From the IMG/VR virus record IMGVR_UViG_3300031463_000547, positions 2,031 through 66,030 of that record: DNA of 64,000 nucleotides, one strand, 5' to 3'. The position numbers and the translations under genes are program-made. This DNA is from a virus. Its lineage: Duplodnaviria > Caudoviricetes. This document shows, piece after piece, positions 1 through 64,000 of this stretch. Every line of letters starts with the position of its first letter. Positions within the stretch are counted from its first letter, which is position 1. The notes under the pieces are model-generated. The model worked only from the letters and a program-made list of their open reading frames with translations. It made no database searches and was not told where the DNA came from.

Positions 1-131
1 CTGCCACGTTGCCTCGCAATCAGTAACGAACTCATCCCGACGATAAACGCCAAAATTGATAGCGTGGCCAGAACCGGTACCAGCCATCTAAAAACACGGC
101 AGGTAGTCGGTGGATATGCGCCTGCGGTCAT
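1..131 (-). CDS. partial membrane-anchored protein, truncated by window edge
   Basis: ATG at 131 overlaps the stop of the ImmA-like gene (ATGA). Reads MTAGAYPPTTCRVFRWLVPVLATLSILAFIVGMSSLLIARQRG with one hydrophobic helix and stays open to base 1. Confidence 0.5.
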   Translation of the reverse strand, partial: MTAGAYPPTTCRVFRWLVPVLATLSILAFIVGMSSLLIARQRG

Positions 132-619
132 CGTGATACCTCTCGGATGAGTTCAACGAGCCTGGCTCGCATCGCCTGTTCGCTGACCCCAAACCGCGAT
201 GCTAGAACGACTGTTTTATCATTGCGCCGGGGACAATGTCCTACCTCTGCCGCTTGCTCACGTACCAGCTCACTAGGCATCAGTAAGTGCACTGCGAAAC
301 GGTCGCAGAAACGCTCCGTATATGAGTTACTCAGGACCGGCCACCCATGTCGTTTATAATGCTGCAGCAATAGATATTCGCCGATCTCATGTGCAAGCGT
401 GAATCGTTGTCGCTCCAGATGATCGCGCGAATTGATGACGGCGTAGAACCGCTTCGGCGTCTGCATCAGATGCCCGGCAGTATGGCCGAGATCGGCCTGA
501 CGCACATATAATTTCACCTGACGGCACACCTTCCTAAGATCGACGGGGATACTCAGCTCCAAATGCCTCCACGCACTGGCAGCCCATTCTACAGCCAAAT
601 CTGGCTCAGTTGAGTTCAT
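128..619 (-). CDS. ImmA/IrrE-family metallopeptidase (anti-repressor type)
   Basis: INSRDHLERQRFTLAHEIGE, ERFCDRFAVHLLMP and a C-terminal HTH (LASRFGVSEQAMRARL); lies directly downstream of the repressor gene. Confidence 0.85.
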   Translation of the reverse strand: MNSTEPDLAVEWAASAWRHLELSIPVDLRKVCRQVKLYVRQADLGHTAGHLMQTPKRFYAVINSRDHLERQRFTLAHEIGEYLLLQHYKRHGWPVLSNSYTERFCDRFAVHLLMPSELVREQAAEVGHCPRRNDKTVVLASRFGVSEQAMRARLVELIREVSR

Positions 620-981
620 TCCTGAAACTCTTCGTCGAGTATTTTGCGAATGCTGGCCTCAATTTGCTCCCGGCTCTCAACTCCACGCCGTGCTCTAACA
701 TAGCGACGAATAAGATCATTGGGTTGTTCGCCATCCTGCCATTCCTTAGGCACTGGATACCCGACCGCCTCCAAACAGGCTATTGCAAGATCACGGCGCT
801 CAAACTGGCCCAGAAATGACACCGCCGTCGCATATTCTGGAACCTTGCCAGCCAGCATCTGTGAGATGTAACCATGGGTTGGCGTGCCACCTACTTTTCG
901 TTCGGCGGCACGAGCCGTAAGCCCCTCGCTGTCCAACAAGGCCTTAATAGCAGTTGCCCATTCAGAGTTGTATTTCGCCAT
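616..981 (-). CDS. prophage repressor, XRE-like HTH
   Basis: N-terminal HTH-like segment (GLTARAAERKVGGTPTHGYISQMLAGKVP), divergent from the Cro-like gene and coupled to the ImmA-like gene. Confidence 0.65.
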   Translation of the reverse strand: MAKYNSEWATAIKALLDSEGLTARAAERKVGGTPTHGYISQMLAGKVPEYATAVSFLGQFERRDLAIACLEAVGYPVPKEWQDGEQPNDLIRRYVRARRGVESREQIEASIRKILDEEFQE

Positions 982-1016
982 ACATCCTGTTTCCGTAGTT
1001 GTCTACATCCGTCCAC

Positions 1017-1045
1017 AGTCTAACCCACACGCTGGGTCTTGTCAA
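1017..1045 (-). promoter_or_regulatory. leftward sigma70 promoter for the repressor operon
   Basis: Minus strand TTGACA (1045-1040), 17 bp spacer, TAGACT (1022-1017). Confidence 0.7.
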
Positions 1046-1109
1046 GTGCCCCAATGCTGGGTGCACATTTTATGAAGCAAAAAAACACAGAAAAAAGTGC
1101 AGAAAAGTG

Positions 1110-1138
1110 TTGACGTCAGTAGACGACAACGGTATAAT
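1110..1138 (+). promoter_or_regulatory. rightward sigma70 early lytic promoter
   Basis: TTGACG (1110-1115), 17 bp spacer, TATAAT (1133-1138), preceded by an A-rich UP-like tract. Confidence 0.85.
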
Positions 1139-1200
1139 ACCAATGGATGTTGACGTCAGTAGACGACGACTCTGCAATCAGCGCTATCAGGATGGTGACA

Positions 1201-1401
1201 ATGAACGGATTCGACATTCTAAAGGCCCGCAAGCGTCACAAGGTAGATCAGCGTACTCTGCAGCGGGCGCTTGGGTTGGTTCAGCGTGGAACGCTGACCG
1301 ACATCGAAAGTGGCGCGGTCGAGGTGACCGACGCATGGGCGCGCAAGGCGATCTCTGCTGTGGAACAGATCGCGGCAGATAGATCAAAGCGCGCTGCCTG
1401 A
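1201..1401 (+). CDS. Cro-like XRE HTH regulator
   Basis: LKARKRHKVDQRTLQRALGLVQRGTLTDIESG fits HTH_XRE; first gene after the rightward promoter. The start could be 1192. Confidence 0.75.
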   Translation: MNGFDILKARKRHKVDQRTLQRALGLVQRGTLTDIESGAVEVTDAWARKAISAVEQIAADRSKRAA

Positions 1402-1420
1402 GATACGAAAGGGGACGACC

Positions 1421-1723
1421 ATGACAACGGAGACAACGGAGTGGATCGATAGGGTCCTACATCTCACGCACCCGATCAACGGTCGGATGCAAATCAAGCC
1501 CATCCGCGAAATACGTGGTGATGGGATGGGTAACTACGTTGTTTTCATCGCGCCACACCGGAAGCTCGTGATCCCCCGCGAGCGGATTGTGGCGTTCGAA
1601 CAGGCCCCACTACTACGAAAACAACTAACACGTTCACATTGGACATGGCTGGCCGCGACTGTAGGTGGGGTGGTCACATTCTGGCTCGCCATCGCCGTGT
1701 TGATCAAGAGGGCGTTTGCATGA
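1421..1723 (+). CDS. hypothetical protein with C-terminal TM helix
   Basis: RBS AAAGGGG, hydrophobic C-terminus, stop overlaps the next ATG. Confidence 0.7.
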   Translation: MTTETTEWIDRVLHLTHPINGRMQIKPIREIRGDGMGNYVVFIAPHRKLVIPRERIVAFEQAPLLRKQLTRSHWTWLAATVGGVVTFWLAIAVLIKRAFA

Positions 1724-2004
1724 AACTGCAAATGCGAGTGAGCACAAAAACAGGAATCCAGCCGCCCATCAGCTCGTGTCGAGTGGTGTTTGCGACTGTG
1801 TTCAGGCCGGATCTGTTTGAGGCGGCCTCGGCTGCTCGCTCACTGAATCATCAAGCAGCAGCAATATGCGAGGACAAGCTCGACAGGCAAATCGAAATAA
1901 CAAACCGCCTCGCGGACTTGCGGCGCGAAATAGTGAAACTCGAAGCTCTGCGGCGAGAATATGCCGCACAGGGGACGACCAATGGCAACCACAATCATTT
2001 TTGA
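1720..2004 (+). CDS. hypothetical coiled-coil protein
   Basis: ATGA coupling at 1720; heptad-like C-terminus. Confidence 0.6.
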   Translation: MKLQMRVSTKTGIQPPISSCRVVFATVFRPDLFEAASAARSLNHQAAAICEDKLDRQIEITNRLADLRREIVKLEALRREYAAQGTTNGNHNHF

Positions 2005-2437
2005 CGGCCAAATACGCCGTCGAACACGCAAGATGTCCATCGCGAAAGCGCGGGCCTTCGCAAAGGCGCTAGCAGCCAATCCCAGACACTTTGCCTCTAC
2101 TATCGAGGTGCTCGCCGCGCATGGCAATGCTGCCTATGTGGAGTTTATTCCAGCGAGCGCCAAGACCATTTTCAATCTGCTGCAGCAAAAACAATTCGAG
2201 CGCGAACAACGAGCGCACTACATCCGGCGAGCGTACAGGTGGCGCCGAATCGGACACCAAACTTGGACGTGTACCAAACCGGACGGCACAGTCTACACCC
2301 AATATCTCTACGATCCGTGCCGCTGTACGTGTCCCGACTGGCCGACGATCAACTCAGTCGGTGGCAAGTGCAAGCACATCATTTGCGCGGAGTGGGCAGA
2401 GCAGAACTATCAGAGAGATCGGCAGGAGGCGGCATGA
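1982..2437 (+). CDS. SWIM zinc-finger protein
   Basis: CTCPDW...CKH SWIM signature; RBS AGGGG upstream of ATG 1982. Confidence 0.8.
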   Translation: MATTIIFDGQIRRRTRKMSIAKARAFAKALAANPRHFASTIEVLAAHGNAAYVEFIPASAKTIFNLLQQKQFEREQRAHYIRRAYRWRRIGHQTWTCTKPDGTVYTQYLYDPCRCTCPDWPTINSVGGKCKHIICAEWAEQNYQRDRQEAA

Positions 2438-2610
2438 TGACAGACGATTATGGTATGTTCTGGACCGGCACGGCTGCTGGAGACAGAGCGTTGGCGGTGG
2501 AGTTTACAGTAATTGCGGTCGGGGTGCTGGTGGCCTTCCTGGCTGCAAATTGGATGGTCTGCCAGATATGGCGGCTCATCTCAAATAAACGAAAGGGGAG
2601 ATTGAATTGA
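2434..2610 (+). CDS. small single-TM protein
   Basis: RBS AGGAGG, ATGA coupling, hydrophobic core followed by a basic tail. Confidence 0.6.
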   Translation: MMTDDYGMFWTGTAAGDRALAVEFTVIAVGVLVAFLAANWMVCQIWRLISNKRKGRLN

Positions 2611-3386
2611 TCACAAACAACTACAACGGGCAGCATCTGTCGTATACACAGATCGATTGTATGCTGAGCTGCCCCAGGAAGTACTGCTTCCGCTACATCC
2701 AGCGCCTGCCCGCTCCCGTTGGCAGCGCCCTGCTGTTGGGTAGAGCGTACCACAAGGCGTTGGAGGTGAACTTCCAAGAGAAGGTGCGGACCGGCACAGA
2801 CGTCGGGATGCCCGTACTGCTCGACGCATTCGACTCCGAATGGAACCGGATGCTGCAGCATGAGGAAATCCAGTGGGATGACGAAAGTCCTGCTGAGATC
2901 AAGGACATGGGCCGGCGGCTTGTCGGCATCTACATGGAATCGGTGGCGCCATTTGTGATGCCTGCTGAGGTGGAGCGCAAATTCTCAATCGCATTGCCGG
3001 GTCTTGATGGTTACACGTTGGATGGGGTCATAGACCTCATTACCGACCAAGGTGTAATCATCGACCACAAGACCAGTTCCAAATCAAAGAGCGAGTCCGA
3101 CGTTGCAAAGGACCTCCAGGCATCGGCGTATGCCGCAGCAATGCTAGCCGATCCAACTCTATCCGAAGTTTGGATAGAGTTCCACACGGCGGTGAAAGCC
3201 AAAACCCCCAATATTCAGAGGCTGGCAACGATGCGCAATCGCCAGGACGCCGAATGGTTCATTCAGCTCGCCTCTGAGGTGCTGCAACAGATAAAAGCCG
3301 GCATATTTCCTCCAAACCCCAATAGCTATCTCTGTAGCCCACGGTGGTGTGGATATTGGGAGCGGTGCAAAGGGGGTGCGCGGTAA
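2607..3386 (+). CDS. PD-(D/E)XK exonuclease, RecB/AddB/Cas4-like
   Basis: HLSYTQI...CPRKY, GVIDLI...IIDHKT, LQASAYA, and C-terminal LCSPRWCGYWERC (Fe-S cluster-type cysteines). Confidence 0.85.
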   Translation: MITNNYNGQHLSYTQIDCMLSCPRKYCFRYIQRLPAPVGSALLLGRAYHKALEVNFQEKVRTGTDVGMPVLLDAFDSEWNRMLQHEEIQWDDESPAEIKDMGRRLVGIYMESVAPFVMPAEVERKFSIALPGLDGYTLDGVIDLITDQGVIIDHKTSSKSKSESDVAKDLQASAYAAAMLADPTLSEVWIEFHTAVKAKTPNIQRLATMRNRQDAEWFIQLASEVLQQIKAGIFPPNPNSYLCSPRWCGYWERCKGGAR

Positions 3387-4570
3387 TGCCGAAGGTGTCC
3401 AACGATAGCCGCGCAGCGCGTTGGCGGAAATATCTGCCCAGCCTGCTGACCACGCGGAAACAGGTCAATGGGAAATGGGAGGAGAAGCGGCCCACCCAAG
3501 AGGAGATCGATTTTCTGATCGATCTGGGCCTGCAACTCGATCTAGACCCCGTCCTAGGGGAGATTGTGCTCTATAGAGGTCGGCCATACATAACCGAGGC
3601 TGGCCTGATGAAAAAGGCGATCATTAGCGGGGAACTCGATGGTCTGCGCGTCGAGGCTGTATTCGAGGACCCTGATGGCGCAGGGCCGCGTTGGATCGCC
3701 ACGACTACCCTGTTCAAAAAGGGTTGTTCTCAGCCGTTCGTATTCACGGCTGACCAATTCGAGTACGCCAATCCGTCGAGCGAGATATGGAGAAAGAACA
3801 AACGCTCAATGACGGAGAAGTGCTGCACGTGCAAGACGATTCGACATGCATTCGCTATCTCGATGTGCAGCTACGAGGAAATGGCAGTCGATGAGGTGAG
3901 CGGCATGAGCGCGGCTGAGGCCCAAGCTGAGGCACGTGCTCGCGACCAAGAAGCTAATGGCGAGGAGGCCGCGGAGAACGCCAAACAGGAACAGGAGCGG
4001 CGCCGGGAGGAACTCAGGCGTCGTGCTACTGAGCGGCTGAGCACAGAGCAGCGTCAGCAAATAGGAGCGCTGTATAGGATGCTAGGTCTGCCTCGAAATG
4101 GCGAGGGTGGCTCCGCGGCGCTATTCCACAAAACATTTCCAAACTTCGACCCCAAACAGCATGAGGATTTCCTCACACGCACCCAAGCGGTGGGCTATAT
4201 TCGGGACCTGTGGTTGATGCTAGCAGACAAGATCATCACGGAGTTTCAAATCAGCCGCGATGAAATTGCTGCGATATTCGATGCAGAGTTAGGGACTACT
4301 AAGGATGTTAGAGAGATCCTCGACGAACAATGGCCGATCTACATTGCTGCGCTGAAACAGATCGGAGTCAGCAGGCTATATGAGCAGCTTGGCTGGGACG
4401 ACCAGGAACGTGCAGAGCATTTTGCGTTGCATTTCGCAGACAAGCCCGACCTCATGGCCTGCAGTATTGCCGAACTCGACAGTTATATTTCCGAATTGCG
4501 CGCCGTCCTGAACGGCGACGCAATCGCCGAGTCTACGGATGGCGGCGAAAAACAGGCGGCTCTGTTGTAG
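3386..4570 (+). CDS. RecT/Bet-like single-strand annealing protein
   Basis: GLQLDLDPVLGEI...PYIT and IWRKNKRSMTEK...IRHAF resemble Bet/RecT motifs; adjacent to the exonuclease. Confidence 0.7.
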   Translation: MPKVSNDSRAARWRKYLPSLLTTRKQVNGKWEEKRPTQEEIDFLIDLGLQLDLDPVLGEIVLYRGRPYITEAGLMKKAIISGELDGLRVEAVFEDPDGAGPRWIATTTLFKKGCSQPFVFTADQFEYANPSSEIWRKNKRSMTEKCCTCKTIRHAFAISMCSYEEMAVDEVSGMSAAEAQAEARARDQEANGEEAAENAKQEQERRREELRRRATERLSTEQRQQIGALYRMLGLPRNGEGGSAALFHKTFPNFDPKQHEDFLTRTQAVGYIRDLWLMLADKIITEFQISRDEIAAIFDAELGTTKDVREILDEQWPIYIAALKQIGVSRLYEQLGWDDQERAEHFALHFADKPDLMACSIAELDSYISELRAVLNGDAIAESTDGGEKQAALL

Positions 4571-4708
4571 TCCGTCTGAGTGGAGCGGGCGGCGGCTAGT
4601 TTCAGGATGAGACGGCCGCCGCGGACAAGATGTCCTCTCTCTGTATGTGGTGTGGAGAGAGGATTCCCGGTCGGGCTCAAGACTGGTCGTCCCCGGCCCG
4701 ACCGGGAA
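4570..4708 (+). ncRNA. candidate structured intergenic RNA with three consecutive hairpins
   Basis: GCGGCGGC/GCCGCCGC (4589-4622), TCCTCTCTC/GAGAGAGGA (4633-4663), TTCCCGGTCGGGC/GCCCGACCGGGAA (4664-4708); no U-tract follows. Confidence 0.4.
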
Positions 4709-4731
4709 CTGCACAATGAAAGGAATGAGAT

Positions 4732-5208
4732 ATGACGGTTTGCATGAGGTGCGGCAGGGTTTTGACAACCACTACTTCCCAACGCCTCGGCTACGGACCT
4801 GTCTGCTGGGCGAAAGTGGGAGCATACCAACAGGATGCGGTAGTAAAACTGCCATTTGACCGCAGGACGATGGACGTGACGTGTAGGCGCAGCCCCAACG
4901 GCATAGCATTTAACATCCCACATGTGCTGGTAGTTCACAGTCCAACCGGCATGGAATGGGGTTATGAGGGCAGCGGCCCTGCCGATTTCGCCCTGAACAT
5001 TCTCTACCAGTTCACACGGAATAAGAGGTTTGCGCTCGAATGGTATCAGGATTTCAAGCGCGAATTCGTTGCTACCATTCCATACGAGGGCGGCACAATT
5101 TCGGGCGCGCGAATCCTGCGTTGGATCAAGAGCCGGCGAGGACTGAAACCTGCTCAGGCATTATTGCTACCGATGGAGGATTGGGAAGATGATTACAGTT
5201 CTGTGTAG
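4732..5208 (+). CDS. Zn-ribbon (DUF6011-like) plus DUF6166-like phage protein
   Basis: CMRCGRVLT...GYGPVC and HSPTGMEWGYEGSGPADFALNIL motifs. Confidence 0.7.
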   Translation: MTVCMRCGRVLTTTTSQRLGYGPVCWAKVGAYQQDAVVKLPFDRRTMDVTCRRSPNGIAFNIPHVLVVHSPTGMEWGYEGSGPADFALNILYQFTRNKRFALEWYQDFKREFVATIPYEGGTISGARILRWIKSRRGLKPAQALLLPMEDWEDDYSSV

Positions 5209-5740
5209 AGGCACGTTACTGCCCGATAGCGACGGCCAGAGTAGGCGCTGGCCGAGCTGGCGGTTATACCGCGGCCTGCAAGTGGAAATTGAGAAATCCT
5301 CCAACGGCACGTTCATCGCCGCGGCTCACGGCCTGCGCGGCGTGGGCAACTGTGCGACGCTGGCGATAGATCACCTGCTTGTGCAATGTGCACGCCTAGC
5401 ACACGGAGATGTTGTGCCGCCACGTTGGGTTCGGCAGCACTTAGAACCCAACAGCCCCATATTCCTGCCGCGGGGTATGGAGTGGGGCGACAGGTGGAAA
5501 ATTGAACGGCTCACGAGAGTGCAGATAGAGTTTTCGTGGTTGGAGGGTGTGTGGTATGCACTTCCTCCCCGTGACGCACCTCCAACGGTCATAGGAATAG
5601 GTTGGAGTGCCACATCAGCCATTGAATGCCTGCTGAACCTGTGGGTTCGGATAGCAGGGAGCCGCCGTGTAGACACATGGCCGATGAACCCCGAGTACTA
5701 TGACTGGGTCTGCCGGACGTTGAGGAGACGCGATGATTGA
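5189..5740 (+). CDS. hypothetical protein with two HicB-like repeats
   Basis: VEIEKSSNGTFIAAAHGLRGVGNCATLAI and IEFSWLEGVWYALPP...VIGIGWSATSAI. Confidence 0.5.
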   Translation: MITVLCRGTLLPDSDGQSRRWPSWRLYRGLQVEIEKSSNGTFIAAAHGLRGVGNCATLAIDHLLVQCARLAHGDVVPPRWVRQHLEPNSPIFLPRGMEWGDRWKIERLTRVQIEFSWLEGVWYALPPRDAPPTVIGIGWSATSAIECLLNLWVRIAGSRRVDTWPMNPEYYDWVCRTLRRRDD

Positions 5741-7766
5741 TCTCAGTGGACTCAATGAACAGCAGCGGCGGGCCGTCATGCACACGGACGGGCCATGTTT
5801 GGTGCTCGCGACGGCAGGTTCCGGGAAGACCACGGTGTTGACAATGCGTGCCGCACGTCTGATCGACGACGGTGTTGTCCCCGAACGAATCCTGCTCGCA
5901 ACATTTACAAGGAAGGCAGCCGAGGAAATGCGGAGCCGATTGGCGATGATGATCGGCGACGAACAGGCGAAGTCGGCTTGGATTGGCACGTTTCACAGTC
6001 ATTGCCTGCGAATGCTACGCATCACTCGTCGCGAGTTGGGGCTGGTGCCGTTTGAGGTGCTCGCACCCGGCCAAGCGACGAGGTTGGCGCGAGACATCTT
6101 GGCGCCGCCGGACGCTAAACATCCCTATGGGATGGGCTGGGATACGGCTCCGCAGATGCCGTTGGCATACATCAGTCGGGCAAAGGCCGATCTGTATGAC
6201 GTAGATCGCGCTGAGCGCTTTCTTCGCGAACGCACAGGACTGAGCAGGGATGTGCTTCTGCGCGTGGTTGACTTCTGGCATCGCTATGAGGATGTCAAGG
6301 CACGAGCTAATCTATTCGACTTCGATGATTTTCTGCTGAGGACCTATCAGCTATTCCGGTCGAACGAACAGGTGCTGGAGCGTTGGCGCGCGGTTTGGGA
6401 TTACATCCTCGAAGATGAGGTTCAGGACACGATGATCGCTCAGCATGAAATTGTAACGATGCTGGCGGCAAACCATCGCAACTACTTCGCGGTCGGTGAC
6501 GTGAACCAAAGTGTTTATGGATTTCGTGGTGCGAACCCGGACCATACGGTGCAGAGTTTCCACAAGGACTTCCCCGATGGAATTATCATCAAGTTGGGCG
6601 TTAATTACCGCTCCCAGAGCCAGATTGTAGAGACTGGCGGCCGACTGATCCGTCACAACGCGGTTCCATCGGCATACACCCTCCAGCCTATCGCTGATAG
6701 GCCGGCTGGCGCTGAACCGCGGGTCATAGTGACATATGACGAGGAAGACGAGGGGAAAATCATTGCCAAGGGCATCATCCAGCAAGTAGCAGCCGGCCGG
6801 ACCTATCGAGACATCGCCATTCTTTACAGGGTAAACGCGCAGTCGCGTGCAATAGAGGACGCACTGATAATGCGCCAGATACCATATATCGTGTTTGGCA
6901 GTTGTGGGTTTTACTCTCGCAAGGAAATCCAAGACGCACTAGCATATTTGCAACTCGCCCACAATCCCACTTGCGACGCCGGCGATGAGGCGCTGAAGCG
7001 CGTTGTGAATATCCCCACAATATGGTTCCGGTTGGGGGCAGAACGGAAATTCACACACTATCTCGGCAAGGCTTTCATGGAGAAACTGAACAGCATAGCG
7101 CGGCAGAATCGATGCTCGCTATGGGAAGCGCTCAGCCGTGGTTTGTTCGAGAGTTATCAGCAGACCGGAATCGAAGACTTTATGGAAATGATTCGGTCAA
7201 TCCGCCATGCAGGACCGAATCCAGCAGATATGATCCGACGGGCTAGGGAGGTCGGCTATGACGCGTACCTCGCTCGCGAAGACGGTGAAGATGACTCAAA
7301 TAACGAGGGGACGCGGTTCGACAACCTCGACGAATTGATTGTGTCCGCCGCCCACTTCGACAACAGTAGAGCATTCTTGGATTTCGTTACATCTCAGCAG
7401 TCCAGAGCTAAGACATTAGGCAAATATCAGAATGCGGTCCAGTTGCTCACTATTCATCGCTCGAAGGGGCTGGAGTGGCCCATAGTATGGCTCTGTGGGG
7501 TATCACTGGGACTACTGCCCCATCAGCGTTCCATCGAATGGTACGACCCCGAAACAAAACGGCATATCAGGCCCGAATCGATTGAGGAAGAGCGCCGGCT
7601 ATGCTACGTCGGCGCGACCAGGGCGCGAGATGAGTTATACATTTCTGCGTTGCTGACCTATGGTATGAGAGACCTGGCGCCATCGCCATTTCTGCAGGAA
7701 ATGGGATTCGAAATCCCACCTGAATACATCAAAGAGCCAGCAACCACCACACTGCCAGATTTCTAG
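5733..7766 (+). CDS. UvrD/PcrA/Rep SF1 DNA helicase
   Basis: LNEQQRRAV, ATAGSGKT, DEVQD, VGDVNQSVYGFRGA, NYRS, TIHRSKGLEW, EEERRLCYVGATRAR. Confidence 0.95.
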   Translation: MIDLSGLNEQQRRAVMHTDGPCLVLATAGSGKTTVLTMRAARLIDDGVVPERILLATFTRKAAEEMRSRLAMMIGDEQAKSAWIGTFHSHCLRMLRITRRELGLVPFEVLAPGQATRLARDILAPPDAKHPYGMGWDTAPQMPLAYISRAKADLYDVDRAERFLRERTGLSRDVLLRVVDFWHRYEDVKARANLFDFDDFLLRTYQLFRSNEQVLERWRAVWDYILEDEVQDTMIAQHEIVTMLAANHRNYFAVGDVNQSVYGFRGANPDHTVQSFHKDFPDGIIIKLGVNYRSQSQIVETGGRLIRHNAVPSAYTLQPIADRPAGAEPRVIVTYDEEDEGKIIAKGIIQQVAAGRTYRDIAILYRVNAQSRAIEDALIMRQIPYIVFGSCGFYSRKEIQDALAYLQLAHNPTCDAGDEALKRVVNIPTIWFRLGAERKFTHYLGKAFMEKLNSIARQNRCSLWEALSRGLFESYQQTGIEDFMEMIRSIRHAGPNPADMIRRAREVGYDAYLAREDGEDDSNNEGTRFDNLDELIVSAAHFDNSRAFLDFVTSQQSRAKTLGKYQNAVQLLTIHRSKGLEWPIVWLCGVSLGLLPHQRSIEWYDPETKRHIRPESIEEERRLCYVGATRARDELYISALLTYGMRDLAPSPFLQEMGFEIPPEYIKEPATTTLPDF

Positions 7767-7783
7767 GAGGATTCCAGCCAAGG

Positions 7784-7909
7784 ATGGCCGCAGCAGCACC
7801 GGATTTTGAACTCAAGCTCATCAGAGGATTATCAAACGAGGCCAAGGAACTACTGGCGTTCATGGAAAGCCGCGCCGACCGTTCCGGAATGGGATCGGTG
7901 GCCGTCTGA
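7784..7909 (+). CDS. possible 41-aa small protein
   Basis: ORF MAAAAPDFELKLIRGLSNEAKELLAFMESRADRSGMGSVAV with AGGAGG ~13 nt upstream; fills the intergenic gap. Confidence 0.35.
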   Translation: MAAAAPDFELKLIRGLSNEAKELLAFMESRADRSGMGSVAV

Positions 7910-7995
7910 ATTACAGCAGCATGGCGAAGTGCTGGACTGCTATGAGCGCAACGGCGTAATTGTATATCGGGTTTGCAAAGATTAGGAGCACGGCT

Positions 7996-8916
7996 ATGGC
8001 TAATCCTCAGACAGAGAGCGGCCATATCAGGATAGCAAACGAACTATATCGAGCTGCCCTGCGACTGCTACCACCCAACGAATACAAATGTTGGTCAGCG
8101 ATACTCGATTTGACATACGGGTGGCGGAAGAAAATGACAGTGATTAGATATAGTCAGATCGCTGCATCCACAGGACTGTCGATGATTGCCGTAAAGCGGT
8201 CAATGCACAGGCTCCAATCATGGAATGTCGTAGTCTGCATCAGACATGATGGACAACCATCTGAAATTGGTCCCAACAAGGACTTCGACTCCTGGCGCAT
8301 TACCACTGATACCGGTATCAGTGGTGATACCGGTATCAGTGGTGATACCGGTATCAGTGGTGACTTGACACCGGTATCACCAGTGATACCACACCGGTAT
8401 CATCCACGATACCGCACCAGTATCACCAGTGATACCACACACCTTATTTACAACCATGTACAACCATGTAATTACAACCATGACAACCATGACGTCGATA
8501 CCAATGCCGACGCACCCATTGTCTCACCTGTTGTCAAACGATACATGGCCGTATTTGGGATAACCAGAGGTGCATCCGACCGCAATGTCAGGCGGTGGAA
8601 CAAACTGGCAGCAGAACTGGAACAACATCCAAATTACGATGAGGCCACGGCGTGCGCCGTCATCAGTGAATGGAAACGCCATGAATGGGATGACTACAGG
8701 TCCCGGCCTCATAATCAACACCACCCGATACCCGATTTTGGCTACTTTGTGAACTCGTCAGCCGGTACCCCGATCATCCAAGCGGTGTTGGAGGGCGCGC
8801 CGATGCCGGGATCGCCTAAACGCAATGGTGGGGGAGAAAACAACATCCCAACTAATCCCTACGAGGGCTGGTTGACACACGAGGAATACGCGCGCGTGGA
8901 GCTGATGGGGGACTAG
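7996..8916 (+). CDS. phage replication initiator (lambda O-like N-terminal wHTH)
   Basis: MANPQTESGHIRIANEL...TYGWRKK...SQIA...GPNKDFDSW; internal iterons; immediately upstream of DnaB; RBS AGGAG. Confidence 0.85.
   Translation: MANPQTESGHIRIANELYRAALRLLPPNEYKCWSAILDLTYGWRKKMTVIRYSQIAASTGLSMIAVKRSMHRLQSWNVVVCIRHDGQPSEIGPNKDFDSWRITTDTGISGDTGISGDTGISGDLTPVSPVIPHRYHPRYRTSITSDTTHLIYNHVQPCNYNHDNHDVDTNADAPIVSPVVKRYMAVFGITRGASDRNVRRWNKLAAELEQHPNYDEATACAVISEWKRHEWDDYRSRPHNQHHPIPDFGYFVNSSAGTPIIQAVLEGAPMPGSPKRNGGGENNIPTNPYEGWLTHEEYARVELMGD
8302..8491. repeat. iterons, putative replication origin inside the initiator gene
   Basis: Perfect 24-bp palindrome ACCACTGATACCGGTATCAGTGGT (8302-8325), tandem 18-bp GATACCGGTATCAGTGGT x3, degenerate GTATCA/GATACC copies to ~8436, then ACAACCATG x4. 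Confidence 0.8.
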
Positions 8917-8920
8917 CGGA

Positions 8921-10297
8921 ATGACAGGCGGAATGACAGGCGAGGCTATTGATCGCACGCCCCCGCACAATATAGAGGCTGAGCAGGCAGTACTCGGTTC
9001 GATGCTGCTGGAGCACAGTGCGTTGGAGACTGGTCTGGAGATGCTCACGCCTAGTGATTTCTATCGGCCGGTGCACCAATTGCTGTTTGAGGCTCTACAG
9101 GCACTGGCTGGAGCAGGTAAGGAAATTGACATCATCACGCTCACCGAACTATTGCGTGAGCGTGGCAAGCTCAAGGACTGTGGCGGAGCAGAATATCTGA
9201 TGTCACTGGTGAGCTCAGTCCCGACTGCGGCCAACATCGAATACTATGCATCCATTGTTGCCGAACACTCGACGCGGCGGCGGTTGATTGCTGCCGGCAG
9301 TCAGGTCATCGCTGCGGCATATCGACGGGATGCAGACCTCCACGAATGTGTAGCAGAGGCTGAATCGGCTGTGTTTGCTGTGGCGCAGGACCGTGTCCGC
9401 AGCGGGATCGTGCCGATGAGCGATGCGTATCGGGCCGCGTACGAGCATCTGGAACATGCCGATGGGCAGATTGGTGTGCCCATCGGTTTACGATCTCTAG
9501 CACATATCTCGTTGGGGATGCGACCGCGGGAGCTGATAGTCATTGGCGCACGGCCGCGAGTTGGCAAAACAGCGCTGGCGTGGCAACTGCTCGTCTCTGC
9601 GGCCAAGGCAGGCTATCCGGCAGCTATCGTGAGTTGTGAGATGGACGCTGAGGAACTGGCGATGCGCGACATAGCTCGCGAAACTGGAATGAGCATCTAT
9701 CGGATGTTGAGTGGAGATATGGATGGAGACCAGTGGGCCAGGATTGGTGAGGCGATCAGCGTCTGCTATGGTCTGCCCCTCTACTGTGTAGATGCTATTG
9801 GATGGCGGATGGAGCGGATCGCATCGGCCTGTCGGCGATTGGTCAGGCAGGGGGTGCGAATTATCGCGATTGACCACCTCCAGGCTATCGAACCTGACGA
9901 CCTACGGCAGAGCCGCGCCGTCCAAGTAGAGCGGATTGTATACCACTGCAAGGCCCTCGCCCGCCGGTTAAACATTCCCATTCTGGCACTGTGCCAGTTC
10001 AACCGGGACATAGAACGGCGCGGTCGGGATGCTAGGCCGGTGTTGGCCGACCTGAAGGAAAGTGGGGCCGTTGAGCAATACGCGGACGTTATTTGGTTGT
10101 TGTGGCGGTCTATGGATGAGACCGATACTAGGCCGGTTAGCGAGGCTGAGATAATCGTTGCAAAACAGCGGATGTTGCGACCGGGGGTAGTGCGTTGTGC
10201 GTTCGAGGGACGCAAATTCAGGTTCCTCGATCTGGACACGCATCACGATTATCCTCGGGGGGAGGAGAGCGAAATTGGAACGGCTACCAGAGTTTGA
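8921..10297 (+). CDS. dnaB: replicative DNA helicase
   Basis: PPHNIEAEQAVLGSML, GARPRVGKT, IDHLQ, LCQFNR, DLKESGAVEQYAD, IVAKQR. Confidence 0.95.
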   Translation: MTGGMTGEAIDRTPPHNIEAEQAVLGSMLLEHSALETGLEMLTPSDFYRPVHQLLFEALQALAGAGKEIDIITLTELLRERGKLKDCGGAEYLMSLVSSVPTAANIEYYASIVAEHSTRRRLIAAGSQVIAAAYRRDADLHECVAEAESAVFAVAQDRVRSGIVPMSDAYRAAYEHLEHADGQIGVPIGLRSLAHISLGMRPRELIVIGARPRVGKTALAWQLLVSAAKAGYPAAIVSCEMDAEELAMRDIARETGMSIYRMLSGDMDGDQWARIGEAISVCYGLPLYCVDAIGWRMERIASACRRLVRQGVRIIAIDHLQAIEPDDLRQSRAVQVERIVYHCKALARRLNIPILALCQFNRDIERRGRDARPVLADLKESGAVEQYADVIWLLWRSMDETDTRPVSEAEIIVAKQRMLRPGVVRCAFEGRKFRFLDLDTHHDYPRGEESEIGTATRV

Positions 10298-10460
10298 CGA
10301 TTGGCTGGCGCGCCGCCGAACGCCGCGGGCACATCCTATCTGGCACGACAGCCCGCGGGATTTCGCACCGGGCGTGCTGGATGACATTGACGAAATGCTC
10401 GCGTGGAGCGAGCTGGTTCGCGGGCCGCTGGACGGCGCGCGCGGGCCGCAGGAGGAGTGA
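10275..10460 (+). CDS. small hypothetical protein
   Basis: GGAGGAG RBS before TTG 10275; bridges dnaB and the next gene. Confidence 0.45.
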   Translation: MERLPEFDDWLARRRTPRAHPIWHDSPRDFAPGVLDDIDEMLAWSELVRGPLDGARGPQEE

Positions 10461-10461
10461 G

Positions 10462-10623
10462 ATGAGAACAATGTATACCGAATATCGCGTAACGTGGTTA
10501 CGGGATATTGAGGTCCCAGCACACATCACCGAACCTGCGGTGTTTGAATCGTGTGCGGAATGGAACTGCAGCGCGTGGAGCCACGAGGCGTGCGGTAACT
10601 GTTCAATAGGAGGTGACAAATGA
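10462..10623 (+). CDS. small Cys-rich hypothetical protein
   Basis: RBS AGGAGGAG; CxxxxC...CxxC; ATGA coupling to the next gene. Confidence 0.5.
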   Translation: MRTMYTEYRVTWLRDIEVPAHITEPAVFESCAEWNCSAWSHEACGNCSIGGDK

Positions 10624-11276
10624 ATGTTATCACACTGACTGAATCTGATTTCCGGCAGCCGGTCAATGGCCGCAGGCTGTACTGCGGCAGCATTGATCCT
10701 GCAGGGTTCCCTGGGGATGTGGAAATTGTCGGAGGTTTGGGAACCGTGTGGTTTCCCAAACTCAGGGCGACCGGATCTATTCGTGCATATGCAGGGACGT
10801 CGATACGCAGCACGGACGAGATTGTAGCAAGTTGGAATGTTTGGTCGGCTGGCAGCCTGAGCGCTGGCTATATGATTATCGCTGGCGCTGGAATTACGGC
10901 TGAGGGATATATCTACGCTCGCAGGGGAATTCGAGCGGGAGATTACATTTCCTCTGGCGGTAGCATTCGGACGCGCGGCAGCATTGTCGGTGGCTGGGAA
11001 GTCACAGCCAAGGGCAGTATTACGGCCCTGTCAATCACGTCGAGAGATACTATTGTGGCCGGTGGAAACATCACCGTGGATGCGGGCGTAATTGCCGGGC
11101 TGTCTATCGAGTGTGGAGGCATATTGTCAGGCGGTCGCATATTCGCGGGCGTATCGGATTTGTTGGATGACTATCCGGCGGACAAATACAAGCTTATCTC
11201 CTGCGAGCGGTTAGATAGCGGGAGAGTGTGTTATGGAGTGCTGCGAGAGCGCAACTCAGAACAGGAGCTACTATGA
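10620..11276 (+). CDS. hexapeptide-repeat (beta-solenoid-like) protein
   Basis: Repeated G-x-I-x-A/S-G units; RBS AGGAGG. Confidence 0.7.
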   Translation: MNVITLTESDFRQPVNGRRLYCGSIDPAGFPGDVEIVGGLGTVWFPKLRATGSIRAYAGTSIRSTDEIVASWNVWSAGSLSAGYMIIAGAGITAEGYIYARRGIRAGDYISSGGSIRTRGSIVGGWEVTAKGSITALSITSRDTIVAGGNITVDAGVIAGLSIECGGILSGGRIFAGVSDLLDDYPADKYKLISCERLDSGRVCYGVLRERNSEQELL

Positions 11277-12061
11277 CGAGTGTGATCTACAAACCCGGCG
11301 GGCCTGCCGGGGAATACGCGGAGTGGGCGTGTAACCTGTTCGAGGGGTGTCGGCACGGCTGCCGATACTGCTATGCGCCGATATTCCTACGCCGAACACT
11401 GTCGGCGCGGGCAGGTCGGTCGCTCACGATTGCCGAGGCGCGGAGGGCGTTTCATGAGAACTACGGGCCGCGCGCGAACATACTCCACAGGCTGGAGTTG
11501 AGCTTGCGGCGGTTCGGAGCGCGCGGGGCGAAGATATTTCTCTGCTTTACCTGCGATCCGTGCCAGAGCCGGGCTGACGTCGAGCAGATCACGGCCCCGG
11601 CAATCGAGCTGATTCACGCGAGCGGAAACTACGTGCAGTTATGCAGCAAAAATCCGCTGTTCGCGCCATTCGACCTGTTAGGGGCTGGTGACGAACTGTG
11701 GACTACGCTCACGCTCCTGGACGACGATCAGGCGTGCTGGGAGCCGAACATCGAGAACAACGCGGTGTCGTTCCGACTGGTTGCGCTGGATCGAGCGCAC
11801 CGTGCCGGTATTCGTACCGCTGTGAGTTTCGAACCGGTGATCGATCCTGACCAAACGCTGGAATTGATCGCGCTCGCAGCTCCATATCTCGACCGCGCGT
11901 TCATCGGGCGATTCAATCACCTGAGTAGTTGTGACTGGCCGAGTGACGATTGGCGAGCGCGGATAGAGTCCATCGACTGGCCGCAGTTCCGCGCGGAGGC
12001 GGTCGCGTTATGCGAATGGTTGGGGCTAGAGTATACGATCAAGGAGGATTCGAGGGGATGA
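11273..12061 (+). CDS. radical SAM protein (SPL-like phage family)
   Basis: NLFEGCRHGCRYCYA CxxxCxxC motif, FTCDP, VSFEPVI. Confidence 0.85.
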   Translation: MTSVIYKPGGPAGEYAEWACNLFEGCRHGCRYCYAPIFLRRTLSARAGRSLTIAEARRAFHENYGPRANILHRLELSLRRFGARGAKIFLCFTCDPCQSRADVEQITAPAIELIHASGNYVQLCSKNPLFAPFDLLGAGDELWTTLTLLDDDQACWEPNIENNAVSFRLVALDRAHRAGIRTAVSFEPVIDPDQTLELIALAAPYLDRAFIGRFNHLSSCDWPSDDWRARIESIDWPQFRAEAVALCEWLGLEYTIKEDSRG

Positions 12062-12070
12062 GAACCATTA

Positions 12071-12196
12071 GCGTCAATTTATGACGATTATCCGTGGGAT
12101 GGAGGCCAGCTCATCTCGTGCAAACGGCTGGAGCGCGGAGATGTGTGCCACGGCGTACTGCGAGAGGCGAACAATAGGAGAGAAGAAAACGGATGA
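12071..12196 (+). pseudogene. start-less remnant homologous to the C-terminus of 10620..11276
   Basis: Translates ASIYDDYPWDGGQLISCKRLERGDVCHGVLREANNRREENG*, versus VSDLLDDYPADKYKLISCERLDSGRVCYGVLRERNSEQELL*. Confidence 0.75.
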
Positions 12197-12513
12197 GAGT
12201 GATCGATATTGAGATTGACGGTAGGGCGGAGATGACGGGATTGCAGGTGTTAGAGGCAGTACTGCAGTCGTGGTGGTCACAGCGACGCTACCGCCGCGAT
12301 GGATTTTTGGTGGTGAGGCCAGGCCGATGGCCGTGGAGCATCGAGTTCGCCCTGACGTCGCAGCCATGCGGCCTCGTATGGGCGCGCGTGACGGATAAAA
12401 CGACACTTGAGCACGTGCGCACGGCGCTCATATTGTCTGCCGCGAACGCAGCGTTTATGACGCTGGCGAGGTTTGACGAGAGTCCTCAGCAGGAGGGGGA
12501 AAATGGCGTTTGA
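12193..12513 (+). CDS. hypothetical protein
   Basis: AGGAG upstream; operon position. Confidence 0.6.
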   Translation: MRVIDIEIDGRAEMTGLQVLEAVLQSWWSQRRYRRDGFLVVRPGRWPWSIEFALTSQPCGLVWARVTDKTTLEHVRTALILSAANAAFMTLARFDESPQQEGENGV

Positions 12514-12868
12514 ACGGTATGGTGGAGGGAGGAACCCGGCGACACTCACCATCAACTCGTCGGGCACTGCCAGGCTATCGCAGAGGGCGTTGGGCATGCT
12601 TTCCATTGGCCATTTGCCTACGCGCATTGATTGTTATTGGGACGAGGAGCGTTCCCTGCTCGGCATCAGGGCCGCATGGGGCGGCCTCCTGAAACTCAGC
12701 GTGAAGGGGCGGTTCTCGGCACGTAACCTGCTGCGCTTCATCGGCAGAGAGGGCGTGTCCGGCAATTACCCGGTCGAACTCGTCGGCAACATGCTTGTGG
12801 CGCATATCCCCATACCTGCCCCCGGAGTTGCCGAGGTAGCGGAGTTGAAAGAGAGGGCAGGGGTATGA
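12503..12868 (+). CDS. hypothetical protein, possibly nucleic-acid binding
   Basis: Strong RBS AGGAGGGGG before ATG 12503; coupled to the next gene. Confidence 0.65.
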   Translation: MAFERYGGGRNPATLTINSSGTARLSQRALGMLSIGHLPTRIDCYWDEERSLLGIRAAWGGLLKLSVKGRFSARNLLRFIGREGVSGNYPVELVGNMLVAHIPIPAPGVAEVAELKERAGV

Positions 12869-13575
12869 TGAGGAACTACTACAAAATCACGAACGAGCTC
12901 GAATGTCATCACGGTATGCGCTGCCAGACTGGGATGAACATTTATCCGTTCCCATTTAAATGCGAACCAGACAAGCGGGGCGGAATATATTTTGCTCGCG
13001 AGCACATCCTAGAGTTTGCTGCTCGCGGGAGATGGTTGCGCGTCGTAGCTGTTCCGCCTGGCGCACAGGTAGTGGAAGATCATCATCATCATCCGTCGCG
13101 CCAGTGGCGCGCAGACAAACTCATTCTGGGGCCTCGCAAGCGGCTCACGAAGGCCCTGCTTGCCAAACTCATCGCAGAGGGCGCGACGCTCAGAGAGCGT
13201 GCAGTACTCAACGCCATTCGTGTTTCCGATTTTCGTATGGTGCGTTGGTTAGTCGAGTTGGGCGCTCCGATTAGCGATCTGTCGCCCGACGCCGCGATTA
13301 TGGCTCAGGCGGTGACGCTAGGATGTGATTTCCGATTGGTGCGATGGCTGGTAAAGCGGGGTGCGCCTATCAGCGAGTGGTGCGTGGTTGATGCCATAAA
13401 GGCCGATGAACCTGGCTTGGCGCGGTGGTTGGTGAAACATGGCGGGCCAGCTAGTCCACGGGTATTGCTGGAAGCCATCAAAGCCCGCCAAGCGAAGTTG
13501 ACGCGGTGGTTAATGGAACGTGGCGTGCATCTGAACGATGACGTGTTGAGGCAGTTGATAGATGATGAAGAGTAA
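12865..13575 (+). CDS. ankyrin-like repeat protein with an N-terminal YKITN..ECHHG domain
   Basis: Repeats FRMVRWLVELGAPI, FRLVRWLVKRGAPI, LARWLVKHGGP, LTRWLMERGV. Confidence 0.7.
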   Translation: MMRNYYKITNELECHHGMRCQTGMNIYPFPFKCEPDKRGGIYFAREHILEFAARGRWLRVVAVPPGAQVVEDHHHHPSRQWRADKLILGPRKRLTKALLAKLIAEGATLRERAVLNAIRVSDFRMVRWLVELGAPISDLSPDAAIMAQAVTLGCDFRLVRWLVKRGAPISEWCVVDAIKADEPGLARWLVKHGGPASPRVLLEAIKARQAKLTRWLMERGVHLNDDVLRQLIDDEE

Positions 13576-13595
13576 CACCACAGTGACATTGATGC

Positions 13596-14369
13596 ATGCA
13601 GGAGATTGGGCAAGCGATGGATGTTTGGGTGTATACAGATGGGGCTTCGCATGGCAATCCGGGCGAGGCGGGCATAGGAGTGGTGATCCGACAATACAAG
13701 GGTCGTTTCAGTCTGCGCGAGATCAGTGAGTACATTGGCTGGGCTACTGCCGCAGAGGCTGAATATAAAGCGATCATACGAGGACTGCAGGAAGCGGCCG
13801 TTCTGGGAGCCAGTCGAGTCACAATATGCTGTGACAGCACTATAATCGTCAATCATATCAATGGTCGTATGCAGGCACATACGCCAACTGAGCGCTTACT
13901 ACTCAGCGAGGTGCTTGATCTGATGGCCGGATTTCAATCTGTCCGCGTTATGTGGATGGATCGAACGAAGAATAGTGAGGCCGATGCGCTTGCAACCGCC
14001 GCCATCAAACAGCACCATGACGATCGATATAATTCAAGTCACTACGCGAACCTCTATCTGGGATCATTAGTTCGCGGATTGCCTGAGGGGTCGAATATAG
14101 AGAGATGGGACGGCTGGGTCGTCCGGATGCCCCATAATGCTAAGACGGTTATCGGAACCGGCTCAACTCCAGAGGCAGCGATTAAAGATGCCCAACTACA
14201 GATAGCGAGATTGATGGATGAGAATCAGCGAAAGCGAGTACAAAACTCTTTTGGCCGGCAAAAGCGAGCGTCCCAAACGTTGCCGGACCAAGAAGCCATT
14301 AATGGAACCTGTCGGCGTCTTACTCGAACCGGGATACGTGCTCTTGGCCTTGACTCTACCGCCGAGTAA
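13596..14369 (+). CDS. RNase HI with C-terminal HicB-like extension
   Basis: YTDGASHGNPG, AEYKAII, CDS, NSEADALA catalytic motifs. Confidence 0.85.
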   Translation: MQEIGQAMDVWVYTDGASHGNPGEAGIGVVIRQYKGRFSLREISEYIGWATAAEAEYKAIIRGLQEAAVLGASRVTICCDSTIIVNHINGRMQAHTPTERLLLSEVLDLMAGFQSVRVMWMDRTKNSEADALATAAIKQHHDDRYNSSHYANLYLGSLVRGLPEGSNIERWDGWVVRMPHNAKTVIGTGSTPEAAIKDAQLQIARLMDENQRKRVQNSFGRQKRASQTLPDQEAINGTCRRLTRTGIRALGLDSTAE

Positions 14370-14676
14370 AAACCGGGAGCCGTCGCATCGGTGGGCGCGC
14401 TATCGGTTGAAACAGGAGTGGGAACGGCTTGCGTATCAGGCATGGCTGGCGGCGGGCCTGCCGCGGTTCGATGCGGTCGAAATCACACCGCGATTCTGCG
14501 TATGGCAGTTGCGCGATGCCGACAACAACAACTCGCTGGCGTTCAAGGGAATTATAGACGGGCTGAAGGGCCGCCTAGTGCCGGACGATTCGACGCGGTT
14601 CCTGACACTGGCTCCTGATGTATGCGAGGTGGACCGCCGCTTACAGCGGCTGGAATTGCATATCCTCGCAGTCTGA
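14218..14676 (+). CDS. rusA: RusA-like Holliday junction resolvase
   Basis: LPPSKN, RDADN, KGIIDGL...LVPDDS. Confidence 0.7.
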   Translation: MRISESEYKTLLAGKSERPKRCRTKKPLMEPVGVLLEPGYVLLALTLPPSKNREPSHRWARYRLKQEWERLAYQAWLAAGLPRFDAVEITPRFCVWQLRDADNNNSLAFKGIIDGLKGRLVPDDSTRFLTLAPDVCEVDRRLQRLELHILAV

Positions 14677-14715
14677 GCAGTCTGATTGGTGACGTATGAC
14701 TGCGATAAGTAGAAT
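14677..14715 (+). promoter_or_regulatory. putative late promoter 1 with dyad GCAGTC-N15-GACTGC and -10 TAGAAT
   Basis: Near-identical 39-bp element repeated at 38624-38662. Confidence 0.7.
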
Positions 14716-14739
14716 GAAATCAAACTGGGGGCATACCAC

Positions 14740-14979
14740 GTGATCGAAATGCAGGAGTTCAATGAATCCCAAGTGCCGGATGGATTCACGATTGCAGCAC
14801 TGCATCCAACTGAGGTGCGGTTGCTACGGCTGCTGAAGGACTTGGAGTACGGCAGGTTGGACGGAGAATTAGCACGGATCAATGTGCAGGCTGGCTACCC
14901 AGTGAGTGCAGAAGTCCGCTACTGCGTCTCAGATTCTCCTAGCATCACAGCAACGAAGCAAATCCGGTTGGACAAATGA
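14740..14979 (+). CDS. small YezD/DUF2292-like protein, candidate late antiterminator
   Basis: LHPTEVRLLRLLKDLEYGRL...INVQAGYPVSAEV...KQIRL resembles the YezD pattern (helix, YG, I-x-V-Q-x-G, K-I-R-L); first ORF after promoter 1. Confidence 0.55.
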   Translation: MIEMQEFNESQVPDGFTIAALHPTEVRLLRLLKDLEYGRLDGELARINVQAGYPVSAEVRYCVSDSPSITATKQIRLDK

Positions 14980-15419
14980 TACCTAAGGATTCGATGCGAT
15001 TCCGGGAAGCCCCGGAACTGCGGGCGATAGCTGAAAAGTTGAAGGTTTCGCCCGCTGTGATGTGGAGAATCGCTCACATCGATCTGGATCGTATCGGGTT
15101 TCTATACGAATATACGTGCGACGTGGTGCATGTTCCAGCATATTGTCGGAGGGTCGTGCAACCATACAAGCAGTTTTTGGAGGAACAGGGGCGGAGATGG
15201 GATTGGATCATCGAAGTGTATGGATGGCATGCTGAGGACAAAAGCGTTGAGTGGCTACAAATTCTGCTGTATCACCAACTTCGTCACATAGGATATGATG
15301 GCAAACTCGTCGAACACAATGTCGAGGATTTTGGGGATATACTCGCCGAGTTCGGAATAGATTGGGTGGCGGACACAGACCCGCTGCCGGACATAACGAA
15401 ACTGCCAGCAAAATACTGA
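14976..15419 (+). CDS. putative phage metallopeptidase-family protein
   Basis: WIIEVY...ILLYHQLRHIG...HNVEDF...FG pattern; HExxH appears as HQxxH. Confidence 0.7.
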   Translation: MIPKDSMRFREAPELRAIAEKLKVSPAVMWRIAHIDLDRIGFLYEYTCDVVHVPAYCRRVVQPYKQFLEEQGRRWDWIIEVYGWHAEDKSVEWLQILLYHQLRHIGYDGKLVEHNVEDFGDILAEFGIDWVADTDPLPDITKLPAKY

Positions 15420-15421
15420 TA

Positions 15422-15487
15422 GGCCGAGAGGACCAACCTTAAGCCGAGGTACTCCCAGAAATGGGGGCGCTTCGGCTTTTGTCGTTT
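15422..15487 (+). terminator. conserved antiterminator-hairpin/terminator cassette, copy 1
   Basis: GGCCGAGAGGACCAACCTTA AGCCGAGG...CTTCGGCT TTTGTCGTTT, upstream of terS. Confidence 0.8.
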
Positions 15488-15499
15488 ACAGTGCTTTCC

Positions 15500-16018
15500 A
15501 TGTTCAGACGCAAGGGGCCAGTCAAATACGAGCGACCCGGCAAGCTCACCGATGAACAGCGTGAGCTGGTATTGAACTGCCTTGCGTGTCGAATGGCAGG
15601 CCAACGCATTATCGAATACCTCCAAGCGGAGTTTGGGGTAACCGTCAAACATCCCGCGATATGCTACTACAAGCGCGTCTATGCTGCTGAGATTGCCGCT
15701 CGTCGAGAGCGGTATCTCGCGGAATCGAAGGTCATCAACCTGCCATTTGTAGCCCAAGCTGATCGATTGGCGGAATACAGCCGCCACGTCAGCATCGAAT
15801 TGAGGCGGGGGCGACTACGGGAGGCCCGTGAGGCGCTGCGGTCCATAGCTGAGGAGACGGGCGAACTGAGACAAACCAGAGATGTCAACATCAATGCCAG
15901 TCAACGAACAACTGCTGAGCTGCTTGAAATTGTGCGCGGCGCATTGGGGGGAACTGACGCCGATACAGCAGGAGGCGGCGGCGGAGCTGGCGAGGAGATA
16001 CCAGGCCCAGCGGGATAA
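15500..16018 (+). CDS. terS: terminase small subunit (DUF2280-like)
   Basis: KLTDEQRELVLNCLA HTH-like N-terminus; overlaps the terL start. Confidence 0.65.
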   Translation: MFRRKGPVKYERPGKLTDEQRELVLNCLACRMAGQRIIEYLQAEFGVTVKHPAICYYKRVYAAEIAARRERYLAESKVINLPFVAQADRLAEYSRHVSIELRRGRLREAREALRSIAEETGELRQTRDVNINASQRTTAELLEIVRGALGGTDADTAGGGGGAGEEIPGPAG

Positions 16019-17630
16019 GGCCAGTCTGAGTCTATCTGACTGGGTGTATCGATATTCGGCTCTGAAGGTCGGTGCGAATTGGCTGCCGTTCAGTTTTGAC
16101 GGCCATGAATATCTGCGGGAGCTATATTGTGACCCGCAGCCAATAGTGATCCTTGAAAAAGCGGCTCAGATGGGCGCATCGATCGTGGCGATCAACCGGG
16201 CTCTGCATTTTGTGGATACGACGGGCGGAACGGTGATCTACTTTTTTCCGACGGACACGGACGTGGCGGATTTCTCGAACACGCGCGTCAAGCCGATGAT
16301 CGAGCGGTGCGAATATCTGTCGGACCAGTGCAACGACATCAACAATGTGCATGTTCGGCAGATCGGCATGGGTCTGCTGTATTTCCGTGGGATGTTTGCC
16401 AAAGGGCGGACGAAGAGCATCCCTGCAGATTTCACCATCTTCGATGAGTTGGACGAGGCGAAGCCGGAGCACAAAGCGCAGGCACTGGAACGAATGAGTC
16501 ACAGTGCATGGGGGTGGCGAATGGAACTATCGACGCCTACCATTCCGGACTACGGCATAGACATCGAATTCGCACAATCCGATCAGCGCTACTGGCATGT
16601 CGCATGCGGCTGCCGCGAGGGTGTCGTGCTGGAGGATGTTTTCCCCGAATGTATCGGGGTTCGGCACGAGGGCACGGATCGTGAGGAGGTGTTCCTGCGG
16701 TGTCCGCGGTGTGGCAAGATTCGGCTGAACCCGTGCGAATATGCAACGGTCGGCGAGTATCGGGGTTGGATTCCGAAGCGGCCTGAAAATGCGAGGCATG
16801 CCCGCGGTTATCATCTCTCGCAACTGTTCTCGACAACACCAGCGTGCAGTCCGGCGGCGATCTGGTATAAGTTCCGGCACACTCGCGACATTCCGGAGTT
16901 TTATAACTCGGTGTTGGGCGTGCCGTATGCCGGCGATAGAATGCCGTTGACTCTGGATGTGCTCGCGAAGTGCCACGGCGATTGGGGATTAGCTCAGACT
17001 GGCACTCGATGCTACATCGGAATCGACCAGGGCGCAGACAACTATGTGATTGTCAAGCAGCGGGATCCGAACACGGGGGCCGGGAAGGTGATTAACGCTG
17101 TGGTTGTCGAGGGTCCGAACCCGTGGCCAGCAACGGTAGAGATATGCAAGCTCTACCCGGATGCCGCGATAGTCGTCGATGCGCTGCCTGAAAAAACCCA
17201 AGCGCGCGCTCTCTGTCAGCTATTTCCAGGACGGGCGTATATGTGCTACTACACCGACACACAAAAGGACGCGGTCGTAGTAGATGATGATCCGAATGAG
17301 CCAGACGCCGGAATGAAGGTTACCGTCCATCGGACAGAGACCCTAGACAGAGTCATAGAAATGCTGCTGTGGACGGCGCAGGGACGCCCCGACGGGATCA
17401 TCCTGCCCAACGCACAATTACCGATATGCAAGGAGATCAAAGACCATTTGGCAGCATTAGCGAAGATCCGGCGCCGCAGGGTAGTCAACATCGGCGGCGT
17501 ACAGCAGGAAACCGGGGAAGTGGAATGGGTCTATGTGCATATCAAACCCGATCACTTCGCCCATGCGCTGAACTATGCAACGATAGCGGAATCCGTGCCT
17601 GTCAACGTTGGATGGGCGGGATTTATGTAG
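15882..17630 (+). CDS. terL: terminase large subunit, GpA-type
   Basis: KAAQMGAS, FDELDEA, STPT, SDQRYW, CPRCG, GIDQG, DHFAHALNY. Confidence 0.9.
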   Translation: MSTSMPVNEQLLSCLKLCAAHWGELTPIQQEAAAELARRYQAQRDKASLSLSDWVYRYSALKVGANWLPFSFDGHEYLRELYCDPQPIVILEKAAQMGASIVAINRALHFVDTTGGTVIYFFPTDTDVADFSNTRVKPMIERCEYLSDQCNDINNVHVRQIGMGLLYFRGMFAKGRTKSIPADFTIFDELDEAKPEHKAQALERMSHSAWGWRMELSTPTIPDYGIDIEFAQSDQRYWHVACGCREGVVLEDVFPECIGVRHEGTDREEVFLRCPRCGKIRLNPCEYATVGEYRGWIPKRPENARHARGYHLSQLFSTTPACSPAAIWYKFRHTRDIPEFYNSVLGVPYAGDRMPLTLDVLAKCHGDWGLAQTGTRCYIGIDQGADNYVIVKQRDPNTGAGKVINAVVVEGPNPWPATVEICKLYPDAAIVVDALPEKTQARALCQLFPGRAYMCYYTDTQKDAVVVDDDPNEPDAGMKVTVHRTETLDRVIEMLLWTAQGRPDGIILPNAQLPICKEIKDHLAALAKIRRRRVVNIGGVQQETGEVEWVYVHIKPDHFAHALNYATIAESVPVNVGWAGFM

Positions 17631-17639
17631 GAGGACAAT

Positions 17640-18005
17640 ATGGCAACAGCGATTGTTGGTGGAGGGGAACGTTATGTAGGCAAAACGGCCGTCTCGCTGG
17701 AGGGAGAGACGGTTGTATCGGTACGCGTGCCCGCGGGCGCGAACGCTGCCCGGATCAATCCGCAACTATTCAGCAGCTCTGACGGAATGGTGCTGCTGGC
17801 GCGAGACGCCGAACCGACTCTGGGTGCGAACGAGCTGATGATGGGCAGTGGTGATGTGTGCATGGATTGCTATCGCCCTGGCACAGAGATACAGTTCCGG
17901 TTGGTTGATTTCATGACTGGGGCAGATATGGCAGGGGGCGAGCACGATTACATAGTTGTCGTGTTCTACACCAATATCGCGGGCCGCAGAAGTGGAGGTG
18001 CTTAA
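17640..18005 (+). CDS. hypothetical protein, possibly virion-associated
   Basis: RBS AGGAGG; beta-rich. Confidence 0.65.
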   Translation: MATAIVGGGERYVGKTAVSLEGETVVSVRVPAGANAARINPQLFSSSDGMVLLARDAEPTLGANELMMGSGDVCMDCYRPGTEIQFRLVDFMTGADMAGGEHDYIVVVFYTNIAGRRSGGA

Positions 18006-18548
18006 ATGCCAGAAGGAAATGCTATGGGTTTCAGGGGTTCAATTATTGCCAATGCGACGCTGGAAGGCGCCGTGGAGATTGCAAGGGCTGAGATAGCCGA
18101 AGCTCCGGTGGCTGGTGATGCTACTGGTGAGATAACCGGTGAGGTCTCTATTGCTGAAGCAAATATTGCAGGTGATGCCAATATCGCGGCTATCGAGACC
18201 GCTACATTCAATGCCCCAGCGCCAATTTTGCGCTGGGAAACGTATAGTGGCGAGTTCGATGATGAGGGCGATCAGGTTGCATTCAGCGAGGCGGCAGCCG
18301 TGATAGAGATCGAAAACCTCTCCGAGACCAATCTCATTGCGTTAGATACCTCCCCTGATCCGCTGACGCCGCCATCAATACCGACTCCGCCCAGCACGCC
18401 AGGCGCGTGGACGCAGGAGTCAAATTCCGTCCCCGCGTTCGCAACGCTGCGGCTGGAGGGCACGATCGGTTCGCTGGCATTCTGCGCGCCTGCAGGCACG
18501 ACTGTCGCTGTGCGTGTGCGGGCGGGATTTACGACGGAGGCACAGTGA
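18006..18548 (+). CDS. hypothetical acidic Ala-rich protein
   Basis: RBS GGAGGT; operon position. Confidence 0.65.
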   Translation: MPEGNAMGFRGSIIANATLEGAVEIARAEIAEAPVAGDATGEITGEVSIAEANIAGDANIAAIETATFNAPAPILRWETYSGEFDDEGDQVAFSEAAAVIEIENLSETNLIALDTSPDPLTPPSIPTPPSTPGAWTQESNSVPAFATLRLEGTIGSLAFCAPAGTTVAVRVRAGFTTEAQ

Positions 18549-19045
18549 TGGGAGACAGAATCGCGTTGACCAAACCGAGCGAACCCGCTGGTGCAGTTGC
18601 GAGGGCGGTCGCACCAGTGTGGGCGATACTGGGGGCGACTGTTCAGCAGACAGTGAAATTGGCGGCTGCTGGCGTGACCAACCGCGTCAACATCACGTTG
18701 ATAGGGAACTGGGTTCCGTCCGCATCATCGGCGAAGGATTTCACAGACCAGCCATTCGTGCTTGCCTACCCATCCGGCGTCCTGATCGTCTGGTGTACGT
18801 TTAGCGATAACCAGGCGGCCATTAGGATCGGCGATCCCGATTCAACAGCGGGAGAGTTCGTTTTGAAACAGGGGATGAATGTGTTTCCCTACCTGATGAC
18901 TGATACGGAAATCGAAATTGCGGGCGTCACGATCCCAGCAAATACCGATGTTACCGATCCGCTGGTTGGCTATCTGGCAACACCTGCATTCAGCGGTGCG
19001 CAGGAGATCATCATCAGCGCACCGGGGATAAACGTCAATGCGTGA
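18548..19045 (+). CDS. hypothetical beta-rich protein
   Basis: TGATG coupling at 18548; RBS GGAGG. Confidence 0.65.
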   Translation: MGDRIALTKPSEPAGAVARAVAPVWAILGATVQQTVKLAAAGVTNRVNITLIGNWVPSASSAKDFTDQPFVLAYPSGVLIVWCTFSDNQAAIRIGDPDSTAGEFVLKQGMNVFPYLMTDTEIEIAGVTIPANTDVTDPLVGYLATPAFSGAQEIIISAPGINVNA

Positions 19046-20954
19046 TCTATCACCGGCATTCACAAACTGGGGAAATCTGCGTGCTGATGCGGCCATTGGA
19101 GGTTCGCCCAACACGAAAATCGTGGTCAATGCGACCCTGCCGGATTCGTCGCAGGGGTTGAAACTAGTTGTTACCGATGGTCAGACAACGGCACAGTATA
19201 TCCGAATGTACTGTTACAGCACGACAGCACTACGGTTCAGGTGTCCGCTGTGGATCAGCTCATTGACCTCGGCCACAGTATGGGATTTGGTGCAGTTCGG
19301 TACGAGAACGCGGTTGGGCGTCGGCTGGGATTTAGGTTATTTGGCTAGAATCGCCATCGTTCCAGAGGGCACGGGGCCGACCTGGACACAGTACAAAATC
19401 AAATTGACTCTGCGCAGGGATGCTACTGATTGGGTAGGTGCGGTTGAACTGTTCAGTGGCGTTTTGAACGTCGGCACAAAATATATCGTAGACGCCTATT
19501 TTGATCGCACCACTGGCAGTGGCACACTCTCGATTGACGGCACACCCGTCGCTACCACAACCAGTGCTCCGACGGGTTCTCTGGCAATAACTTGGATCGC
19601 ACTGGGGCTGGTGACGTGTCCAGGCAACGTAACCGCATACGTCGGACAGATTCAGCAATGGATGGACGCTACCGGGCCAAATGACGACACTGTCTCCGTG
19701 CAATGGGTGCGACCCAGATCACTCAACATCGATTCGGGCACACTGGTTATCGATGTGCAGGGGGATCGCCCGCTGTCCGCGTGCCGGATCGAATACGGTT
19801 ACGGCAACTACAACAGCACGGCGAACGGCGTAGGGGATGCGGCCAACCGCCGATTCGCATGCACGTTGACTGGCATCATTCCGGGGACTCTGCAGTACCG
19901 AGTTGTCGTGACTGACCAATCACAGAATGAGGCTACGATCAGCTCGTTCTATGGTAAACAATTCGAACTGAGAATTCCAGGCCGCGGCGAACCGGTATTT
20001 GCGATTGCTGGAGGGGACGTCCATAATACGACCGCAGCTCGGTCGATAATGGACTACGCATTTTCCAGGTTTGAGAGGGCAGCCGGGCGTCCAGCCCATC
20101 CGATAGGCCGACCGCATCTGTGGCTGGATACAGGCGATTCCCTGGAACAGAACATCACGGTGGCATCTACCAGCTATGCATTTACCGATCCCTACGATGC
20201 CTCGTTGTCGTTGGCTAGGGTAACAATGGGATTTCTGCCGAGGGTAATCAGCGAGAGCGTGCCGGGCAACCATGCAACCACGTTTTATGATTCGATAAAC
20301 CAATTTCCATCGTCACTCGGAACGCCGTCGCTGATAGGCGATTGGGCCATATTTGCCTATCAGGACCTATCTGAAATCACGCAGCAGCAACTGGCCAGCT
20401 TGGAGGCAGGGTTTGCCAATTGCAACCGTGAAAAGAAACTCCTGTTAATGCACATACCATTGGTTGGACTACCTCCAGCATCGGATTCGGTCGGATCGTG
20501 GTCATGGACAACAGCGCAGGCGATCCTGAATCTGTGCGCCAAATACGGCGTCGCGATTGTATGCTCCCACTACCACCGCACATTTTATGACCAGGTCGCC
20601 GTCAATGTCGATGGTGTAGACAAATGGGTTAGCGTCTGCTGCACACCCCGGTTCGTTGTTGGTGGCACAGATGCATACATGTCGTACGCCATACCGAACC
20701 CGAACCCCTACGACACACGGGATTATACGATCAGGCGTGGGCAGCGTGCGACACGTTACGCATACGGTGACGGTGCGGCGCAGGGCTGGTTGGAGCTGCG
20801 TGACAATGGTGATCAGATATTCGCTGCAGCGTACGACTGCATTCGCAAAACGACGGCGACCGTGCTCATCGATGACACGGTAGCGCGGATAGCCAGACAG
20901 GCATGGGCAGTGTCGTTCAAAACCAATCAGATCGCGACACCACCCAATGATTGA
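19038..20954 (+). CDS. lectin/LamG-like plus FN3-like plus calcineurin-like metallophosphoesterase
   Basis: All five MPP motifs: GDVH, TGDS, PGNH, LMHIP, SHYH; beta-sandwich-like N-terminal half. Confidence 0.7.
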   Translation: MRDLSPAFTNWGNLRADAAIGGSPNTKIVVNATLPDSSQGLKLVVTDGQTTAQYIRMYCYSTTALRFRCPLWISSLTSATVWDLVQFGTRTRLGVGWDLGYLARIAIVPEGTGPTWTQYKIKLTLRRDATDWVGAVELFSGVLNVGTKYIVDAYFDRTTGSGTLSIDGTPVATTTSAPTGSLAITWIALGLVTCPGNVTAYVGQIQQWMDATGPNDDTVSVQWVRPRSLNIDSGTLVIDVQGDRPLSACRIEYGYGNYNSTANGVGDAANRRFACTLTGIIPGTLQYRVVVTDQSQNEATISSFYGKQFELRIPGRGEPVFAIAGGDVHNTTAARSIMDYAFSRFERAAGRPAHPIGRPHLWLDTGDSLEQNITVASTSYAFTDPYDASLSLARVTMGFLPRVISESVPGNHATTFYDSINQFPSSLGTPSLIGDWAIFAYQDLSEITQQQLASLEAGFANCNREKKLLLMHIPLVGLPPASDSVGSWSWTTAQAILNLCAKYGVAIVCSHYHRTFYDQVAVNVDGVDKWVSVCCTPRFVVGGTDAYMSYAIPNPNPYDTRDYTIRRGQRATRYAYGDGAAQGWLELRDNGDQIFAAAYDCIRKTTATVLIDDTVARIARQAWAVSFKTNQIATPPND

Positions 20955-20957
20955 GAC

Positions 20958-22601
20958 GTGAGCGCGATGACATTAGAACCTGGATGGCGGGAAACACAAA
21001 GCGGATTGGCTGTGCCAGCGGATGCACTGCGGGACCGCGATATATGGACGCCGGAGTTTCGGGCGTTTATGCGAGCGATTGACGAACACCTGCCAGAGGT
21101 GCAGGAGTGGGTGGCAAAGAGCCTGGCCGCGCGCGGTCCTCAGACACAACCAGCCCCATTCTATCACTTCCTCAGCAGCTATTCAGGCATCAAGGAGCCG
21201 TTTGCAACCGCAGGGTTGTCGCATGAGACGTTGCGAACAATGGCGTATCGGTGTCCCATAACATCCGCTATCGTCTCAACACGCATCGACCAAGTGGCTG
21301 CGTTCTGCCAATTGCCGGAATCCAAGAGCGATGCGGGATTCCGCATCGCCTTGCGCGATCCGGAATTGCAACCGGATAGAGATGACCGGCGAGAGATGCG
21401 CGAACTGGAGGATTTTATCCTGGAATGTGGGTTGCCGGAGGCTAATGAAATTCGGCCCCCGCTTACATTCGAGCAATTTATTCGGTCGGTATTGCGCGAC
21501 AGTCTCGAACTCGATGCCCTTGCATTCGAGGTTATTCCCGGAGCGAATGCAGAGAAATACCCCTGTGTCGGATTAATGCCCGTCGATGCTGCACAAATAC
21601 GTCTAACTCAGCCCGAACAGTACCATCCCAAGCGGTCAGGGGTTCGGAACATCTTTGCCGTGCAAATGCAGCATGGGCAGATTACCGCGGAGTATACCGC
21701 CGAGGAACTGGCATACGGCGTGCGAAATCCGTGCACCAACGTGATGAGGGCGGGTTATGGAACCAGCGAACAGGAATGGACGCTACATATCATAACGTCG
21801 ATCCTGTTCGGCATTGCCTACAATGAGAACTACTTCACAGGTTCGGCGATACCGCCCGGAGTGCTCAGCATTTCAGGTAATCTATCTCCTGAGATGCTGG
21901 AGGGATTCAGGCAGCAATGGCAGGCTCAAGTTGGCGGGCCGGGCAACTGGTTCAAGACGCCGGTGATAAATACCAGAGATGGCGCCGGCGTCAGCTACGT
22001 CAAATTCAGGGATTCTAACAAGGACATGGAGTTCCACCAACTCCTGGCGTTCTACATTACCATCCTCTGTGCAAACTATCGGATGCATCCAGAGGAAATT
22101 GGCATGCAAAGTTGGGCGCCATATCGCACAACTCTCAACGAGGCAAACCCGATAACTAGGATTCAGTCGAGCCAGGATCGGGGATTGAAGCCCATCCTCA
22201 AGTTAATAGCCCAACTCATCAACTCGAAGGTCATCTGGCGATTGTATCCGGACCGCAAATATGTCTTCGAGTTTGTCAACATCAACGAGATCGATGAAGA
22301 GCGGGAATTGCGAATGCGGCGGGAGCGGTTGGAAGCCGGTCTATCACTGCCTGAGCACGAGATTGCGGATATGGACGGGAAACAGCATCCATACGCCAAG
22401 GTTCCAATCAATCCCTACATGTTCCAAGCATGGCAAATGCAGAATTCGATGGAATCGCAGCCAGAACGCGATAACAATACTGATAAGCCAGAGGGTGATG
22501 AGAAGAAGGGCGAGGATGGCGAGAACGACGAATCTGCACCACGCCTTCTAGGGCTGCATAAGAGCGGTAACGTTGTGGAGGTAGAAGTCGATGACTACTA
22601 G
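20958..22601 (+). CDS. portal protein
   Basis: LMPVDAAQIR, VRNP...GYGTSE, NENYF...PPGVL, NKDMEF...LCANYRMHPEEIG, SQDRGLKPIL (Twort/SPO1-type portal pattern). Confidence 0.9.
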   Translation: MSAMTLEPGWRETQSGLAVPADALRDRDIWTPEFRAFMRAIDEHLPEVQEWVAKSLAARGPQTQPAPFYHFLSSYSGIKEPFATAGLSHETLRTMAYRCPITSAIVSTRIDQVAAFCQLPESKSDAGFRIALRDPELQPDRDDRREMRELEDFILECGLPEANEIRPPLTFEQFIRSVLRDSLELDALAFEVIPGANAEKYPCVGLMPVDAAQIRLTQPEQYHPKRSGVRNIFAVQMQHGQITAEYTAEELAYGVRNPCTNVMRAGYGTSEQEWTLHIITSILFGIAYNENYFTGSAIPPGVLSISGNLSPEMLEGFRQQWQAQVGGPGNWFKTPVINTRDGAGVSYVKFRDSNKDMEFHQLLAFYITILCANYRMHPEEIGMQSWAPYRTTLNEANPITRIQSSQDRGLKPILKLIAQLINSKVIWRLYPDRKYVFEFVNINEIDEERELRMRRERLEAGLSLPEHEIADMDGKQHPYAKVPINPYMFQAWQMQNSMESQPERDNNTDKPEGDEKKGEDGENDESAPRLLGLHKSGNVVEVEVDDY

Positions 22602-23352
22602 TTGTATCCATCGACCGCGAATCCGGCGCGGTATGCAGTGTAATTGTCTGGAATGCCGGACTGCGCGCATTACGGCGCTGGAGGCCATTGCCAACCAATG
22701 CATTACATGCAGCGGACAAATGGCCACGGATGCCGCCGGACAGGTGACGTGCGCTAAAGGAGAGCAGGATTGTCCGGTGCTGGAGTTATGGCGCCGCGCA
22801 CTCACACGAGAAATAGAGCCTGCAGATGTGACACCCATTCTGGCCGAATTGGTTTTCAAACGAATCAGGGAATTGCCGCGCCTGCGCGGAATCAGGGTTC
22901 TAATCATCGGTGATGAGAAATGCGGTGGAGAAGTGTGCAGCATAGTCGAAAAAAACACCGACGCAACGGCTGAGCTTCATATCCTAAACAATGACTCCGA
23001 ACTGACTAAGGCGCTGATGAATGCGGCTGAGTCGGGCTACGACGTGATTTGCCTGCTATCGATGCTGAGCGAGTTGCCAGCAGGTATCGAAGATGCGGTT
23101 GTGGCGGCATTGGAATCGAATGCTATTCTGATTGCGCCATCCCGCCATACTCGCATGCTGGACGTACCAGCGCGACTGCCAGGAGTTATTCCAATCGTTG
23201 CCACAGGACGACGAGGCCGAGACCATACGGGCCTATATAGCGCGGCAGCGGAATTGGTCGCACAACTGGCATCCGACCCGGATGTCTCACGGCTGGAATC
23301 AACTATCACAGTCGGCGGCTGTGTTTTCCGCGTCGGTCATATGGGAGCATGA
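22591..23352 (+). CDS. Cys-rich N-terminus plus degenerate subtilase-like domain
   Basis: AAESGYDVICL...IEDAVVAALESNAILIAPS...VPARLPGVIPIVA echoes the S8 fold, but the D/H/S motifs are not intact. Confidence 0.45.
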   Translation: MTTSCIHRPRIRRGMQCNCLECRTARITALEAIANQCITCSGQMATDAAGQVTCAKGEQDCPVLELWRRALTREIEPADVTPILAELVFKRIRELPRLRGIRVLIIGDEKCGGEVCSIVEKNTDATAELHILNNDSELTKALMNAAESGYDVICLLSMLSELPAGIEDAVVAALESNAILIAPSRHTRMLDVPARLPGVIPIVATGRRGRDHTGLYSAAAELVAQLASDPDVSRLESTITVGGCVFRVGHMGA

Positions 23353-24014
23353 CGGTGGCCGTCGTCAGGTTTAGGGGGTTGGACAAACCAGGAGCGGCTT
23401 CCGCAATCGCAAAGGCGCTCCGCGCCGTGCAGCCTCCTAATATTCGAGAACTTGCCCATGAAGCATTTGATTTCCTATCAGACGAGGTAGCTGGGCGCTT
23501 GCAACGTCATCTCGCCGATTATCGTGATCCTGAAAACCCAACGCCGCGCACCCGCGCGGAGTGGTGGATGAAGCGAGAGATACGGTTCTTCTATGCGGCG
23601 GCATACAGAGAGGGCAGGCACGCAGCGGGCGATATGAGGCCACTGGATACAGAGGATGAGAAGCTGCTACGAAGGATGCGCCTGGGGGAATATCGTTATC
23701 TGCGTGGATTTCTCGACGACATGGATGCCGGGCGCGGCAAAATGAACTATCGCCGTCGGATGCAGATGTATGCCGACGCAGTTCGAGGGGCATTCTGGCT
23801 GGGATTTGTACGTGGCAACCGCAGCAATCGACGCAGGATTCGTTGGGTCTTTGATCCGGAGGCCGAACACTGCAAGACATGCGCAGAACTCAATGGGCGC
23901 GTCTGGACTCCACGCGCATTCCTGCGATGGTATGCCAAGACACATATACTGCCGCAGAAGGGCTGCGAGTGTCTGAGTAACTGCAGGTGTCATCTGGAAG
24001 AGTTCTTCGTATGA
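23349..24014 (+). CDS. MuF/SPP1 gp7-like head morphogenesis protein
   Basis: AEHCKTCAELNGR and CECLSNCRC; located just after the portal. Confidence 0.7.
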   Translation: MTVAVVRFRGLDKPGAASAIAKALRAVQPPNIRELAHEAFDFLSDEVAGRLQRHLADYRDPENPTPRTRAEWWMKREIRFFYAAAYREGRHAAGDMRPLDTEDEKLLRRMRLGEYRYLRGFLDDMDAGRGKMNYRRRMQMYADAVRGAFWLGFVRGNRSNRRRIRWVFDPEAEHCKTCAELNGRVWTPRAFLRWYAKTHILPQKGCECLSNCRCHLEEFFV

Positions 24015-24148
24015 GGAAGCCGACAATGTATAGTTCTCGCGCAGAACGCCGGCGGCAAGCTCGGCCCCAATGGCGAGCAGCTAGGCGAGTGATAAAGAAA
24101 ATCAACCGACACAGGCGTTTGGCAGGATTGCCACCGATCAGGCCGTAG
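24011..24148 (+). CDS. 45-aa Arg-rich basic peptide
   Basis: ATGA-coupled to the MuF-like gene; MRKPTMYSSRAERRRQARPQWRAARRVIKKINRHRRLAGLPPIRP; ends just before the next RBS. Confidence 0.45.
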   Translation: MRKPTMYSSRAERRRQARPQWRAARRVIKKINRHRRLAGLPPIRP

Positions 24149-24163
24149 GGCAATAGGAGAGAT

Positions 24164-27100
24164 ATGAAGGCGACCCCATTTGGATTGACTTTGGAAAGGC
24201 CGGAATCGAGCACACCCGTAATAGTTGGTGACTTCGGCTTCGTTTTCACGCCTCTGTTCAAATCCAAAGCGGAGAAGGAATGGTGGGAGGACGCCAAAGT
24301 TGGTGATGAGCGCTGGATCACAATTCATCCCTCTGAGGATTCTGACAATTATCGTCACGTAAAAGTGCGGCTCCGTCCGGGCGGCAAGTGGCGCATTGTT
24401 GCCGGTGGAACCAACCTCGAACATCAGGAGATCGTTCCGAAGCATCGGTTGACGGACGAGGAACGTGCCGAGTACGATCGCCGGAAGGCAGCACGCGAGA
24501 AAGCCCGTCAAGAGCGGTTGGCGGCCCAAGAGCGGTTGGCGGAAATTCGCAAACAGCATGAGCACGCAATCGCAGAGGCTGCAGGTATATCAACCGAGTT
24601 GCCAGAGGAAGCCAAGGCTGAGATAGAACGCAGAGCGGATAAGCTCAAACTGGAGGGAAGCCAGCGATCAGCATTCATCGAAAAACAGCAAGCGAAAGCC
24701 CAGCAGGCTCATGAGAAATGGGTTTCGCAGGCTGTGCGATCACTGGTAGCACAGTCAAGGTCGGTCGTCTTCGCGGAGAAACCAGAGGAGGAGCTACGGA
24801 CAATCCACCAAGCTCATGAGGAAGCTGAGGCTCAAAAGAGGCGGCTGGCCGAACGGCTCTTTGAGGCGAGGTTGGCCGCTGCTGAGAAGGGAGAACCGGC
24901 AGGACTGACCGAAGAAGCCAAACCGGAAAAAGGGTTAGATAGGGCTAAGAGTGAGCCTGAAGAGGAACCCGTCTACAGGGCACAGAGCATGCCGGTCATT
25001 GCTGCGGTCGATATGGCTCAGAAGTTGGCGGCATTGGCTAAGGAATCGGAACACAAACTACGCGAGGCGCGGCGAGACCTACCGAAACTGGCAGAGGACC
25101 GCATTTCCGGGACTGAGGCGTTAGAACAATTTACAATTTCAGCAGAGGCTGCAGACCCTGCTGCTGCTGAGCGAGAACTACTCAAGGAACGCGAAGATCG
25201 ACTTCGCTCACAACTCAATTCCACTCTCGTCAGCATTGCTGATGCAACATATCGAGCCGACGATACAGGCTACGACCGGTTCGGTAAGAAGCAATTTGAC
25301 GTTGCGCGCGCACAGGTCACCGGTGCGTTGGATGCGATTACTGGCATATCGAAGCACTTCTTGGGTAGCAGCTTTATGGACCGTCCCATAGTCGAGGCGC
25401 TAGGAATCGACGGTGCTGCGGCATTGGCGGCGGGTGAGATAATTCGGCGGCGGGGTAAGGACGAAGCGGCACGGATACTGGCAGAGATCGAGGCCTACCA
25501 GAGCGAGGCGTCACATGAGATAGCCGAAACGGCGCTCAGCCGGCACAACGAGCTAATGGAGGCCAAACGGACTCTGCAGGACATGGCCAAAAAGCCCCTA
25601 GTGGATGACGATGGCAATCTGATTGCTGAAAACCTTTCGGAGACGGCAGATTGTGTAGCGCTCTATGGAGAACTTACCGCGGATGCGCTCAGGCATGTAG
25701 GGACCGCGTTGGGCAGCCTGCAGGCGTCGGCGTCATTGATGCGGCTACTCTCAGACGCAATCGAAGGCGGCAAGAAACTCGATAGTCTTCACATCGCGTT
25801 GCGCGATCCGGACGACGCCATGCGCATTGATCGCGCATTGCGACTGCATGGGCGCTTCAGGCTCGAAGAGGTTGAGGGTGGAACCTCAGCTATGGTCATA
25901 TCTCCGAGCGCCCTGAGCCGATACCTCAAAGAGGCCAAGGCCGAACGTGAGGTGGACGAACAGGTGCGTTCTCTGCAGGAGGGCAACCAACAGGTTGACG
26001 TCCACAAGACCCCCACGGGCTGGCGATCTGAATATGTTGACGAGGACGGCGAAAAACATAAGTTCGTATGGAAGGAAGGCCAAGCGCGCGCGCTGCAGTT
26101 TGCTATGCTCAACAGCACCCCAAACGGCGGAGGGGCGGTGATCGATCTCGAGGTCGGCGGAGGCAAGACCGCTTTCGCATTCGGCTATTTCGGGACTCTC
26201 AAAGAACGTGGTTGGATCGGAGAGGGTCGGCGCGCATTGTATGTAGCACCCCGCGAGTCGCTGGCAAGCCAAGCCATTGACGACTGCCACAAGTTTACGA
26301 CCTATACTGTAGATCGGATCGGCGGCGGCAGCAGGTCGCATGAAGACGAGATCAGGAGTCGATATGCAGGTAAGGGTTTTATCTCGGTCGTGACGGCGCA
26401 GACGTTGGCGGCTGACGTAAAGGCACTGTACAATATGGGCATTGACCCTTCAAAGTTCTTCTCGGAATTGGGTTACGATGCCATTGATCTTGATGAGGCA
26501 CACACACTGGTGAGCGGACTGTCGGGGGCGGGGGCGACCGGCCGGAGTGTGCGAAAGCTGCGATTGAAATACAACGTGGCTATGACAGGCACGCTTGCGA
26601 CGGACGCCGTATCACAACCATTCGACATGGTGAGGTGGGCTGTAGGCAACAAGGTGGACTCCCGCGCGAAGATATTGCGCAAGTATGGCGAGGTCGGGCA
26701 GGGAACGGAAGCTTGGCAAGACGCCGTGAATGCCGATGTACGGGCTCAGATTGACCGCTATACGTTCCATGGATCCGGCAACATCGAAGCGAAACTCCAT
26801 TCTGTTGAGCATAAGGTCAATCTCAGCCATCAGCAACGGGCTGCATTGCGCGATGCCGATGCGGCAGATAAGAAGCGCCGGCAACAAGCAATGGCGTTGG
26901 CACGACGCAAGGGCCGGACATCGCTGGACTCCGTGACGAAATTGAAGTTGGCCGACGAGCGGAACCGCGAGGTATATGAGATTCTGCACAACCGGGATTG
27001 GAGAACGAATCCGCGGCTGCAGGAGATCAGCAGACTGATTGCTGGCAACCCAGATAAGAAGTTCATCATTATCGGCGACACTGCACAATCCCTATCCGGC

Positions 27101-27493
27101 ATCCATGCTGTAGCGCAGATGTTGGCTGACCAAGGATTGGGTGATAACAGTGTGCTGTTTGCAAGCAGAACTCCAGATGGCAGGCCTATCAGCCAGAAGC
27201 AGATGACTCGGTTTCAGGCTCGGTTTCAGATGGACCCAAATTGCCGGTTTGCAGTATTGGCCGAACCGCAGGCTGTTGGTAGAAATTTGCAAGCCGCCGA
27301 TGTTGTGATTTATCTCGATGTGCCTCCCAACGCAGCGTCTCGAAAGCAGCGGCGTGGGCGGGCTTGGAGAACTGGGCGGAGGGGCGACGTTACCGAAATA
27401 CAGCTCTGGACAGACCAGAGTTCGTTTGACGTAGCGCGCAAACTCAACGTTGCTCGGACCGCCGGAATGCTGGAGGCCGTCAGCGGCAAGTAG
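24164..27493 (+). CDS. large SF2 (SNF2-like) helicase protein 1
   Basis: LEVGGGKT, DEAH, MTGT, GRNLQAAD, QRRGRAWRTG; N-terminal RWITIHP domain. Confidence 0.85.
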   Translation: MKATPFGLTLERPESSTPVIVGDFGFVFTPLFKSKAEKEWWEDAKVGDERWITIHPSEDSDNYRHVKVRLRPGGKWRIVAGGTNLEHQEIVPKHRLTDEERAEYDRRKAAREKARQERLAAQERLAEIRKQHEHAIAEAAGISTELPEEAKAEIERRADKLKLEGSQRSAFIEKQQAKAQQAHEKWVSQAVRSLVAQSRSVVFAEKPEEELRTIHQAHEEAEAQKRRLAERLFEARLAAAEKGEPAGLTEEAKPEKGLDRAKSEPEEEPVYRAQSMPVIAAVDMAQKLAALAKESEHKLREARRDLPKLAEDRISGTEALEQFTISAEAADPAAAERELLKEREDRLRSQLNSTLVSIADATYRADDTGYDRFGKKQFDVARAQVTGALDAITGISKHFLGSSFMDRPIVEALGIDGAAALAAGEIIRRRGKDEAARILAEIEAYQSEASHEIAETALSRHNELMEAKRTLQDMAKKPLVDDDGNLIAENLSETADCVALYGELTADALRHVGTALGSLQASASLMRLLSDAIEGGKKLDSLHIALRDPDDAMRIDRALRLHGRFRLEEVEGGTSAMVISPSALSRYLKEAKAEREVDEQVRSLQEGNQQVDVHKTPTGWRSEYVDEDGEKHKFVWKEGQARALQFAMLNSTPNGGGAVIDLEVGGGKTAFAFGYFGTLKERGWIGEGRRALYVAPRESLASQAIDDCHKFTTYTVDRIGGGSRSHEDEIRSRYAGKGFISVVTAQTLAADVKALYNMGIDPSKFFSELGYDAIDLDEAHTLVSGLSGAGATGRSVRKLRLKYNVAMTGTLATDAVSQPFDMVRWAVGNKVDSRAKILRKYGEVGQGTEAWQDAVNADVRAQIDRYTFHGSGNIEAKLHSVEHKVNLSHQQRAALRDADAADKKRRQQAMALARRKGRTSLDSVTKLKLADERNREVYEILHNRDWRTNPRLQEISRLIAGNPDKKFIIIGDTAQSLSGIHAVAQMLADQGLGDNSVLFASRTPDGRPISQKQMTRFQARFQMDPNCRFAVLAEPQAVGRNLQAADVVIYLDVPPNAASRKQRRGRAWRTGRRGDVTEIQLWTDQSSFDVARKLNVARTAGMLEAVSGK

Positions 27494-27512
27494 CGCGCCT
27501 AAAGGGCGTGTT

Positions 27513-28091
27513 ATGAACTTATGTGGGCGTGAGTTGGAGGGGCAATTGCAGGCATTGATGCTAGATGGCAGGATAGGGCGCGAGGACGCAGTCAACAGGC
27601 TGATGGAGCTCAATCTGGATCGCGCGCTCAGGATTGCTCGGCGTTACGCAGCCAACAATCATGGTCTACGTGAGGAATTGGAGGGAGCTGCCATCGATGG
27701 CCTGATACGAGCGGCCGAGCTTTTCGATCCTAATCGAGGTGTGCGATTCTGGACGTATGCGGAACGGAAGGTGCGCAGTTGCATACGAGGATGTTTCCGC
27801 AAACGATTGGCAGTGCCAATAGGTTTGCTAATTGACGATGGATTGGCGTATCCATACGACGAACTTCCGACTTTCAACGATGAGCAGGTTCGGCGATTGG
27901 CGGCTAGAATGCTGTACGAGGTGGGCATACGGCCGCATCCTGCGGCAGTGAGTGCTCTGTTCGGTGATATGACCAAGCGCGAGGCGGCGCGGGCTATCGG
28001 AATGAACTATGACGTATTCCGTCGGCGACTGAAGTTGATATACCGGACTAAAACGGCGATACGGTTTCTCAAATATGTGGAGACGAACTGA
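27513..28091 (+). CDS. sigma70-family sigma factor-like protein
   Basis: Region 2 (EELEGAAIDGLIRAAELFDPNRGVRFWTYA) and a C-terminal HTH (MTKREAARAIGM). Confidence 0.8.
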   Translation: MNLCGRELEGQLQALMLDGRIGREDAVNRLMELNLDRALRIARRYAANNHGLREELEGAAIDGLIRAAELFDPNRGVRFWTYAERKVRSCIRGCFRKRLAVPIGLLIDDGLAYPYDELPTFNDEQVRRLAARMLYEVGIRPHPAAVSALFGDMTKREAARAIGMNYDVFRRRLKLIYRTKTAIRFLKYVETN

Positions 28092-28372
28092 TGATTGGAA
28101 AGCTGTTGGGGGAATTGGCCTTGCTGCAAACGGATGCCGAACAGGCTGAGGATACAATCGATGGCCTAATGGAACGCATCGATAGGGCCATGGCATGGGT
28201 GTCGGAAGAGCAGGAAGCAGCTCGGAAGGCCGGCCAACATATGCTCTATCAGCAGCGAGTAGCCGAGGAAGCGGCGCTGAATGCCGCGTATCAGCGGCTG
28301 AGCCAAGCCAAGGGCAGGATGATATATGGTGGAGGTAGCTCGGATGCCAAGCTGGCTTCAAAAAAAGGATGA
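28091..28372 (+). CDS. hypothetical coiled-coil protein
   Basis: TGATG coupling; RBS GGAG. Confidence 0.6.
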   Translation: MIGKLLGELALLQTDAEQAEDTIDGLMERIDRAMAWVSEEQEAARKAGQHMLYQQRVAEEAALNAAYQRLSQAKGRMIYGGGSSDAKLASKKG

Positions 28373-30524
28373 GTTTCGATGGGAGTATGCAAAGCGGATC
28401 GTAGAGGATGAGTATGGGCCTTTCGATGACGGCGAGCAAACTCGTAAGTGGAAACTGGTGATGGCAGTATTCAAGAAGCTCGGCGGCACAGTTGATAAGA
28501 GCTTGGAACCGCTTGTGCTCCGCCTCATTAAATCATACGTCAGGGGTCACTATCGAACGCTGAAAGATGGTTCGCGGGTGTGGGTTCGACCCTATACCAA
28601 CCGTAAGACGCGCAAGGCAGACGAACCTGATTATCATCATCCCATCGGCAAACGACTGCGCCAGATCGCGGCCAAGGCGGCTCGGCAAATGCGCCCCCTC
28701 CAAGTTCCAGCAATGGAAATCAAGAAGGACTGGACGGGCCAACCACTGGAGCAGTCGGTAGGCGATCCGAGGCGTCTGTGGAATCTGCAGACACAGAAGG
28801 TTGCCGGCACTGATAACGTTGTGTTTGTCGGAATACGGGAGGCATTTCAGAACTCTCTGGACGCGATGTTTGAGGCGATGCGTAGAGGTGAGATCAAGCG
28901 CGGCGAATTTCGCGTTGATTATGATGTGAACGCAGGCACGTTGTCGATCAGCGACAATGGCATCGGCATGGATGAGGACACCTTTCGGACGAAGTTCATG
29001 GTTCTCGGCGAAACCGGCAAGGCCGGCCAAACGGAGGCCGTAGGCGGTTTCGGAATGGCCAAGGCGTATATATTAGGTATGGTTGATCCGTCGCTACCTG
29101 GTGCGCGGTGGACAGTACGCACACGTGATATTGAGGCGACGTCGGAGATGGCTGATCCGAAGACGCCACCCGCCGAACGTGACATCAAACGGGGTCTGCC
29201 CAACCAACAGGGCGTAGTGTTGAAATTTGAGGGTATTGAAAAGCGGGCCTTCGGATGGAATCTGGAGGAAAAGTTGTCGCTATTGCTGGGATTGACCGAC
29301 ACTGGCGGCAAGGTAGATATGTATCTGAACGGCAAGCAGGTTCAGCCACCGTTTACCGTTTCAGAGGATTGCGAGAAACCATTGGATTCTCCAATGGTGC
29401 CTGAAGGTACCAACGTGCGATGCTATTTGCCGGAAGGGGACCGGCCGCGAGCTATCACACGGCTAAAAAGCAAATATGGCTATACGATGCTCCAAACAAT
29501 CGAATGGAGTGGAAATTTGCCCTGCTTCGTCGTTATGGACATTGATACCAAGTGGAGGCCGGGCGATCCTGAGTATCCCTATGAGGATAGTCGCCTCCAT
29601 CTCAAATACGATAGTCCATTGGCCAAGTTGATGGAAGCAGTGACGACTCAACTCAAGATGGACCCATATTCTGCAACTAGCAAGAGTGAGTACCAAACCC
29701 AAGTGTTTGGCGCCACTGGTGGTGCGATCATCGATGAGCAGGATCGGCAAGCAAAGCGGGCGATTGCTACCGATCCAACTATGATGAATGCTACGAAAGA
29801 GGTTGCAGAAATTCTGCGGAATGTAGGCGCTGCAGCGGCTCCACATTTGAGTGAGCGCGATGAATCCGATCCCACGGCGTCCAATATCCGCGCAGCGTCG
29901 ATGGCCTCTCGTATCATTGGGCTAGGTAGATCGGATGATAGCATTCAATATGCCGGCACCAGTCCAATAGGAAGAAGTTTTGTGGTCAGAATAGCAAACG
30001 GATACGAGGCCGGAGAGAAGTTCCGCATAGATAAGACAGCGCTTCGGCAGTTAATTGCATGGGATAGCATCTGCCGGATAGTCGGCGCGCAACTGATTAA
30101 GGTGGGAGCGCTTATGGATGTGGACTTCAAGCCGGGCTTTGTGCTGAAGGGCGATATTAAGGCGATGAACACTAAGCTGGAATACGATCAAGAGATCGCA
30201 GAACGAATCGGTGTCCCACGAGAGCGAGTGCTGTTATTCAATCCGCTATTCGTGAAAGGTGATTCTCCCGAAGCTCGGGCGATGTGGATGCGAGATGAAG
30301 CCTGCCATGAGTTTGCCCATTTCTTCTGCGGAATGCATACTGAGGAGTTCACGGCAGCCGAATCAAACGTACGGGAAGCAACACTGCCCGTAATCGGTGA
30401 TATACTGCGCATTGGGAAGCTGCTACTACGAACTAAGGCAAAGCAAACAAAACCAGACGACGGCAGCGGTCGGCTGGAACTGTCCCTGAAGTCGATACTG
30501 GAGGGCAATTATGCGATTCGATGA
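28344..30524 (+). CDS. GHKL (Hsp90/MORC-like) ATPase with C-terminal HExxH peptidase motif and ChaB-like N-terminus
   Basis: IREAFQNSLDA, ISDNGIGM, GGFGMA; CHEFAH...H; RBS GGAGGT before ATG 28344. Confidence 0.8.
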   Translation: MPSWLQKKDEFRWEYAKRIVEDEYGPFDDGEQTRKWKLVMAVFKKLGGTVDKSLEPLVLRLIKSYVRGHYRTLKDGSRVWVRPYTNRKTRKADEPDYHHPIGKRLRQIAAKAARQMRPLQVPAMEIKKDWTGQPLEQSVGDPRRLWNLQTQKVAGTDNVVFVGIREAFQNSLDAMFEAMRRGEIKRGEFRVDYDVNAGTLSISDNGIGMDEDTFRTKFMVLGETGKAGQTEAVGGFGMAKAYILGMVDPSLPGARWTVRTRDIEATSEMADPKTPPAERDIKRGLPNQQGVVLKFEGIEKRAFGWNLEEKLSLLLGLTDTGGKVDMYLNGKQVQPPFTVSEDCEKPLDSPMVPEGTNVRCYLPEGDRPRAITRLKSKYGYTMLQTIEWSGNLPCFVVMDIDTKWRPGDPEYPYEDSRLHLKYDSPLAKLMEAVTTQLKMDPYSATSKSEYQTQVFGATGGAIIDEQDRQAKRAIATDPTMMNATKEVAEILRNVGAAAAPHLSERDESDPTASNIRAASMASRIIGLGRSDDSIQYAGTSPIGRSFVVRIANGYEAGEKFRIDKTALRQLIAWDSICRIVGAQLIKVGALMDVDFKPGFVLKGDIKAMNTKLEYDQEIAERIGVPRERVLLFNPLFVKGDSPEARAMWMRDEACHEFAHFFCGMHTEEFTAAESNVREATLPVIGDILRIGKLLLRTKAKQTKPDDGSGRLELSLKSILEGNYAIR

Positions 30525-30753
30525 TATGGATGGGTTCCATAAGAGCGTGAACGAATATGCTGCGTTTCTGCTCGACTACGATGCAGTAGTCAAATATCTC
30601 CATAAGCGGGCTGAGTACATAGCGGCGAAATGCGGAGATAGCAAGATCATTGAACCGCTCGCCGATGAAATTACGGAACTCGCCATAGGCGCATTTGGTA
30701 TGGGATGCACCGCACGCGAGATTCAGTCGATTCAAGAAAAAAGTGGGAGTTGA
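30511..30753 (+). CDS. hypothetical protein
   Basis: RBS GGAGG; operon position. Confidence 0.6.
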   Translation: MRFDDMDGFHKSVNEYAAFLLDYDAVVKYLHKRAEYIAAKCGDSKIIEPLADEITELAIGAFGMGCTAREIQSIQEKSGS

Positions 30754-30759
30754 GTAACA

Positions 30760-32430
30760 ATGGGCACCGTTTTTGTAATGCCGCTGTCAAAGGGTGCTGC
30801 GTTCGACAGGCTGGCTGAGGAAGTGGCGCGTGAGTATGAAGCGAAGGGCTACTCCAGAGAGCATGCGTTGGAGATAGGCAGGGCAGTCGCGGGCAAAATT
30901 GCGCGGAAGAAATGTAAAGCCGGACGGCGACGGCGGCGAAAGAGTTTGGCGCCGATGCTGATTCTGCCCTTGGCGAAAGGTGGATGGCCGGGGATGCCAC
31001 GATATAAAGCAATCAAGGCAAAGTATCCGAACGTCATTCTGCTATTTCGTCGGGGTAGCCATTGGATGGCATTCGGCTCAGACGGCAAGTTGGTTAAACA
31101 AGTGTATGGTGCACGTATCGTACCTCAGAAGGACGTAGATCGTGTTATTGATACCTTGCAAAACCAGGGCCATCAAGTGGCACTTTGTGGTCTGATTGCC
31201 AGCAAGCCATTGGCGAAAGGTTTGGAGAAGCCGGTTAATGTCAGGCAAAGGACTAATACCGACTTAGCGGTTTCCTCGCCATACAATGCGAACTTCATCA
31301 AAGACGTAAAGCGGTTGCGAGGTGCCAAGTGGGATGTTGAAAATCGTGTTTGGGTCGTTCCGGCCGAGCATAAGGAAAAATTATTCAAACTGCTAGCTAC
31401 ACACTACAAGTGGAATCCAGAAGACCACCCCCGCGTACCAGCAGGAGTTCCAGAAGGGGGACAATTCGCAGAAAAAGGCACTACGATATTCCGGCCCCCA
31501 TATAGTGATGCATTCACAGCTTGGATGCACAAGGAAAAGATGGGATACTGGGATGCATCCGCTAAGGGTTGGCGGGTTGCGAAGGAAGATGCCGATACCG
31601 TGCGAGCCAAAATTGAGGAGATGTTCCCACAGGTGCAACGCCAAGGCGTTAAGTACGTTTCCGTAAGCATGCCGAGTTATAATGAGCGTGCCATTGCCGA
31701 GATAAAGCAAATACCAGGCCGTCAATACGATCCGACTAGCCGCACATGGTCTGTGCCAGAAACCGAAGCTGATAAGGCCAAGGCTATTGTGGAGAAGTAC
31801 TTTTCGCCAAAAGCCACGGGTACGCCTACGTCGCAGGGATTGCCTGAAGGTCACAAGTACATCAGAAGGGGAGAAGGTTATGGTGGCTATCCATTTAGAG
31901 TCGGCGAGACGATCAAAGACGATGGGAAGTACTGGACGGTTGTGTCAGCCAGCAAGCAGTATTTCCGCGAGGATGGTATGTCGTTCGGTGTTGGCGATGA
32001 ATCTGGCTATGTCTACACCGCTGAAGTTCGGCCTGCTACCGAGGAAGAAGCAGCACCATTGAAGGAGCGCGAAGAGCAAAAACGGCGCTATGTGGAGCTA
32101 AAGGAAGAGCTATCATCGATATTCAAAAAGATTTTCGATGGTGGTAAGGATGCTACACCTAAAGTGCAACCCGAAGGCGAGGACATAGACATGATCGGTA
32201 ACCCCCGCAACATTTATGGGGGCGGTCGGTGGTTTGTGATTGGCAAGAACCGCTTATGGGCAATCGAAAACAATGGTGCAGATGGCGATGATTGGAGTCG
32301 GAACAACGTCCGCACTGGAGGGGCAGGAGCAATCGGTCGATATATACCGTATACTGCAAAAATGGCAAAGCGCATCAGAGAGGCCACCACTGAGGCAAAG
32401 GCATTAAAAGCGAAGTTTGCCGGAGATTAA
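30760..32430 (+). CDS. polyvalent protein: MutS domain I-like plus three HARP/DUF5710-like repeats
   Basis: YKAIKAKYPNVILLFRRG; PYNANFIKDVKRLRGAKWDVENRVWVVP, PYSDAF...WDASAKGWRV, SYNERAIAEIKQIPGRQYDPTSRTWSVP. Confidence 0.7.
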   Translation: MGTVFVMPLSKGAAFDRLAEEVAREYEAKGYSREHALEIGRAVAGKIARKKCKAGRRRRRKSLAPMLILPLAKGGWPGMPRYKAIKAKYPNVILLFRRGSHWMAFGSDGKLVKQVYGARIVPQKDVDRVIDTLQNQGHQVALCGLIASKPLAKGLEKPVNVRQRTNTDLAVSSPYNANFIKDVKRLRGAKWDVENRVWVVPAEHKEKLFKLLATHYKWNPEDHPRVPAGVPEGGQFAEKGTTIFRPPYSDAFTAWMHKEKMGYWDASAKGWRVAKEDADTVRAKIEEMFPQVQRQGVKYVSVSMPSYNERAIAEIKQIPGRQYDPTSRTWSVPETEADKAKAIVEKYFSPKATGTPTSQGLPEGHKYIRRGEGYGGYPFRVGETIKDDGKYWTVVSASKQYFREDGMSFGVGDESGYVYTAEVRPATEEEAAPLKEREEQKRRYVELKEELSSIFKKIFDGGKDATPKVQPEGEDIDMIGNPRNIYGGGRWFVIGKNRLWAIENNGADGDDWSRNNVRTGGAGAIGRYIPYTAKMAKRIREATTEAKALKAKFAGD

Positions 32431-33356
32431 TGATGAAAATGATTCTGTTACTACCCTTGGCGAAAGCAAACCCACAATGGTTTCTGGAGGCACGGGATCA
32501 TAAAGGGCGATGGACACGTGGTGGGATGAATCAGGATGCGATGCGCAAGAAACTAAGCGGATTTAACTACGTCAACCATCACGAGATGACTCCCGAAGAG
32601 ATAGCTCAAGATCGGGCGGCATTTATGGAGCGACACCCGACTCAATTCGCTGCGAATGATACGCTTCGAACCAGGAAGGATATTCATCGCGTGGCTGATA
32701 AGATCACTCGCGCCGCAGAGCGATTGGGGTATTGGGTGGATCGCCATGAAGCCGATAGCGGTTCTACTTATCTCCAGTGCACATTGGGAGATGCCGACGT
32801 TTCCCTGAAAATTCGCGTCGCAAACCACATGCGTGTATACGACGCCGATTATTCCGTTGCGCCAGAGGATGGTTCAGCAGCGGGCGCTGTGCGGTTGCTC
32901 GCGCAGCGAGCCGGCAAACCCGAACCTAAGTGGGTAACCAAATGGTATGACGACGCACGACAGGCGGCAGGAGCACAATACGACAGATATGCCGCAGAGG
33001 CCGGGGCACGACGAGAAAAGCTTTTAGCTGAAGAGCAGCGTCTCGAACGTCGTTACGGCCCGAAAGGTTCGCCTGCATACGAGGCCGGCATTAAGGCCGA
33101 GGCTGAAAGAGCTGCACGCAAAGAGCAGGAAAGGGCAACGCGGCGGGCTACCGAGGATGAGTTAAATGCCGCGGAGGTAGCTCGGCGCGCCAAAGAGTCC
33201 CTACGGCGAACAAATCCCAAACAGGCAGCAGTCCTGTTTGACGGGGTGGAGACGTCTCCGACGAAGAGGGCTGAGTATCAACGCCATTTGGAAGAGTTGA
33301 AGCGCCAAATTGCAAACACGATGCGGCGTGAGGGAACGTGGGTGAAATCGAAATGA
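32430..33356 (+). CDS. hypothetical head-associated protein
   Basis: N-terminal PLAKA...RDHKGRW motif; central STYL...IRVANH. Confidence 0.65.
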   Translation: MMKMILLLPLAKANPQWFLEARDHKGRWTRGGMNQDAMRKKLSGFNYVNHHEMTPEEIAQDRAAFMERHPTQFAANDTLRTRKDIHRVADKITRAAERLGYWVDRHEADSGSTYLQCTLGDADVSLKIRVANHMRVYDADYSVAPEDGSAAGAVRLLAQRAGKPEPKWVTKWYDDARQAAGAQYDRYAAEAGARREKLLAEEQRLERRYGPKGSPAYEAGIKAEAERAARKEQERATRRATEDELNAAEVARRAKESLRRTNPKQAAVLFDGVETSPTKRAEYQRHLEELKRQIANTMRREGTWVKSK

Positions 33357-33359
33357 TAA

Positions 33360-33448
33360 ACCCGCTGGAAGCAACGTAGATTTCCGCAGAAATCAGGGCG
33401 GGCATACAGGACAAACCTGCATAGGCGCGCACGCTGCAAACAGCGGGT
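33360..33448 (+). ncRNA. candidate multi-stem RNA in the leader of cassette copy 2
   Basis: ACCCGCTG/CAGCGGGT and GCAACGT/ACGCTGC enclose the hairpins GATTTC/GAAATC and CAGG-ACAAA-CCTG. Confidence 0.45.
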
Positions 33449-33485
33449 CGATTGAAGTATAGCTCACAGTTGATATGCTGTCAAT

Positions 33486-33548
33486 GGCCGAGAGGACATA
33501 CCTCAAGCCGAAGATGGTCGATGGACCGTCTTCGGCTTTCGTAGTTTT
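33486..33548 (+). terminator. conserved antiterminator-hairpin/terminator cassette, copy 2
   Basis: GGCCGAGAGGACATACCTCA AGCCGAAGATGGTC-GATG-GACCGTCTTCGGCT TTCGTAGTTTT. Confidence 0.8.
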
Positions 33549-33558
33549 AGAGAAGTCA

Positions 33559-36500
33559 ATGGCGAAAATCTGTACTCATCACAGGCAAAACATCATACAT
33601 ATCGCGGGAACTTGGGAAACAAACGGCAAACCAGAACTGCTGCGCGTCTGTAGCGGCTGTGGTCGGCTGTGGCGCGGCAGGTTGGTCAAGGGGTTCTTTG
33701 TCATCGACCTCGCTAAAGCCGTACCGCTGAAACCGGGCCAACGGTGGATTACAGTGCATCCTAATGGTGAAGATGAGAAGGGCATACCAGTTCTGATTCA
33801 GGAAAACCCGGATGGAACTGCCCATGTAATTGGCGGCGCCGGTGGCAAGCTCAACTATCTGCGGCTAAATCGAATCAAGAGCCCCGAAGAATGGAAGCGC
33901 GCGGCAGAGGAACGAACTAAGAAACAACGCAAAGAGGCAATGAGACAGCGGCTGTCTCAATTGTCGGCGGCAGAGCGGGAAAAGGAAGAAGAGGTTCAGT
34001 CGGACATCAAGGCCTTGCGGGAGATGAAACAGGCTGAATATGTGCAGACTGTCATGGAAGCCCACGGTATTGCACCTGAGGAATGGAAGCTGCCAGAAAA
34101 AGTGCTTGCGGCGATGCCACCGAAAAGCCGAGCTATGGCTGAGCGCCGCCATTTGCGCAAGATGGTTAAGGTGGCTGACAAGCTCGTCGATGAGGCGCGC
34201 GAAGACATCTTGGCAGCCCGTGACAAGGTGATTCAGGATGCCATTGGCGATCTGCCGGGCAGCGATATTATGCCAGAACCTGAGCCAAGCGGAAGGGGCT
34301 TGGGATATGCGACGGCGGTATCGCAGAAGGCTGCGGAAAACGGTCTCACAACTCGTCAAACTGAAATTGAGAAACATGACATTTCATGGCGGCATTTTCT
34401 GGATGCGGCAGATGGCAGTGTGATTCGCGCAGCAGAACTCGAAGCGCGCGTAGAAGCCCTGCGCGGGGCATTGGCAGCCGTGCGGGAACCAGTTCGGCAG
34501 GCACAGAAGATGGGATTGCTGGATGTCAGCATTGCTCCCAAAGCGCCCGCCGTGGAAGACGTCAGCAAGGTACTGCTGGCTCAGAAGAAGTACAGAGAAG
34601 CCGAGCGCAAACTTACCGAAACCAGCCAGGAGATTAATGAACGTGGAGTGCCTAAGGCGGCATTCGTTGTGGCTAAGGAAATCGGCGAAATAACGGATGA
34701 GCAGGCTAAGGACGCACTTGCCGATGAACTCGAAGAGCAGACGCGTCGGGTTACCGCATCCAAACTCCTAGACGCCGCGTACGAGCAAATAGAGGCGGCG
34801 CCGTTGCGAGAGCACGTCGGAGTCGGTCACTACGATGCGATCAACAATGCCTCTCTATCTGCAACTCACGAGCCGTGTCCCATAGATCGAGTCACTGCCG
34901 ATATTTTGGGGCCAGCGGCTGCCGCAGAATTGCTGGTGCAGCATTGGCGCGAAACGATGTCGGCAGAGGAACTGGACGCACTGCGCACAGCAATTGCCAA
35001 CTACCATGTCAAAAGCCAGGTGGCCATAGCCGAAAAGGCGTTGGATGACTACAATGCGGCAAAACGGGAAATCGACGCTATCGAAGTGCCTGTGATAACT
35101 GGCGCAGATTCACTACTGGCAGCGCAGGTGGCCTGTGATACAAAGGCCGAGAAGTTAATGGGGGCTCGACGTACATTGGGCACGGCGCTCGGCAAATTAG
35201 AGGGGATGGCCGCCTTAGTCAACGCATTTGAAGAGGGGCCGATCAACGAGCTACGAGTGTCGTTGGGCGCAATATCGAATCAGCAGGCGGTCGCACAGGC
35301 ACGGGCGATGGGATTGCAGACACCAGAACTACTTGATAATGAGGATACGTTCGATTACCGCATCGACAGTGACGGTGTAAATAAGTTCTTGACCGTAACA
35401 GCCGAGGGAATGGCAAAGTTGATTGCCAAAAAAGCTGACCCTGAGTTTGCAGCGAAATCGCGAACGGCAATGGAGATCAAACGGGGAGACCATGACGTTG
35501 ATGGATGGCTACCCGCAGGATTCGTCGCCCGACCTGCCACGACGTTTGATGATCCCGACGAACGCGCGCTGATGGTCAGTGAGCCACTACGACTATCAGA
35601 GGGAATGGATGCTGCACAGGTCAGAGCGGCAGTCGAGGACTATATAGGCGGTCGATTGGCTGATGGCCAGGACCCTGAGAGTCTGCGGCAGGACCTGCTA
35701 TCGGCTGAGTTTGTATCAGCGTATGTGCCGAAGGCGTTGCAAGGAGAAGGCAGCGGCCTGTATTATAATGCACTGCGCGAACTGGGATTCTTCTCATATA
35801 ACCAAGTTGAAAACCTGACACGCGACGAATTGGAGAAGCGTGCAGACGAGATCGTTGCCAAACGCCGTCGAGAACTTGGAGAAGACGCGAAGTTGGCGGC
35901 GCTTAACTCGCAGAGCGTACCACTGAACGACGAAACCTATGAGGCGGTTCATCGTGCGTTGGCGAAGTTGCCTCAGGCCGTCGTGGTCGGCAAGGGCATT
36001 GGAGAGCTTACTGCACAGGACAAGAATACACTACGCGATTTCTTCTGGAAGCACATGACTACCGAAAAGCGCCCAATAGCGGCTGAAACCAAACGCGAAC
36101 GAGCAGAAGCCGCAGCACGCGCCGAAGAAGTGGTCGGGCATCAGGTCAACATCTTTGGTGAGATGGAGGAAGTCAAGCGCGGGCCATCCGAGGCAGACAT
36201 TGCTGGTCCGGAAGAAACTGCATGGGATCGATATGTCAAGGCGATGGGTTCGACCGACCGAGCCTATGAGTCGATTCTAGATGTGGTGCGTGGTTCGTTC
36301 ATGGGCGAATTCGCGCGCGAACTGGGCAGGGTAACTGGAACTGAGTTCAAAAGTGGGACACGGCGGATTGCCAATTGGGATCGGCACGTCTTGGGGCTGA
36401 TTCCGCCAGAAAAACAAGCCAGATTGTTGGGCGAACGCGCAATCGAGGAAAAGCGTCGGCAGGCTCAGGTTGCAACGCGCAGCGGAGGCAAATTTGCAAA

Positions 36501-38319
36501 AGAGGATGCGGCAGGAGCACGACGCGAACGCGCCGAGAAACTGATGGCAGCGATCAAGCAGTCACAGATGGGTCTGTTTAAGCTCGGCGATGCACCTCTG
36601 ATTGAGCGCACAACCATCGGGGATCGGGCTGAGGCTCAACTTATGAAGGTGTTTCCAATGGTCGCAGCCAACTTCGATCCCAAAAAGCCCGTCGAGATAC
36701 CTGCCAATATTTCAATGAGCGGCAAGTACATACAGCAGCAGCGGGCTATCAAGCTGATCGAATCGCAGAAGCGATTATCGCTGAATCTGGGAGTCGGGTC
36801 CGGCAAGACCCCTATCGCGTTGGGGGCATTCACCGACCTGCATGCTCATGGGAAGGTCAAACGCGGCATATTTGTAGTGCCCAGCGTGGTTCAGGGACAG
36901 TTTGGCGGAGAATGCTTGAGATTCACTAAGCCCGGAGCCTATCGGTGGTTTGCGAATCCGGCTGCGACTGCGGAGGAGCGGCGAAAGGCATATGCCGATC
37001 CCGGCAAGCACATGGTGATTGTAACCCATCAGGCATTTCGCGATGATCTATGTTGGGCGCTAGCCCAACACAAGTTCGGTGGCGATGTGGATAAGGCCAA
37101 CAAATGGCTGCGTTCCAGCTCAGAATCGGAGCGAAAGAGCGCAATCGCGGAATCATGCAAAGCTCTTGGTTGGAACTTTGACTATGCCGCAGTTGATGAG
37201 GGCCACGATCTATTGAACCGGCGCGGCAAGCCCAACTCGCGAATGGCCAATGCAATCGACGCATTTACGTTTAATACGCCATACTATGTGTCGATGACGG
37301 CTGACCCAGTCAAGAACGACGCGTCAGAGGCATTCGACGTGTTACATAAGTTGGACCCGGAACGCTATAACGACCCACAGGCATTTCACGCGAAATATGG
37401 TGTGGACACTGTGGCGAGCGCGGAGGCATTGCAACGCGAACTGGAACCATATTCCTACACCGGCAGGATCGTATCGGGCGTTGGCGCAGAGCGCAAAGTT
37501 CAGGAACATGATTTGACACCCGAACAGAGCACGCAATATGCCACCGTACTGAAAAACTATCAGTTGGCGCGCAAAGCGGCGCGCGAAGGAAGCGTGGATG
37601 TTGATGCCATCAAGGCGATGGCACCGCATGCATTTGATGGATTGAACGCTGAGCAGCAAACGGCCAAAGCACAACAGCTATCGAGGTTTTTGGCGTCGGT
37701 GCGTGACAGCGCGTTGGATAGGATCATCAACACAGGCAGCGTGGATAGGCGAATCAAAGATGCGCCATGTGCTAAGGTCTCAAATTTGATTCGATATGTC
37801 CAATCTAAGGGCGATCGGCCTGGAGTGATATTTGCACACAGTCTGGATTCCGTGAAGCGGATCAAGCGTGAATTGGATAGGGCGGGCATCAAAGTAGTGA
37901 GCTTGACCGGTGAGAACTCATCGCTCGAAAAGGAGATGGCTAGACTCAAGTTCCAGCCTGGAGGCGGACGTCGGGCCGAGGCTCAGGTAATAGTGTGCAG
38001 CGATGCGGGTGCAGTTGGCCAGAACCTGCAGCGCGGCGCTTGGGTGTATAACTACGACACGCCAGATACGGCAAAAACGTTGGAGCAACGAATCGGGCGT
38101 ATCGACCGAATCGGGCAGACGAACCCGGATGTCGAGAGTATCGAAGCGGTCAGCCGCACGCCGTATGAGGGCAAGCGCCGGCAGCGCATCAAACGCAAGA
38201 GCGCGTTGCGGGAAGTGTTCACGGCTCCTACTGAAATGCTCGATGATACTGGGTTGGCTCATGAGATATGGACAGCTCGACAAAAGCAACTGCAGCGAGA
38301 TATGGTAAAGGCGGCTTAG
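33559..38319 (+). CDS. large SF2 (SNF2-like) helicase protein 2
   Basis: LGVGSGKT, DEGH, MTAD, GQNLQ, QRIGRIDRIGQ; N-terminal RWITVHP domain. Start moved to ATG 33559, downstream of the terminator cassette. Confidence 0.85.
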   Translation: MAKICTHHRQNIIHIAGTWETNGKPELLRVCSGCGRLWRGRLVKGFFVIDLAKAVPLKPGQRWITVHPNGEDEKGIPVLIQENPDGTAHVIGGAGGKLNYLRLNRIKSPEEWKRAAEERTKKQRKEAMRQRLSQLSAAEREKEEEVQSDIKALREMKQAEYVQTVMEAHGIAPEEWKLPEKVLAAMPPKSRAMAERRHLRKMVKVADKLVDEAREDILAARDKVIQDAIGDLPGSDIMPEPEPSGRGLGYATAVSQKAAENGLTTRQTEIEKHDISWRHFLDAADGSVIRAAELEARVEALRGALAAVREPVRQAQKMGLLDVSIAPKAPAVEDVSKVLLAQKKYREAERKLTETSQEINERGVPKAAFVVAKEIGEITDEQAKDALADELEEQTRRVTASKLLDAAYEQIEAAPLREHVGVGHYDAINNASLSATHEPCPIDRVTADILGPAAAAELLVQHWRETMSAEELDALRTAIANYHVKSQVAIAEKALDDYNAAKREIDAIEVPVITGADSLLAAQVACDTKAEKLMGARRTLGTALGKLEGMAALVNAFEEGPINELRVSLGAISNQQAVAQARAMGLQTPELLDNEDTFDYRIDSDGVNKFLTVTAEGMAKLIAKKADPEFAAKSRTAMEIKRGDHDVDGWLPAGFVARPATTFDDPDERALMVSEPLRLSEGMDAAQVRAAVEDYIGGRLADGQDPESLRQDLLSAEFVSAYVPKALQGEGSGLYYNALRELGFFSYNQVENLTRDELEKRADEIVAKRRRELGEDAKLAALNSQSVPLNDETYEAVHRALAKLPQAVVVGKGIGELTAQDKNTLRDFFWKHMTTEKRPIAAETKRERAEAAARAEEVVGHQVNIFGEMEEVKRGPSEADIAGPEETAWDRYVKAMGSTDRAYESILDVVRGSFMGEFARELGRVTGTEFKSGTRRIANWDRHVLGLIPPEKQARLLGERAIEEKRRQAQVATRSGGKFAKEDAAGARRERAEKLMAAIKQSQMGLFKLGDAPLIERTTIGDRAEAQLMKVFPMVAANFDPKKPVEIPANISMSGKYIQQQRAIKLIESQKRLSLNLGVGSGKTPIALGAFTDLHAHGKVKRGIFVVPSVVQGQFGGECLRFTKPGAYRWFANPAATAEERRKAYADPGKHMVIVTHQAFRDDLCWALAQHKFGGDVDKANKWLRSSSESERKSAIAESCKALGWNFDYAAVDEGHDLLNRRGKPNSRMANAIDAFTFNTPYYVSMTADPVKNDASEAFDVLHKLDPERYNDPQAFHAKYGVDTVASAEALQRELEPYSYTGRIVSGVGAERKVQEHDLTPEQSTQYATVLKNYQLARKAAREGSVDVDAIKAMAPHAFDGLNAEQQTAKAQQLSRFLASVRDSALDRIINTGSVDRRIKDAPCAKVSNLIRYVQSKGDRPGVIFAHSLDSVKRIKRELDRAGIKVVSLTGENSSLEKEMARLKFQPGGGRRAEAQVIVCSDAGAVGQNLQRGAWVYNYDTPDTAKTLEQRIGRIDRIGQTNPDVESIEAVSRTPYEGKRRQRIKRKSALREVFTAPTEMLDDTGLAHEIWTARQKQLQRDMVKAA

Positions 38320-38329
38320 GAGGTGCAAG

Positions 38330-38632
38330 ATGCCAAAGGCGAGAGCGAATACAAATGCCATACGGAAACTGCTAGTAGACTGCGAAAAGCGACGCTACGA
38401 TCTGGCTAAACGCACAGATGCTATTCGCCATGCAGCATTGGCCATCGAGAAAGCAGCGATAGCCAAGCAACGGCGCCTGCGCAAGCAACTTCAGTCTGCC
38501 ACCGGAGATCGCCGCAGAATCCTAGAGGCGAACTACTTGGCGGAGGTGGACGCCCAACAAAAGGCGGCAAAAGCGTATTCGTTGGCATGTCACACGTTGG
38601 CGAAACTCGGAAAGCTCGAAATTGCAGTCTGA
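38330..38632 (+). CDS. hypothetical basic helical protein
   Basis: RBS AGGAGGT. Confidence 0.7.
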   Translation: MPKARANTNAIRKLLVDCEKRRYDLAKRTDAIRHAALAIEKAAIAKQRRLRKQLQSATGDRRRILEANYLAEVDAQQKAAKAYSLACHTLAKLGKLEIAV

Positions 38633-38662
38633 TTTATGCGATGTGACTGCGATAAGTAGAGT
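38624..38662 (+). promoter_or_regulatory. putative late promoter 2 with dyad GCAGTC-N15-GACTGC and -10 TAGAGT
   Basis: Matches 14677-14715 (GCAGTCTGATT...TGACTGCGATAAGTAGA); 11 nt upstream of the protease ATG. Confidence 0.7.
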
Positions 38663-38673
38663 AGGGTGAGCGT

Positions 38674-40719
38674 ATGGAGAGCTTCAACGTCATCGTGCCT
38701 CTGGTCAAGGCGACTAGGGGGAAAAATGGCGAAACCATCATTCACGGGGTGGCATCAGACGAGAGCGTTGACCTGCAGGGAGAGGTGACGCTGGCGGCTG
38801 GCCTGAAGGGCAGTTTGCCATATCTGCAGAAATTCGGCAAGTTCAATGACGACCACCGCAACGTGGATGTTGGGGAGGTAACATTCGCAGCAGTTGTGCC
38901 CCAGCGCGAATTAGTTGCAAAGGGCATTCTGGATGAAAAACTGGTGCCCGCGAACGAGTTGGACAGCGAAGTGCTGTATGTGAGCGGGCCGTTGTATAAG
39001 CATGTCGATCGCGCAAAGTACTATCGCGATGTGCTGCGGTCTGGTGGGCGGCTCGGATTGAGCATCCAAGGCATGGTGCTGGAGAGAGACATTTCAAAAT
39101 CTGGCGCCGGCCCAACAGTCAACAAGAGGTGCTTCGTCAACAAAATTGCCATAACCGATCAGCCCATCAACCCGAACACATGGGTTGCATTGCAGAAATC
39201 ATTTGGCGGCTCATCAGAGGGGCCGAAACCATTCATGCGCGCACTATCCAAGGCGCTGGAAACCGGGACGGGAATCGTAAGCGAGAACGATACCGGAGGA
39301 GCGGCGTTGCGGAGGCAGAGTCTGGAGCGAACGCGCCGACGACGCGCAAGGAGGAAAGGCGTTACAACCATGAACACAGACCTGAAGTGTTTCGTAACCG
39401 ATGTCGAAAAGAGTCTGGGCGGCCTGAGTGCCGATGAGGTGTCGGCACTAATTTTGCGTGAATTAGAATCATCCGGTGTTGCTGAAACCGACACTGCTCA
39501 CTTCGATAGGCCGTGGGTCCAAGCGCTATATGACGATCATGCAATAATCGCCCGGAACAACAAGTATTACCGGTACGACTACGCGATCAGAGACAAGAAG
39601 CTTGCTAAGTTGCGGTTTGTGGGTGAGGTCGCACAGGAGCGAAATTGGGTGCCCGTACCGCCGACAGAAGGCGAAGTCCAGAAATCACTGCTGGATGTTG
39701 GATCGTTGGATAGTCCGCGCCGCGTGCTGGAGGCGTGGAGGAACTTGCAGAAGGCAGTTGGTACCGGACATTATTCAGCCAGCGAGATCACACAGGCAGC
39801 AAAACGCATTCGCGAAGCTGCTAAAGGAGAGAGCAGATTGTCGAAAGCCATCGAGATAGACGCAGAATCATTTGGTGCAACCAACCTGACCAAGGGTTTC
39901 GTGGAGAACGAGTTAGCACTGTTGGATTGGTTGGAGACCGCATCTGATACGGAGTTTGATGATGCGCTTTCCAAGTCCTTGACAAAGGGCCGAAAGGCTG
40001 CAGCGAAGAACGATAAGAAGTCACCAGAAGCTGATGAGAACACGTCCCCAATCGAGGAAGATGAGGACGAGGACGAAGAGCTTTTCGGCCAAGACGAAGA
40101 GGAAGACGAAGACGAGGAAGAAGAGGAAGACGAAGAGGAAGACGAAGACGAGGAAGAAGAGGAAGACGAAGAGGAAGAGGAAGAAGAAGAGGAAGAACCG
40201 CGACGAACTCGGAGATCGAAGAAATCCTTTGCAGACAAGATGATCGAGGAAGGTGGGCCGGAAATTATCGAGGCCATCGATATGTCACCAATTTTGGCAG
40301 GATTCGTTGACACCATAGGTAAATCCCTGGCGAGCGTGGAGTACGCAATAGAGGAGCTTGGCGAGCGTGTGAGTGCTTTGGAGACCAGCCGAAACGGGGA
40401 TGGTCTCACGAAATCGCTGGAGCCGATAATTGCGTCGATAAATGAGATTCGGGAGAATCTGGACGAAATTGGCAAACAGCCGCGGCCACGAGGCTCATAC
40501 ACGGTGCTCAACAAGGGATTTGAGGCGGGATCAGGCTCGTCTGATATGACACGGGAACATGCGATGAGCGTGCTAGTTAGAGCCGCTCAGGAGGGGTTGA
40601 CCAGCGGGGCGATGGTAACACAGCTCGAACTGACGCCTGGGACGGGCGTACCCGCCGAGATCGTGCCGATTGTCAAGAGTTTGGAGAGCAAACTGAAGAG
40701 CGCAGGTATCAGCGCATAG
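38674..40719 (+). CDS. prohead protease fused to scaffold
   Basis: IHGVASDESVDLQGE, FNDDH, LGLSIQG, IAITDQPINPNTW protease motifs; acidic coiled-coil C-terminal half; directly upstream of the capsid gene. Confidence 0.85.
   Translation: MESFNVIVPLVKATRGKNGETIIHGVASDESVDLQGEVTLAAGLKGSLPYLQKFGKFNDDHRNVDVGEVTFAAVVPQRELVAKGILDEKLVPANELDSEVLYVSGPLYKHVDRAKYYRDVLRSGGRLGLSIQGMVLERDISKSGAGPTVNKRCFVNKIAITDQPINPNTWVALQKSFGGSSEGPKPFMRALSKALETGTGIVSENDTGGAALRRQSLERTRRRRARRKGVTTMNTDLKCFVTDVEKSLGGLSADEVSALILRELESSGVAETDTAHFDRPWVQALYDDHAIIARNNKYYRYDYAIRDKKLAKLRFVGEVAQERNWVPVPPTEGEVQKSLLDVGSLDSPRRVLEAWRNLQKAVGTGHYSASEITQAAKRIREAAKGESRLSKAIEIDAESFGATNLTKGFVENELALLDWLETASDTEFDDALSKSLTKGRKAAAKNDKKSPEADENTSPIEEDEDEDEELFGQDEEEDEDEEEEEDEEEDEDEEEEEDEEEEEEEEEEPRRTRRSKKSFADKMIEEGGPEIIEAIDMSPILAGFVDTIGKSLASVEYAIEELGERVSALETSRNGDGLTKSLEPIIASINEIRENLDEIGKQPRPRGSYTVLNKGFEAGSGSSDMTREHAMSVLVRAAQEGLTSGAMVTQLELTPGTGVPAEIVPIVKSLESKLKSAGISA
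40054..40197 (+). repeat. poly-Asp/Glu coding tract with a 36-bp tandem unit
   Basis: GACGAAGAGGAAGACGAAGACGAGGAAGAAGAGGAA at 40093-40128 and 40129-40164, plus partial copies. Confidence 0.85.
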
Positions 40720-40745
40720 TTGCATAGGGACAACTGAATAGTTAC

Positions 40746-40809
40746 GGCCGAGAGGACCAACCACGAGCCGAAGCATTTCCAGAGATGGGAGCGCTTCGGC
40801 TTTTTGTTT
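40746..40809 (+). terminator. conserved antiterminator-hairpin/terminator cassette, copy 3
   Basis: GGCCGAGAGGACCAACCACG AGCCGAAGC...GCTTCGGCT TTTTGTTT, upstream of the capsid gene. Confidence 0.8.
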
Positions 40810-40834
40810 GCACGACAAAGGAGGAAAACCACTA

Positions 40835-42304
40835 ATGCTGAACCTTGGTTCATTTGTAGGGATACAGGACTACCCTGCTGGATCGGCGATCCAAGGGATG
40901 ATGTCCAATGAAGACGTGGCGGTGTTGGCGAAGGCGCTAGAAACAGGCAGCGGTATCGTGGCTGCGGACGCAACCGGCGGCCAGGCACTGCGTGTACAAA
41001 GTCTTGAGAACACTCTAAAGATTGTGGCCCCGCAACAGAAAAATCTGCGGCTATGGCCACGACTGAGTAAGGAACCGGTCCAATCAACAACCGTTGAATT
41101 CACCCGACAGGATACTGCATATGGCGAGGGGTTGGGTGATGGATTCATCGGAGAAATTGCGGAAGCCAGCGTTTCCGACGAGACCTACATCCGCAAGGTA
41201 GCGTTGGTGAAGTTCATAGGTGCGCAGGGGCAGGTATCACTGGCGCAGCAGTTGGTCAACAACATTGTCAATCCCATCCTTGCTCAGCAGGTGAGCGCAA
41301 AGACTACGGCAGTGCTGCTCAAGACCGAGCATGCACTTGTGTATGGCGATTCCGCCCTGAATCCGCTCTCCTATGACGGATTCATCGCGCAGATATTGAA
41401 GGCAGCATGGGCCGACCCCAGCGGGTTGGGCAATCCGGTTAACGGCATTGTGATTGACTGGGAGGGCAACCCGCCAGACCAGGCGATGATTGAGGACGCA
41501 GCACAGCGTGTGCAGAACCGCTACGGAACTCTGGACTATGCACTGATGGGCACGGATGTCAAGAGCAGTCTGACGAAGGCGCTCTTCCCAGGCCAGTATA
41601 TCCCCCAACCGCCGAATGCAGAGGGCCGCTATGGAACCCCATTCCGGATTTACGAATCGTCATATGGGCCTGTAGAGTTGGAGGGCAGTGTATTTGTGCG
41701 TTCATTCGGCTGCTCACAGACGGCGGTCGGTGGGTCGAGCGCGCCAGCAGCAACGGATGCAGTCACAGTAGCGGTTGCATCAGACTCATCGTCAAAGTTG
41801 GACAAGGGGACATACTACTACTGGGTGACGATGTGCCGGAGGGGGTTCTCGTCAACTCCGCTCGCCGTAACAGGCGAAACGACGTCCGTTAGCCAGAAAA
41901 TCACCCTGACTGTTGCCGACGCCAAGTTCGCGCCGGGAGGCACTCCGAACGCGGAGTATATTTCGATCTATCGGTCGCAGATAAACGACATCACGACAGC
42001 GACCCTGATCGCACGAGTGCCACGCGGTTATACGTATGATGGCACGAGCTGCAGAGCCGATGGGCCGAACACGGTGTATGTGGACGTCAACCAGAACCGA
42101 GACAACTGCGGGGAAATGATCGGATTCACTTGGGATACGAACCAGGTGCTGACGTTCAAGCAGCTTGCTCCGCCGATGAAGCTCGATTTGGCGATCGTGG
42201 GGACGTATACCCCGTTCATGTGTCTCCTGTATGGCACACCGGTCGTCTATGCGCCGTCGAAGTTGGTGTATGTGAAGAACATCGGCAAATTGCCTCGTGG
42301 TTAG
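40835..42304 (+). CDS. major capsid protein (Twort/SPO1-like, with inserted beta-domain)
   Basis: KALETG...GGQALRVQSLE, EHALVYGDS...YDG, VIDWEG, QLAPPMKLDLA, LLYGTPVVYAPSK..YVKNI; RBS AAGGAGG. Confidence 0.9.
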   Translation: MLNLGSFVGIQDYPAGSAIQGMMSNEDVAVLAKALETGSGIVAADATGGQALRVQSLENTLKIVAPQQKNLRLWPRLSKEPVQSTTVEFTRQDTAYGEGLGDGFIGEIAEASVSDETYIRKVALVKFIGAQGQVSLAQQLVNNIVNPILAQQVSAKTTAVLLKTEHALVYGDSALNPLSYDGFIAQILKAAWADPSGLGNPVNGIVIDWEGNPPDQAMIEDAAQRVQNRYGTLDYALMGTDVKSSLTKALFPGQYIPQPPNAEGRYGTPFRIYESSYGPVELEGSVFVRSFGCSQTAVGGSSAPAATDAVTVAVASDSSSKLDKGTYYYWVTMCRRGFSSTPLAVTGETTSVSQKITLTVADAKFAPGGTPNAEYISIYRSQINDITTATLIARVPRGYTYDGTSCRADGPNTVYVDVNQNRDNCGEMIGFTWDTNQVLTFKQLAPPMKLDLAIVGTYTPFMCLLYGTPVVYAPSKLVYVKNIGKLPRG

Positions 42305-42317
42305 AAAGGAGCATCGC

Positions 42318-43163
42318 ATGAACGCCCCCAGTGTACATCGCAAGAAGGATTTGTTGCAGGCATTGGATATTAGCCTGCCACCGATAGTGATCCCCTTGGT
42401 TAAGGGGAACGTGTCGGCGGCAGCCGATAAGGTCGGGTTCGTGCTACCGGACAAACTGACGCTGTCGAAGATCGCAGGCCGGCTCGCTACAGGCGGCGCC
42501 GGCACAAACACCACGAAAACGGTGGTGGACATGCTCATCGATGGTGTGTCGGTCCTGAGAGAGCGATTGGCTCACGTGCTGGTATATACGGCCGGTGATC
42601 AGACATATACGGACCAGACTGACGCGGCTTGGACTGTTTCCGGTAGCGATGCATTCGAGTTCTGCGCAGCGACTGGTGACCGACTCTACATCGGTCACCA
42701 TAAGCCATTCAGATCGCTGTGGTATAGCTCGGCGGTGGCCGGCAATACTGGCGCCGCAACGTTTAAATACAGTCGTGCTGGCGATACAACGCCGGCTGGC
42801 TCATTCAGCGGCCTAACAAATGGCACTCTTGGATCAAAACCATTCGATCAGAGTGGACTGATTACATGGACAATGCCGAGTAATTGGGCACCCATTACCA
42901 TCAACGGAATATCCGCCTATTGGATGTCCGTGGCATTGGCTGCGACAATTACAACGGCGCCGCAGGCCGCAGAAATCTCGATTGCAGACGGCCTCATCCA
43001 GATTGCAAAGGGCGACGGTAGTGCCGTAGTGACAGATATTGTCACACTAGCCAAACCATTGGTGCTGCGCGCGGGTGAGACGATCAGCTTGGATATTAAG
43101 GCCGTACCGGAAACGACGCCACCGACCGATCTTTCGGTTAGCTTAGGACCGTCACTGCTTTAG
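42318..43163 (+). CDS. putative capsid decoration protein
   Basis: Follows the capsid gene; RBS AAGGAG; beta-rich. Confidence 0.55.
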   Translation: MNAPSVHRKKDLLQALDISLPPIVIPLVKGNVSAAADKVGFVLPDKLTLSKIAGRLATGGAGTNTTKTVVDMLIDGVSVLRERLAHVLVYTAGDQTYTDQTDAAWTVSGSDAFEFCAATGDRLYIGHHKPFRSLWYSSAVAGNTGAATFKYSRAGDTTPAGSFSGLTNGTLGSKPFDQSGLITWTMPSNWAPITINGISAYWMSVALAATITTAPQAAEISIADGLIQIAKGDGSAVVTDIVTLAKPLVLRAGETISLDIKAVPETTPPTDLSVSLGPSLL

Positions 43164-43183
43164 GTAACAAGGAGGGGCATAAC

Positions 43184-43672
43184 ATGGAACTCATCATTCG
43201 TGTTTGCATTCCATCGGCGGCAGGCGCAGCTATTTACACGCCCGCAGGCAAAATTGAATTTGATGCAAACGGTGTGGCCGAACTGCCTGCAGGTTGGACG
43301 CAGTATCTGCGCGGCTATCCAGACCTAACAGTCTATGATGGACAATCGCCGTCATCTCCGGCTCCAGAGACAGAAATAGAATCAGAATCGGGGCCGGAGT
43401 TTTCTGAGCCGCCGAACGAAAACACCGCTGTCCATACAGATTTCGAGAAGCTCCGAGTGTTTGTAGATGGCGATCAGGTCTGCGCGATGCGTGGGGATGA
43501 TGGTCCGGCGGTGTTTGTAGATCGGGCAGAGGGCGTAACTGGGGACGTAACGGAGGCCGAACGCGAGGCAGTACTGGCAAAATGGCATGCCACACATGCC
43601 GAGGCTGATGTTGGTTCGCACAAACCACGGACACGAAAGCAGCGAGCGAAAGCGAAGCGAGCTTCTGCATAA
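43184..43672 (+). CDS. hypothetical protein
   Basis: RBS AAGGAGG; ORF ends before a terminator. Confidence 0.7.
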   Translation: MELIIRVCIPSAAGAAIYTPAGKIEFDANGVAELPAGWTQYLRGYPDLTVYDGQSPSSPAPETEIESESGPEFSEPPNENTAVHTDFEKLRVFVDGDQVCAMRGDDGPAVFVDRAEGVTGDVTEAEREAVLAKWHATHAEADVGSHKPRTRKQRAKAKRASA

Positions 43673-43700
43673 CAGAGCTACAAGTGAAACAAGAAAGGCG

Positions 43701-43736
43701 GGGGCGGGTGGATCGTGCTCGCCCCCATTTTAGTTT
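43701..43736 (+). terminator. intrinsic terminator after the capsid module, lacking the conserved leader hairpin
   Basis: GGGGCGGG...CTCGCCCC stem followed by ATTTTAGTTT. Confidence 0.6.
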
Positions 43737-43750
43737 GATGGATAGATCCG

Positions 43751-44545
43751 ATGGATGTGACTGCAGTACGCGATGAATTGATCGGGCTGGATGCCGCGCC
43801 ATATATGACTCGGTTGGGAACGACGGAAACAGCTATCAACCAAAAGCTTGCCACTTCGATTGCACAGGCACGCGCGCGCGTCCAACGCGAACTGCATTTG
43901 ACCTTGGACACTACGGTCATAAAATCCAATCCGGATGCTGGAGTACAATTCGATGTCGAGGAAGAGCCATACGACTACTTTACCAGCGACTATCGGCATT
44001 TTGGTTGGTTGAAACTCCGGCGTAGGCCGGTGCAGTCGGTAGAACGGGTTCGGCTGATGTTGGGGCCGCAGATGACCATCTTCACCTATCCGCGTGAGTG
44101 GATTCGAGTACGGCACAAGCAGGCACATATCCAGATCGTGCCGACTCCAGGCGCGGCATTCCAGAACCTAGTGATGGCCAATGGGCTATATTATCTACCC
44201 TATCTGAGTGCGGCTCCGATCTTCAATGAATACCCACAACTAATAGCCGTGGACTATACGGCAGGTATCGGGGACGCGCTGGCAAGCGACGAGTATGCAG
44301 ACTTAGCATTGCAGATTGCCAGGTTGGCAGCACGGGAGGTTTTATTGAGGTTGGATAATGCTGTCAGTCCCGGCGTGCAGTCCAGAAGCATATCCGAGGA
44401 CGGCGCAAGTGAATCGACAAGCTACGCGCGCGGACAGACCAAAACACTTTTCGGCGCCCATATCGATCAGATAGAAGCGGATTGGGAACGGTTCAAGTTG
44501 ATGTGGCAGGGCCATAATACAGGGCCGATCTTTACAGTGGTATGA
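43751..44545 (+). CDS. head-tail adaptor (neck) protein
   Basis: PYDY...FGWLKLRRRPVQSVE, PQLIAVDYTAG, SRSISEDGASES. Confidence 0.7.
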   Translation: MDVTAVRDELIGLDAAPYMTRLGTTETAINQKLATSIAQARARVQRELHLTLDTTVIKSNPDAGVQFDVEEEPYDYFTSDYRHFGWLKLRRRPVQSVERVRLMLGPQMTIFTYPREWIRVRHKQAHIQIVPTPGAAFQNLVMANGLYYLPYLSAAPIFNEYPQLIAVDYTAGIGDALASDEYADLALQIARLAAREVLLRLDNAVSPGVQSRSISEDGASESTSYARGQTKTLFGAHIDQIEADWERFKLMWQGHNTGPIFTVV

Positions 44546-45207
44546 ACGATTTCGAGGTCGCAGTGCACAGGGAGTTTATCCATCGGCGCGGAGAGTCGAT
44601 CCGGTGGTATCGCAGTATGCCGTGTGCATGCTTAGACGTTATGGGCGGCACGCATGACAGACAGTGCTCGATCTGTGGGGGCATAGGCTATCGCTATGAA
44701 CGGCAGAATCCAACCAGCGATAAGGCCCTGGTTCGACAGGTGGACGAGGAAAGGCAATTCCGAAGCTATGGGCAATTGCAGGTCGGCAACATAACGATCA
44801 CCACAATGCCGGATGAATTGCCCATAGGTGAAGGAGATTTAATAGACCTTGTCGAGCGACGGTTCCGGCATTCGGAGGTCATTAACCATACAGGGCTAAC
44901 CGATGCTGTGCACTGGCAGCCGGTTGTCGAGCTGATAGAGGTGCGGAGCCTGACAAAAACATATGCCATTGGTGACGATGAAGGGCAGGTTGGCATTGCC
45001 GAAGATGGCGGTGGAATCATATGGCATTGCGAGGAAGGCGCCCCTGTGTTGCCCCCAGCAGGAGAGCGGCTGACGGTGGTATACGGATGGTGTCCGCGCT
45101 ATATCGTGATGCCAGGGATGGTAACGACCAGACGGTCAGTGGGCGGAACCAGCATGCCGCAGCGCGTCGCCGCGAAGCTATGGAACCGCGATGAAGTAAA
45201 ACAATAA
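44542..45207 (+). CDS. head closure/neck protein
   Basis: GESIRWYRSMPCAC...CSICGGIGY pattern; position after the adaptor. Confidence 0.65.
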   Translation: MNDFEVAVHREFIHRRGESIRWYRSMPCACLDVMGGTHDRQCSICGGIGYRYERQNPTSDKALVRQVDEERQFRSYGQLQVGNITITTMPDELPIGEGDLIDLVERRFRHSEVINHTGLTDAVHWQPVVELIEVRSLTKTYAIGDDEGQVGIAEDGGGIIWHCEEGAPVLPPAGERLTVVYGWCPRYIVMPGMVTTRRSVGGTSMPQRVAAKLWNRDEVKQ

Positions 45208-45220
45208 CGAGGTGAATACG

Positions 45221-46027
45221 ATGCCTGCAATACAGTTGATTTCTCCTGACGATATGATTGCGGTGACCGACGCCATCGGTCAGATTCGGACAGCGCTGGA
45301 ATCCGCCGTAGACACGTCTGACGACTGGGCGTCGCAGATACTGACCACGATCTTGGGCATAACGGATCCTAATTCGTTCTATGTTGGTCAGGACCTGCGT
45401 CTGCCAGCGTGGGACCTGAAGGAGTTGTTTACGAGTGACGCCGTGACACGTATGCTACTGCAGGGATTTATTGCGGCGCTGAATCAGCACTGTAGCCAGC
45501 GAGGTCTGGTGGTCAGTTCCAATATACGCGATATAAACTCCTTTGCCACCTTCTTCAACGCCGCCGGCAATTTCTACGATGTGCTTTATAGCCCGGCATT
45601 CGCGGCAGCCTATGCTGCGGTATTTTCACCTACCCTTTCGGCGGCGAACTGCTATTCGCCGGAGATCAAACAGTCCGGCCAGGGAGTGGCGATGGGAAAG
45701 TGGGACTACAATGGTGGCAACCCGGTATTCACAGATGGTGCGGCAGTAGACGCGGCCTATCTGGGGGCGGTTCCGAAACTCAAGGTGACGAGTCAGATTA
45801 CGAAAGCCGGGCAAGACGATATTGTCGTTACAGTAACCGGCGTAGACCATACAGGTGCATCCGGTACGCATTGGACATATACAGCATCGTCAGACATCGC
45901 GCCCGGCAATTATGATTTTGCGGAAGCAGACCAAAAGTGGATTCGCAATGTAGCGGCGAGCAACGGCATCGCCGTAGAGGGCGCCAGTAGCGGCATATGT
46001 TATGTAGAGGGCTGGGAACCGCGCTAG
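45221..46027 (+). CDS. hypothetical virion protein
   Basis: RBS GAGGTG; located in the neck module. Confidence 0.65.
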   Translation: MPAIQLISPDDMIAVTDAIGQIRTALESAVDTSDDWASQILTTILGITDPNSFYVGQDLRLPAWDLKELFTSDAVTRMLLQGFIAALNQHCSQRGLVVSSNIRDINSFATFFNAAGNFYDVLYSPAFAAAYAAVFSPTLSAANCYSPEIKQSGQGVAMGKWDYNGGNPVFTDGAAVDAAYLGAVPKLKVTSQITKAGQDDIVVTVTGVDHTGASGTHWTYTASSDIAPGNYDFAEADQKWIRNVAASNGIAVEGASSGICYVEGWEPR

Positions 46028-46702
46028 ATGGGAGCGATATTAGAATTCGACGGAGTTCAGGAGTTCTTGGATGCGATAGCCGGTATACGGCAACGAATGC
46101 TCAATCTGCGCAAGTTCTTGCGCCAAGTCGCGATCTATCTGCGAGCGGGGTTTGCTGAGAATTTCAATGCCGAAGGTCGGCCTGAACATTGGGCTCCACT
46201 ATCTCCATCGACGATTGCTGAGAAGCGGCGGTTATTCGAAGCCGGGTTGATCCGCGGCAGGCGGCGAGGAATCCGAGTTAGATTGGGGCCGAGTGGCGAA
46301 CAGCGTGGCGAACTGCCTGGAATCCTGATACGCACAGGCGCGCTCAAGGATTCCGTAGCACGGTCTCATACGCGCGGAAACATCGAACGGATTAGCGGTG
46401 ATGGCACGCTACTCGAAGTGGGTACCAGCCTGCCATATGCTGACGTGCATGATCGGGGCGGCCAAAGCAGCTATACGATCAGTCCAAGCCAAAAGGGCTT
46501 TTTGGCATGGTTCGGCATCGACCGCAAGACCGGTCAGCCGGGCTGGATATTTACCAGGCGACCCGTAAATCATCCTCCGATGCCAAGACGCAGTTTCTTG
46601 GTCATTACTGAGGATGTATGGCAGCAAATTCAGCATGCGGCTGCTGCATTGGTGGACATAGATGGCGATACTGCAGATAACCAACATTCTGAATCCGCGT
46701 GA
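46028..46702 (+). CDS. virion morphogenesis/tail completion protein (Mu gpG-like)
   Basis: NFNAEGRPEHWAPLSPST, LIRTGALKDS, VGTSLPYADVH, MPRRSFL. Confidence 0.8.
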   Translation: MGAILEFDGVQEFLDAIAGIRQRMLNLRKFLRQVAIYLRAGFAENFNAEGRPEHWAPLSPSTIAEKRRLFEAGLIRGRRRGIRVRLGPSGEQRGELPGILIRTGALKDSVARSHTRGNIERISGDGTLLEVGTSLPYADVHDRGGQSSYTISPSQKGFLAWFGIDRKTGQPGWIFTRRPVNHPPMPRRSFLVITEDVWQQIQHAAAALVDIDGDTADNQHSESA

Positions 46703-47447
46703 TGGAGTTACCGTAGACATTGAACTGGACCGCGCGCCGATTGGGCAACTCTCAGTGCTGGTCAGTCCAGTGCCCGATGAATATGGGACTACCGCAGCAA
46801 TCAACCAGATAGCAGCGCAGCGCTATCGCGTAACGTTGCCATATTCGAATGACGAGGCGGCTCCGCGGCTGCTGTATTTCACGGCGCATGATGACCAAGG
46901 CTACTCGACATATCGGGATTCTCAGGGCTATATTCAGGGCCAAGCGGCGGCGTGGATCGGCAAAACCACAGAGGATGAGCTTACCGACATAATGAAGCGG
47001 CTACGGCGCCGGATCGTCGATAACAAGGTAGGGATCGAAGCCAGACTACGTGAGATCGAGCCGAATATCACTCTCAAGCAGATCGTTTGGGGCATGGGCG
47101 AGAAGATCGAGTCATACCCATCCATTGAGATCAATCAAGCGGCGCTGCGAGAGACATATGAGGGGACGGACTATTTCCGACTCGTCAGTGCAGAGGCTCA
47201 GCTATTTGGTTACATCGTTCATCAGATTCCGACCATTGAAGCCGAGTTGGTGAGCGCCTTCGGGCGTGCGGTGCAGAAGATTTTGAACCAAAAAAGCTAT
47301 GAGCAAATGACATTGGCCAACGGACAGGTGCTCACGCGCTGCCAAGCACAGAATCTGGCATTCGACAATAACATCTGGGATGGACAGCGTTTCGTTTCGA
47401 GTTGGTCTCTGGACTGGAGTGGAGAGTTCGGCGAAACGCTGCCGTAA
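46662..47447 (+). CDS. putative tail terminator
   Basis: Position before the tail tube; YPSIEI motif. Confidence 0.5.
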   Translation: MAILQITNILNPRDGVTVDIELDRAPIGQLSVLVSPVPDEYGTTAAINQIAAQRYRVTLPYSNDEAAPRLLYFTAHDDQGYSTYRDSQGYIQGQAAAWIGKTTEDELTDIMKRLRRRIVDNKVGIEARLREIEPNITLKQIVWGMGEKIESYPSIEINQAALRETYEGTDYFRLVSAEAQLFGYIVHQIPTIEAELVSAFGRAVQKILNQKSYEQMTLANGQVLTRCQAQNLAFDNNIWDGQRFVSSWSLDWSGEFGETLP

Positions 47448-47477
47448 CAGATATTGAGTCACATCAAGAAGGCGAGC

Positions 47478-47538
47478 GGCTGAAAGGACATACCTTGAGC
47501 CGAGCAGACCATTAGGTCAGCTCGGCTCTTTTTGCTTT
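47478..47538 (+). terminator. conserved antiterminator-hairpin/terminator cassette, copy 4
   Basis: GGCTGAAAGGACATACCTTG AGCCGAGCAGACC-ATTA-GGTCAGCTCGGCT CTTTTTGCTTT, upstream of the tail tube gene. Confidence 0.8.
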
Positions 47539-47556
47539 GGCGAAAGGAGAACTTCG

Positions 47557-48399
47557 ATGTCAACAGGTTTTACTCCAGGACTGCGTAATCAGGTCGTGTT
47601 GGGATCAGCAGTGCTACCGGTGCTGCAGGGGTCGTCATTTTCGATGCCGAAAAACCTAGCAATCCCACAGGTGTTTTCTGGCAACAACCTGTTTCAGTTC
47701 AATTCAGTTGAGGGGCTGCGGTATCCGGTCGTGAACCTCAACACGCTGCTGACCAAAGAGTGGTTTACTGCTGCTAATCTGACCAAATGGTTCCTGACCC
47801 GCACGGGTGATGATGTGCCAACTGCAGGCGCATTGCAGTATTGGGATGGAGCATCGGGAGTGTCAGTGCCCGCCTGCAAATTGAATATGCTCAGCATCGG
47901 CGGGAGCTATGGAGATTTAATGCGTGTGCGAATGACGATATTGGGTTATGGCACTCCCAGCGCGCTGACGAGTAAACCCAGTTCGTCGGTGATAGAGTCT
48001 ACTCCAGCGTCATTCTTCCATGTCTCAGCAAGCGGCGGATTGTCCACGACAAAAGATGCCGCGAACGCATTTTCCAGTTTCGACATTGTGCTATCGAACA
48101 ATCTCGATGTCGAGCCGGAATTGGCGGCTACGAATTACGCCCAAGAGATCAACTCCGGCCAGCTCACCGGGACGATGCGGCTGGTGATGCAAGCAAAACG
48201 AACTCCGCCGGCTGACGGAACTGAATGTTCGTTTACAATCACCCCGCCGGGAGGGACGCCTGTTACTATCACTGTGCTGAATCCCGAATCGTTGGACCCG
48301 GAGGAACGGGCAGTTCAGTTTCCACGACAGATGAGGGAACGCAACTTTGTGTTGAAGGGCGATGGCGGGCCGGATCAGCCCATCGTCAGCTTTGCCTGA
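47557..48399 (+). CDS. major tail tube protein
   Basis: RBS AAGGAG; SFDIVLSNNL...LTGTM pattern; precedes the chaperone and tape measure genes. Confidence 0.7.
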   Translation: MSTGFTPGLRNQVVLGSAVLPVLQGSSFSMPKNLAIPQVFSGNNLFQFNSVEGLRYPVVNLNTLLTKEWFTAANLTKWFLTRTGDDVPTAGALQYWDGASGVSVPACKLNMLSIGGSYGDLMRVRMTILGYGTPSALTSKPSSSVIESTPASFFHVSASGGLSTTKDAANAFSSFDIVLSNNLDVEPELAATNYAQEINSGQLTGTMRLVMQAKRTPPADGTECSFTITPPGGTPVTITVLNPESLDPEERAVQFPRQMRERNFVLKGDGGPDQPIVSFA

Positions 48400-48417
48400 T
48401 AAATAAGGAGGGGCAAG

Positions 48418-49050
48418 ATGCAAGCAACCTACACGCACGTGGTGCGCTACGTTGAGGTAGATGGCGACGTAGTAGTGCTGCCGGACGAGTTCGACCTGCA
48501 GCCGCAGGAGGCACAGATTCAGCTATTGGAATCTGAAATAGCCGATCACGAAGCCAAACTCAACCAGATGGAATCTGCGCCACCGACCGACGAGACTGAA
48601 AAAGCAAAAGCCGAGCGGTCAAAGGCGATTAAGGACCTCCGGCAGGGCATCTACGCACTGCAGTATCGTGCCAAAGAATGCCGGGCAGGTTTGGTCGCTA
48701 CTAAGGCATTGGTGAAGCAGTATTGGGATAGTGCGGCAAAGATCGTCTTTACGATGCACAGGTATTCCTGGAACGAGGAGGCTCGAATTCGCAGCGATGC
48801 ACAGGAAATCGGGCCGATGGGGCCGGTGCTCGATGAACCGAAATATGTCCTCGATCTGCTCGACAGTTGCATTGATTCGTGGGACTACGAGAAACCGAAA
48901 ACTCGCGAGGAGATAGCGGCCTTGCCGAAGCCGATCGTGAACTGCGTCTTCAATCGACTTGTGGCGCGTTCCGAACCGTCGCCGGCAAGGCTGGAGTTTC
49001 TTAGAGCTCGTGGCTCTCGACATACTGAACGGCAATCTGCGAAATCCTGA
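48418..49050 (+). CDS. tail assembly chaperone (G-like)
   Basis: Between tube and tape measure; CIDSWDY...EEIAALP motif. Confidence 0.7.
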   Translation: MQATYTHVVRYVEVDGDVVVLPDEFDLQPQEAQIQLLESEIADHEAKLNQMESAPPTDETEKAKAERSKAIKDLRQGIYALQYRAKECRAGLVATKALVKQYWDSAAKIVFTMHRYSWNEEARIRSDAQEIGPMGPVLDEPKYVLDLLDSCIDSWDYEKPKTREEIAALPKPIVNCVFNRLVARSEPSPARLEFLRARGSRHTERQSAKS

Positions 49051-49243
49051 TCGCATCACGTATTCTGTGCAATTGTGGTTATGGTCGCGCGAGAATAAGC
49101 TACCTGCCGATTTCCTAGACTACCCGGCCAGTGTGGTCAAGGAGGTTCAATATCTGCAATGGGTGGGCGACCTAATCCAGCAAGAAATCGACGCGAAGCA
49201 ACAACGGGAGCTTGAGGAGCGGCTGCGACAGCAGCAGGGATAG
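49001..49243 (+). CDS. tail assembly chaperone T-like extension, probably reached by frameshift
   Basis: Open +1 frame overlapping the G-like 3' end; no good independent start; stops 8 nt before the tape measure ATG. Confidence 0.6.
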   Translation, partial: LELVALDILNGNLRNPDRITYSVQLWLWSRENKLPADFLDYPASVVKEVQYLQWVGDLIQQEIDAKQQRELEERLRQQQG

Positions 49244-49251
49244 ATAGAACG

Positions 49252-52200
49252 ATGCCTGCGGAGAATAGACGAGAGGCAACACTTACATTTCGGCTGGCCG
49301 ATGTAGAGAAGTTTCTGAGCGATCTAACGCGAATCGAGCAGAAACTGACCAACATCGCGAAGCTATGTGGTGTGACAACGAGTACTGGCGGCGGCGCTGC
49401 TGGCGCTATTATGCCCGCCGGTACGCCAAGCGTAACTGCAGTGATACCTGCATCGGGATATGCCGCCGCCATCGGCGGCAACGCAACTATAGCAGCGACT
49501 ACCGATCCTACACTGCCTCTCGTTGCGCCTCCCCAAGGCAGTCCCCAGCAACAAAGGGTAGGGGCAGCAAGTGTTCCCAACGGAGTCTACAATGCACCTG
49601 TTGATCCGAACCGAACGGTGTTATATACACGTCAGCAATTGCAAGATGCAATGACTCCTCCTGCGCCGCGTACCCCCACAGAATGGATCAGCCAGCGGAT
49701 TACTCAATCGGTACAACGAGCGCCAGCAGAATCCGACAGATTGCTGCAAACCGTACCCCTGCTGGCCAGTGTGGCTCGATTTGTTGCCAATCCAGTCGTG
49801 GCGATGGCAGGAGCCGGCCTGTATATGGGCTATACATATGCCCGAAATTGGTTTGAGGTAGAGGCACAGCGGGCTGAATGGGCTGCTAGCGGAGCAGGTA
49901 TTACTCCAGAGCGCCGCCGGTTATGGGAGATTCAACGCGATGTCGGATGGTTGCCATTCGGTATCGGGGCATGGACGATGCGGCCAATCAGCGCCCGGCT
50001 ACAGTTCGAAGAAACGGTTCACGGAACCGAAGAGCGGATACGGGCGTTGGGCGGTTTGGTTGGCATAGAGGACCTGCTGCTACAGCCCAGGGGTGTGGGC
50101 GGCGGCATTGTGAGTGCTCCCGGAGGGAAAGAATTTCGGCCTTGGGCGCGCGAAGCTGTGCAACTCCTGAATCTAATTATGGACATGGTTCCGTCGCTGG
50201 CAAGCCAACCGGAAGGCCCGGCATCCGGCATACGAGCACTACTGCAGAGCGATATACTCCCCATATTTCAGCGATTTGAGCGATTAGGCCAAGAATTTGG
50301 AAAGCGCGCAATTGAGAGTTGGGGCAGACCAGAATGGGTGATGCTGCGTCAGGCAATGGGTCGAGGGGGGGCATACTCAAATCAGTATTCGCCGCTGAGC
50401 ACGGTGACGGCTAATGTGATGGGGATGTATTATGCCGGGATGGGCGATATTCAAGGGCTATCGACTATTCTGCCAATGATCGGAACTGAGGCGCCGCCGC
50501 CCGGCTCCGGCCTAATATCACAGGCTGACATTATGCGAATGGCATTGGCGCAGGAGTATCGCATTGCGATGGGGTCGCTATACTCTGCGCAATCTCAATA
50601 CTACTCTGCAGGTGCCCAAGCAGCGCAGTTATTTGGCAGACCCGGCGAGGAAGTTTTTGAATTCTATCGCCGAGCGCAGATGAGACAGGGAATGGCTACC
50701 GCTCAACTGCGTACCAATTTGAGAACACTTGAGCAATTGCGAGCCGGGATTCACGACCCAGCGTATGCATATGCATTCGATCTGGCAATAGCTCAACTTG
50801 GCAGACAAGCACAACAATCACAAAGCGAATATGCTCAACTCGGCAGAACAGCCGGCACAACGCTGCTGGAATACAAAACAGGCATTCTGCAGGCACAAGC
50901 ACAACTAGCGGAAATAGAGGGACTATCTCCGGCAGAAGCTACTCGCGCTCAAGCACGTTGGTATCGCGCGCTGCTGACCCAGCCGGAGATGTTTTTTGGG
51001 CCGGGGGTTACGCTGAGTCCTGCTGAACGAGCGCAATATACAACGCGAGCACGGGGTTTGGAGATCAGCGCAATCCAGCAGCAAGCAGCATATGCCGGTG
51101 GCCTTGCTGGATTTGGGCAGCAGGAAGCATTGGGCCAATTGGGCGTGATGCAGGCGCGTGGGCAGATATGGAACCCAGCAATGCAGAAGGCGTTCGAGAA
51201 TGTCCAAGTCTTCGTGCAGCAACGAATCGCCGCGATTGACGCGATGATCCAGGAGTATGCGGCGGCTGGATTGGGAGCCAACAGTCTGCTGATGCGCGGA
51301 GCGATGGCTCAGCGATCGTCGCTGATGGCCAGTCTGGAACAGGTTCGGGTGGAAGCGTTTCAGACGAAGTACGCAACGTTGGGCGCTCCCGCTGCGGCAG
51401 TATCGACGGTCGGCGGGATCGGCGCTAGCGTAGTGAGTGCACTCGGTGGGCCAGTGGCTAATCTAGCCGTCCCCTTCGCATTGCAGACTCAGGGTGCGCA
51501 GGCTCAATTAGCACTGGCACGGCAGCAATACAGCGAGGCAGTCCAGACGTGGGGGCCAAACAGCCTGCAGGCGATGGCCGCGCTGCAGATGGTGGCTCAG
51601 GCCCAGGCGCAGGTCCAGATGCTGCCATTCCAGCAGATAGAGGCCCGATACGGGTTGGCGATGCGCGCGCCATCGGCGATTGCCGGCGGGCTAGGAATGG
51701 CGGCGGGAATAGCGGCAATAGCCGGCGGAACCGGTGCGGCGGCTCCAATGCTGATCGGCGCGGCGACATCTATGCAGAATGTCGCAGCCATAGCATCAGC
51801 TAAAGCGGAAGAAATCGCTCGAACGCCGGGGGCTGGACCGGCTCTGATTGCCGAGGCATGGCAGGGTGCCCAAGCGGCAGCAGCTCAGGCAGCACAGAGT
51901 TGGCTATCAACTGCTGATTATACTCAACCGCCGGCATTGCGCGAAACGATGGCTCAGGCGCGGTTCGCCGAAAACGTACTTACCTCCACATTCGGCGCTC
52001 GTGGATCGGTGCGAGCAATGGCCAGACAGAGGCAGGACGCGGCGCGAGAAATGATAGCCAACCTGACACGTTATCGCGATACGATGCTGCCTCACATTCC
52101 AACAAACCTGCGTGGAGCATGGCTGCACCAGATCAACGAGCAAATCCGAGCGAATGCCTCCGAATGGGTGGCGGCGCAGCAGGAATTGGAACAGGGTTGG

Positions 52201-52683
52201 CTGGAGCGTGTTATATCAACCCAATGGAACGCTCCAGAGAATGCCAGTTTGGTGCTCAATGAGTTCAGCTATGCCGGGGCAGTGATGCGAGGCGGGATCG
52301 CAGCACGACATCTAGGTGCAACCTCGCAACAACTGGACTATTATCGGCGGCAACCAAGCACATTCTATGCCTATGGGGGCGCCTATGGGGGCGCCGGCAA
52401 ATTCGGAACCCCATTAGGATTTATTGAGTCGGCGCTATCAGGTGTCACAGATATTCCATCCACCGCCATGCTGCCCGGCCTACCACTGTCCGGCGGCGCG
52501 TCACCTGTTGGCCCCTCCGCCGGGTTAGGCGCGCCGCCGGCCAATAATGTGCTGCGAGTCGAGATTGTATTGGTCGATAACAACGGCAGCATGCTGGGAA
52601 CGGTGCAACGAACGATAGACGATGCACAGCGACCGATCAATGAGAATATCATCATGCATACCGGAAGGGGGCAGTGGAACTGA
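49252..52683 (+). CDS. tape measure protein
   Basis: 1143 aa, Ala/Gln/Gly-rich and helical; canonical position. Confidence 0.8.
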   Translation: MPAENRREATLTFRLADVEKFLSDLTRIEQKLTNIAKLCGVTTSTGGGAAGAIMPAGTPSVTAVIPASGYAAAIGGNATIAATTDPTLPLVAPPQGSPQQQRVGAASVPNGVYNAPVDPNRTVLYTRQQLQDAMTPPAPRTPTEWISQRITQSVQRAPAESDRLLQTVPLLASVARFVANPVVAMAGAGLYMGYTYARNWFEVEAQRAEWAASGAGITPERRRLWEIQRDVGWLPFGIGAWTMRPISARLQFEETVHGTEERIRALGGLVGIEDLLLQPRGVGGGIVSAPGGKEFRPWAREAVQLLNLIMDMVPSLASQPEGPASGIRALLQSDILPIFQRFERLGQEFGKRAIESWGRPEWVMLRQAMGRGGAYSNQYSPLSTVTANVMGMYYAGMGDIQGLSTILPMIGTEAPPPGSGLISQADIMRMALAQEYRIAMGSLYSAQSQYYSAGAQAAQLFGRPGEEVFEFYRRAQMRQGMATAQLRTNLRTLEQLRAGIHDPAYAYAFDLAIAQLGRQAQQSQSEYAQLGRTAGTTLLEYKTGILQAQAQLAEIEGLSPAEATRAQARWYRALLTQPEMFFGPGVTLSPAERAQYTTRARGLEISAIQQQAAYAGGLAGFGQQEALGQLGVMQARGQIWNPAMQKAFENVQVFVQQRIAAIDAMIQEYAAAGLGANSLLMRGAMAQRSSLMASLEQVRVEAFQTKYATLGAPAAAVSTVGGIGASVVSALGGPVANLAVPFALQTQGAQAQLALARQQYSEAVQTWGPNSLQAMAALQMVAQAQAQVQMLPFQQIEARYGLAMRAPSAIAGGLGMAAGIAAIAGGTGAAAPMLIGAATSMQNVAAIASAKAEEIARTPGAGPALIAEAWQGAQAAAAQAAQSWLSTADYTQPPALRETMAQARFAENVLTSTFGARGSVRAMARQRQDAAREMIANLTRYRDTMLPHIPTNLRGAWLHQINEQIRANASEWVAAQQELEQGWLERVISTQWNAPENASLVLNEFSYAGAVMRGGIAARHLGATSQQLDYYRRQPSTFYAYGGAYGGAGKFGTPLGFIESALSGVTDIPSTAMLPGLPLSGGASPVGPSAGLGAPPANNVLRVEIVLVDNNGSMLGTVQRTIDDAQRPINENIIMHTGRGQWN

Positions 52684-55034
52684 TGCCTACCTCCGGCACA
52701 ATGCGACCAATAGCGCGATTCACGGCAGAAGACGTTCACGGCCCATATGGGTTCATGGAACAGCCATGCTTGGCCGGGACGGATAGGTTGGCTGACCTCG
52801 GCTTTGTGAACGTGTATGAGAATGAGCGCGTACGATACGATCCGATTGCCGAATGTGTGTATGCTGAGCCGATGTTCGTGCCGCATCACAACCTGCGCAC
52901 TGGCAAGGAATTGATATACTACGTCACGAGTCCAGAAGGGCTGATCGGTGAACCGGTAGAGAAAGACTACACTGATGAAAGCCCCCGCGAGGGCCTGCCT
53001 GACTATCCTATCCTGCGGTGGCATCTAGTGAGCAAGAGTGCCGCAACTGATTTCTCTACGACGATCTTTGCTCCCCTCGAATACACAGGGCTGTGCGTGC
53101 AATTGACTCCGGGCAGAGAACACAATCCGAATGAACTGTCCGCAGTTGCGCATTGCCACGGTGAGTACCTGCCTAAATCGCGCGGATTTTGGGTGTTCCA
53201 TCGGCAGGTGGCAGGCGATAGTCCCAATGAGTCAAATCGTGCAGTCACATTCCGATTCTATGTCTCCGACGAACAGGGATGGCAACTCCAATACGCGGCT
53301 GGCGAAGGCCTAATTCTATACGCTATCGATGGCACAGAGTTCAGACGATTAGGAAAGTTGCAGTCTCCTGAGAGTTACGCTCAGGCAGTGTCCAGAGATC
53401 AGCATCGAACACAGGATGGCTGGGGTTCGATGTCTCCATTGCTGCATGTAGAACAAACTGCAGTGCAGGTACTGCTGGTCAATGGGTTGCTGCAGATCCA
53501 CGTCCAAGGTCAGTTGCAACCATGTGTCGTGCCTGCCCCTGATGTTGACTATTTCACGAAGGTCTATGCGTCTGTGGCGGGCGGGCGGTACTGCTACTGG
53601 TCCATACATCCGGTGTGTTTTGCCGCCAACGCATATATGATTGCCAATGAGCATCAGCTTGGATTCGTGCGGCGCAGTGACACGCCCATCAGCTATCACA
53701 TTCTGGGCGCAGAGGCTGATGGATGTACGATGACGGCATCTACTGAATGGGAACAGGGTACAGAGTTCCGCTACAAGCTGGCATTTGAGAATACCCAATC
53801 CGGAACATATCGCAACATTGCATACTCGCGTGATACATCCGTTGCGCGCTCAGTCACATACAAAGTGCCGGCATATATCAGCCGACCGCCGCGAACGGGC
53901 ATAGCGCAATATCCATGCCGAGAGATCACAATTACCACCACATTCGATTGGCGCAACCTGAGCATAACCAGCAGGGCAGATATAGTTGTCAACAATCGCC
54001 GCGGCGAATGGCGTAACGGCTGGCCGCCGCCTCAGTTTGGATATGGAAACCGAGCCGTGACGCTGGACCTGGGCTGGGAGGGCGCTGATGGCTGGTATGC
54101 AGTCAATCGACGGTTCACCGGCATCGGCGGTCTAGACATTATCTATACCCGCGGTCCCGCACCAGAACACACGGTTAGAATATGCTGCGAGGACCTGAGT
54201 GTGATATTGCGCGATTATGAGATGATGGCCTGTCCATGGATGGACGGGTGGTGTCACTACTACGCGATACGGTTTCTGGCACAGATGGCCGGATTTACGG
54301 ATGCGCAGATGGAGTTCGAATACTGCGATGATCCATTTTGCTCAAATCCAGACCATTATCATCTGCCGATAGGCGAGGGCGGACGGCCTTTGATGTATTT
54401 CGCGGGCGGAACGTCAGTGCGTGCAGCGATGCAGCAGATACAATTTCTGACCGGACACGTGCTCTATTTCGACGTGTTCGGCAAGCTAAGGTACTATCCG
54501 TGGGTGCGCACCGCGCCCGGACCCTATAAGAGAACGTTCTACGACGCGCCAGCAGGCGGCAATCTCGATCGGCATCAATGTATCCAACAGGTCAGCTTAG
54601 TCCGGTCGAACCGAACGATACGCACCCATCTAACCGTCGTCGGTATAGACGCCTACGGGCCCACATGGAAACCGATCATCGAGCATCGCGCAAACGAGGC
54701 ATCGGTGCGCAATCCAATGGACTACACCTATGTCGGCTATCGCAAACCACGTGCATTGGCCGACAGCAGATATGCTACCCCAGAATATGCTGCAGCGGCG
54801 GCTGATACGATCTTCGCGCTCGAAAACCGGCCGAGCGAGGAGATAACTCTGGTCATGCAGGCGATGAGCGATCTATATCCGATGGACGTTATCGGGCTGG
54901 TGGATATGGAGATGCCGACCTCAGCAGGAATGATCCCAACGCCGTTTTTCATCACGCAAATACGGGAGCGCATGATATGCACCCGAACTCAGAAGGACTA
55001 TTCAATGACGATCAACGCACGACGAATCGTGTAG
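52683..55034 (+). CDS. tail tip/hub protein 1
   Basis: Follows the tape measure gene by TGATG coupling; C-terminal hub-like region (VLYFDVFGKLRY, HLTVVG, LYPMDVIGL). Confidence 0.6.
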   Translation: MPTSGTMRPIARFTAEDVHGPYGFMEQPCLAGTDRLADLGFVNVYENERVRYDPIAECVYAEPMFVPHHNLRTGKELIYYVTSPEGLIGEPVEKDYTDESPREGLPDYPILRWHLVSKSAATDFSTTIFAPLEYTGLCVQLTPGREHNPNELSAVAHCHGEYLPKSRGFWVFHRQVAGDSPNESNRAVTFRFYVSDEQGWQLQYAAGEGLILYAIDGTEFRRLGKLQSPESYAQAVSRDQHRTQDGWGSMSPLLHVEQTAVQVLLVNGLLQIHVQGQLQPCVVPAPDVDYFTKVYASVAGGRYCYWSIHPVCFAANAYMIANEHQLGFVRRSDTPISYHILGAEADGCTMTASTEWEQGTEFRYKLAFENTQSGTYRNIAYSRDTSVARSVTYKVPAYISRPPRTGIAQYPCREITITTTFDWRNLSITSRADIVVNNRRGEWRNGWPPPQFGYGNRAVTLDLGWEGADGWYAVNRRFTGIGGLDIIYTRGPAPEHTVRICCEDLSVILRDYEMMACPWMDGWCHYYAIRFLAQMAGFTDAQMEFEYCDDPFCSNPDHYHLPIGEGGRPLMYFAGGTSVRAAMQQIQFLTGHVLYFDVFGKLRYYPWVRTAPGPYKRTFYDAPAGGNLDRHQCIQQVSLVRSNRTIRTHLTVVGIDAYGPTWKPIIEHRANEASVRNPMDYTYVGYRKPRALADSRYATPEYAAAAADTIFALENRPSEEITLVMQAMSDLYPMDVIGLVDMEMPTSAGMIPTPFFITQIRERMICTRTQKDYSMTINARRIV

Positions 55035-55053
55035 TTGCAGGAGGAACTCAGCA

Positions 55054-55377
55054 GTGACTGAGCAGGATGTTGTTAATCGGCTGACTGCAGGACTGGCCGC
55101 CGTCGAGGCAACGATGAAGGCCGAATTCTCGCACGTCAATGCCCGCTTAGACTCCCATGCAGACGAGATACGACGTCTGGCAGGACAGGTGCAGGGGCTG
55201 AATATGTATATAGCTCGCAGACAGGGAGCAAATGGCGTTAGACAGGAACAGACACAGCAGGCGAGCGAGAATCGTATGTTCTGGCGAAAAACGTGGGTGC
55301 AGGTAATAGCCGGAATCGCCCTGATAGTCGCTACGGCACTATTGACGGGGCCTATCGAGCGTTTGGTGAGTCGATAA
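55054..55377 (+). CDS. holin-like protein (coiled coil plus C-terminal TM)
   Basis: RBS AGGAGG; XhlA-like architecture; two genes upstream of the endolysin. Confidence 0.55.
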   Translation: MTEQDVVNRLTAGLAAVEATMKAEFSHVNARLDSHADEIRRLAGQVQGLNMYIARRQGANGVRQEQTQQASENRMFWRKTWVQVIAGIALIVATALLTGPIERLVSR

Positions 55378-55394
55378 GTAAGGGAGGTTTCACA

Positions 55395-56186
55395 ATGAAC
55401 AGGAGAGTATGGATTCTGACCGCAGTTATAATGGCAACACTCTTGTTGCCGGTGGTCACAATGGCCGCCACTGATGATGTGCAGAGCGAGAGCATGCCTT
55501 GGCAGATCATCAATTACATCGCCGCCGCAATTTTCAATATAGGCATTGTGGCTGGTGTTCGGGCTAGAGCACAGGCGGCGGGAAAGGCGTTTCTATCCAG
55601 CGGCCGATTCGCATGGATAGCTGTGTTTATACTGTGCTTCTTGGAACTGCTGGTGGCTGGTAGATTCGAGGCGCTCAACAATGCATCAGCATTCGTGAAC
55701 CTGCTCAAGGAGGCATCGGCGGCAACAATGGCCATATTGGGCGTGCACTCTGCAGGCAAAACGGCAGGCGTAAATGAACCGCTGATTCGTGGTTTGAGGA
55801 CAGTGCTCTTTGGCGGTTCGATGCTGATTGTGCTGATCGTCGTGTTCGGTTTCTGCACGGCTCCAGTTCATGCAGATTCGCTGATTCCTGAGGGCGTAAA
55901 CATCGTGCCCATCCAACTGCATTCACTCACGACAGGTGACAGTTGTCAAGCGGGGATGGTTCCAATTACGTTTCATACTCGCCCCATTGGTAGTAGTGGC
56001 TGTCAGCTCGCGTTTTCAGCGAATTTCATGACCCGACAGAGTGCGAGCGGCCAAACAGTGGGGGTTGGCATCGGGGCAGCGCTGACAAATGGCGTGCTAC
56101 GATTGGGCATCGATATTGGTTATATGTTGGATGCCTACAGATGGACCATTGACGCCTCCTTGCTGCGAATTCCGATTTCGCTGTAG
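55395..56186 (+). CDS. multi-TM lysis-associated membrane protein
   Basis: RBS GGGAGG; signal-like N-terminus, several TM helices and a beta-strand-rich C-terminus. Confidence 0.55.
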   Translation: MNRRVWILTAVIMATLLLPVVTMAATDDVQSESMPWQIINYIAAAIFNIGIVAGVRARAQAAGKAFLSSGRFAWIAVFILCFLELLVAGRFEALNNASAFVNLLKEASAATMAILGVHSAGKTAGVNEPLIRGLRTVLFGGSMLIVLIVVFGFCTAPVHADSLIPEGVNIVPIQLHSLTTGDSCQAGMVPITFHTRPIGSSGCQLAFSANFMTRQSASGQTVGVGIGAALTNGVLRLGIDIGYMLDAYRWTIDASLLRIPISL

Positions 56187-56209
56187 AACAGCGAGGGAGA
56201 TGGCACGCC

Positions 56210-56677
56210 ATGGCTTGGCTGACAATCGATCTGACATTGTTTGCGGCGCTGTTCGCCCACATGGCTGGACGCGTGAAATACAGGTTGGGCGCGAAGGCGC
56301 CCAACCTGAATTGTGATTCATCGCAAATCACCCGTCTCGATTGCTCAGGCGTGGTGCGTTACGTGTTGCATCGCGCAGGCATCCATGACGTGCCGGATGG
56401 ATCACAAGCGCAACTGGCTTGGTGTCGGCAGAAGGGATTCAAAACGAGCAGTTATGATGCCAATGGGGCAGGCCGATGCGATGGAGCGCTGCGCATCGCG
56501 TTCGCGTCGCCGAAGGGCGGCAAAGCATGGCCGCGCCACGTCTGGTTTATCCACAACGGCAGGACGTATGAGAGCTATGCTGGTCACGGCGTTGGTTCTC
56601 GGCAATGGAATAATCCCAAACTGACCTCGATTGTGAGCGCCTGCTATGTGCTGACGAGGCCAACAAAATCGACATGA
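56210..56677 (+). CDS. NlpC/P60-like cell-wall hydrolase (endolysin)
   Basis: VKYRLGAK, LDCSGVVR, HVWF catalytic Cys/His motifs. Confidence 0.75.
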   Translation: MAWLTIDLTLFAALFAHMAGRVKYRLGAKAPNLNCDSSQITRLDCSGVVRYVLHRAGIHDVPDGSQAQLAWCRQKGFKTSSYDANGAGRCDGALRIAFASPKGGKAWPRHVWFIHNGRTYESYAGHGVGSRQWNNPKLTSIVSACYVLTRPTKST

Positions 56678-58800
56678 CCCAACAGGTTCTGAAACGGGAT
56701 TTGCCAATATCGGTAGCAACCGAGCCGGGGATCAGGTGGCTCATCAACATTCCGGCGATAGCTGATACCGACGCCTGCACATACGACAAAACCGTAGCTG
56801 ATCCGGTAACTAAGACGGTGTTTTTGCGGCCGATGCAACTCGAACCAGACTGCACGCCGGTTCCGTTGGCTTGGCAAGACCCCCTGCCATCCGGCTGGGA
56901 GATAGTCGCTGTAGGCTCATCGGCGAATACATATTTATTGAGCCAAGGTGTCCAGACCTCGACTGTTTCGACGGCCGCTGCGATTCCTGCCAACAGTGGG
57001 ATCGTCGTATCGTTTTTCGTGTATGGCTCGCTGGGTGTAAACGGAAACTACAAAGCACTTGTGTTGGGGTTCGGCGGTTATAGCATAGAGATTTATGCCG
57101 ATGGCCGGTCCGTGCTCAAGAAGGGCAACTCGGAAATTGGCGAGGGGTGGTTATGCGACAGGAACGGAAATCTGTGTGGGCGATACACACGGCTGCTGAT
57201 CCTGCCATTTAACAGGCGTGATATTCTGTTCTGGTCCGATGCTGGCGGCTCGTGGGTGCATCATGATCTGAGCCTGAGCCTGAATGCAGCAAACAACACC
57301 ATTACCAGCGAAGCTGCAGTCACAGTTCAGTTCCCCAACTCCAAGGCACTCGTGCAGATACAGCGAGCGACGTATCCGGCAAGTGGGAGTTTTGCGGTTA
57401 GGGCGCGCGCCATCGGCTATGATCCCAGCGACACGACCGCACCCAACAAGACGCTGGTTGTGTATAAAGACACCCCTGGCGAATCTGCTGTAACCGCATC
57501 GGCTGCTATAACGCGAAACCAGACGAGCCATGTGCAGGAGGTCACTTTGACGCTGACCTTGAGCGCCGGCAATGACAATCACTGCACTCCCTTCGTCTAT
57601 GCGGCCGAAATGCGTTGGCCTCATAGCAAGCAAACGCGAACAGGAGCCTCTACCGAAACCGCATTGCGGTCGTTGGCGCGCACACAACACATCGATCCCG
57701 AACTACAGAAGGCCAGCTTAGTAATAGATCCGGTCGATGTAGACAATGACAGCGGTTGGCCGATGGGAATGGATGTGGGCAGCTCAGTGGGATTGTATGA
57801 CGGCAGTGAAAATGAGCTGTTTGTTGGACTGCTGAGTGCTCCTGAATTGCTCGGCGCGCAAGCGCCGTCGGCTCAATTGCAAGCAGATAGCCTGTGGAAG
57901 CAACTCAAGATGGCAGTGTTTCCATGCGACTGTAGATTGGATGGAATGACCGATTCAGAGGTCATTCGATTATGCTTGGACTTGGCAGGCATAGCAGACG
58001 ACAAAATGGAAATTGCAGAGGGCACACAATTGCCGGCAGACCCGCGAGGCAAGACCACCCTTTTTCCGGTTCAGGCAGGTACCACTGCCGACGTGGTAGC
58101 TCGGCAAATTGCAGATTTGATGAGCAATTGGGTGTTGACCATGCGCTCTATCGCAGGCGTGCAGAAGGTTTGTTACGGACCGGAATCTGGTGGGGAATCA
58201 GTCAAGACATTTCATCAGTCACATCTCGCTGCCGGTTGGAAACATGCCTACTGGTCAAACCTCCGAACATGGAAGGCCCCAATAGCCGGCGGAGATATTC
58301 CATTCAATATCATTGTTGTACGCGGCAAGGCCATTGATGGCGATTATATCTATGGCCGCTATCCCGCATATGGCGAACCGAATCCACAGGCAGACCCCAA
58401 CCTCCATGAATCCGAACGGCCCCCGCGTTGGTATGGCGCTCCGGTTGTCAAATACTACGTCGATGACCGCCTGTGCAACCAAGACGTCGTGGATCATGTC
58501 GTCGATGTGCTCAAGGCGCGCTATATCGACGGCAAAATCTTCGCGTCATGGATCGCCGACAACGATGATGCAGTAAACATGGGATCGCTGGTCACTCTCG
58601 AAGGTCATGGCCAATTTCGAGTCATCTCTATCACGCCGACGCGGCACGAAGAGCAATATAGTGGACGCGCTGCTGTAATCGGGGCAATGCCCGTCGTATG
58701 GGATGCTCTAACTGCTCCACTCGATAACCAATTGGCCCAGATAGTGGGCCGGCATCATGAATACCTCCCTGTCCGATACGTTGGCGAGAAGGTGGCGTGA
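56674..58800 (+). CDS. tail tip/hub protein 2
   Basis: Architecture similar to 52683..55034 (NIIVVRG, YYVDDRL, GSLVTLEG). Confidence 0.55.
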   Translation: MTQQVLKRDLPISVATEPGIRWLINIPAIADTDACTYDKTVADPVTKTVFLRPMQLEPDCTPVPLAWQDPLPSGWEIVAVGSSANTYLLSQGVQTSTVSTAAAIPANSGIVVSFFVYGSLGVNGNYKALVLGFGGYSIEIYADGRSVLKKGNSEIGEGWLCDRNGNLCGRYTRLLILPFNRRDILFWSDAGGSWVHHDLSLSLNAANNTITSEAAVTVQFPNSKALVQIQRATYPASGSFAVRARAIGYDPSDTTAPNKTLVVYKDTPGESAVTASAAITRNQTSHVQEVTLTLTLSAGNDNHCTPFVYAAEMRWPHSKQTRTGASTETALRSLARTQHIDPELQKASLVIDPVDVDNDSGWPMGMDVGSSVGLYDGSENELFVGLLSAPELLGAQAPSAQLQADSLWKQLKMAVFPCDCRLDGMTDSEVIRLCLDLAGIADDKMEIAEGTQLPADPRGKTTLFPVQAGTTADVVARQIADLMSNWVLTMRSIAGVQKVCYGPESGGESVKTFHQSHLAAGWKHAYWSNLRTWKAPIAGGDIPFNIIVVRGKAIDGDYIYGRYPAYGEPNPQADPNLHESERPPRWYGAPVVKYYVDDRLCNQDVVDHVVDVLKARYIDGKIFASWIADNDDAVNMGSLVTLEGHGQFRVISITPTRHEEQYSGRAAVIGAMPVVWDALTAPLDNQLAQIVGRHHEYLPVRYVGEKVA

Positions 58801-61800
58801 TGTGGAAGCTGGTTGATAGCGACGCCGGCGACCATCATTTGTGGGCTGAGTGCGAGCTGCGCGGCATATTCTCGTTCGATGCTGAGCAGGGCTGGCGTGG
58901 TAAATCCGGGCGAGTCTACATAACGTTCGGTGCAACAGGGGCGCGCTACGTCAGCGTCGACGATGCCTATCCCCTCTGGCACGTCGAGGGAGAGGGTGAG
59001 AACGAGCACCTCGTTGTCGATGGCGTGCGGTGGGTTCTGAAATATTTCACCTACGACACCGAGCGCGAAATTATTCACGACGATCTGGAATGCGTCAATG
59101 AATCCGGCACGACTGCAGATTCCAGCGTGACGCTGAGAATCGATCTGCACGGCACGCTCATACGCGAGGCCGAGCTGTTGCCGGGTGCGGAGGTCAACGA
59201 TGTCGGCGTTCGCACCTACCGCTACGTTCCCTCGCCGGAGCCGCTCGGCGATATGATTGCCCGCTGGCGCGAGCGCGCCGAGTCCTACAATGTCAGTCTG
59301 TCGTTCGCGGGCGAGAGTGATAATTGGGTGGTACCGGTCTCACAGACGTATGCCCTCGATGAAATCTCGATCAACGCATACGGTGTGGTGAGACAGTATG
59401 CTCAGACGATACCGAACAGCGCTGAGACCGTATGGGTCAGCGGGACGTATGGCCGGTCGCGCGCGGGCGCGTGCAGGGAGACCAGAACGCTCCATTTGGA
59501 ACTGCCGCCGAACGAACAGAGTGGATTTCCCGGCAGCAATATGACGTTTCAGGCCGGAAACGGCTCGTTCTCGGTCGCGGGCGGCGTCCTGAATGGCTAT
59601 TCCAACTGGGGCGAGGGTGTTACCGGTTGGGACGGCGGGTTTACGTTCGTGGACTACGAGGGGCCGTACGCGCTGGATTACAGCGAGTCGATTGCCAACA
59701 TGGACGGCACGGATCGCAGCCCGATGCGGTTGGCAACCCCGCAGCGGCATTCCCGGCTGGTTAAAACGCCTATCGACCAGGAGCTGCCGGAGGGCGCGGT
59801 CTACACCTATGCCAGCAACCACACGGGGCAGAACGACCAGACGCGCTACGCGTGGAGCTGGACGTATGATGACTGCGAGGAAATTGAGCTCACGGATGAA
59901 CCGTTCGAAATCGAGTTTGCGGGACGCGTTCAATTCCGTTGGCCGTCGCTGGCGTGGAACGGCTCGTGGGAAACGTTTTCAGACGTGCCCTACGGTGCAG
60001 ATATTGGCTACGATCTGGGCAGGGTGACGCTGCCGGACGTTCGGCCTACGTGGGGGGGCGACGATTGGGTGGAGGGCAGCGCGCGAGAGCCCGCACATCC
60101 CCCGTGGGAGCCGCAGCCCGCTCCCGTCGGTTACGATCCTGAAACCGGCGAACCGGGCTACAGCGCGGTCGATCCCCCGTGGTATGACGATCTCGTGCTC
60201 CTGAACGGATCGGGATTGGAAATCGAGAACGCCCTGCAGATTGAACTGGTTGGGCCGGGCGAGTTCCTGCCGGGCGTCCCACTCAATTTCGCTGATGCAC
60301 GGTATGAGTGGGATAACGGCCAGGTTGTCGGAGATTATCTGGAGGTTGCGGTCGGTGCGCAGGCAGTGACTGCCGACAGTGGAGATATTCTGCAGACGTG
60401 GACACGGCTGAACGGGGCACGATTCGCGGTCGTGCGCTGGCAGGCGAATCGCGCAGGCGCGACGGCTCAACTCTGGTTCGGCGATCACTGCTGGACGCTC
60501 ACGGCGGAGGGCACGGGTGAGCAGCAGACTGAAATCGATCTCGCCGTGCCGCACGAAACAAACGTCGCGGGCGATGGTGCAATGCAGAGCATCGCACCAT
60601 ATGAAAAACCCCTCGACCTGCCGGTATGGAACGAATCTGCAGAGCGGCCTGAGCGCGGCGCGGAATCGAGTTACGACTGGCAGTATCCCGCGGGGTGGGG
60701 CGTTGGTGTGGTCACGCGCATCAAACTGGTGTGCGAGACCCCCGAAACGACATATCAGTTTCGCGATGTGCGGTTGAAACGCAAACCCGTCCAGGACGGC
60801 GGGTTTGCGGTGCTGGAGATACTGCCGCAGGCCGGGCCGTGGAGCGACACGCGGCTGTACAGCGATTTCGCGTACGGGCAATCCGGTGACCAGAACTGGT
60901 ATAGCGATCCCCGACCGGTTGCGCTGATACCGAAGGGTTGTTTGATCGTAGACGGGGTAGTTGCGTGGGAACTGGTTGCCGGTCATACGCAGGTTGATGA
61001 GGATTACAACTCACCGACCGGGCTGCGGCAGTGGTACGTTTACTATCGACTCTCGCGACCCATCGACGCGGCAGGCGCAACAACTGCAGACCATCAGGGG
61101 ATCGGTCTGCCACTGGACAGTTACGTTGAACCGACGGCGTACGCGATCAACGGGATCGCAACAATTACGCCGTATCCAGCAGACTGGCAGTCTGAGTATG
61201 CGCTGGAGGTTTATGCGCTCGTAGCGTTCCTGGAGGGCGGGCGCTATTGGCCGGATGCTCAAAATCGCATCGTCGTGCCACTGCGCATACGACCGCACTG
61301 GTGGCAGATTGCGCCCGGCAGCCGTCCGCTGCCCGCGGGCACGCACAAGCGATTTCGAGGCTGCGTGCAGGGCATTGCCCTGGCCGCCCCTGGGCGGGCA
61401 GCGTCCGGAGGGACGGTGACGGTCAGCACGCCCGATGCGTCGCCGGGAGCCGAGGAGACGCAGGCCGTCGAGGTCAGCCACATCGGCTGGTGGGAATCGA
61501 AGGCATTGAACACCCGTGGACCAGCCCATGTGGAGGGAACAGGTGATTCGTTGGAAATTACGCTGCGATCCCGGTTCTACAGCCGCATAGCCGGAGTGAC
61601 CGCAGCATTATTGCTCGCAGGTATCTCGATTGATGAGGAGCCTGCAGGGCGCATATATCTCGCGTATGCACAGGGCGGCGGTATCCGCATTATACATTCT
61701 GATCAGTTTGGCGAGGCATGGTCTACACCAGTGATTGCCGCAACCAACGGCTGCACGCCAGCAATCTCTGCATGCTGGTTAGATCGGCGGCAATGCCTTT

Positions 61801-62165
61801 GTCTGATCTACGTCCGAGATGGTCATCTGCTACGGCGTACGAGTGCCGATGAAGGAGAGACATGGAGTGATGAAATGGAACTGTTTGCAGGAACGAGACC
61901 AGTCATCTGTCATGATCGATCTACAGGGATGAAATTGTTGTTCTATCGGGACGGCAGTGACCTGAAGGTTCGGCGTTCAACAGATAACTTCGCAACGTGG
62001 ATTGAGGCTGCACAGACGATAGCTGATGATGCAGCAGACGATTGTATTGCGGCTGAGTGGGTTGGAGATCGAGCACATCGGGTGATGGTCGTGTATCGCA
62101 GTACGAGCGGATCGCTCAGGACGATTTATAGCTCTGCAAACGGACTGCCGCCATACGAGGAATGA
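58797..62165 (+). CDS. large tail/receptor-binding protein with C-terminal Asp-box (BNR) repeats
   Basis: SDQFGEAWS, SADEGETWS, STDNFATW; last gene of the tail operon. Confidence 0.65.
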   Translation: MMWKLVDSDAGDHHLWAECELRGIFSFDAEQGWRGKSGRVYITFGATGARYVSVDDAYPLWHVEGEGENEHLVVDGVRWVLKYFTYDTEREIIHDDLECVNESGTTADSSVTLRIDLHGTLIREAELLPGAEVNDVGVRTYRYVPSPEPLGDMIARWRERAESYNVSLSFAGESDNWVVPVSQTYALDEISINAYGVVRQYAQTIPNSAETVWVSGTYGRSRAGACRETRTLHLELPPNEQSGFPGSNMTFQAGNGSFSVAGGVLNGYSNWGEGVTGWDGGFTFVDYEGPYALDYSESIANMDGTDRSPMRLATPQRHSRLVKTPIDQELPEGAVYTYASNHTGQNDQTRYAWSWTYDDCEEIELTDEPFEIEFAGRVQFRWPSLAWNGSWETFSDVPYGADIGYDLGRVTLPDVRPTWGGDDWVEGSAREPAHPPWEPQPAPVGYDPETGEPGYSAVDPPWYDDLVLLNGSGLEIENALQIELVGPGEFLPGVPLNFADARYEWDNGQVVGDYLEVAVGAQAVTADSGDILQTWTRLNGARFAVVRWQANRAGATAQLWFGDHCWTLTAEGTGEQQTEIDLAVPHETNVAGDGAMQSIAPYEKPLDLPVWNESAERPERGAESSYDWQYPAGWGVGVVTRIKLVCETPETTYQFRDVRLKRKPVQDGGFAVLEILPQAGPWSDTRLYSDFAYGQSGDQNWYSDPRPVALIPKGCLIVDGVVAWELVAGHTQVDEDYNSPTGLRQWYVYYRLSRPIDAAGATTADHQGIGLPLDSYVEPTAYAINGIATITPYPADWQSEYALEVYALVAFLEGGRYWPDAQNRIVVPLRIRPHWWQIAPGSRPLPAGTHKRFRGCVQGIALAAPGRAASGGTVTVSTPDASPGAEETQAVEVSHIGWWESKALNTRGPAHVEGTGDSLEITLRSRFYSRIAGVTAALLLAGISIDEEPAGRIYLAYAQGGGIRIIHSDQFGEAWSTPVIAATNGCTPAISACWLDRRQCLCLIYVRDGHLLRRTSADEGETWSDEMELFAGTRPVICHDRSTGMKLLFYRDGSDLKVRRSTDNFATWIEAAQTIADDAADDCIAAEWVGDRAHRVMVVYRSTSGSLRTIYSSANGLPPYEE

Positions 62166-62195
62166 TGATATGATATACTACAGTTGATGGGCATA

Positions 62196-62520
62196 ATGGC
62201 AGACTGGAAAGACTGTGATATGAATAACATTCTTTCGTGGGTTGGCGTTGCTATCGCTGGTGGCTCTCTGGTCGTAGCTGTCCTGTGAGGCACGTGATGT
62301 AAAGGTCACACTCGATGGGAAACCGCTAAGTGATCATCCTGCAGCTATACCACGTGATCCTATGCCTACGCACATTGGACCAAATTCTGAGGTGAGTTGC
62401 CTATTGGCTATCACCAAGGTAGGCTATAATGGTCGTCCCTGTGTGCCTCCATTTAAGATCAAAATCGAGTGGAATGACGATTCGGGCTCGTCCGCCTATT
62501 GCGGTGAGGTGACATATTAG
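62196..62520 (+). pseudogene. broken moron-like gene (TM N-terminus plus out-of-frame C-terminal domain)
   Basis: 30-aa hydrophobic ORF 62196-62288; a different frame (62284-62520) reads ARDVKVTLDGKPL...IGPNSE...PPFKIKIEWNDDSG... with no start of its own. Confidence 0.45.
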
Positions 62521-62527
62521 CTGAGAT

Positions 62528-62565
62528 TTAAAACAAGCAGGGCCGCCTACGCTCGCAGGCGGCCC
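62528..62565 (-). terminator. intrinsic terminator for the leftward accessory operon
   Basis: GGGCCGCCT/AGGCGGCCC stem followed on the minus strand by TGCTTGTTTT. Confidence 0.65.
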
Positions 62566-62585
62566 CACAGTGGACATAATGAGAA

Positions 62586-63257
62586 TCACATTAGTATAGC
62601 ATTGGATAGATAGTAGTACCCGTTCTTATGATCCTCAAGCGTGCCGATGACGGTACATTTGCGCCCGGCGCTTAATGATACCGCCTCGCGATCAGAGAGC
62701 TTCATGCTGGCCTTGACGCTGCATGGCCCGCATTGCATGGAAACCTCGTAGTTACCGACTCCAGACCCCTTAACATCTCGGATAACCGCTGGCCACTGCA
62801 CCTTATATCCCTTGAGGCTATTCCAATATGCCTCGCGTTGTGCTGACGTCATCTCCTTCGACGTCCATATACGGTCAATAACTTCCGGTGTGTACTGGTC
62901 TGGCGGTAGGAGCTTAGTATCCACCGGAACGACGGTCGCATTCGGTGGGGTTGCGGTCCGAATAATGATCTCTTTGGGCTTACCCGATTGGGCTTGGGCC
63001 TCAGCCAATTGCTGAGTCAGAATTGCAATTTTCTTCTGAAGCGCCTCTATGAGGCGATCTTTCGTTAGCGATGAGGTCGGCTTGAGCTTGAGTGCCTGCT
63101 GCCATTGCGAGATCGCCTCATCGAGATTGCCCGCATTCCATGCCTGCTCGCCAGCGACATAACATTTAGCAGCCTCCGAATCATTCTGCGCATTTGCCGC
63201 AATAGCGCACAGAAACAGAATCAGCGCAACTACTAACAACACAGTTTTCGATTTCAT
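62586..63257 (-). CDS. exported TPR plus OB-fold-like protein
   Basis: Signal peptide MKSKTVLLVVALILFLCAIAANA, TPR (GNLDEAISQWQQALKLKP), C-terminal KGYKVQWPAVIRDV...VIGTL; RBS AAGGAGG. Confidence 0.75.
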   Translation of the reverse strand: MKSKTVLLVVALILFLCAIAANAQNDSEAAKCYVAGEQAWNAGNLDEAISQWQQALKLKPTSSLTKDRLIEALQKKIAILTQQLAEAQAQSGKPKEIIIRTATPPNATVVPVDTKLLPPDQYTPEVIDRIWTSKEMTSAQREAYWNSLKGYKVQWPAVIRDVKGSGVGNYEVSMQCGPCSVKASMKLSDREAVSLSAGRKCTVIGTLEDHKNGYYYLSNAILM

Positions 63258-63271
63258 GGTCGCCTCCTTTG

Positions 63272-63700
63272 TTACAGAGAAAGCAGCGCGCTCGGCTCCA
63301 TGCGCACGCCCCGGGCGTGCACATCCCACCAGCGCTCGCACGCGTCTACTAGCGCTGCATGCTCGGCGATGTTGAGTTGCGCGAGTTTATCGCGCAGTTC
63401 CGGCAGGGCGTCCGGATACGGTACGTCCTCATCAGCCGCGTCCTGCGCGTTCCACAACAGCCCGCGCAGGCTGCTGGAGTCGGTAACTGTGCCATTGCTC
63501 AATGAGAGCAAATTGGCACAATCACACTCGTCGAACCTATCTCGGATGGAGCGGCGACCATCCTGAATGATGGCAAAATACCGCTCCAGTGATTCCCGAA
63601 CCGCGGCGGACATGCTGCCGCGGAACCCCGGGCGCTCGCGTTTGACCAGCTCGTCAATGAGCTGGTCAGGGAGGCGCACATCGATTTTACGACTGCTCAT
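63272..63700 (-). CDS. ribbon-helix-helix DNA-binding protein
   Basis: KIDVRLPDQLIDEL...SMSAAVRESLERY; RBS AAGGAGG. Confidence 0.7.
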   Translation of the reverse strand: MSSRKIDVRLPDQLIDELVKRERPGFRGSMSAAVRESLERYFAIIQDGRRSIRDRFDECDCANLLSLSNGTVTDSSSLRGLLWNAQDAADEDVPYPDALPELRDKLAQLNIAEHAALVDACERWWDVHARGVRMEPSALLSL

Positions 63701-63712
63701 ATTCTTCCTCCT

Positions 63713-64000
63713 TTAATCCTGGACGCGAGCAGCGCGCCATCCGCGCCACTCGCGTTGGCGCGTAACCGTGTACGCGCCGGGCGGCAGATCGATCACCCCG
63801 TGTTCGGGGTGGTCAACGCGCGCGCCGTTGATGGCGTTGATGATCGCTCCGGAGACCCGCAGGTCTCCAGTGAGCACGTGGGCGTGGCCCGTGATCTCGC
63901 CGCGGGCCAACTCGATGCGACGTCGTGGTGTTCCGTCGCTGGTTGCTGGGCCGACCTGTTCGATCAACAGATCGCCGTGCGCATACTGCATCAGTTTCAT
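63713..64000 (-). CDS. conserved hypothetical phage protein (His-rich, cupin-like)
   Basis: HGDLLI, LARGEITGHAH, HPEH..IDLPPGAYTVTRQRE motifs. Confidence 0.7.
   Translation of the reverse strand: MKLMQYAHGDLLIEQVGPATSDGTPRRRIELARGEITGHAHVLTGDLRVSGAIINAINGARVDHPEHGVIDLPPGAYTVTRQREWRGWRAARVQD

Follow-up and report, generated by a model that had tools for sequence, protein, structure and literature searches.

In antitermination of the BglG/LicT/SacY type, the RAT hairpin is the target of the CAT domain of the protein, and in phage lambda the N protein, which is strongly basic and arginine-rich, works through a single nut site per operon that makes RNA polymerase resistant to terminators. Many phages keep small late regulators near their terminase genes. 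In a different functional direction, the phage family PF18894, annotated as "putative phage metallopeptidase," is relevant to the locus described here, and we know of no role for a small upstream partner of its members. A further family, DUF2292/YezD/OscA (PF10055), consists of small proteins; OscA is reported to lie in a unit with sbp and is described as a small protein of unknown function (PMC2996968). We compared all four with ORF79, a 79-aa phage protein that the first-pass annotation of this DNA had put forward as a YezD/DUF2292-like candidate for an antiterminator acting in trans on four RNA hairpins.

The window, by which we mean the whole stretch of DNA analyzed, covers 64,000 bases of a 66,030-base IMG/VR record that is classed as a provirus and is 76% complete. 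In a longest-ORF map, the ORFs between ~1.0 and 62.2 kb all lie on the + strand except for seven short ones, of which three overlap the + strand ORF79, ORF147, and terS-like genes and one overlaps the ORF at 43184-43672. The left part encodes an M78 peptidase, a PD-(D/E)XK nuclease, a UvrD-like helicase, replication protein O, a DnaB-like helicase, a radical-SAM-like protein (below the Pfam cut-off), an ankyrin protein, and RNase H. From 14.7 kb on, the order is ORF79, ORF147, the terS-like ORF, terL, and portal; these are followed by two very large helicase-like proteins and a sigma-70 region 2 protein, and then by the head protease/scaffold, the major head protein, and the tail genes. The features needed for the argument are as follows.

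14677-14713, + strand: promoter-like 37-nt repeat, copy 1 (direct repeat D11), directly upstream of ORF79
14740-14979, + strand: ORF79, GTG start at 14740, 79 aa
14976-15419, + strand: ORF147, 147 aa, similar to PF18894
15461-16018, + strand: terS-like gene
15882-17630, + strand: terL
24164-27493, + strand: first helicase-like giant, 1,109 aa
27450-28091, + strand: sigma-70 region 2 protein, 213 aa
33475-38319, + strand: second helicase-like giant, ~1,600 aa (1,614 aa as the listed ORF)
38624-38660, + strand: second copy of the promoter-like repeat, immediately ahead of the head protease/scaffold gene (38674-40719)

Several other features of the map are recorded here in their own right. Both giant proteins resemble phrog_62 "DNA helicase" and are sited amid head and tail genes. 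The gene for replication protein O (7960-8916) contains several 18-23-nt direct repeats built on TGATACCGGTATCA at 8307-8440 (+ strand), and these TGATACCGGTATCA-based repeats look like origin iterons. In the protease/scaffold gene, a run of GAAGAC/GAGGAA-type repeats at 40055-40205 (+ strand) encodes an acidic Glu/Asp tract near the C-terminus. Short contigs that match the window within 13500-17500 with no or almost no differences occur in DNA runs labeled soil, activated sludge, hot spring, and microbial mat; these contigs from four runs are uninformative about function. In one soil contig, the gene upstream of ORF79 is present in a diverged form, with 28 differences over 257 nt, and after 14633 that contig is unlike the window sequence.

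We first consider whether ORF79 is a gene at all. An ATG at 14749 is an alternative start that would give 76 aa, and this is the form held in the protein database. A search of 1.84 billion representative proteins returned three matches at E ≤ 0.001, namely ORF79 itself, P0003 (65 aa, E 4.1e-10, ~56-58% identity), and P0002. The last of these, a 4,171-aa protein matching in eight stretches (E 2.3e-33), was dropped as a homologue, as it is the translation of a tandem repeat and hence an artefact. A profile search added P0004 (77 aa, E 1.4e-18), which is 44% identical to ORF79 in alignment A4. In that alignment the three members share an invariant core, with a variable, in-frame insertion before the last strand. 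Because two homologues keep the conserved core, ORF79 is, judged by its conservation, a genuine gene of a very rare three-member family found only in metagenomes. The opposite view, that ORF79 is spurious and that the minus-strand ORF at 14436-14882 is the genuine one, draws on the greater length of that ORF (148 aa), but it is very improbable: the two homologues have an invariant core and an in-frame indel, the minus-strand ORF, one of the three short exceptions at the ORF79, ORF147, and terS-like genes, would overlap two + strand genes, and the ORFs chosen in this part of the longest-ORF map are nearly all on the + strand.

The family is scarce wherever we looked for it. Searching P0003 with tblastn against 50,697 phage records gave chance matches only (E ≥ 5), P0003 was not found in the viral contigs, and alignment A4 gave 141 pattern matches and no relatives in the metagenome contigs. 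No Pfam family matched ORF79 at E ≤ 1, none matched P0001 or P0003 at E ≤ 10, NCBIfam held no match at E ≤ 10, and PHROGs returned only phrog_1923 at E 0.16. Within Pfam, PHROGs, and NCBIfam, ORF79 showed no helix-turn-helix, zinc-finger, or other DNA-binding family, and the known RNA-binding antiterminator families of Pfam and NCBIfam were not found in it either. AF2 models (pLDDT 49.1 and 51.1) contain a helix, H20-31, and three strands, and a Foldseek search of the pLDDT-51 model against BFVD and PDB gave nothing at E ≤ 0.001. As counted from the translations, ORF79 has 12 acidic and 9 basic residues for a net charge of about −3, and its homologues have about −1 and 0. Such a neutral-to-acidic family would be unusual for an RNA binder.

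The neighbor of ORF79 belongs to a described family. ORF147 matches PF18894 at E 4.3e-9 and 37 bits, above the curated Pfam cut-off of 23.7, and its start overlaps the stop of ORF79 by 4 nt (ATGA). It has exactly two homologues, P0006 (80%) and P0007 (71%), both of them PF18894 proteins, and none among the 50,697 phage records (E 1e-3) or in the viral contigs. P0006 and P0007 are encoded on contigs of 2313 and 2937 bp, equal in bp to the contigs of P0003 and P0004. From these equal sizes, on which the contig sharing rests, we infer that the ORF79-ORF147 pair is kept in all three known genomes. Since the pair is conserved and its genes overlap by 4 nt, a two-protein unit is the simplest reading. 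ORF147 also departs from its family in one respect: where both homologues read HELRH, the protein in the window reads HQLRH and therefore lacks the Glu of the HExxH motif. Compared with PF18894 as described, then, the coupled downstream neighbor of ORF79 is a member above the curated cut-off, in a pair seemingly conserved in two relatives, but one without the HExxH Glu. The pairing is new here, and it appears to be both conserved and translationally coupled.

Our main reading is that ORF79 functions with ORF147 as its small partner. ORF79 would be the promoter-proximal cistron of a conserved, translationally coupled unit with ORF147, and this unit would sit between the promoter-like repeat and the first terminator cassette, immediately upstream of the terminase genes. 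ORF79 would be made at the start of late transcription and might serve ORF147 as an adaptor, an inhibitor, or a specificity subunit. We put the probability of this physical and functional partnership at roughly 35%. It is favored by the ATGA overlap, which can be read directly from the sequence, by the score of ORF147 above the PF18894 cut-off, by the apparent retention of the pair, by the acidic-to-neutral charge of ORF79, and by the negative tests for antiterminator families. Against it, adjacency and coupling are no proof of binding, and the position of ORF79 is predicted equally well by an antiterminator model. ORF79 also diverges faster than ORF147 (58% and 44% versus 80% and 71% identity), a pattern that fits a partner or an unrelated small gene, and the language-model look-ups described below point toward DUF2292-like viral clusters. 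A complex prediction for ORF147 (alignment A8) with ORF79 (alignment A4) scored 0.00, which counts neither for nor against the partnership.

The position of the unit relative to transcription signals bears on the partnership and on its rivals alike. Within the 37-nt repeat are an inverted repeat of 6 bp and a hexamer resembling TAGAAT. The 17-nt core of the 37-nt repeat occurs exactly twice in the window, where 0.09 occurrences would be expected by chance. We treat it as a putative promoter; it was not among the sites listed by a sigma-70 scan. The first-pass annotation had placed ORF79 first after a putative late promoter and ahead of the first terminator cassette. ORF79 is indeed the first ORF after the two-copy, promoter-like repeat, and the second part of the claim holds as worded: ORF79 ends at 14979 and cassette 1 spans 15422-15483. 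Among the terminator-like sites listed, none on the + strand falls between copy 1 of the repeat and cassette 1. The gene for the sigma-70 region 2 protein (32.7 bits against a cut-off of 24, with a PHROG sigma-factor match) sits within the structural/late region, and its product could read the two-copy promoter-like repeat.

This arrangement allows a reading in which ORF79 has nothing to do with RNA hairpins and is instead a DNA-binding or packaging accessory of the late/terminase module. It might act as an activator at both copies of the promoter-like repeat, or it might assist the terS-like protein. Its gene does lie shortly upstream of the terS-like and terL genes, and the 6-bp inverted repeat within the promoter-like repeat could be an operator. 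We nevertheless consider an accessory of this kind distinctly unlikely. No DNA-binding family was detected, the protein is acidic to neutral, its gene lies downstream of the element that it would have to activate, and the examined flanks of TerL relatives (26-54% identity) contain no homologue of ORF79.

The RNA side of the locus consists of four cassettes in which a short hairpin is joined to an intrinsic terminator. These and one further terminator are listed here, with the scores of a cassette covariance model, R2.

15422-15483, + strand: cassette 1 (repeat D2/D5), just before the terS-like and terL genes, 45.8 bits
33486-33548, + strand: cassette 2, before the 1,614-aa helicase-like gene with the phrog_62 match, 46.1 bits
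40746-40810, + strand: cassette 3, between the protease/scaffold and major head protein genes, 44.0 bits
43700-43735, + strand: fifth strong intrinsic terminator, an 11-pair stem with 8 G-C pairs, followed by a T run
47478-47538, + strand: cassette 4, 42.5 bits

The four copies score 42.5-46.1 bits with R2 and the next match in the window 13.4; therefore, the window contains exactly four cassettes, as the first-pass annotation had counted them. Their shared 26-nt motif reads GGCYGARAGGAC-NN-ACC-NNN-AGCCGA. By itself it forms a weak hairpin (−6.9 to −10.5 kcal/mol), in which an internal loop separates three outer G-C pairs from four inner pairs and the terminal loop, of 5 nt, begins with AC. 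The whole cassettes fold at −30 to −32 kcal/mol. In cassette 1, the motif occupies 15422-15447 and the terminator about 15441-15483; the full structure has a predicted energy of −31.5 kcal/mol (z −3.6) and the small hairpin one of −6.9 kcal/mol. The terminator of cassette 2 was the top match of a consensus terminator scan, and the terminator stem of cassette 4 differs from those of cassettes 1-3 by compensatory changes. The 3′ arm of the GGC...GCC hairpin is, in every one of the four, the base of the terminator stem, with 3-5 nt in common. Because the weak hairpin shares the base of the strong terminator, termination would be the default, which a factor that stabilizes the hairpin could switch. 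As modeled, the cassette design is the architecture of a factor-dependent attenuator. For the small hairpin itself, covariation did not rise above control: a single pair has changed on both sides, a result that 297 of 500 shuffles also attained. The fifth terminator, which follows the ORF at 43184-43672 and is two genes past the major head gene, has no hairpin motif, and R2 is not above noise there.

On the RNA side, the cassettes resemble the targets of BglG, LicT, and SacY, in that a hairpin with an internal loop overlaps the 5′ base of the intrinsic terminator at each controlled terminator. The differences lie elsewhere. Neither ORF79 nor the window proteins scanned have a CAT_RBD or PRD domain, Pfam is negative for P0003, and ORF79, at 79 aa, is too short for PRDs. 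The cassette RNA is unlike any Rfam family (the window gave nothing at gathering thresholds), and its setting is a phage late operon. With lambda N, ORF79 has in common that it is a small protein encoded first after a (putative) promoter and before the first terminator, in a system with a short RNA hairpin. It differs in being acidic to neutral rather than an arginine-rich basic peptide. Unlike boxB, moreover, the phage motif is present at each of the four terminators and overlaps them, so that a local rather than a processive action is implied.

The first-pass annotation had also stated, as a premise, that DUF2292 genes tend to be followed by short hairpins, and this proved correct for the bacterial loci that we collected. 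Genuine DUF2292 genes were found in 9 of 201, 9 of 121, and 3 of 121 bacterial genomes, which yielded 16 distinct loci (L039-L047 and L058-L064). A conserved hairpin with the pattern YGGAC-NN-CCR lies within 100 nt past the stop on the coding strand in 15 of the 16, at distances of 13-94 nt. Elsewhere in the same loci, there are only six other matches in 98.8 kb on both strands. The aligned sites consist of GA, a 4-bp stem (CYGG/CCRG), a loop of ACNN, and then A-R-G, and the second stem pair varies between C-G, U-A, and U-G. At several loci, a second hairpin follows in tandem and covers the ribosome-binding site of the next gene. In a covariance-model search of 121 genomes from a single order, six matches scored at least 29 bits, every one of them in a DUF2292-positive genome; five of these are training sequences, and the sixth shares a contig with the DUF2292 gene and lies 5 kb downstream of it. 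Genomes that gave no DUF2292 match reached at most 26.9 bits. No family in Rfam 15 matches this hairpin, and a limited literature search, in which sources were available in part, met no description of it.

Whether ORF79 belongs to this protein family is a separate matter. Its claimed resemblance to YezD/DUF2292 was not borne out by HMM searches, which gave no match, or by profile scores, which could not be separated from those of shuffled and reversed controls. Membership in PF10055 is defined by a curated cut-off of 22 bits, and ORF79 falls below it. A six-frame PF10055 search of the 66-kb record gave nothing at E ≤ 10, in a search that detected the Bacillus subtilis control. Two of the checks that the first-pass annotation had proposed were a profile comparison and Foldseek: hhalign of A4 against A5, an alignment of nine genuine DUF2292 proteins from Pseudomonadota only, returned a probability of 2.8% (P 0.016; score 15.84 over 25 columns), and Foldseek against BFVD and PDB was empty at E ≤ 0.001. 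The score was reached by 6 of 150 column shuffles, and a reversed profile scored 14.77 against 15.84. The register of this alignment joins a leucine-rich helix, an aromatic-Gly turn, a 5-aa insertion mid-alignment, and then two strands. With HMMER, the A5 profile scored the three members of the ORF79 family at 2.1, 0.5, and 1.3 bits, and 8, 111, and 33 of 500 shuffles, respectively, were equal or better. The annotation had named an absence of DUF2292 similarity as one result that would speak against it, and these values come close to such an absence.

In language-model look-ups with ORF79 and P0003, the nearest named clusters carry PF10055 in 30% and 44% of their members; scores of 0.76-0.77 for these DUF2292-bearing, largely viral clusters have the status of a lead only. 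A search by sequence turned up no solved structure for DUF2292. Among viruses, neither tblastn of one DUF2292 member against the phage records nor A5 against the viral contigs gave a match. The families are close in size, with 52-60 aa in DUF2292 and 65-79 aa in the ORF79 family, and the ORF79 gene, too, has a small GA-flanked hairpin downstream of it. The phage hairpin, however, is 445 nt downstream of ORF79 and behind ORF147, whereas the bacterial one is within 100 nt, and the bacterial genes examined precede ORFs of ~330 aa. ORF79 has no conserved DUF2292-type hairpin within 100 nt past its stop, which is an empirical feature outside the Pfam definition. We regard ORF79 as a putative remote relative of DUF2292, a tentative placement with a chance a little below even.

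The two hairpins can be compared more directly. By eye, both have GA on the 5′ side, GG at the end of the stem, AC at the start of the loop, and CC in the 3′ arm, and in both the A-R-G of the 3′ flank leads into the next hairpin. We do not count this likeness as evidence. The phage hairpin differs in its stem, its loop is 5 nt long, and R1, the covariance model of the DUF2292-linked hairpin, gave 5.4 bits for cassette 1 and did not align cassette 4. Its noise in the window is higher than that, with 14 unrelated sites at 8.6-14.7 bits and the best of them, at 14.7, outside the cassettes. Since R1 was built from a narrow Pseudomonadota set, a distant relative of the hairpin could be missed.

With both sides in place, we can weigh the proposal that ORF79 is a divergent YezD/DUF2292-type protein that binds and stabilizes the hairpin at the four terminators and so acts as a local antiterminator. 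ORF79 would be made from the first, terminated late transcript, would accumulate, and would then open the late region. Binding to the hairpin would prevent termination because the 3′ arm of the hairpin is the bottom of the terminator stem. The order of promoter-like repeat, ORF79, ORF147, and cassette 1 fits this scheme, all four cassettes pair a weak hairpin with a strong overlapping terminator, and Pfam shows no known antiterminator family in 20 other window proteins. The register in which hhalign sets the ORF79 family on DUF2292 is a sensible one, the language-model clusters nearest to ORF79 and P0003 carry DUF2292, and the hairpin behind nearly all of the genuine bacterial genes has its by-eye likeness to the phage one.

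We nonetheless judge this proposal unlikely. The DUF2292 membership of ORF79 fails every significance test, R1 scores cassette 1 below the noise of the window, and the charge of the protein is acidic to neutral. The hairpin is separated from ORF79 by the intervening ORF147, a fifth strong terminator of the late region has no motif, covariation in the phage hairpin is no better than in the shuffled control, and RNA binding by DUF2292 proteins is itself unproven. The apparent conservation of ORF79 in a coupled pair with the metallopeptidase-like ORF147 lowers the odds further. The claim that ORF79 is the antiterminator is in effect a guess that rests on gene position.

Occurrences outside the window inform the question of what reads the cassettes. 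Scans with a strict pattern gave no stretch in the viral contigs, seven in the genome contigs, none with a terminator, and 15 in the metagenome contigs, of which one is a cassette; a looser pattern with a terminator arm gave ten stretches in the viral contigs, none of them cassette-like. The single occurrence of motif and terminator found beyond the window is thus on a 2,279-bp metagenome contig, L036. The two ORFs at the left of this contig share 70% and 48% of their amino acids with window 30192-30741, which marks it as a related phage. The L036 motif is 85-88% identical over 26 nt to those of cassettes 2 and 3, so the motif is better kept in L036 than the neighboring coding sequence, a point that also counts in favor of the antiterminator proposal for ORF79. 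On L036, the homologue of ORF 30511-30753 is directly followed by the cassette and then by a papain-like peptidase gene; in the window, two other genes separate ORF 30511-30753 from cassette 2. The junction is therefore a different one in L036, which makes the cassette a variable module boundary.

Relatives identified through TerL lack both elements as far as they were covered. At ten loci of TerL relatives (26-54% identity), there was no ORF79 homologue and no motif in the flanks examined. In five of their whole records, R2 gave four matches of 14.1-19.7 bits, none with a terminator behind it, and A4 gave nothing. One record is 93% complete, so both gene and motif seem to be absent from that phage, a single case (n = 1) that does not amount to a co-occurrence test.

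In a further reading, the cassettes are opened, processed, or bound by a host factor or another phage protein, or are factor-free partial terminators that set expression ratios, and ORF79 does something unrelated, such as host takeover or anti-defence. The placement of the L036 cassette at a different gene junction fits a portable module boundary, the fifth terminator shows that the late region tolerates terminators without the motif, and the sigma-70 region 2 protein shows that other control of transcription exists. In the other direction, the 5′ strand of the hairpin is strictly conserved across five copies, which points to a reader that recognizes its sequence, and no candidate reader was identified. 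We consider this reading a serious possibility that falls short of being probable.

A broader view would unite the phage and bacterial observations. The ORF79 family would be a phage branch of DUF2292, and the whole class would be hairpin-binding regulators, which in this phage act as local antiterminators of the late genes. In bacteria, the target would be the GGAC-type hairpin, next to which a second hairpin masks, in some loci, the ribosome-binding site of the gene that follows; in the phage, ORF79 would stabilize a hairpin of related type that shares the stem base of the four intrinsic terminators. We see this unified view as a long shot.

If ORF79 does open the cassettes, it would represent a new protein family of hairpin-dependent phage antiterminators, and it would provide the first mechanism for DUF2292/YezD/OscA, a widespread family tied to sulphur-starvation operons. 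Regardless of what ORF79 does, the cassettes, for which no known factor was found, are a clean example of a RAT-like attenuator in a phage late operon, and the hairpin that follows 15 of 16 DUF2292 genes stands outside the families of Rfam 15. The cassettes and the DUF2292-linked hairpin are the parts of this work most worth experiment.

Follow-up and report, generated by a model that had tools for sequence, protein, structure and literature searches.

The question raised by this locus is what a short conserved element, repeated ahead of four late-region genes of a temperate phage, does to the transcript on which it lies. The first-pass annotation of this DNA had described it as an RNA switch overlapping late-operon terminators. 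The window, the whole 64,000 nt stretch analysed here, belongs to a 66,030-b provirus record whose left end is a serine recombinase without host flank; no tRNA gene was found in the window. As set out below, we tentatively read each cassette as a conditional terminator gated through its conserved box, a reading that falls short of probable.

Location and anatomy of the cassettes

A 26-nt box following the pattern GGCYGARAGGACMWACCWYRAGCCGA was found without mismatches at 15422, 33486, 40746 and 47478 in a scan of the window, always on the + strand. Extending the scan to the whole provirus record gave the same count (4 forward and 0 reverse matches), in agreement with the four shared elements annotated before the terS, helicase, capsid and tail tube genes. 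Shuffled sequence gave matches in 0 of 100 shuffles, a test that is partly circular as the pattern was derived from the same four copies. With a covariance model built from the box, the four copies scored 42.3-45.7 bits and the next best match in the window 13.0 bits.

In all four copies, the box adjoins and overlaps a canonical intrinsic terminator. Terminator hairpins are GC-rich, with the base AGCCGA/UCGGCU followed by a U-rich tail, an order of parts that the annotation had described correctly. The terminator stem begins at box position 20 in every copy. Tails have 6-8 U in their first 10 nt, both in the four window copies and in one copy from a related metagenomic phage contig (L023, see below). 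Judged from sequence, the elements correspond to the definition of an intrinsic terminator, as a GC-rich stem-loop runs directly into a U tract on the transcribed strand.

The box of copy 1 (15422-15447, +; 44.5 bits) has the loop ACCAA and G-U as its first inner pair, and begins 2 nt past the stop codon of a PF18894 metallopeptidase-like ORF. Its terminator and U-rich tail (15441-15489, +; hairpin 15441-15478) are followed by putative terS, starting at 15500, and directly after it by terL. In copy 2 (box 33486-33511, +; 45.7 bits) the loop is ACATA and the inner stem GAGG/CCTC; the terminator with its U-rich tail (33505-33550, +; hairpin 33505-33538, 15 pairs) precedes a gene for a 1586-aa helicase starting at 33559 (PHROG 62). 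Copy 3 (box 40746-40771, +; 43.4 bits) has the loop ACCAA and an A.A mismatch in the inner stem, and its terminator and U tract (40765-40812, +; hairpin 40765-40802) lie before the major capsid gene (start 40835; major head protein, PHROG 752). Copy 4 (box 47478-47503, +, opening with GGCTGAAAGG; 42.3 bits) has the loop ACATA and the inner stem AAGG/CCTT; its terminator and U tract (47497-47540, +; hairpin 47497-47528) stand before the tail tube gene (start 47557; PF18906). The gene identities named in the annotation agree with the terL neighbour and with the three family matches.

All cassettes are placed between cistrons, 2-130 nt past the upstream stop codon, and 17-32 nt separate the U tract from the next start codon at each copy, leaving no promoter-sized space. 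No sigma-70-like site is common to the copies and no conserved promoter was found between U tracts and start codons. Because of this short gap and the lack of a conserved promoter, putative terS and the capsid and tube genes would have to be expressed by readthrough. A sigma-70-like promoter lies upstream of copy 2 only, and a variant strain loses its -10 A, on which grounds we rejected independent small RNA genes. A promoter spanning the hairpin was also rejected, the spacing being variable. The phage encodes its own sigma factor. In addition, a promoter-like element in two copies was read by eye, one at 14667-14715 (+), 0.7 kb before copy 1, and the other at 38624-38662 (+), immediately upstream of the protease-scaffold gene, 2.1 kb ahead of copy 3. 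Between the former (~14690) and the first cassette there are only the ORFs 14740-14979 and 14976-15419.

One further terminator-like hairpin in the late region (43700-43726, +) has no box and stands outside the cassette family. The annotated rule that a box accompanies each late terminator therefore fails, and readthrough at this hairpin needs another explanation, which weighs against the gated terminator.

The same features could be explained if the terminators were constitutive and partial, and the box a 3'-end element shared by the upstream mRNAs, a site for a stability or processing factor of host or phage with no part in readthrough. Transcripts from all four sites would then share their last ~60 nt. 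Protein-bound 3'-terminal regions, such as those of 3'-UTR-derived RNAs and of RNAs held by terminator-binding proteins, also typically lie just 5' of the stem. The canonical terminators, a sequence-constrained box always directly 5' of the stem, and a boxless terminator in the same operon, indicating that the phage tolerates ungated terminators, all suit such an element. On the other hand, partial stops with no later promoter fit poorly the stoichiometry of capsid and tube, the most abundant virion proteins, whose genes they directly precede, and a mere binding site needs no rigid overlap between box and stem. A search of the window for an antisense RNA partner disclosed no complement longer than 10 nt; this speaks against a 3'-end element, and led us to reject a reading based on RNA-RNA partners. 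Taken together, we consider a 3'-end element unlikely.

Sequence constraint and competing folds

Pairwise identity of the boxes averages 85% (range 77-88%), whereas the terminator interiors are 54% alike, close to the 48 +/- 7% obtained when shuffled. Because of this difference between conserved boxes and nearly random interiors, the comparison indicates that the box is under selection for its sequence and that the interior is kept for pairing only. Interiors are 18-24 nt long, so that the distance from box to U tract varies. The annotation had them differing freely between copies, which is correct for most pairs (40-62% alike) but not for copies 1 and 3 (75%). Across the five copies (four in the window and L023), 19 of the 26 box positions are invariant, among them G5, A6 and A21, which are unpaired, and A11, C12 and A15 in the loop. 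At the variable inner pair, pairing is preserved as G-C, G-U or A-U. A diverged strain, represented by two public runs, shows 6 substitutions within the 118 nt that precede copy 4, together with a deletion of 3 nt; in the same comparison, there is no change in the box and stems of copy 4 and one in its terminator loop. For the gated terminator, this sparing is no more than suggestive.

These values also bear on whether the cassettes are plain duplicated terminators, in which the box would be a functionless passenger of recent duplication. Duplication is indicated by the interiors of copies 1 and 3, and the lack of significant covariation, described below, also agrees with this reading. Interiors of the other pairs have nevertheless diverged to random with the box still at 77-88%, and the box persists in a second phage, one with proteins no more than 48-70% identical. 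An origin as plain duplicates therefore seems very improbable.

Folded alone, the box forms a hairpin with the outer GGC/GCC stem in five of five copies (-6.9 to -11.6 kcal/mol, z -2.3 to -4.1). It is a single hairpin of 24 nt with a 5-nt loop and one internal loop. The folds of copies 3, 4 and L023 differ in detail, so a single defined structure of the box is not established, a point against the gated terminator. Full-length elements fold at about -28 to -32 kcal/mol with the terminator hairpin dominating; the outer GGC/GCC stem is absent from all of these minimum-energy folds, and the inner stem appears only in those of copies 2 and 4. The 3' strand of the small hairpin is at the same time the base of the 5' arm of the terminator, with box positions 22-24 (GCC) common to both stems. 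The two folds are mutually exclusive, as the annotation had proposed, and the terminator is favoured by 4.3-11.4 kcal/mol. When the small hairpin is forced, what remains of the terminator stem no longer adjoins the U tract. An alternative in which the 5' GGCYGA pairs with the 3' arm of the terminator was rejected, being 8-13 kcal/mol worse than the minimum-energy fold.

Covariation of the inner stem, which the annotation had put forward, is not statistically supported. Among seven pairs in five sequences, five pairs never vary, one has a double change (A-U in copy 4) and one a mismatch, the A.A of copy 3 that had been overlooked. The covariation put forward consists of this double change and two G-U pairs, and 288 of 500 shuffles reached the observed score; it is not significant with so few, related sequences, all five copies coming from one phage lineage and not being independent. 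Invariance at five of seven pairs and descent from one lineage both count against the gated terminator.

We can now state how a conditional terminator of this kind would work. Each cassette would be a cis-acting RNA module on the late transcript, with a small hairpin made of the outer GGC/GCC stem, the inner 4-bp stem and the 5-nt loop AC--A, its 3' strand doubling as the terminator base. By default the terminator would fold and transcripts would end at the U tract, halting transcription at the junction. The modules for packaging, helicase, capsid and tail would thereby be insulated, for instance in a lysogen or shortly after infection. A trans-acting factor would recognise the invariant unpaired and loop bases and hold the small hairpin. 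This would withhold box positions 20-24 from the terminator, so that 5 bases would stay unpaired between what is left of the stem and the U tract, and RNA polymerase would then read through. Antitermination caused by such binding would be local, with one site per terminator.

Copies in other sequences and at module boundaries

A pattern search through 241 million metagenome records gave eight loci, of which one, L023, is a true further copy. It has retained box, stem base and U tract, while interior and loop are new. The other seven were rejected, being GC-rich and without a U tract; those in bacterial intergenic DNA before an alcohol dehydrogenase gene (L021) and after a gene convergent with an aquaporin gene (L016) are probably chance matches. 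With only eight heterogeneous matches in these records, a host REP-like repeat was also rejected. Exact-pattern loci in viral_contigs (0, 2, 3 and 1 in four scans) were regarded as chance, being coding-like or GC-rich and without a U tract.

The L023 cassette occupies a gene junction different from the four in the window. Homology at the protein level (70% and 48% identity to the window) stops exactly at the cassette; the gene behind it encodes a C1 peptidase, absent from the window, and the window junction at that point has no cassette. Such a synteny breakpoint is explained equally well by a portable module-boundary cassette and by a switch. In the former case, box and stem base would serve as short recombination homology for swapping modules, or be bound in the DNA by a late regulator, and the RNA hairpin would be incidental. 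This agrees with the restriction of the elements to module junctions and with the phage having its own sigma factor. In role, such a cassette would be analogous to PeSL of T4-type phages, which are described as mediating such shuffling (PMC4122927). Against it, recombination or gene conversion would homogenise the interiors too, yet these are close to random; no conserved promoter half lies beside the terminator, and the variable distance from box to U tract (interior 18-24 nt) does not suit any promoter geometry. The transcribed strand carries all copies, the variable pair is G-U in two of five copies, a pairing possible in RNA only, and a single synteny break is an anecdote. A boundary cassette of this sort is, in our estimate, improbable.

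Among cultured phages, blastn with copy 1 matched 5 records, in each case over 21 nt within tail genes (E = 6), megablast with 10 kb gave no match, and the capsid protein gave only matches below 30% identity. Capsid relatives numbered 0 when searched by single protein; by alignment, 5 loci were obtained in viral_contigs and 1 in genome_contigs. None of these loci carries the box, and the absence of the element from relatives with capsids 39% identical is a further point against the gated terminator. Rfam 15 gave 0 matches for the window at gathering score and, at E <= 10 over the five element loci, 2 matches, neither on the element; the elements thus match no family in the comparison that the annotation had envisaged. 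In the literature, supplements aside, all titles among the matches listed for 12-mers of the box were unrelated to phages, and a search of the same scope found no description of an antiterminator hairpin in prophage late operons.

Candidate factors and comparison with known systems

In profile searches covering all six reading frames of the 66-kb record, neither CAT_RBD (PF03123) nor the ANTAR domain had a match at E <= 1; a CAT protein may still be supplied by the host. The same result was obtained for Phage_antitermQ (PF06530) and NusG (PF02357), the Q- and NusG-family accessions covered. Pfam on 50 window ORFs disclosed no CAT_RBD, ANTAR, Q or NusG domain, and PHROGs on 10 + 10 ORFs no antiterminator family. 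The annotated absence of a BglG-, Q- or NusG-like gene is therefore upheld. ORF 14740-14979 has no Pfam or PHROG match; its Atlas search gave scores <=0.81, with a weak lead to DUF2292 at 0.76. A record without a known RNA-binding antiterminator domain, and without a supported candidate factor, weighs against the gated terminator.

In the BglG/SacY/LicT systems, the terminator is the more stable fold, and its 5' arm is overlapped by a short hairpin to which a protein binds, thereby preventing the terminator (PMC3575810, PMC5393181). The cassette resembles their RAT in that the 3' part of its hairpin is the terminator 5' arm (box positions 20-24) and the terminator is the stabler fold. The RAT architecture claimed in the annotation is in this respect retained; the claim does not extend to a CAT protein, none being encoded in the record, nor to a single 5' leader site, the cassette standing at four intercistronic junctions of a phage late region. 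Its hairpin is also shorter (24 nt) with one internal loop. The terms phage, prophage and bacteriophage are absent from a 2025 review of RNA-binding antiterminators (PMC12591593).

As in lambdoid late control (PR'-tR' with Q), N/nut and HK022 put, terminators in or before late genes need to be overridden for virions to be made. Those systems modify RNA polymerase once, near the promoter, and act processively. Here, in contrast, a conserved site is repeated directly at each boxed terminator, and no Phage_antitermQ or NusG domain was found in the record. A BrrG/Q21-like example of such a system has been described (bioRxiv 10.1101/2024.11.20.624540).

PeSL of T4-type phages are small conserved regulatory stem-loop cassettes repeated between genes, at indel or replacement breakpoints of related phages (PMC4122927, PMC2839356). 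The present cassette is likewise small, conserved and repeated between genes; a breakpoint was seen in the single case of L023. In PeSL, which occur in hyperplastic regions of lytic phages, the terminator is paired with an early promoter. No promoter half is seen in the present cassette, its conserved part overlaps the terminator from the 5' side, and it occupies junctions between late modules of a temperate phage.

An ANTAR target consists of two small hairpins in tandem. The cassette, in contrast, has one hairpin with a 5-nt loop, and the ANTAR domain is missing from the record. The proposed likeness is a protein-bound RNA structure excluding an overlapping terminator, as described for ANTAR (PMC3369936).

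The most specific form of our reading is that one phage or host protein outside known antiterminator families binds a new 24-nt hairpin at four late-module junctions, blocks the terminators site by site and so governs the whole virion programme, by RAT-like logic in a temperate phage, distinct from N, Q and put and portable as a cassette. In this form we hold it to be rather doubtful.

To our knowledge, nearly everything known about antitermination in phage late genes comes from processive systems loaded once near the promoter. If true, a repeated RNA site adjacent to terminators would be a different design, local, modular and transferable with gene modules, and would imply an undescribed RNA-binding regulator. 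Should the box instead mark 3' ends or recombination points, it would still be a compact portable terminator module, of use in annotation and engineering.

Layout of the phage and its four repeated elements

The window covers bases 2031–66030 of a 66,030-b provirus record. The record is a temperate phage, with an M78 peptidase gene at the left end of the window. Preceding it, at 1–1776 on the minus strand of L031 (the record bases before the window, at the extreme left end of the provirus), a 591-aa ORF has, to the eye, the appearance of a large serine recombinase. The provirus has no host flank at this end, and the window is free of tRNA genes. Replication and recombination genes extend to about 14.4 kb and are followed by a single plus-strand virion region comprised of terL, portal, two SF2-type helicases with other large proteins, protease-scaffold, major head protein, tail tube and tail genes.

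Sizeable intergenic gaps are few in the virion region, and four of them hold the elements, located at 15422, 33486, 40746 and 47478 on the plus strand and referred to here as copies 1 to 4. Each combines a 26-nt box of sequence GGC-YGA-RAGG-ACNWA-CCWY-RA-GCC-GA, a GC-rich hairpin running from box position 20 onward with the base AGCCGA/UCGGCU, and a U-rich tail, with 17–32 nt left to the next start codon. The copy number in the 66,030-b record is exactly four, and a covariance model of the box scores them at 42–46 bits, compared to 13 bits or less for the rest of the window. The four-copy element described in the first-pass annotation is thus present at all its sites, on one strand and distinct from background. 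The genes it precedes (putative terS, a helicase, the major capsid and the tail tube gene) also match that account, the label terS being given by the position before terL and weak HTH/DUF2280 matches only.

The 3' part of the element is predicted to act as an intrinsic terminator. A further strong terminator-like hairpin, at 43700–43726 (+) between ORFs 43184–43672 and 43751–44545, has 11 pairs, 8 of them G-C, and the tail ATTTTAGTTT; it lacks the box and its sequence is unrelated to the four cassettes. Between copies 1 and 2, where the head region encodes large helicase, GHKL and MutS_I/HARP proteins, lies a gene for a 213-aa sigma factor-like protein (27450–28091, +; Sigma70_r2 domain at E 6.4e-8, above the Pfam cut-off; PHROG 351, RNA polymerase sigma factor). 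A 556-aa protein encoded at 30760–32430 (+) combines MutS domain I (E 6.7e-7) with a HARP domain (E 4.9e-12), which is unusual for a head-region gene set.

Box conservation and predicted competing folds

Conservation was assessed on five boxes of a single lineage, the four of the window and a fifth on L023, a metagenome contig of a related phage. Pairwise identity of boxes is 85% (77–88%), with 19 of 26 positions invariant. Terminator interiors, i.e. the hairpin part inside the stem base, vary in length from 18 to 24 nt, while the box/stem junction is fixed throughout. Their pairwise identity of 54% is indistinguishable from that of shuffled interiors (48 ± 7%). The earlier statement that interiors differ freely therefore holds for most pairs, and fails for copies 1 and 3, which are 75% alike. 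The proteins beside the cassette in L023 are only 70% and 48% identical to those of the window, and its box differs at 3–4 positions. The comparison indicates that the box is not just carried along by terminator duplication, and it is quite improbable that the elements are plain terminator duplicates.

A diverged strain, found in two public runs of different studies, differs by six substitutions and a 3-nt deletion within the 118 nt ahead of copy 4. In copy 4 itself, box and stems are unchanged and the terminator loop has one change (7 differences in that contig overall). Counting in the neighbouring contig, where 317 nt hold 31 differences, gives a Poisson p of roughly 0.03 for so few element changes, a value that is uncorrected and mixes coding and non-coding positions. 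The scarcity of changes within the element is only suggestive of constraint.

Folded alone, the box forms a hairpin closed by GGC/GCC in all five copies (-6.9 to -11.6 kcal/mol, z -2.3 to -4.1, with 0–5 of 200 shuffles as good), its inner part varying in copies 3, 4 and L023. Evolutionary support for this fold is thin. Five of the seven proposed pairs never vary, one occurs as G-C, G-U or A-U, copy 4 having the only double change, and one is broken in copy 3. The covariation of the inner stem put forward in the first-pass annotation is not significant, as 288 of 500 column shuffles of the five related sequences reach the observed value. Two weak points favour action as RNA over DNA: all copies lie on the transcribed strand, and G-U occurs at the variable pair in two of five.

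In minimum-energy folds of the full element (-27.9 to -32.2 kcal/mol) the outer stem never forms, and its GCC is taken by the terminator. Imposing the small hairpin on the element has a cost of 6.7, 6.0, 11.4, 4.3 and 5.9 kcal/mol (copies 1, 2, 3, 4 and L023), and leaves a shortened terminator stem five unpaired bases away from the U tract. The layout fits the proposed competition between folds, since GCC is common to the small hairpin and the terminator 5' arm, with the terminator fold favoured. Because the cost lies within 4.3–11.4 kcal/mol, a ligand of ordinary affinity could flip the outcome; termination would be the default when no ligand is bound.

Occurrence and likeness to known systems

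No characterised Rfam family matches the element, whether the cut-off is the gathering score or E <= 10, in line with its supposed novelty. It was not found in cultured phages, in IMG/VR contigs (four pattern scans gave six loci, all chance matches), or in the capsid relatives examined (25–39% identical), two of which have a different spacer without a terminator ahead of the capsid gene. An abundant host repeat was rejected, as 241 million metagenome records yielded only 8 pattern matches, 7 of them GC-rich without a U tract. The window holds no antisense partner for the element. Two high-GC bacterial contigs carry a box-like sequence with an AGCCGA/TCGGCT hairpin and no U tract: L021 (2678–2739, minus strand), where it occupies the spacer ahead of an alcohol dehydrogenase gene and agrees with the box at 7 of 9 free positions, and L016 (1863–1902, +), where it follows a gene converging with an aquaporin gene. 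Both are probably chance matches, although the motif may have a host-encoded use.

In L023, the cassette marks the exact point at which homology to the window stops and a gene for a cysteine protease of the papain family (Peptidase_C1) begins (628–1368, +; E 1.4e-17). It is followed by a small protein whose N-terminus resembles a signal peptide, and the window has no counterpart of either. This position would suit a portable cassette of module boundaries or a DNA site, in a role like that of the stem-loop (PeSL) cassettes of T4-type phages (PMC4122927, excerpts). However, the terminator interiors are random and the promoter half is missing, and we consider such a cassette unlikely.

In its predicted mode of working, the element most closely resembles the RAT/terminator pair, in which a hairpin is the target of BglG/SacY-type CAT-domain antiterminators (PMC3575810, PMC5393181, excerpts). 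The RAT-like architecture proposed earlier stands as regards the hairpin overlapping the terminator; in contrast to RAT, no CAT protein partner was found in the phage record, and four inter-cistronic sites in a virus replace the one leader. As already noted in the first-pass annotation, genes of BglG, Q or NusG type are not recognisable: CAT_RBD, ANTAR, Phage_antitermQ and NusG were absent from six frames of the record and from a Pfam scan of 50 ORFs. The element also fell outside ANTAR and Q/NusG systems in the tests run. The words phage, prophage and bacteriophage do not occur in a 2025 review of RNA-binding antiterminators (PMC12591593), and the open-access literature gave nothing relevant on such a system or on the box sequence. 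Judged by sequence, this is a cis element that overlaps a terminator and carries a new motif; the overlap is a known kind of arrangement, and the motif is the new part.

Promoters and expression of late modules

No promoter common to the copies was found. When tested on this element, both a stop-and-restart role and a REP-type repeat came out as weak readings. The variant strain lacks the key -10 base of a sigma-70-like site that lies ahead of copy 2. The unusually long 130-nt spacer before this copy also holds a near-consensus sigma-70-like promoter directed leftward (33456–33484, minus strand; TTGACA-17-TATACT, 11/12), whose hexamers are left intact by the variant strain changes at 33455 and 33475. 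An antisense or leftward transcript may start from it.

A promoter-like element read from the sequence (GCAGTCTGATT ... GACTGCGATAAGTAGA) occurs twice on the plus strand. The first copy (14667–14715) is just before ORF 14740–14979, 0.7 kb upstream of copy 1, and the second (38624–38662) just before the protease-scaffold gene, 2.1 kb upstream of copy 3. The pair would mark two late transcription units, each running into a cassette. ORF 14218–14676 (+), which stops just ahead of the first promoter-like copy, resembles, on inspection by eye, a Holliday-junction resolvase of the RusA type in its acidic D-x-D-N and DD motifs, with no Pfam or PHROG match at E <= 0.01. As a candidate factor, ORF 14740–14979 gave no family match and only a weak DUF2292 lead.

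The putative terS, capsid and tube genes have no space behind the terminators for promoters of their own, and their products would therefore be made only by readthrough; two of the three encode the most abundant virion proteins. Such readthrough could be constitutive, the box serving as a common 3'-end, stability or processing element on partial terminators, for which we see a small chance. Gating of the terminators has against it that no factor was found and that the terminator at 43700–43726 lacks the box. These readings are partly compatible, as a gated terminator can double as a recombination point. The simplest reading, which we hold tentatively, is that the terminators would be on by default, insulating the late modules, until a factor that recognises the box opens them, in a logic like that of RAT.
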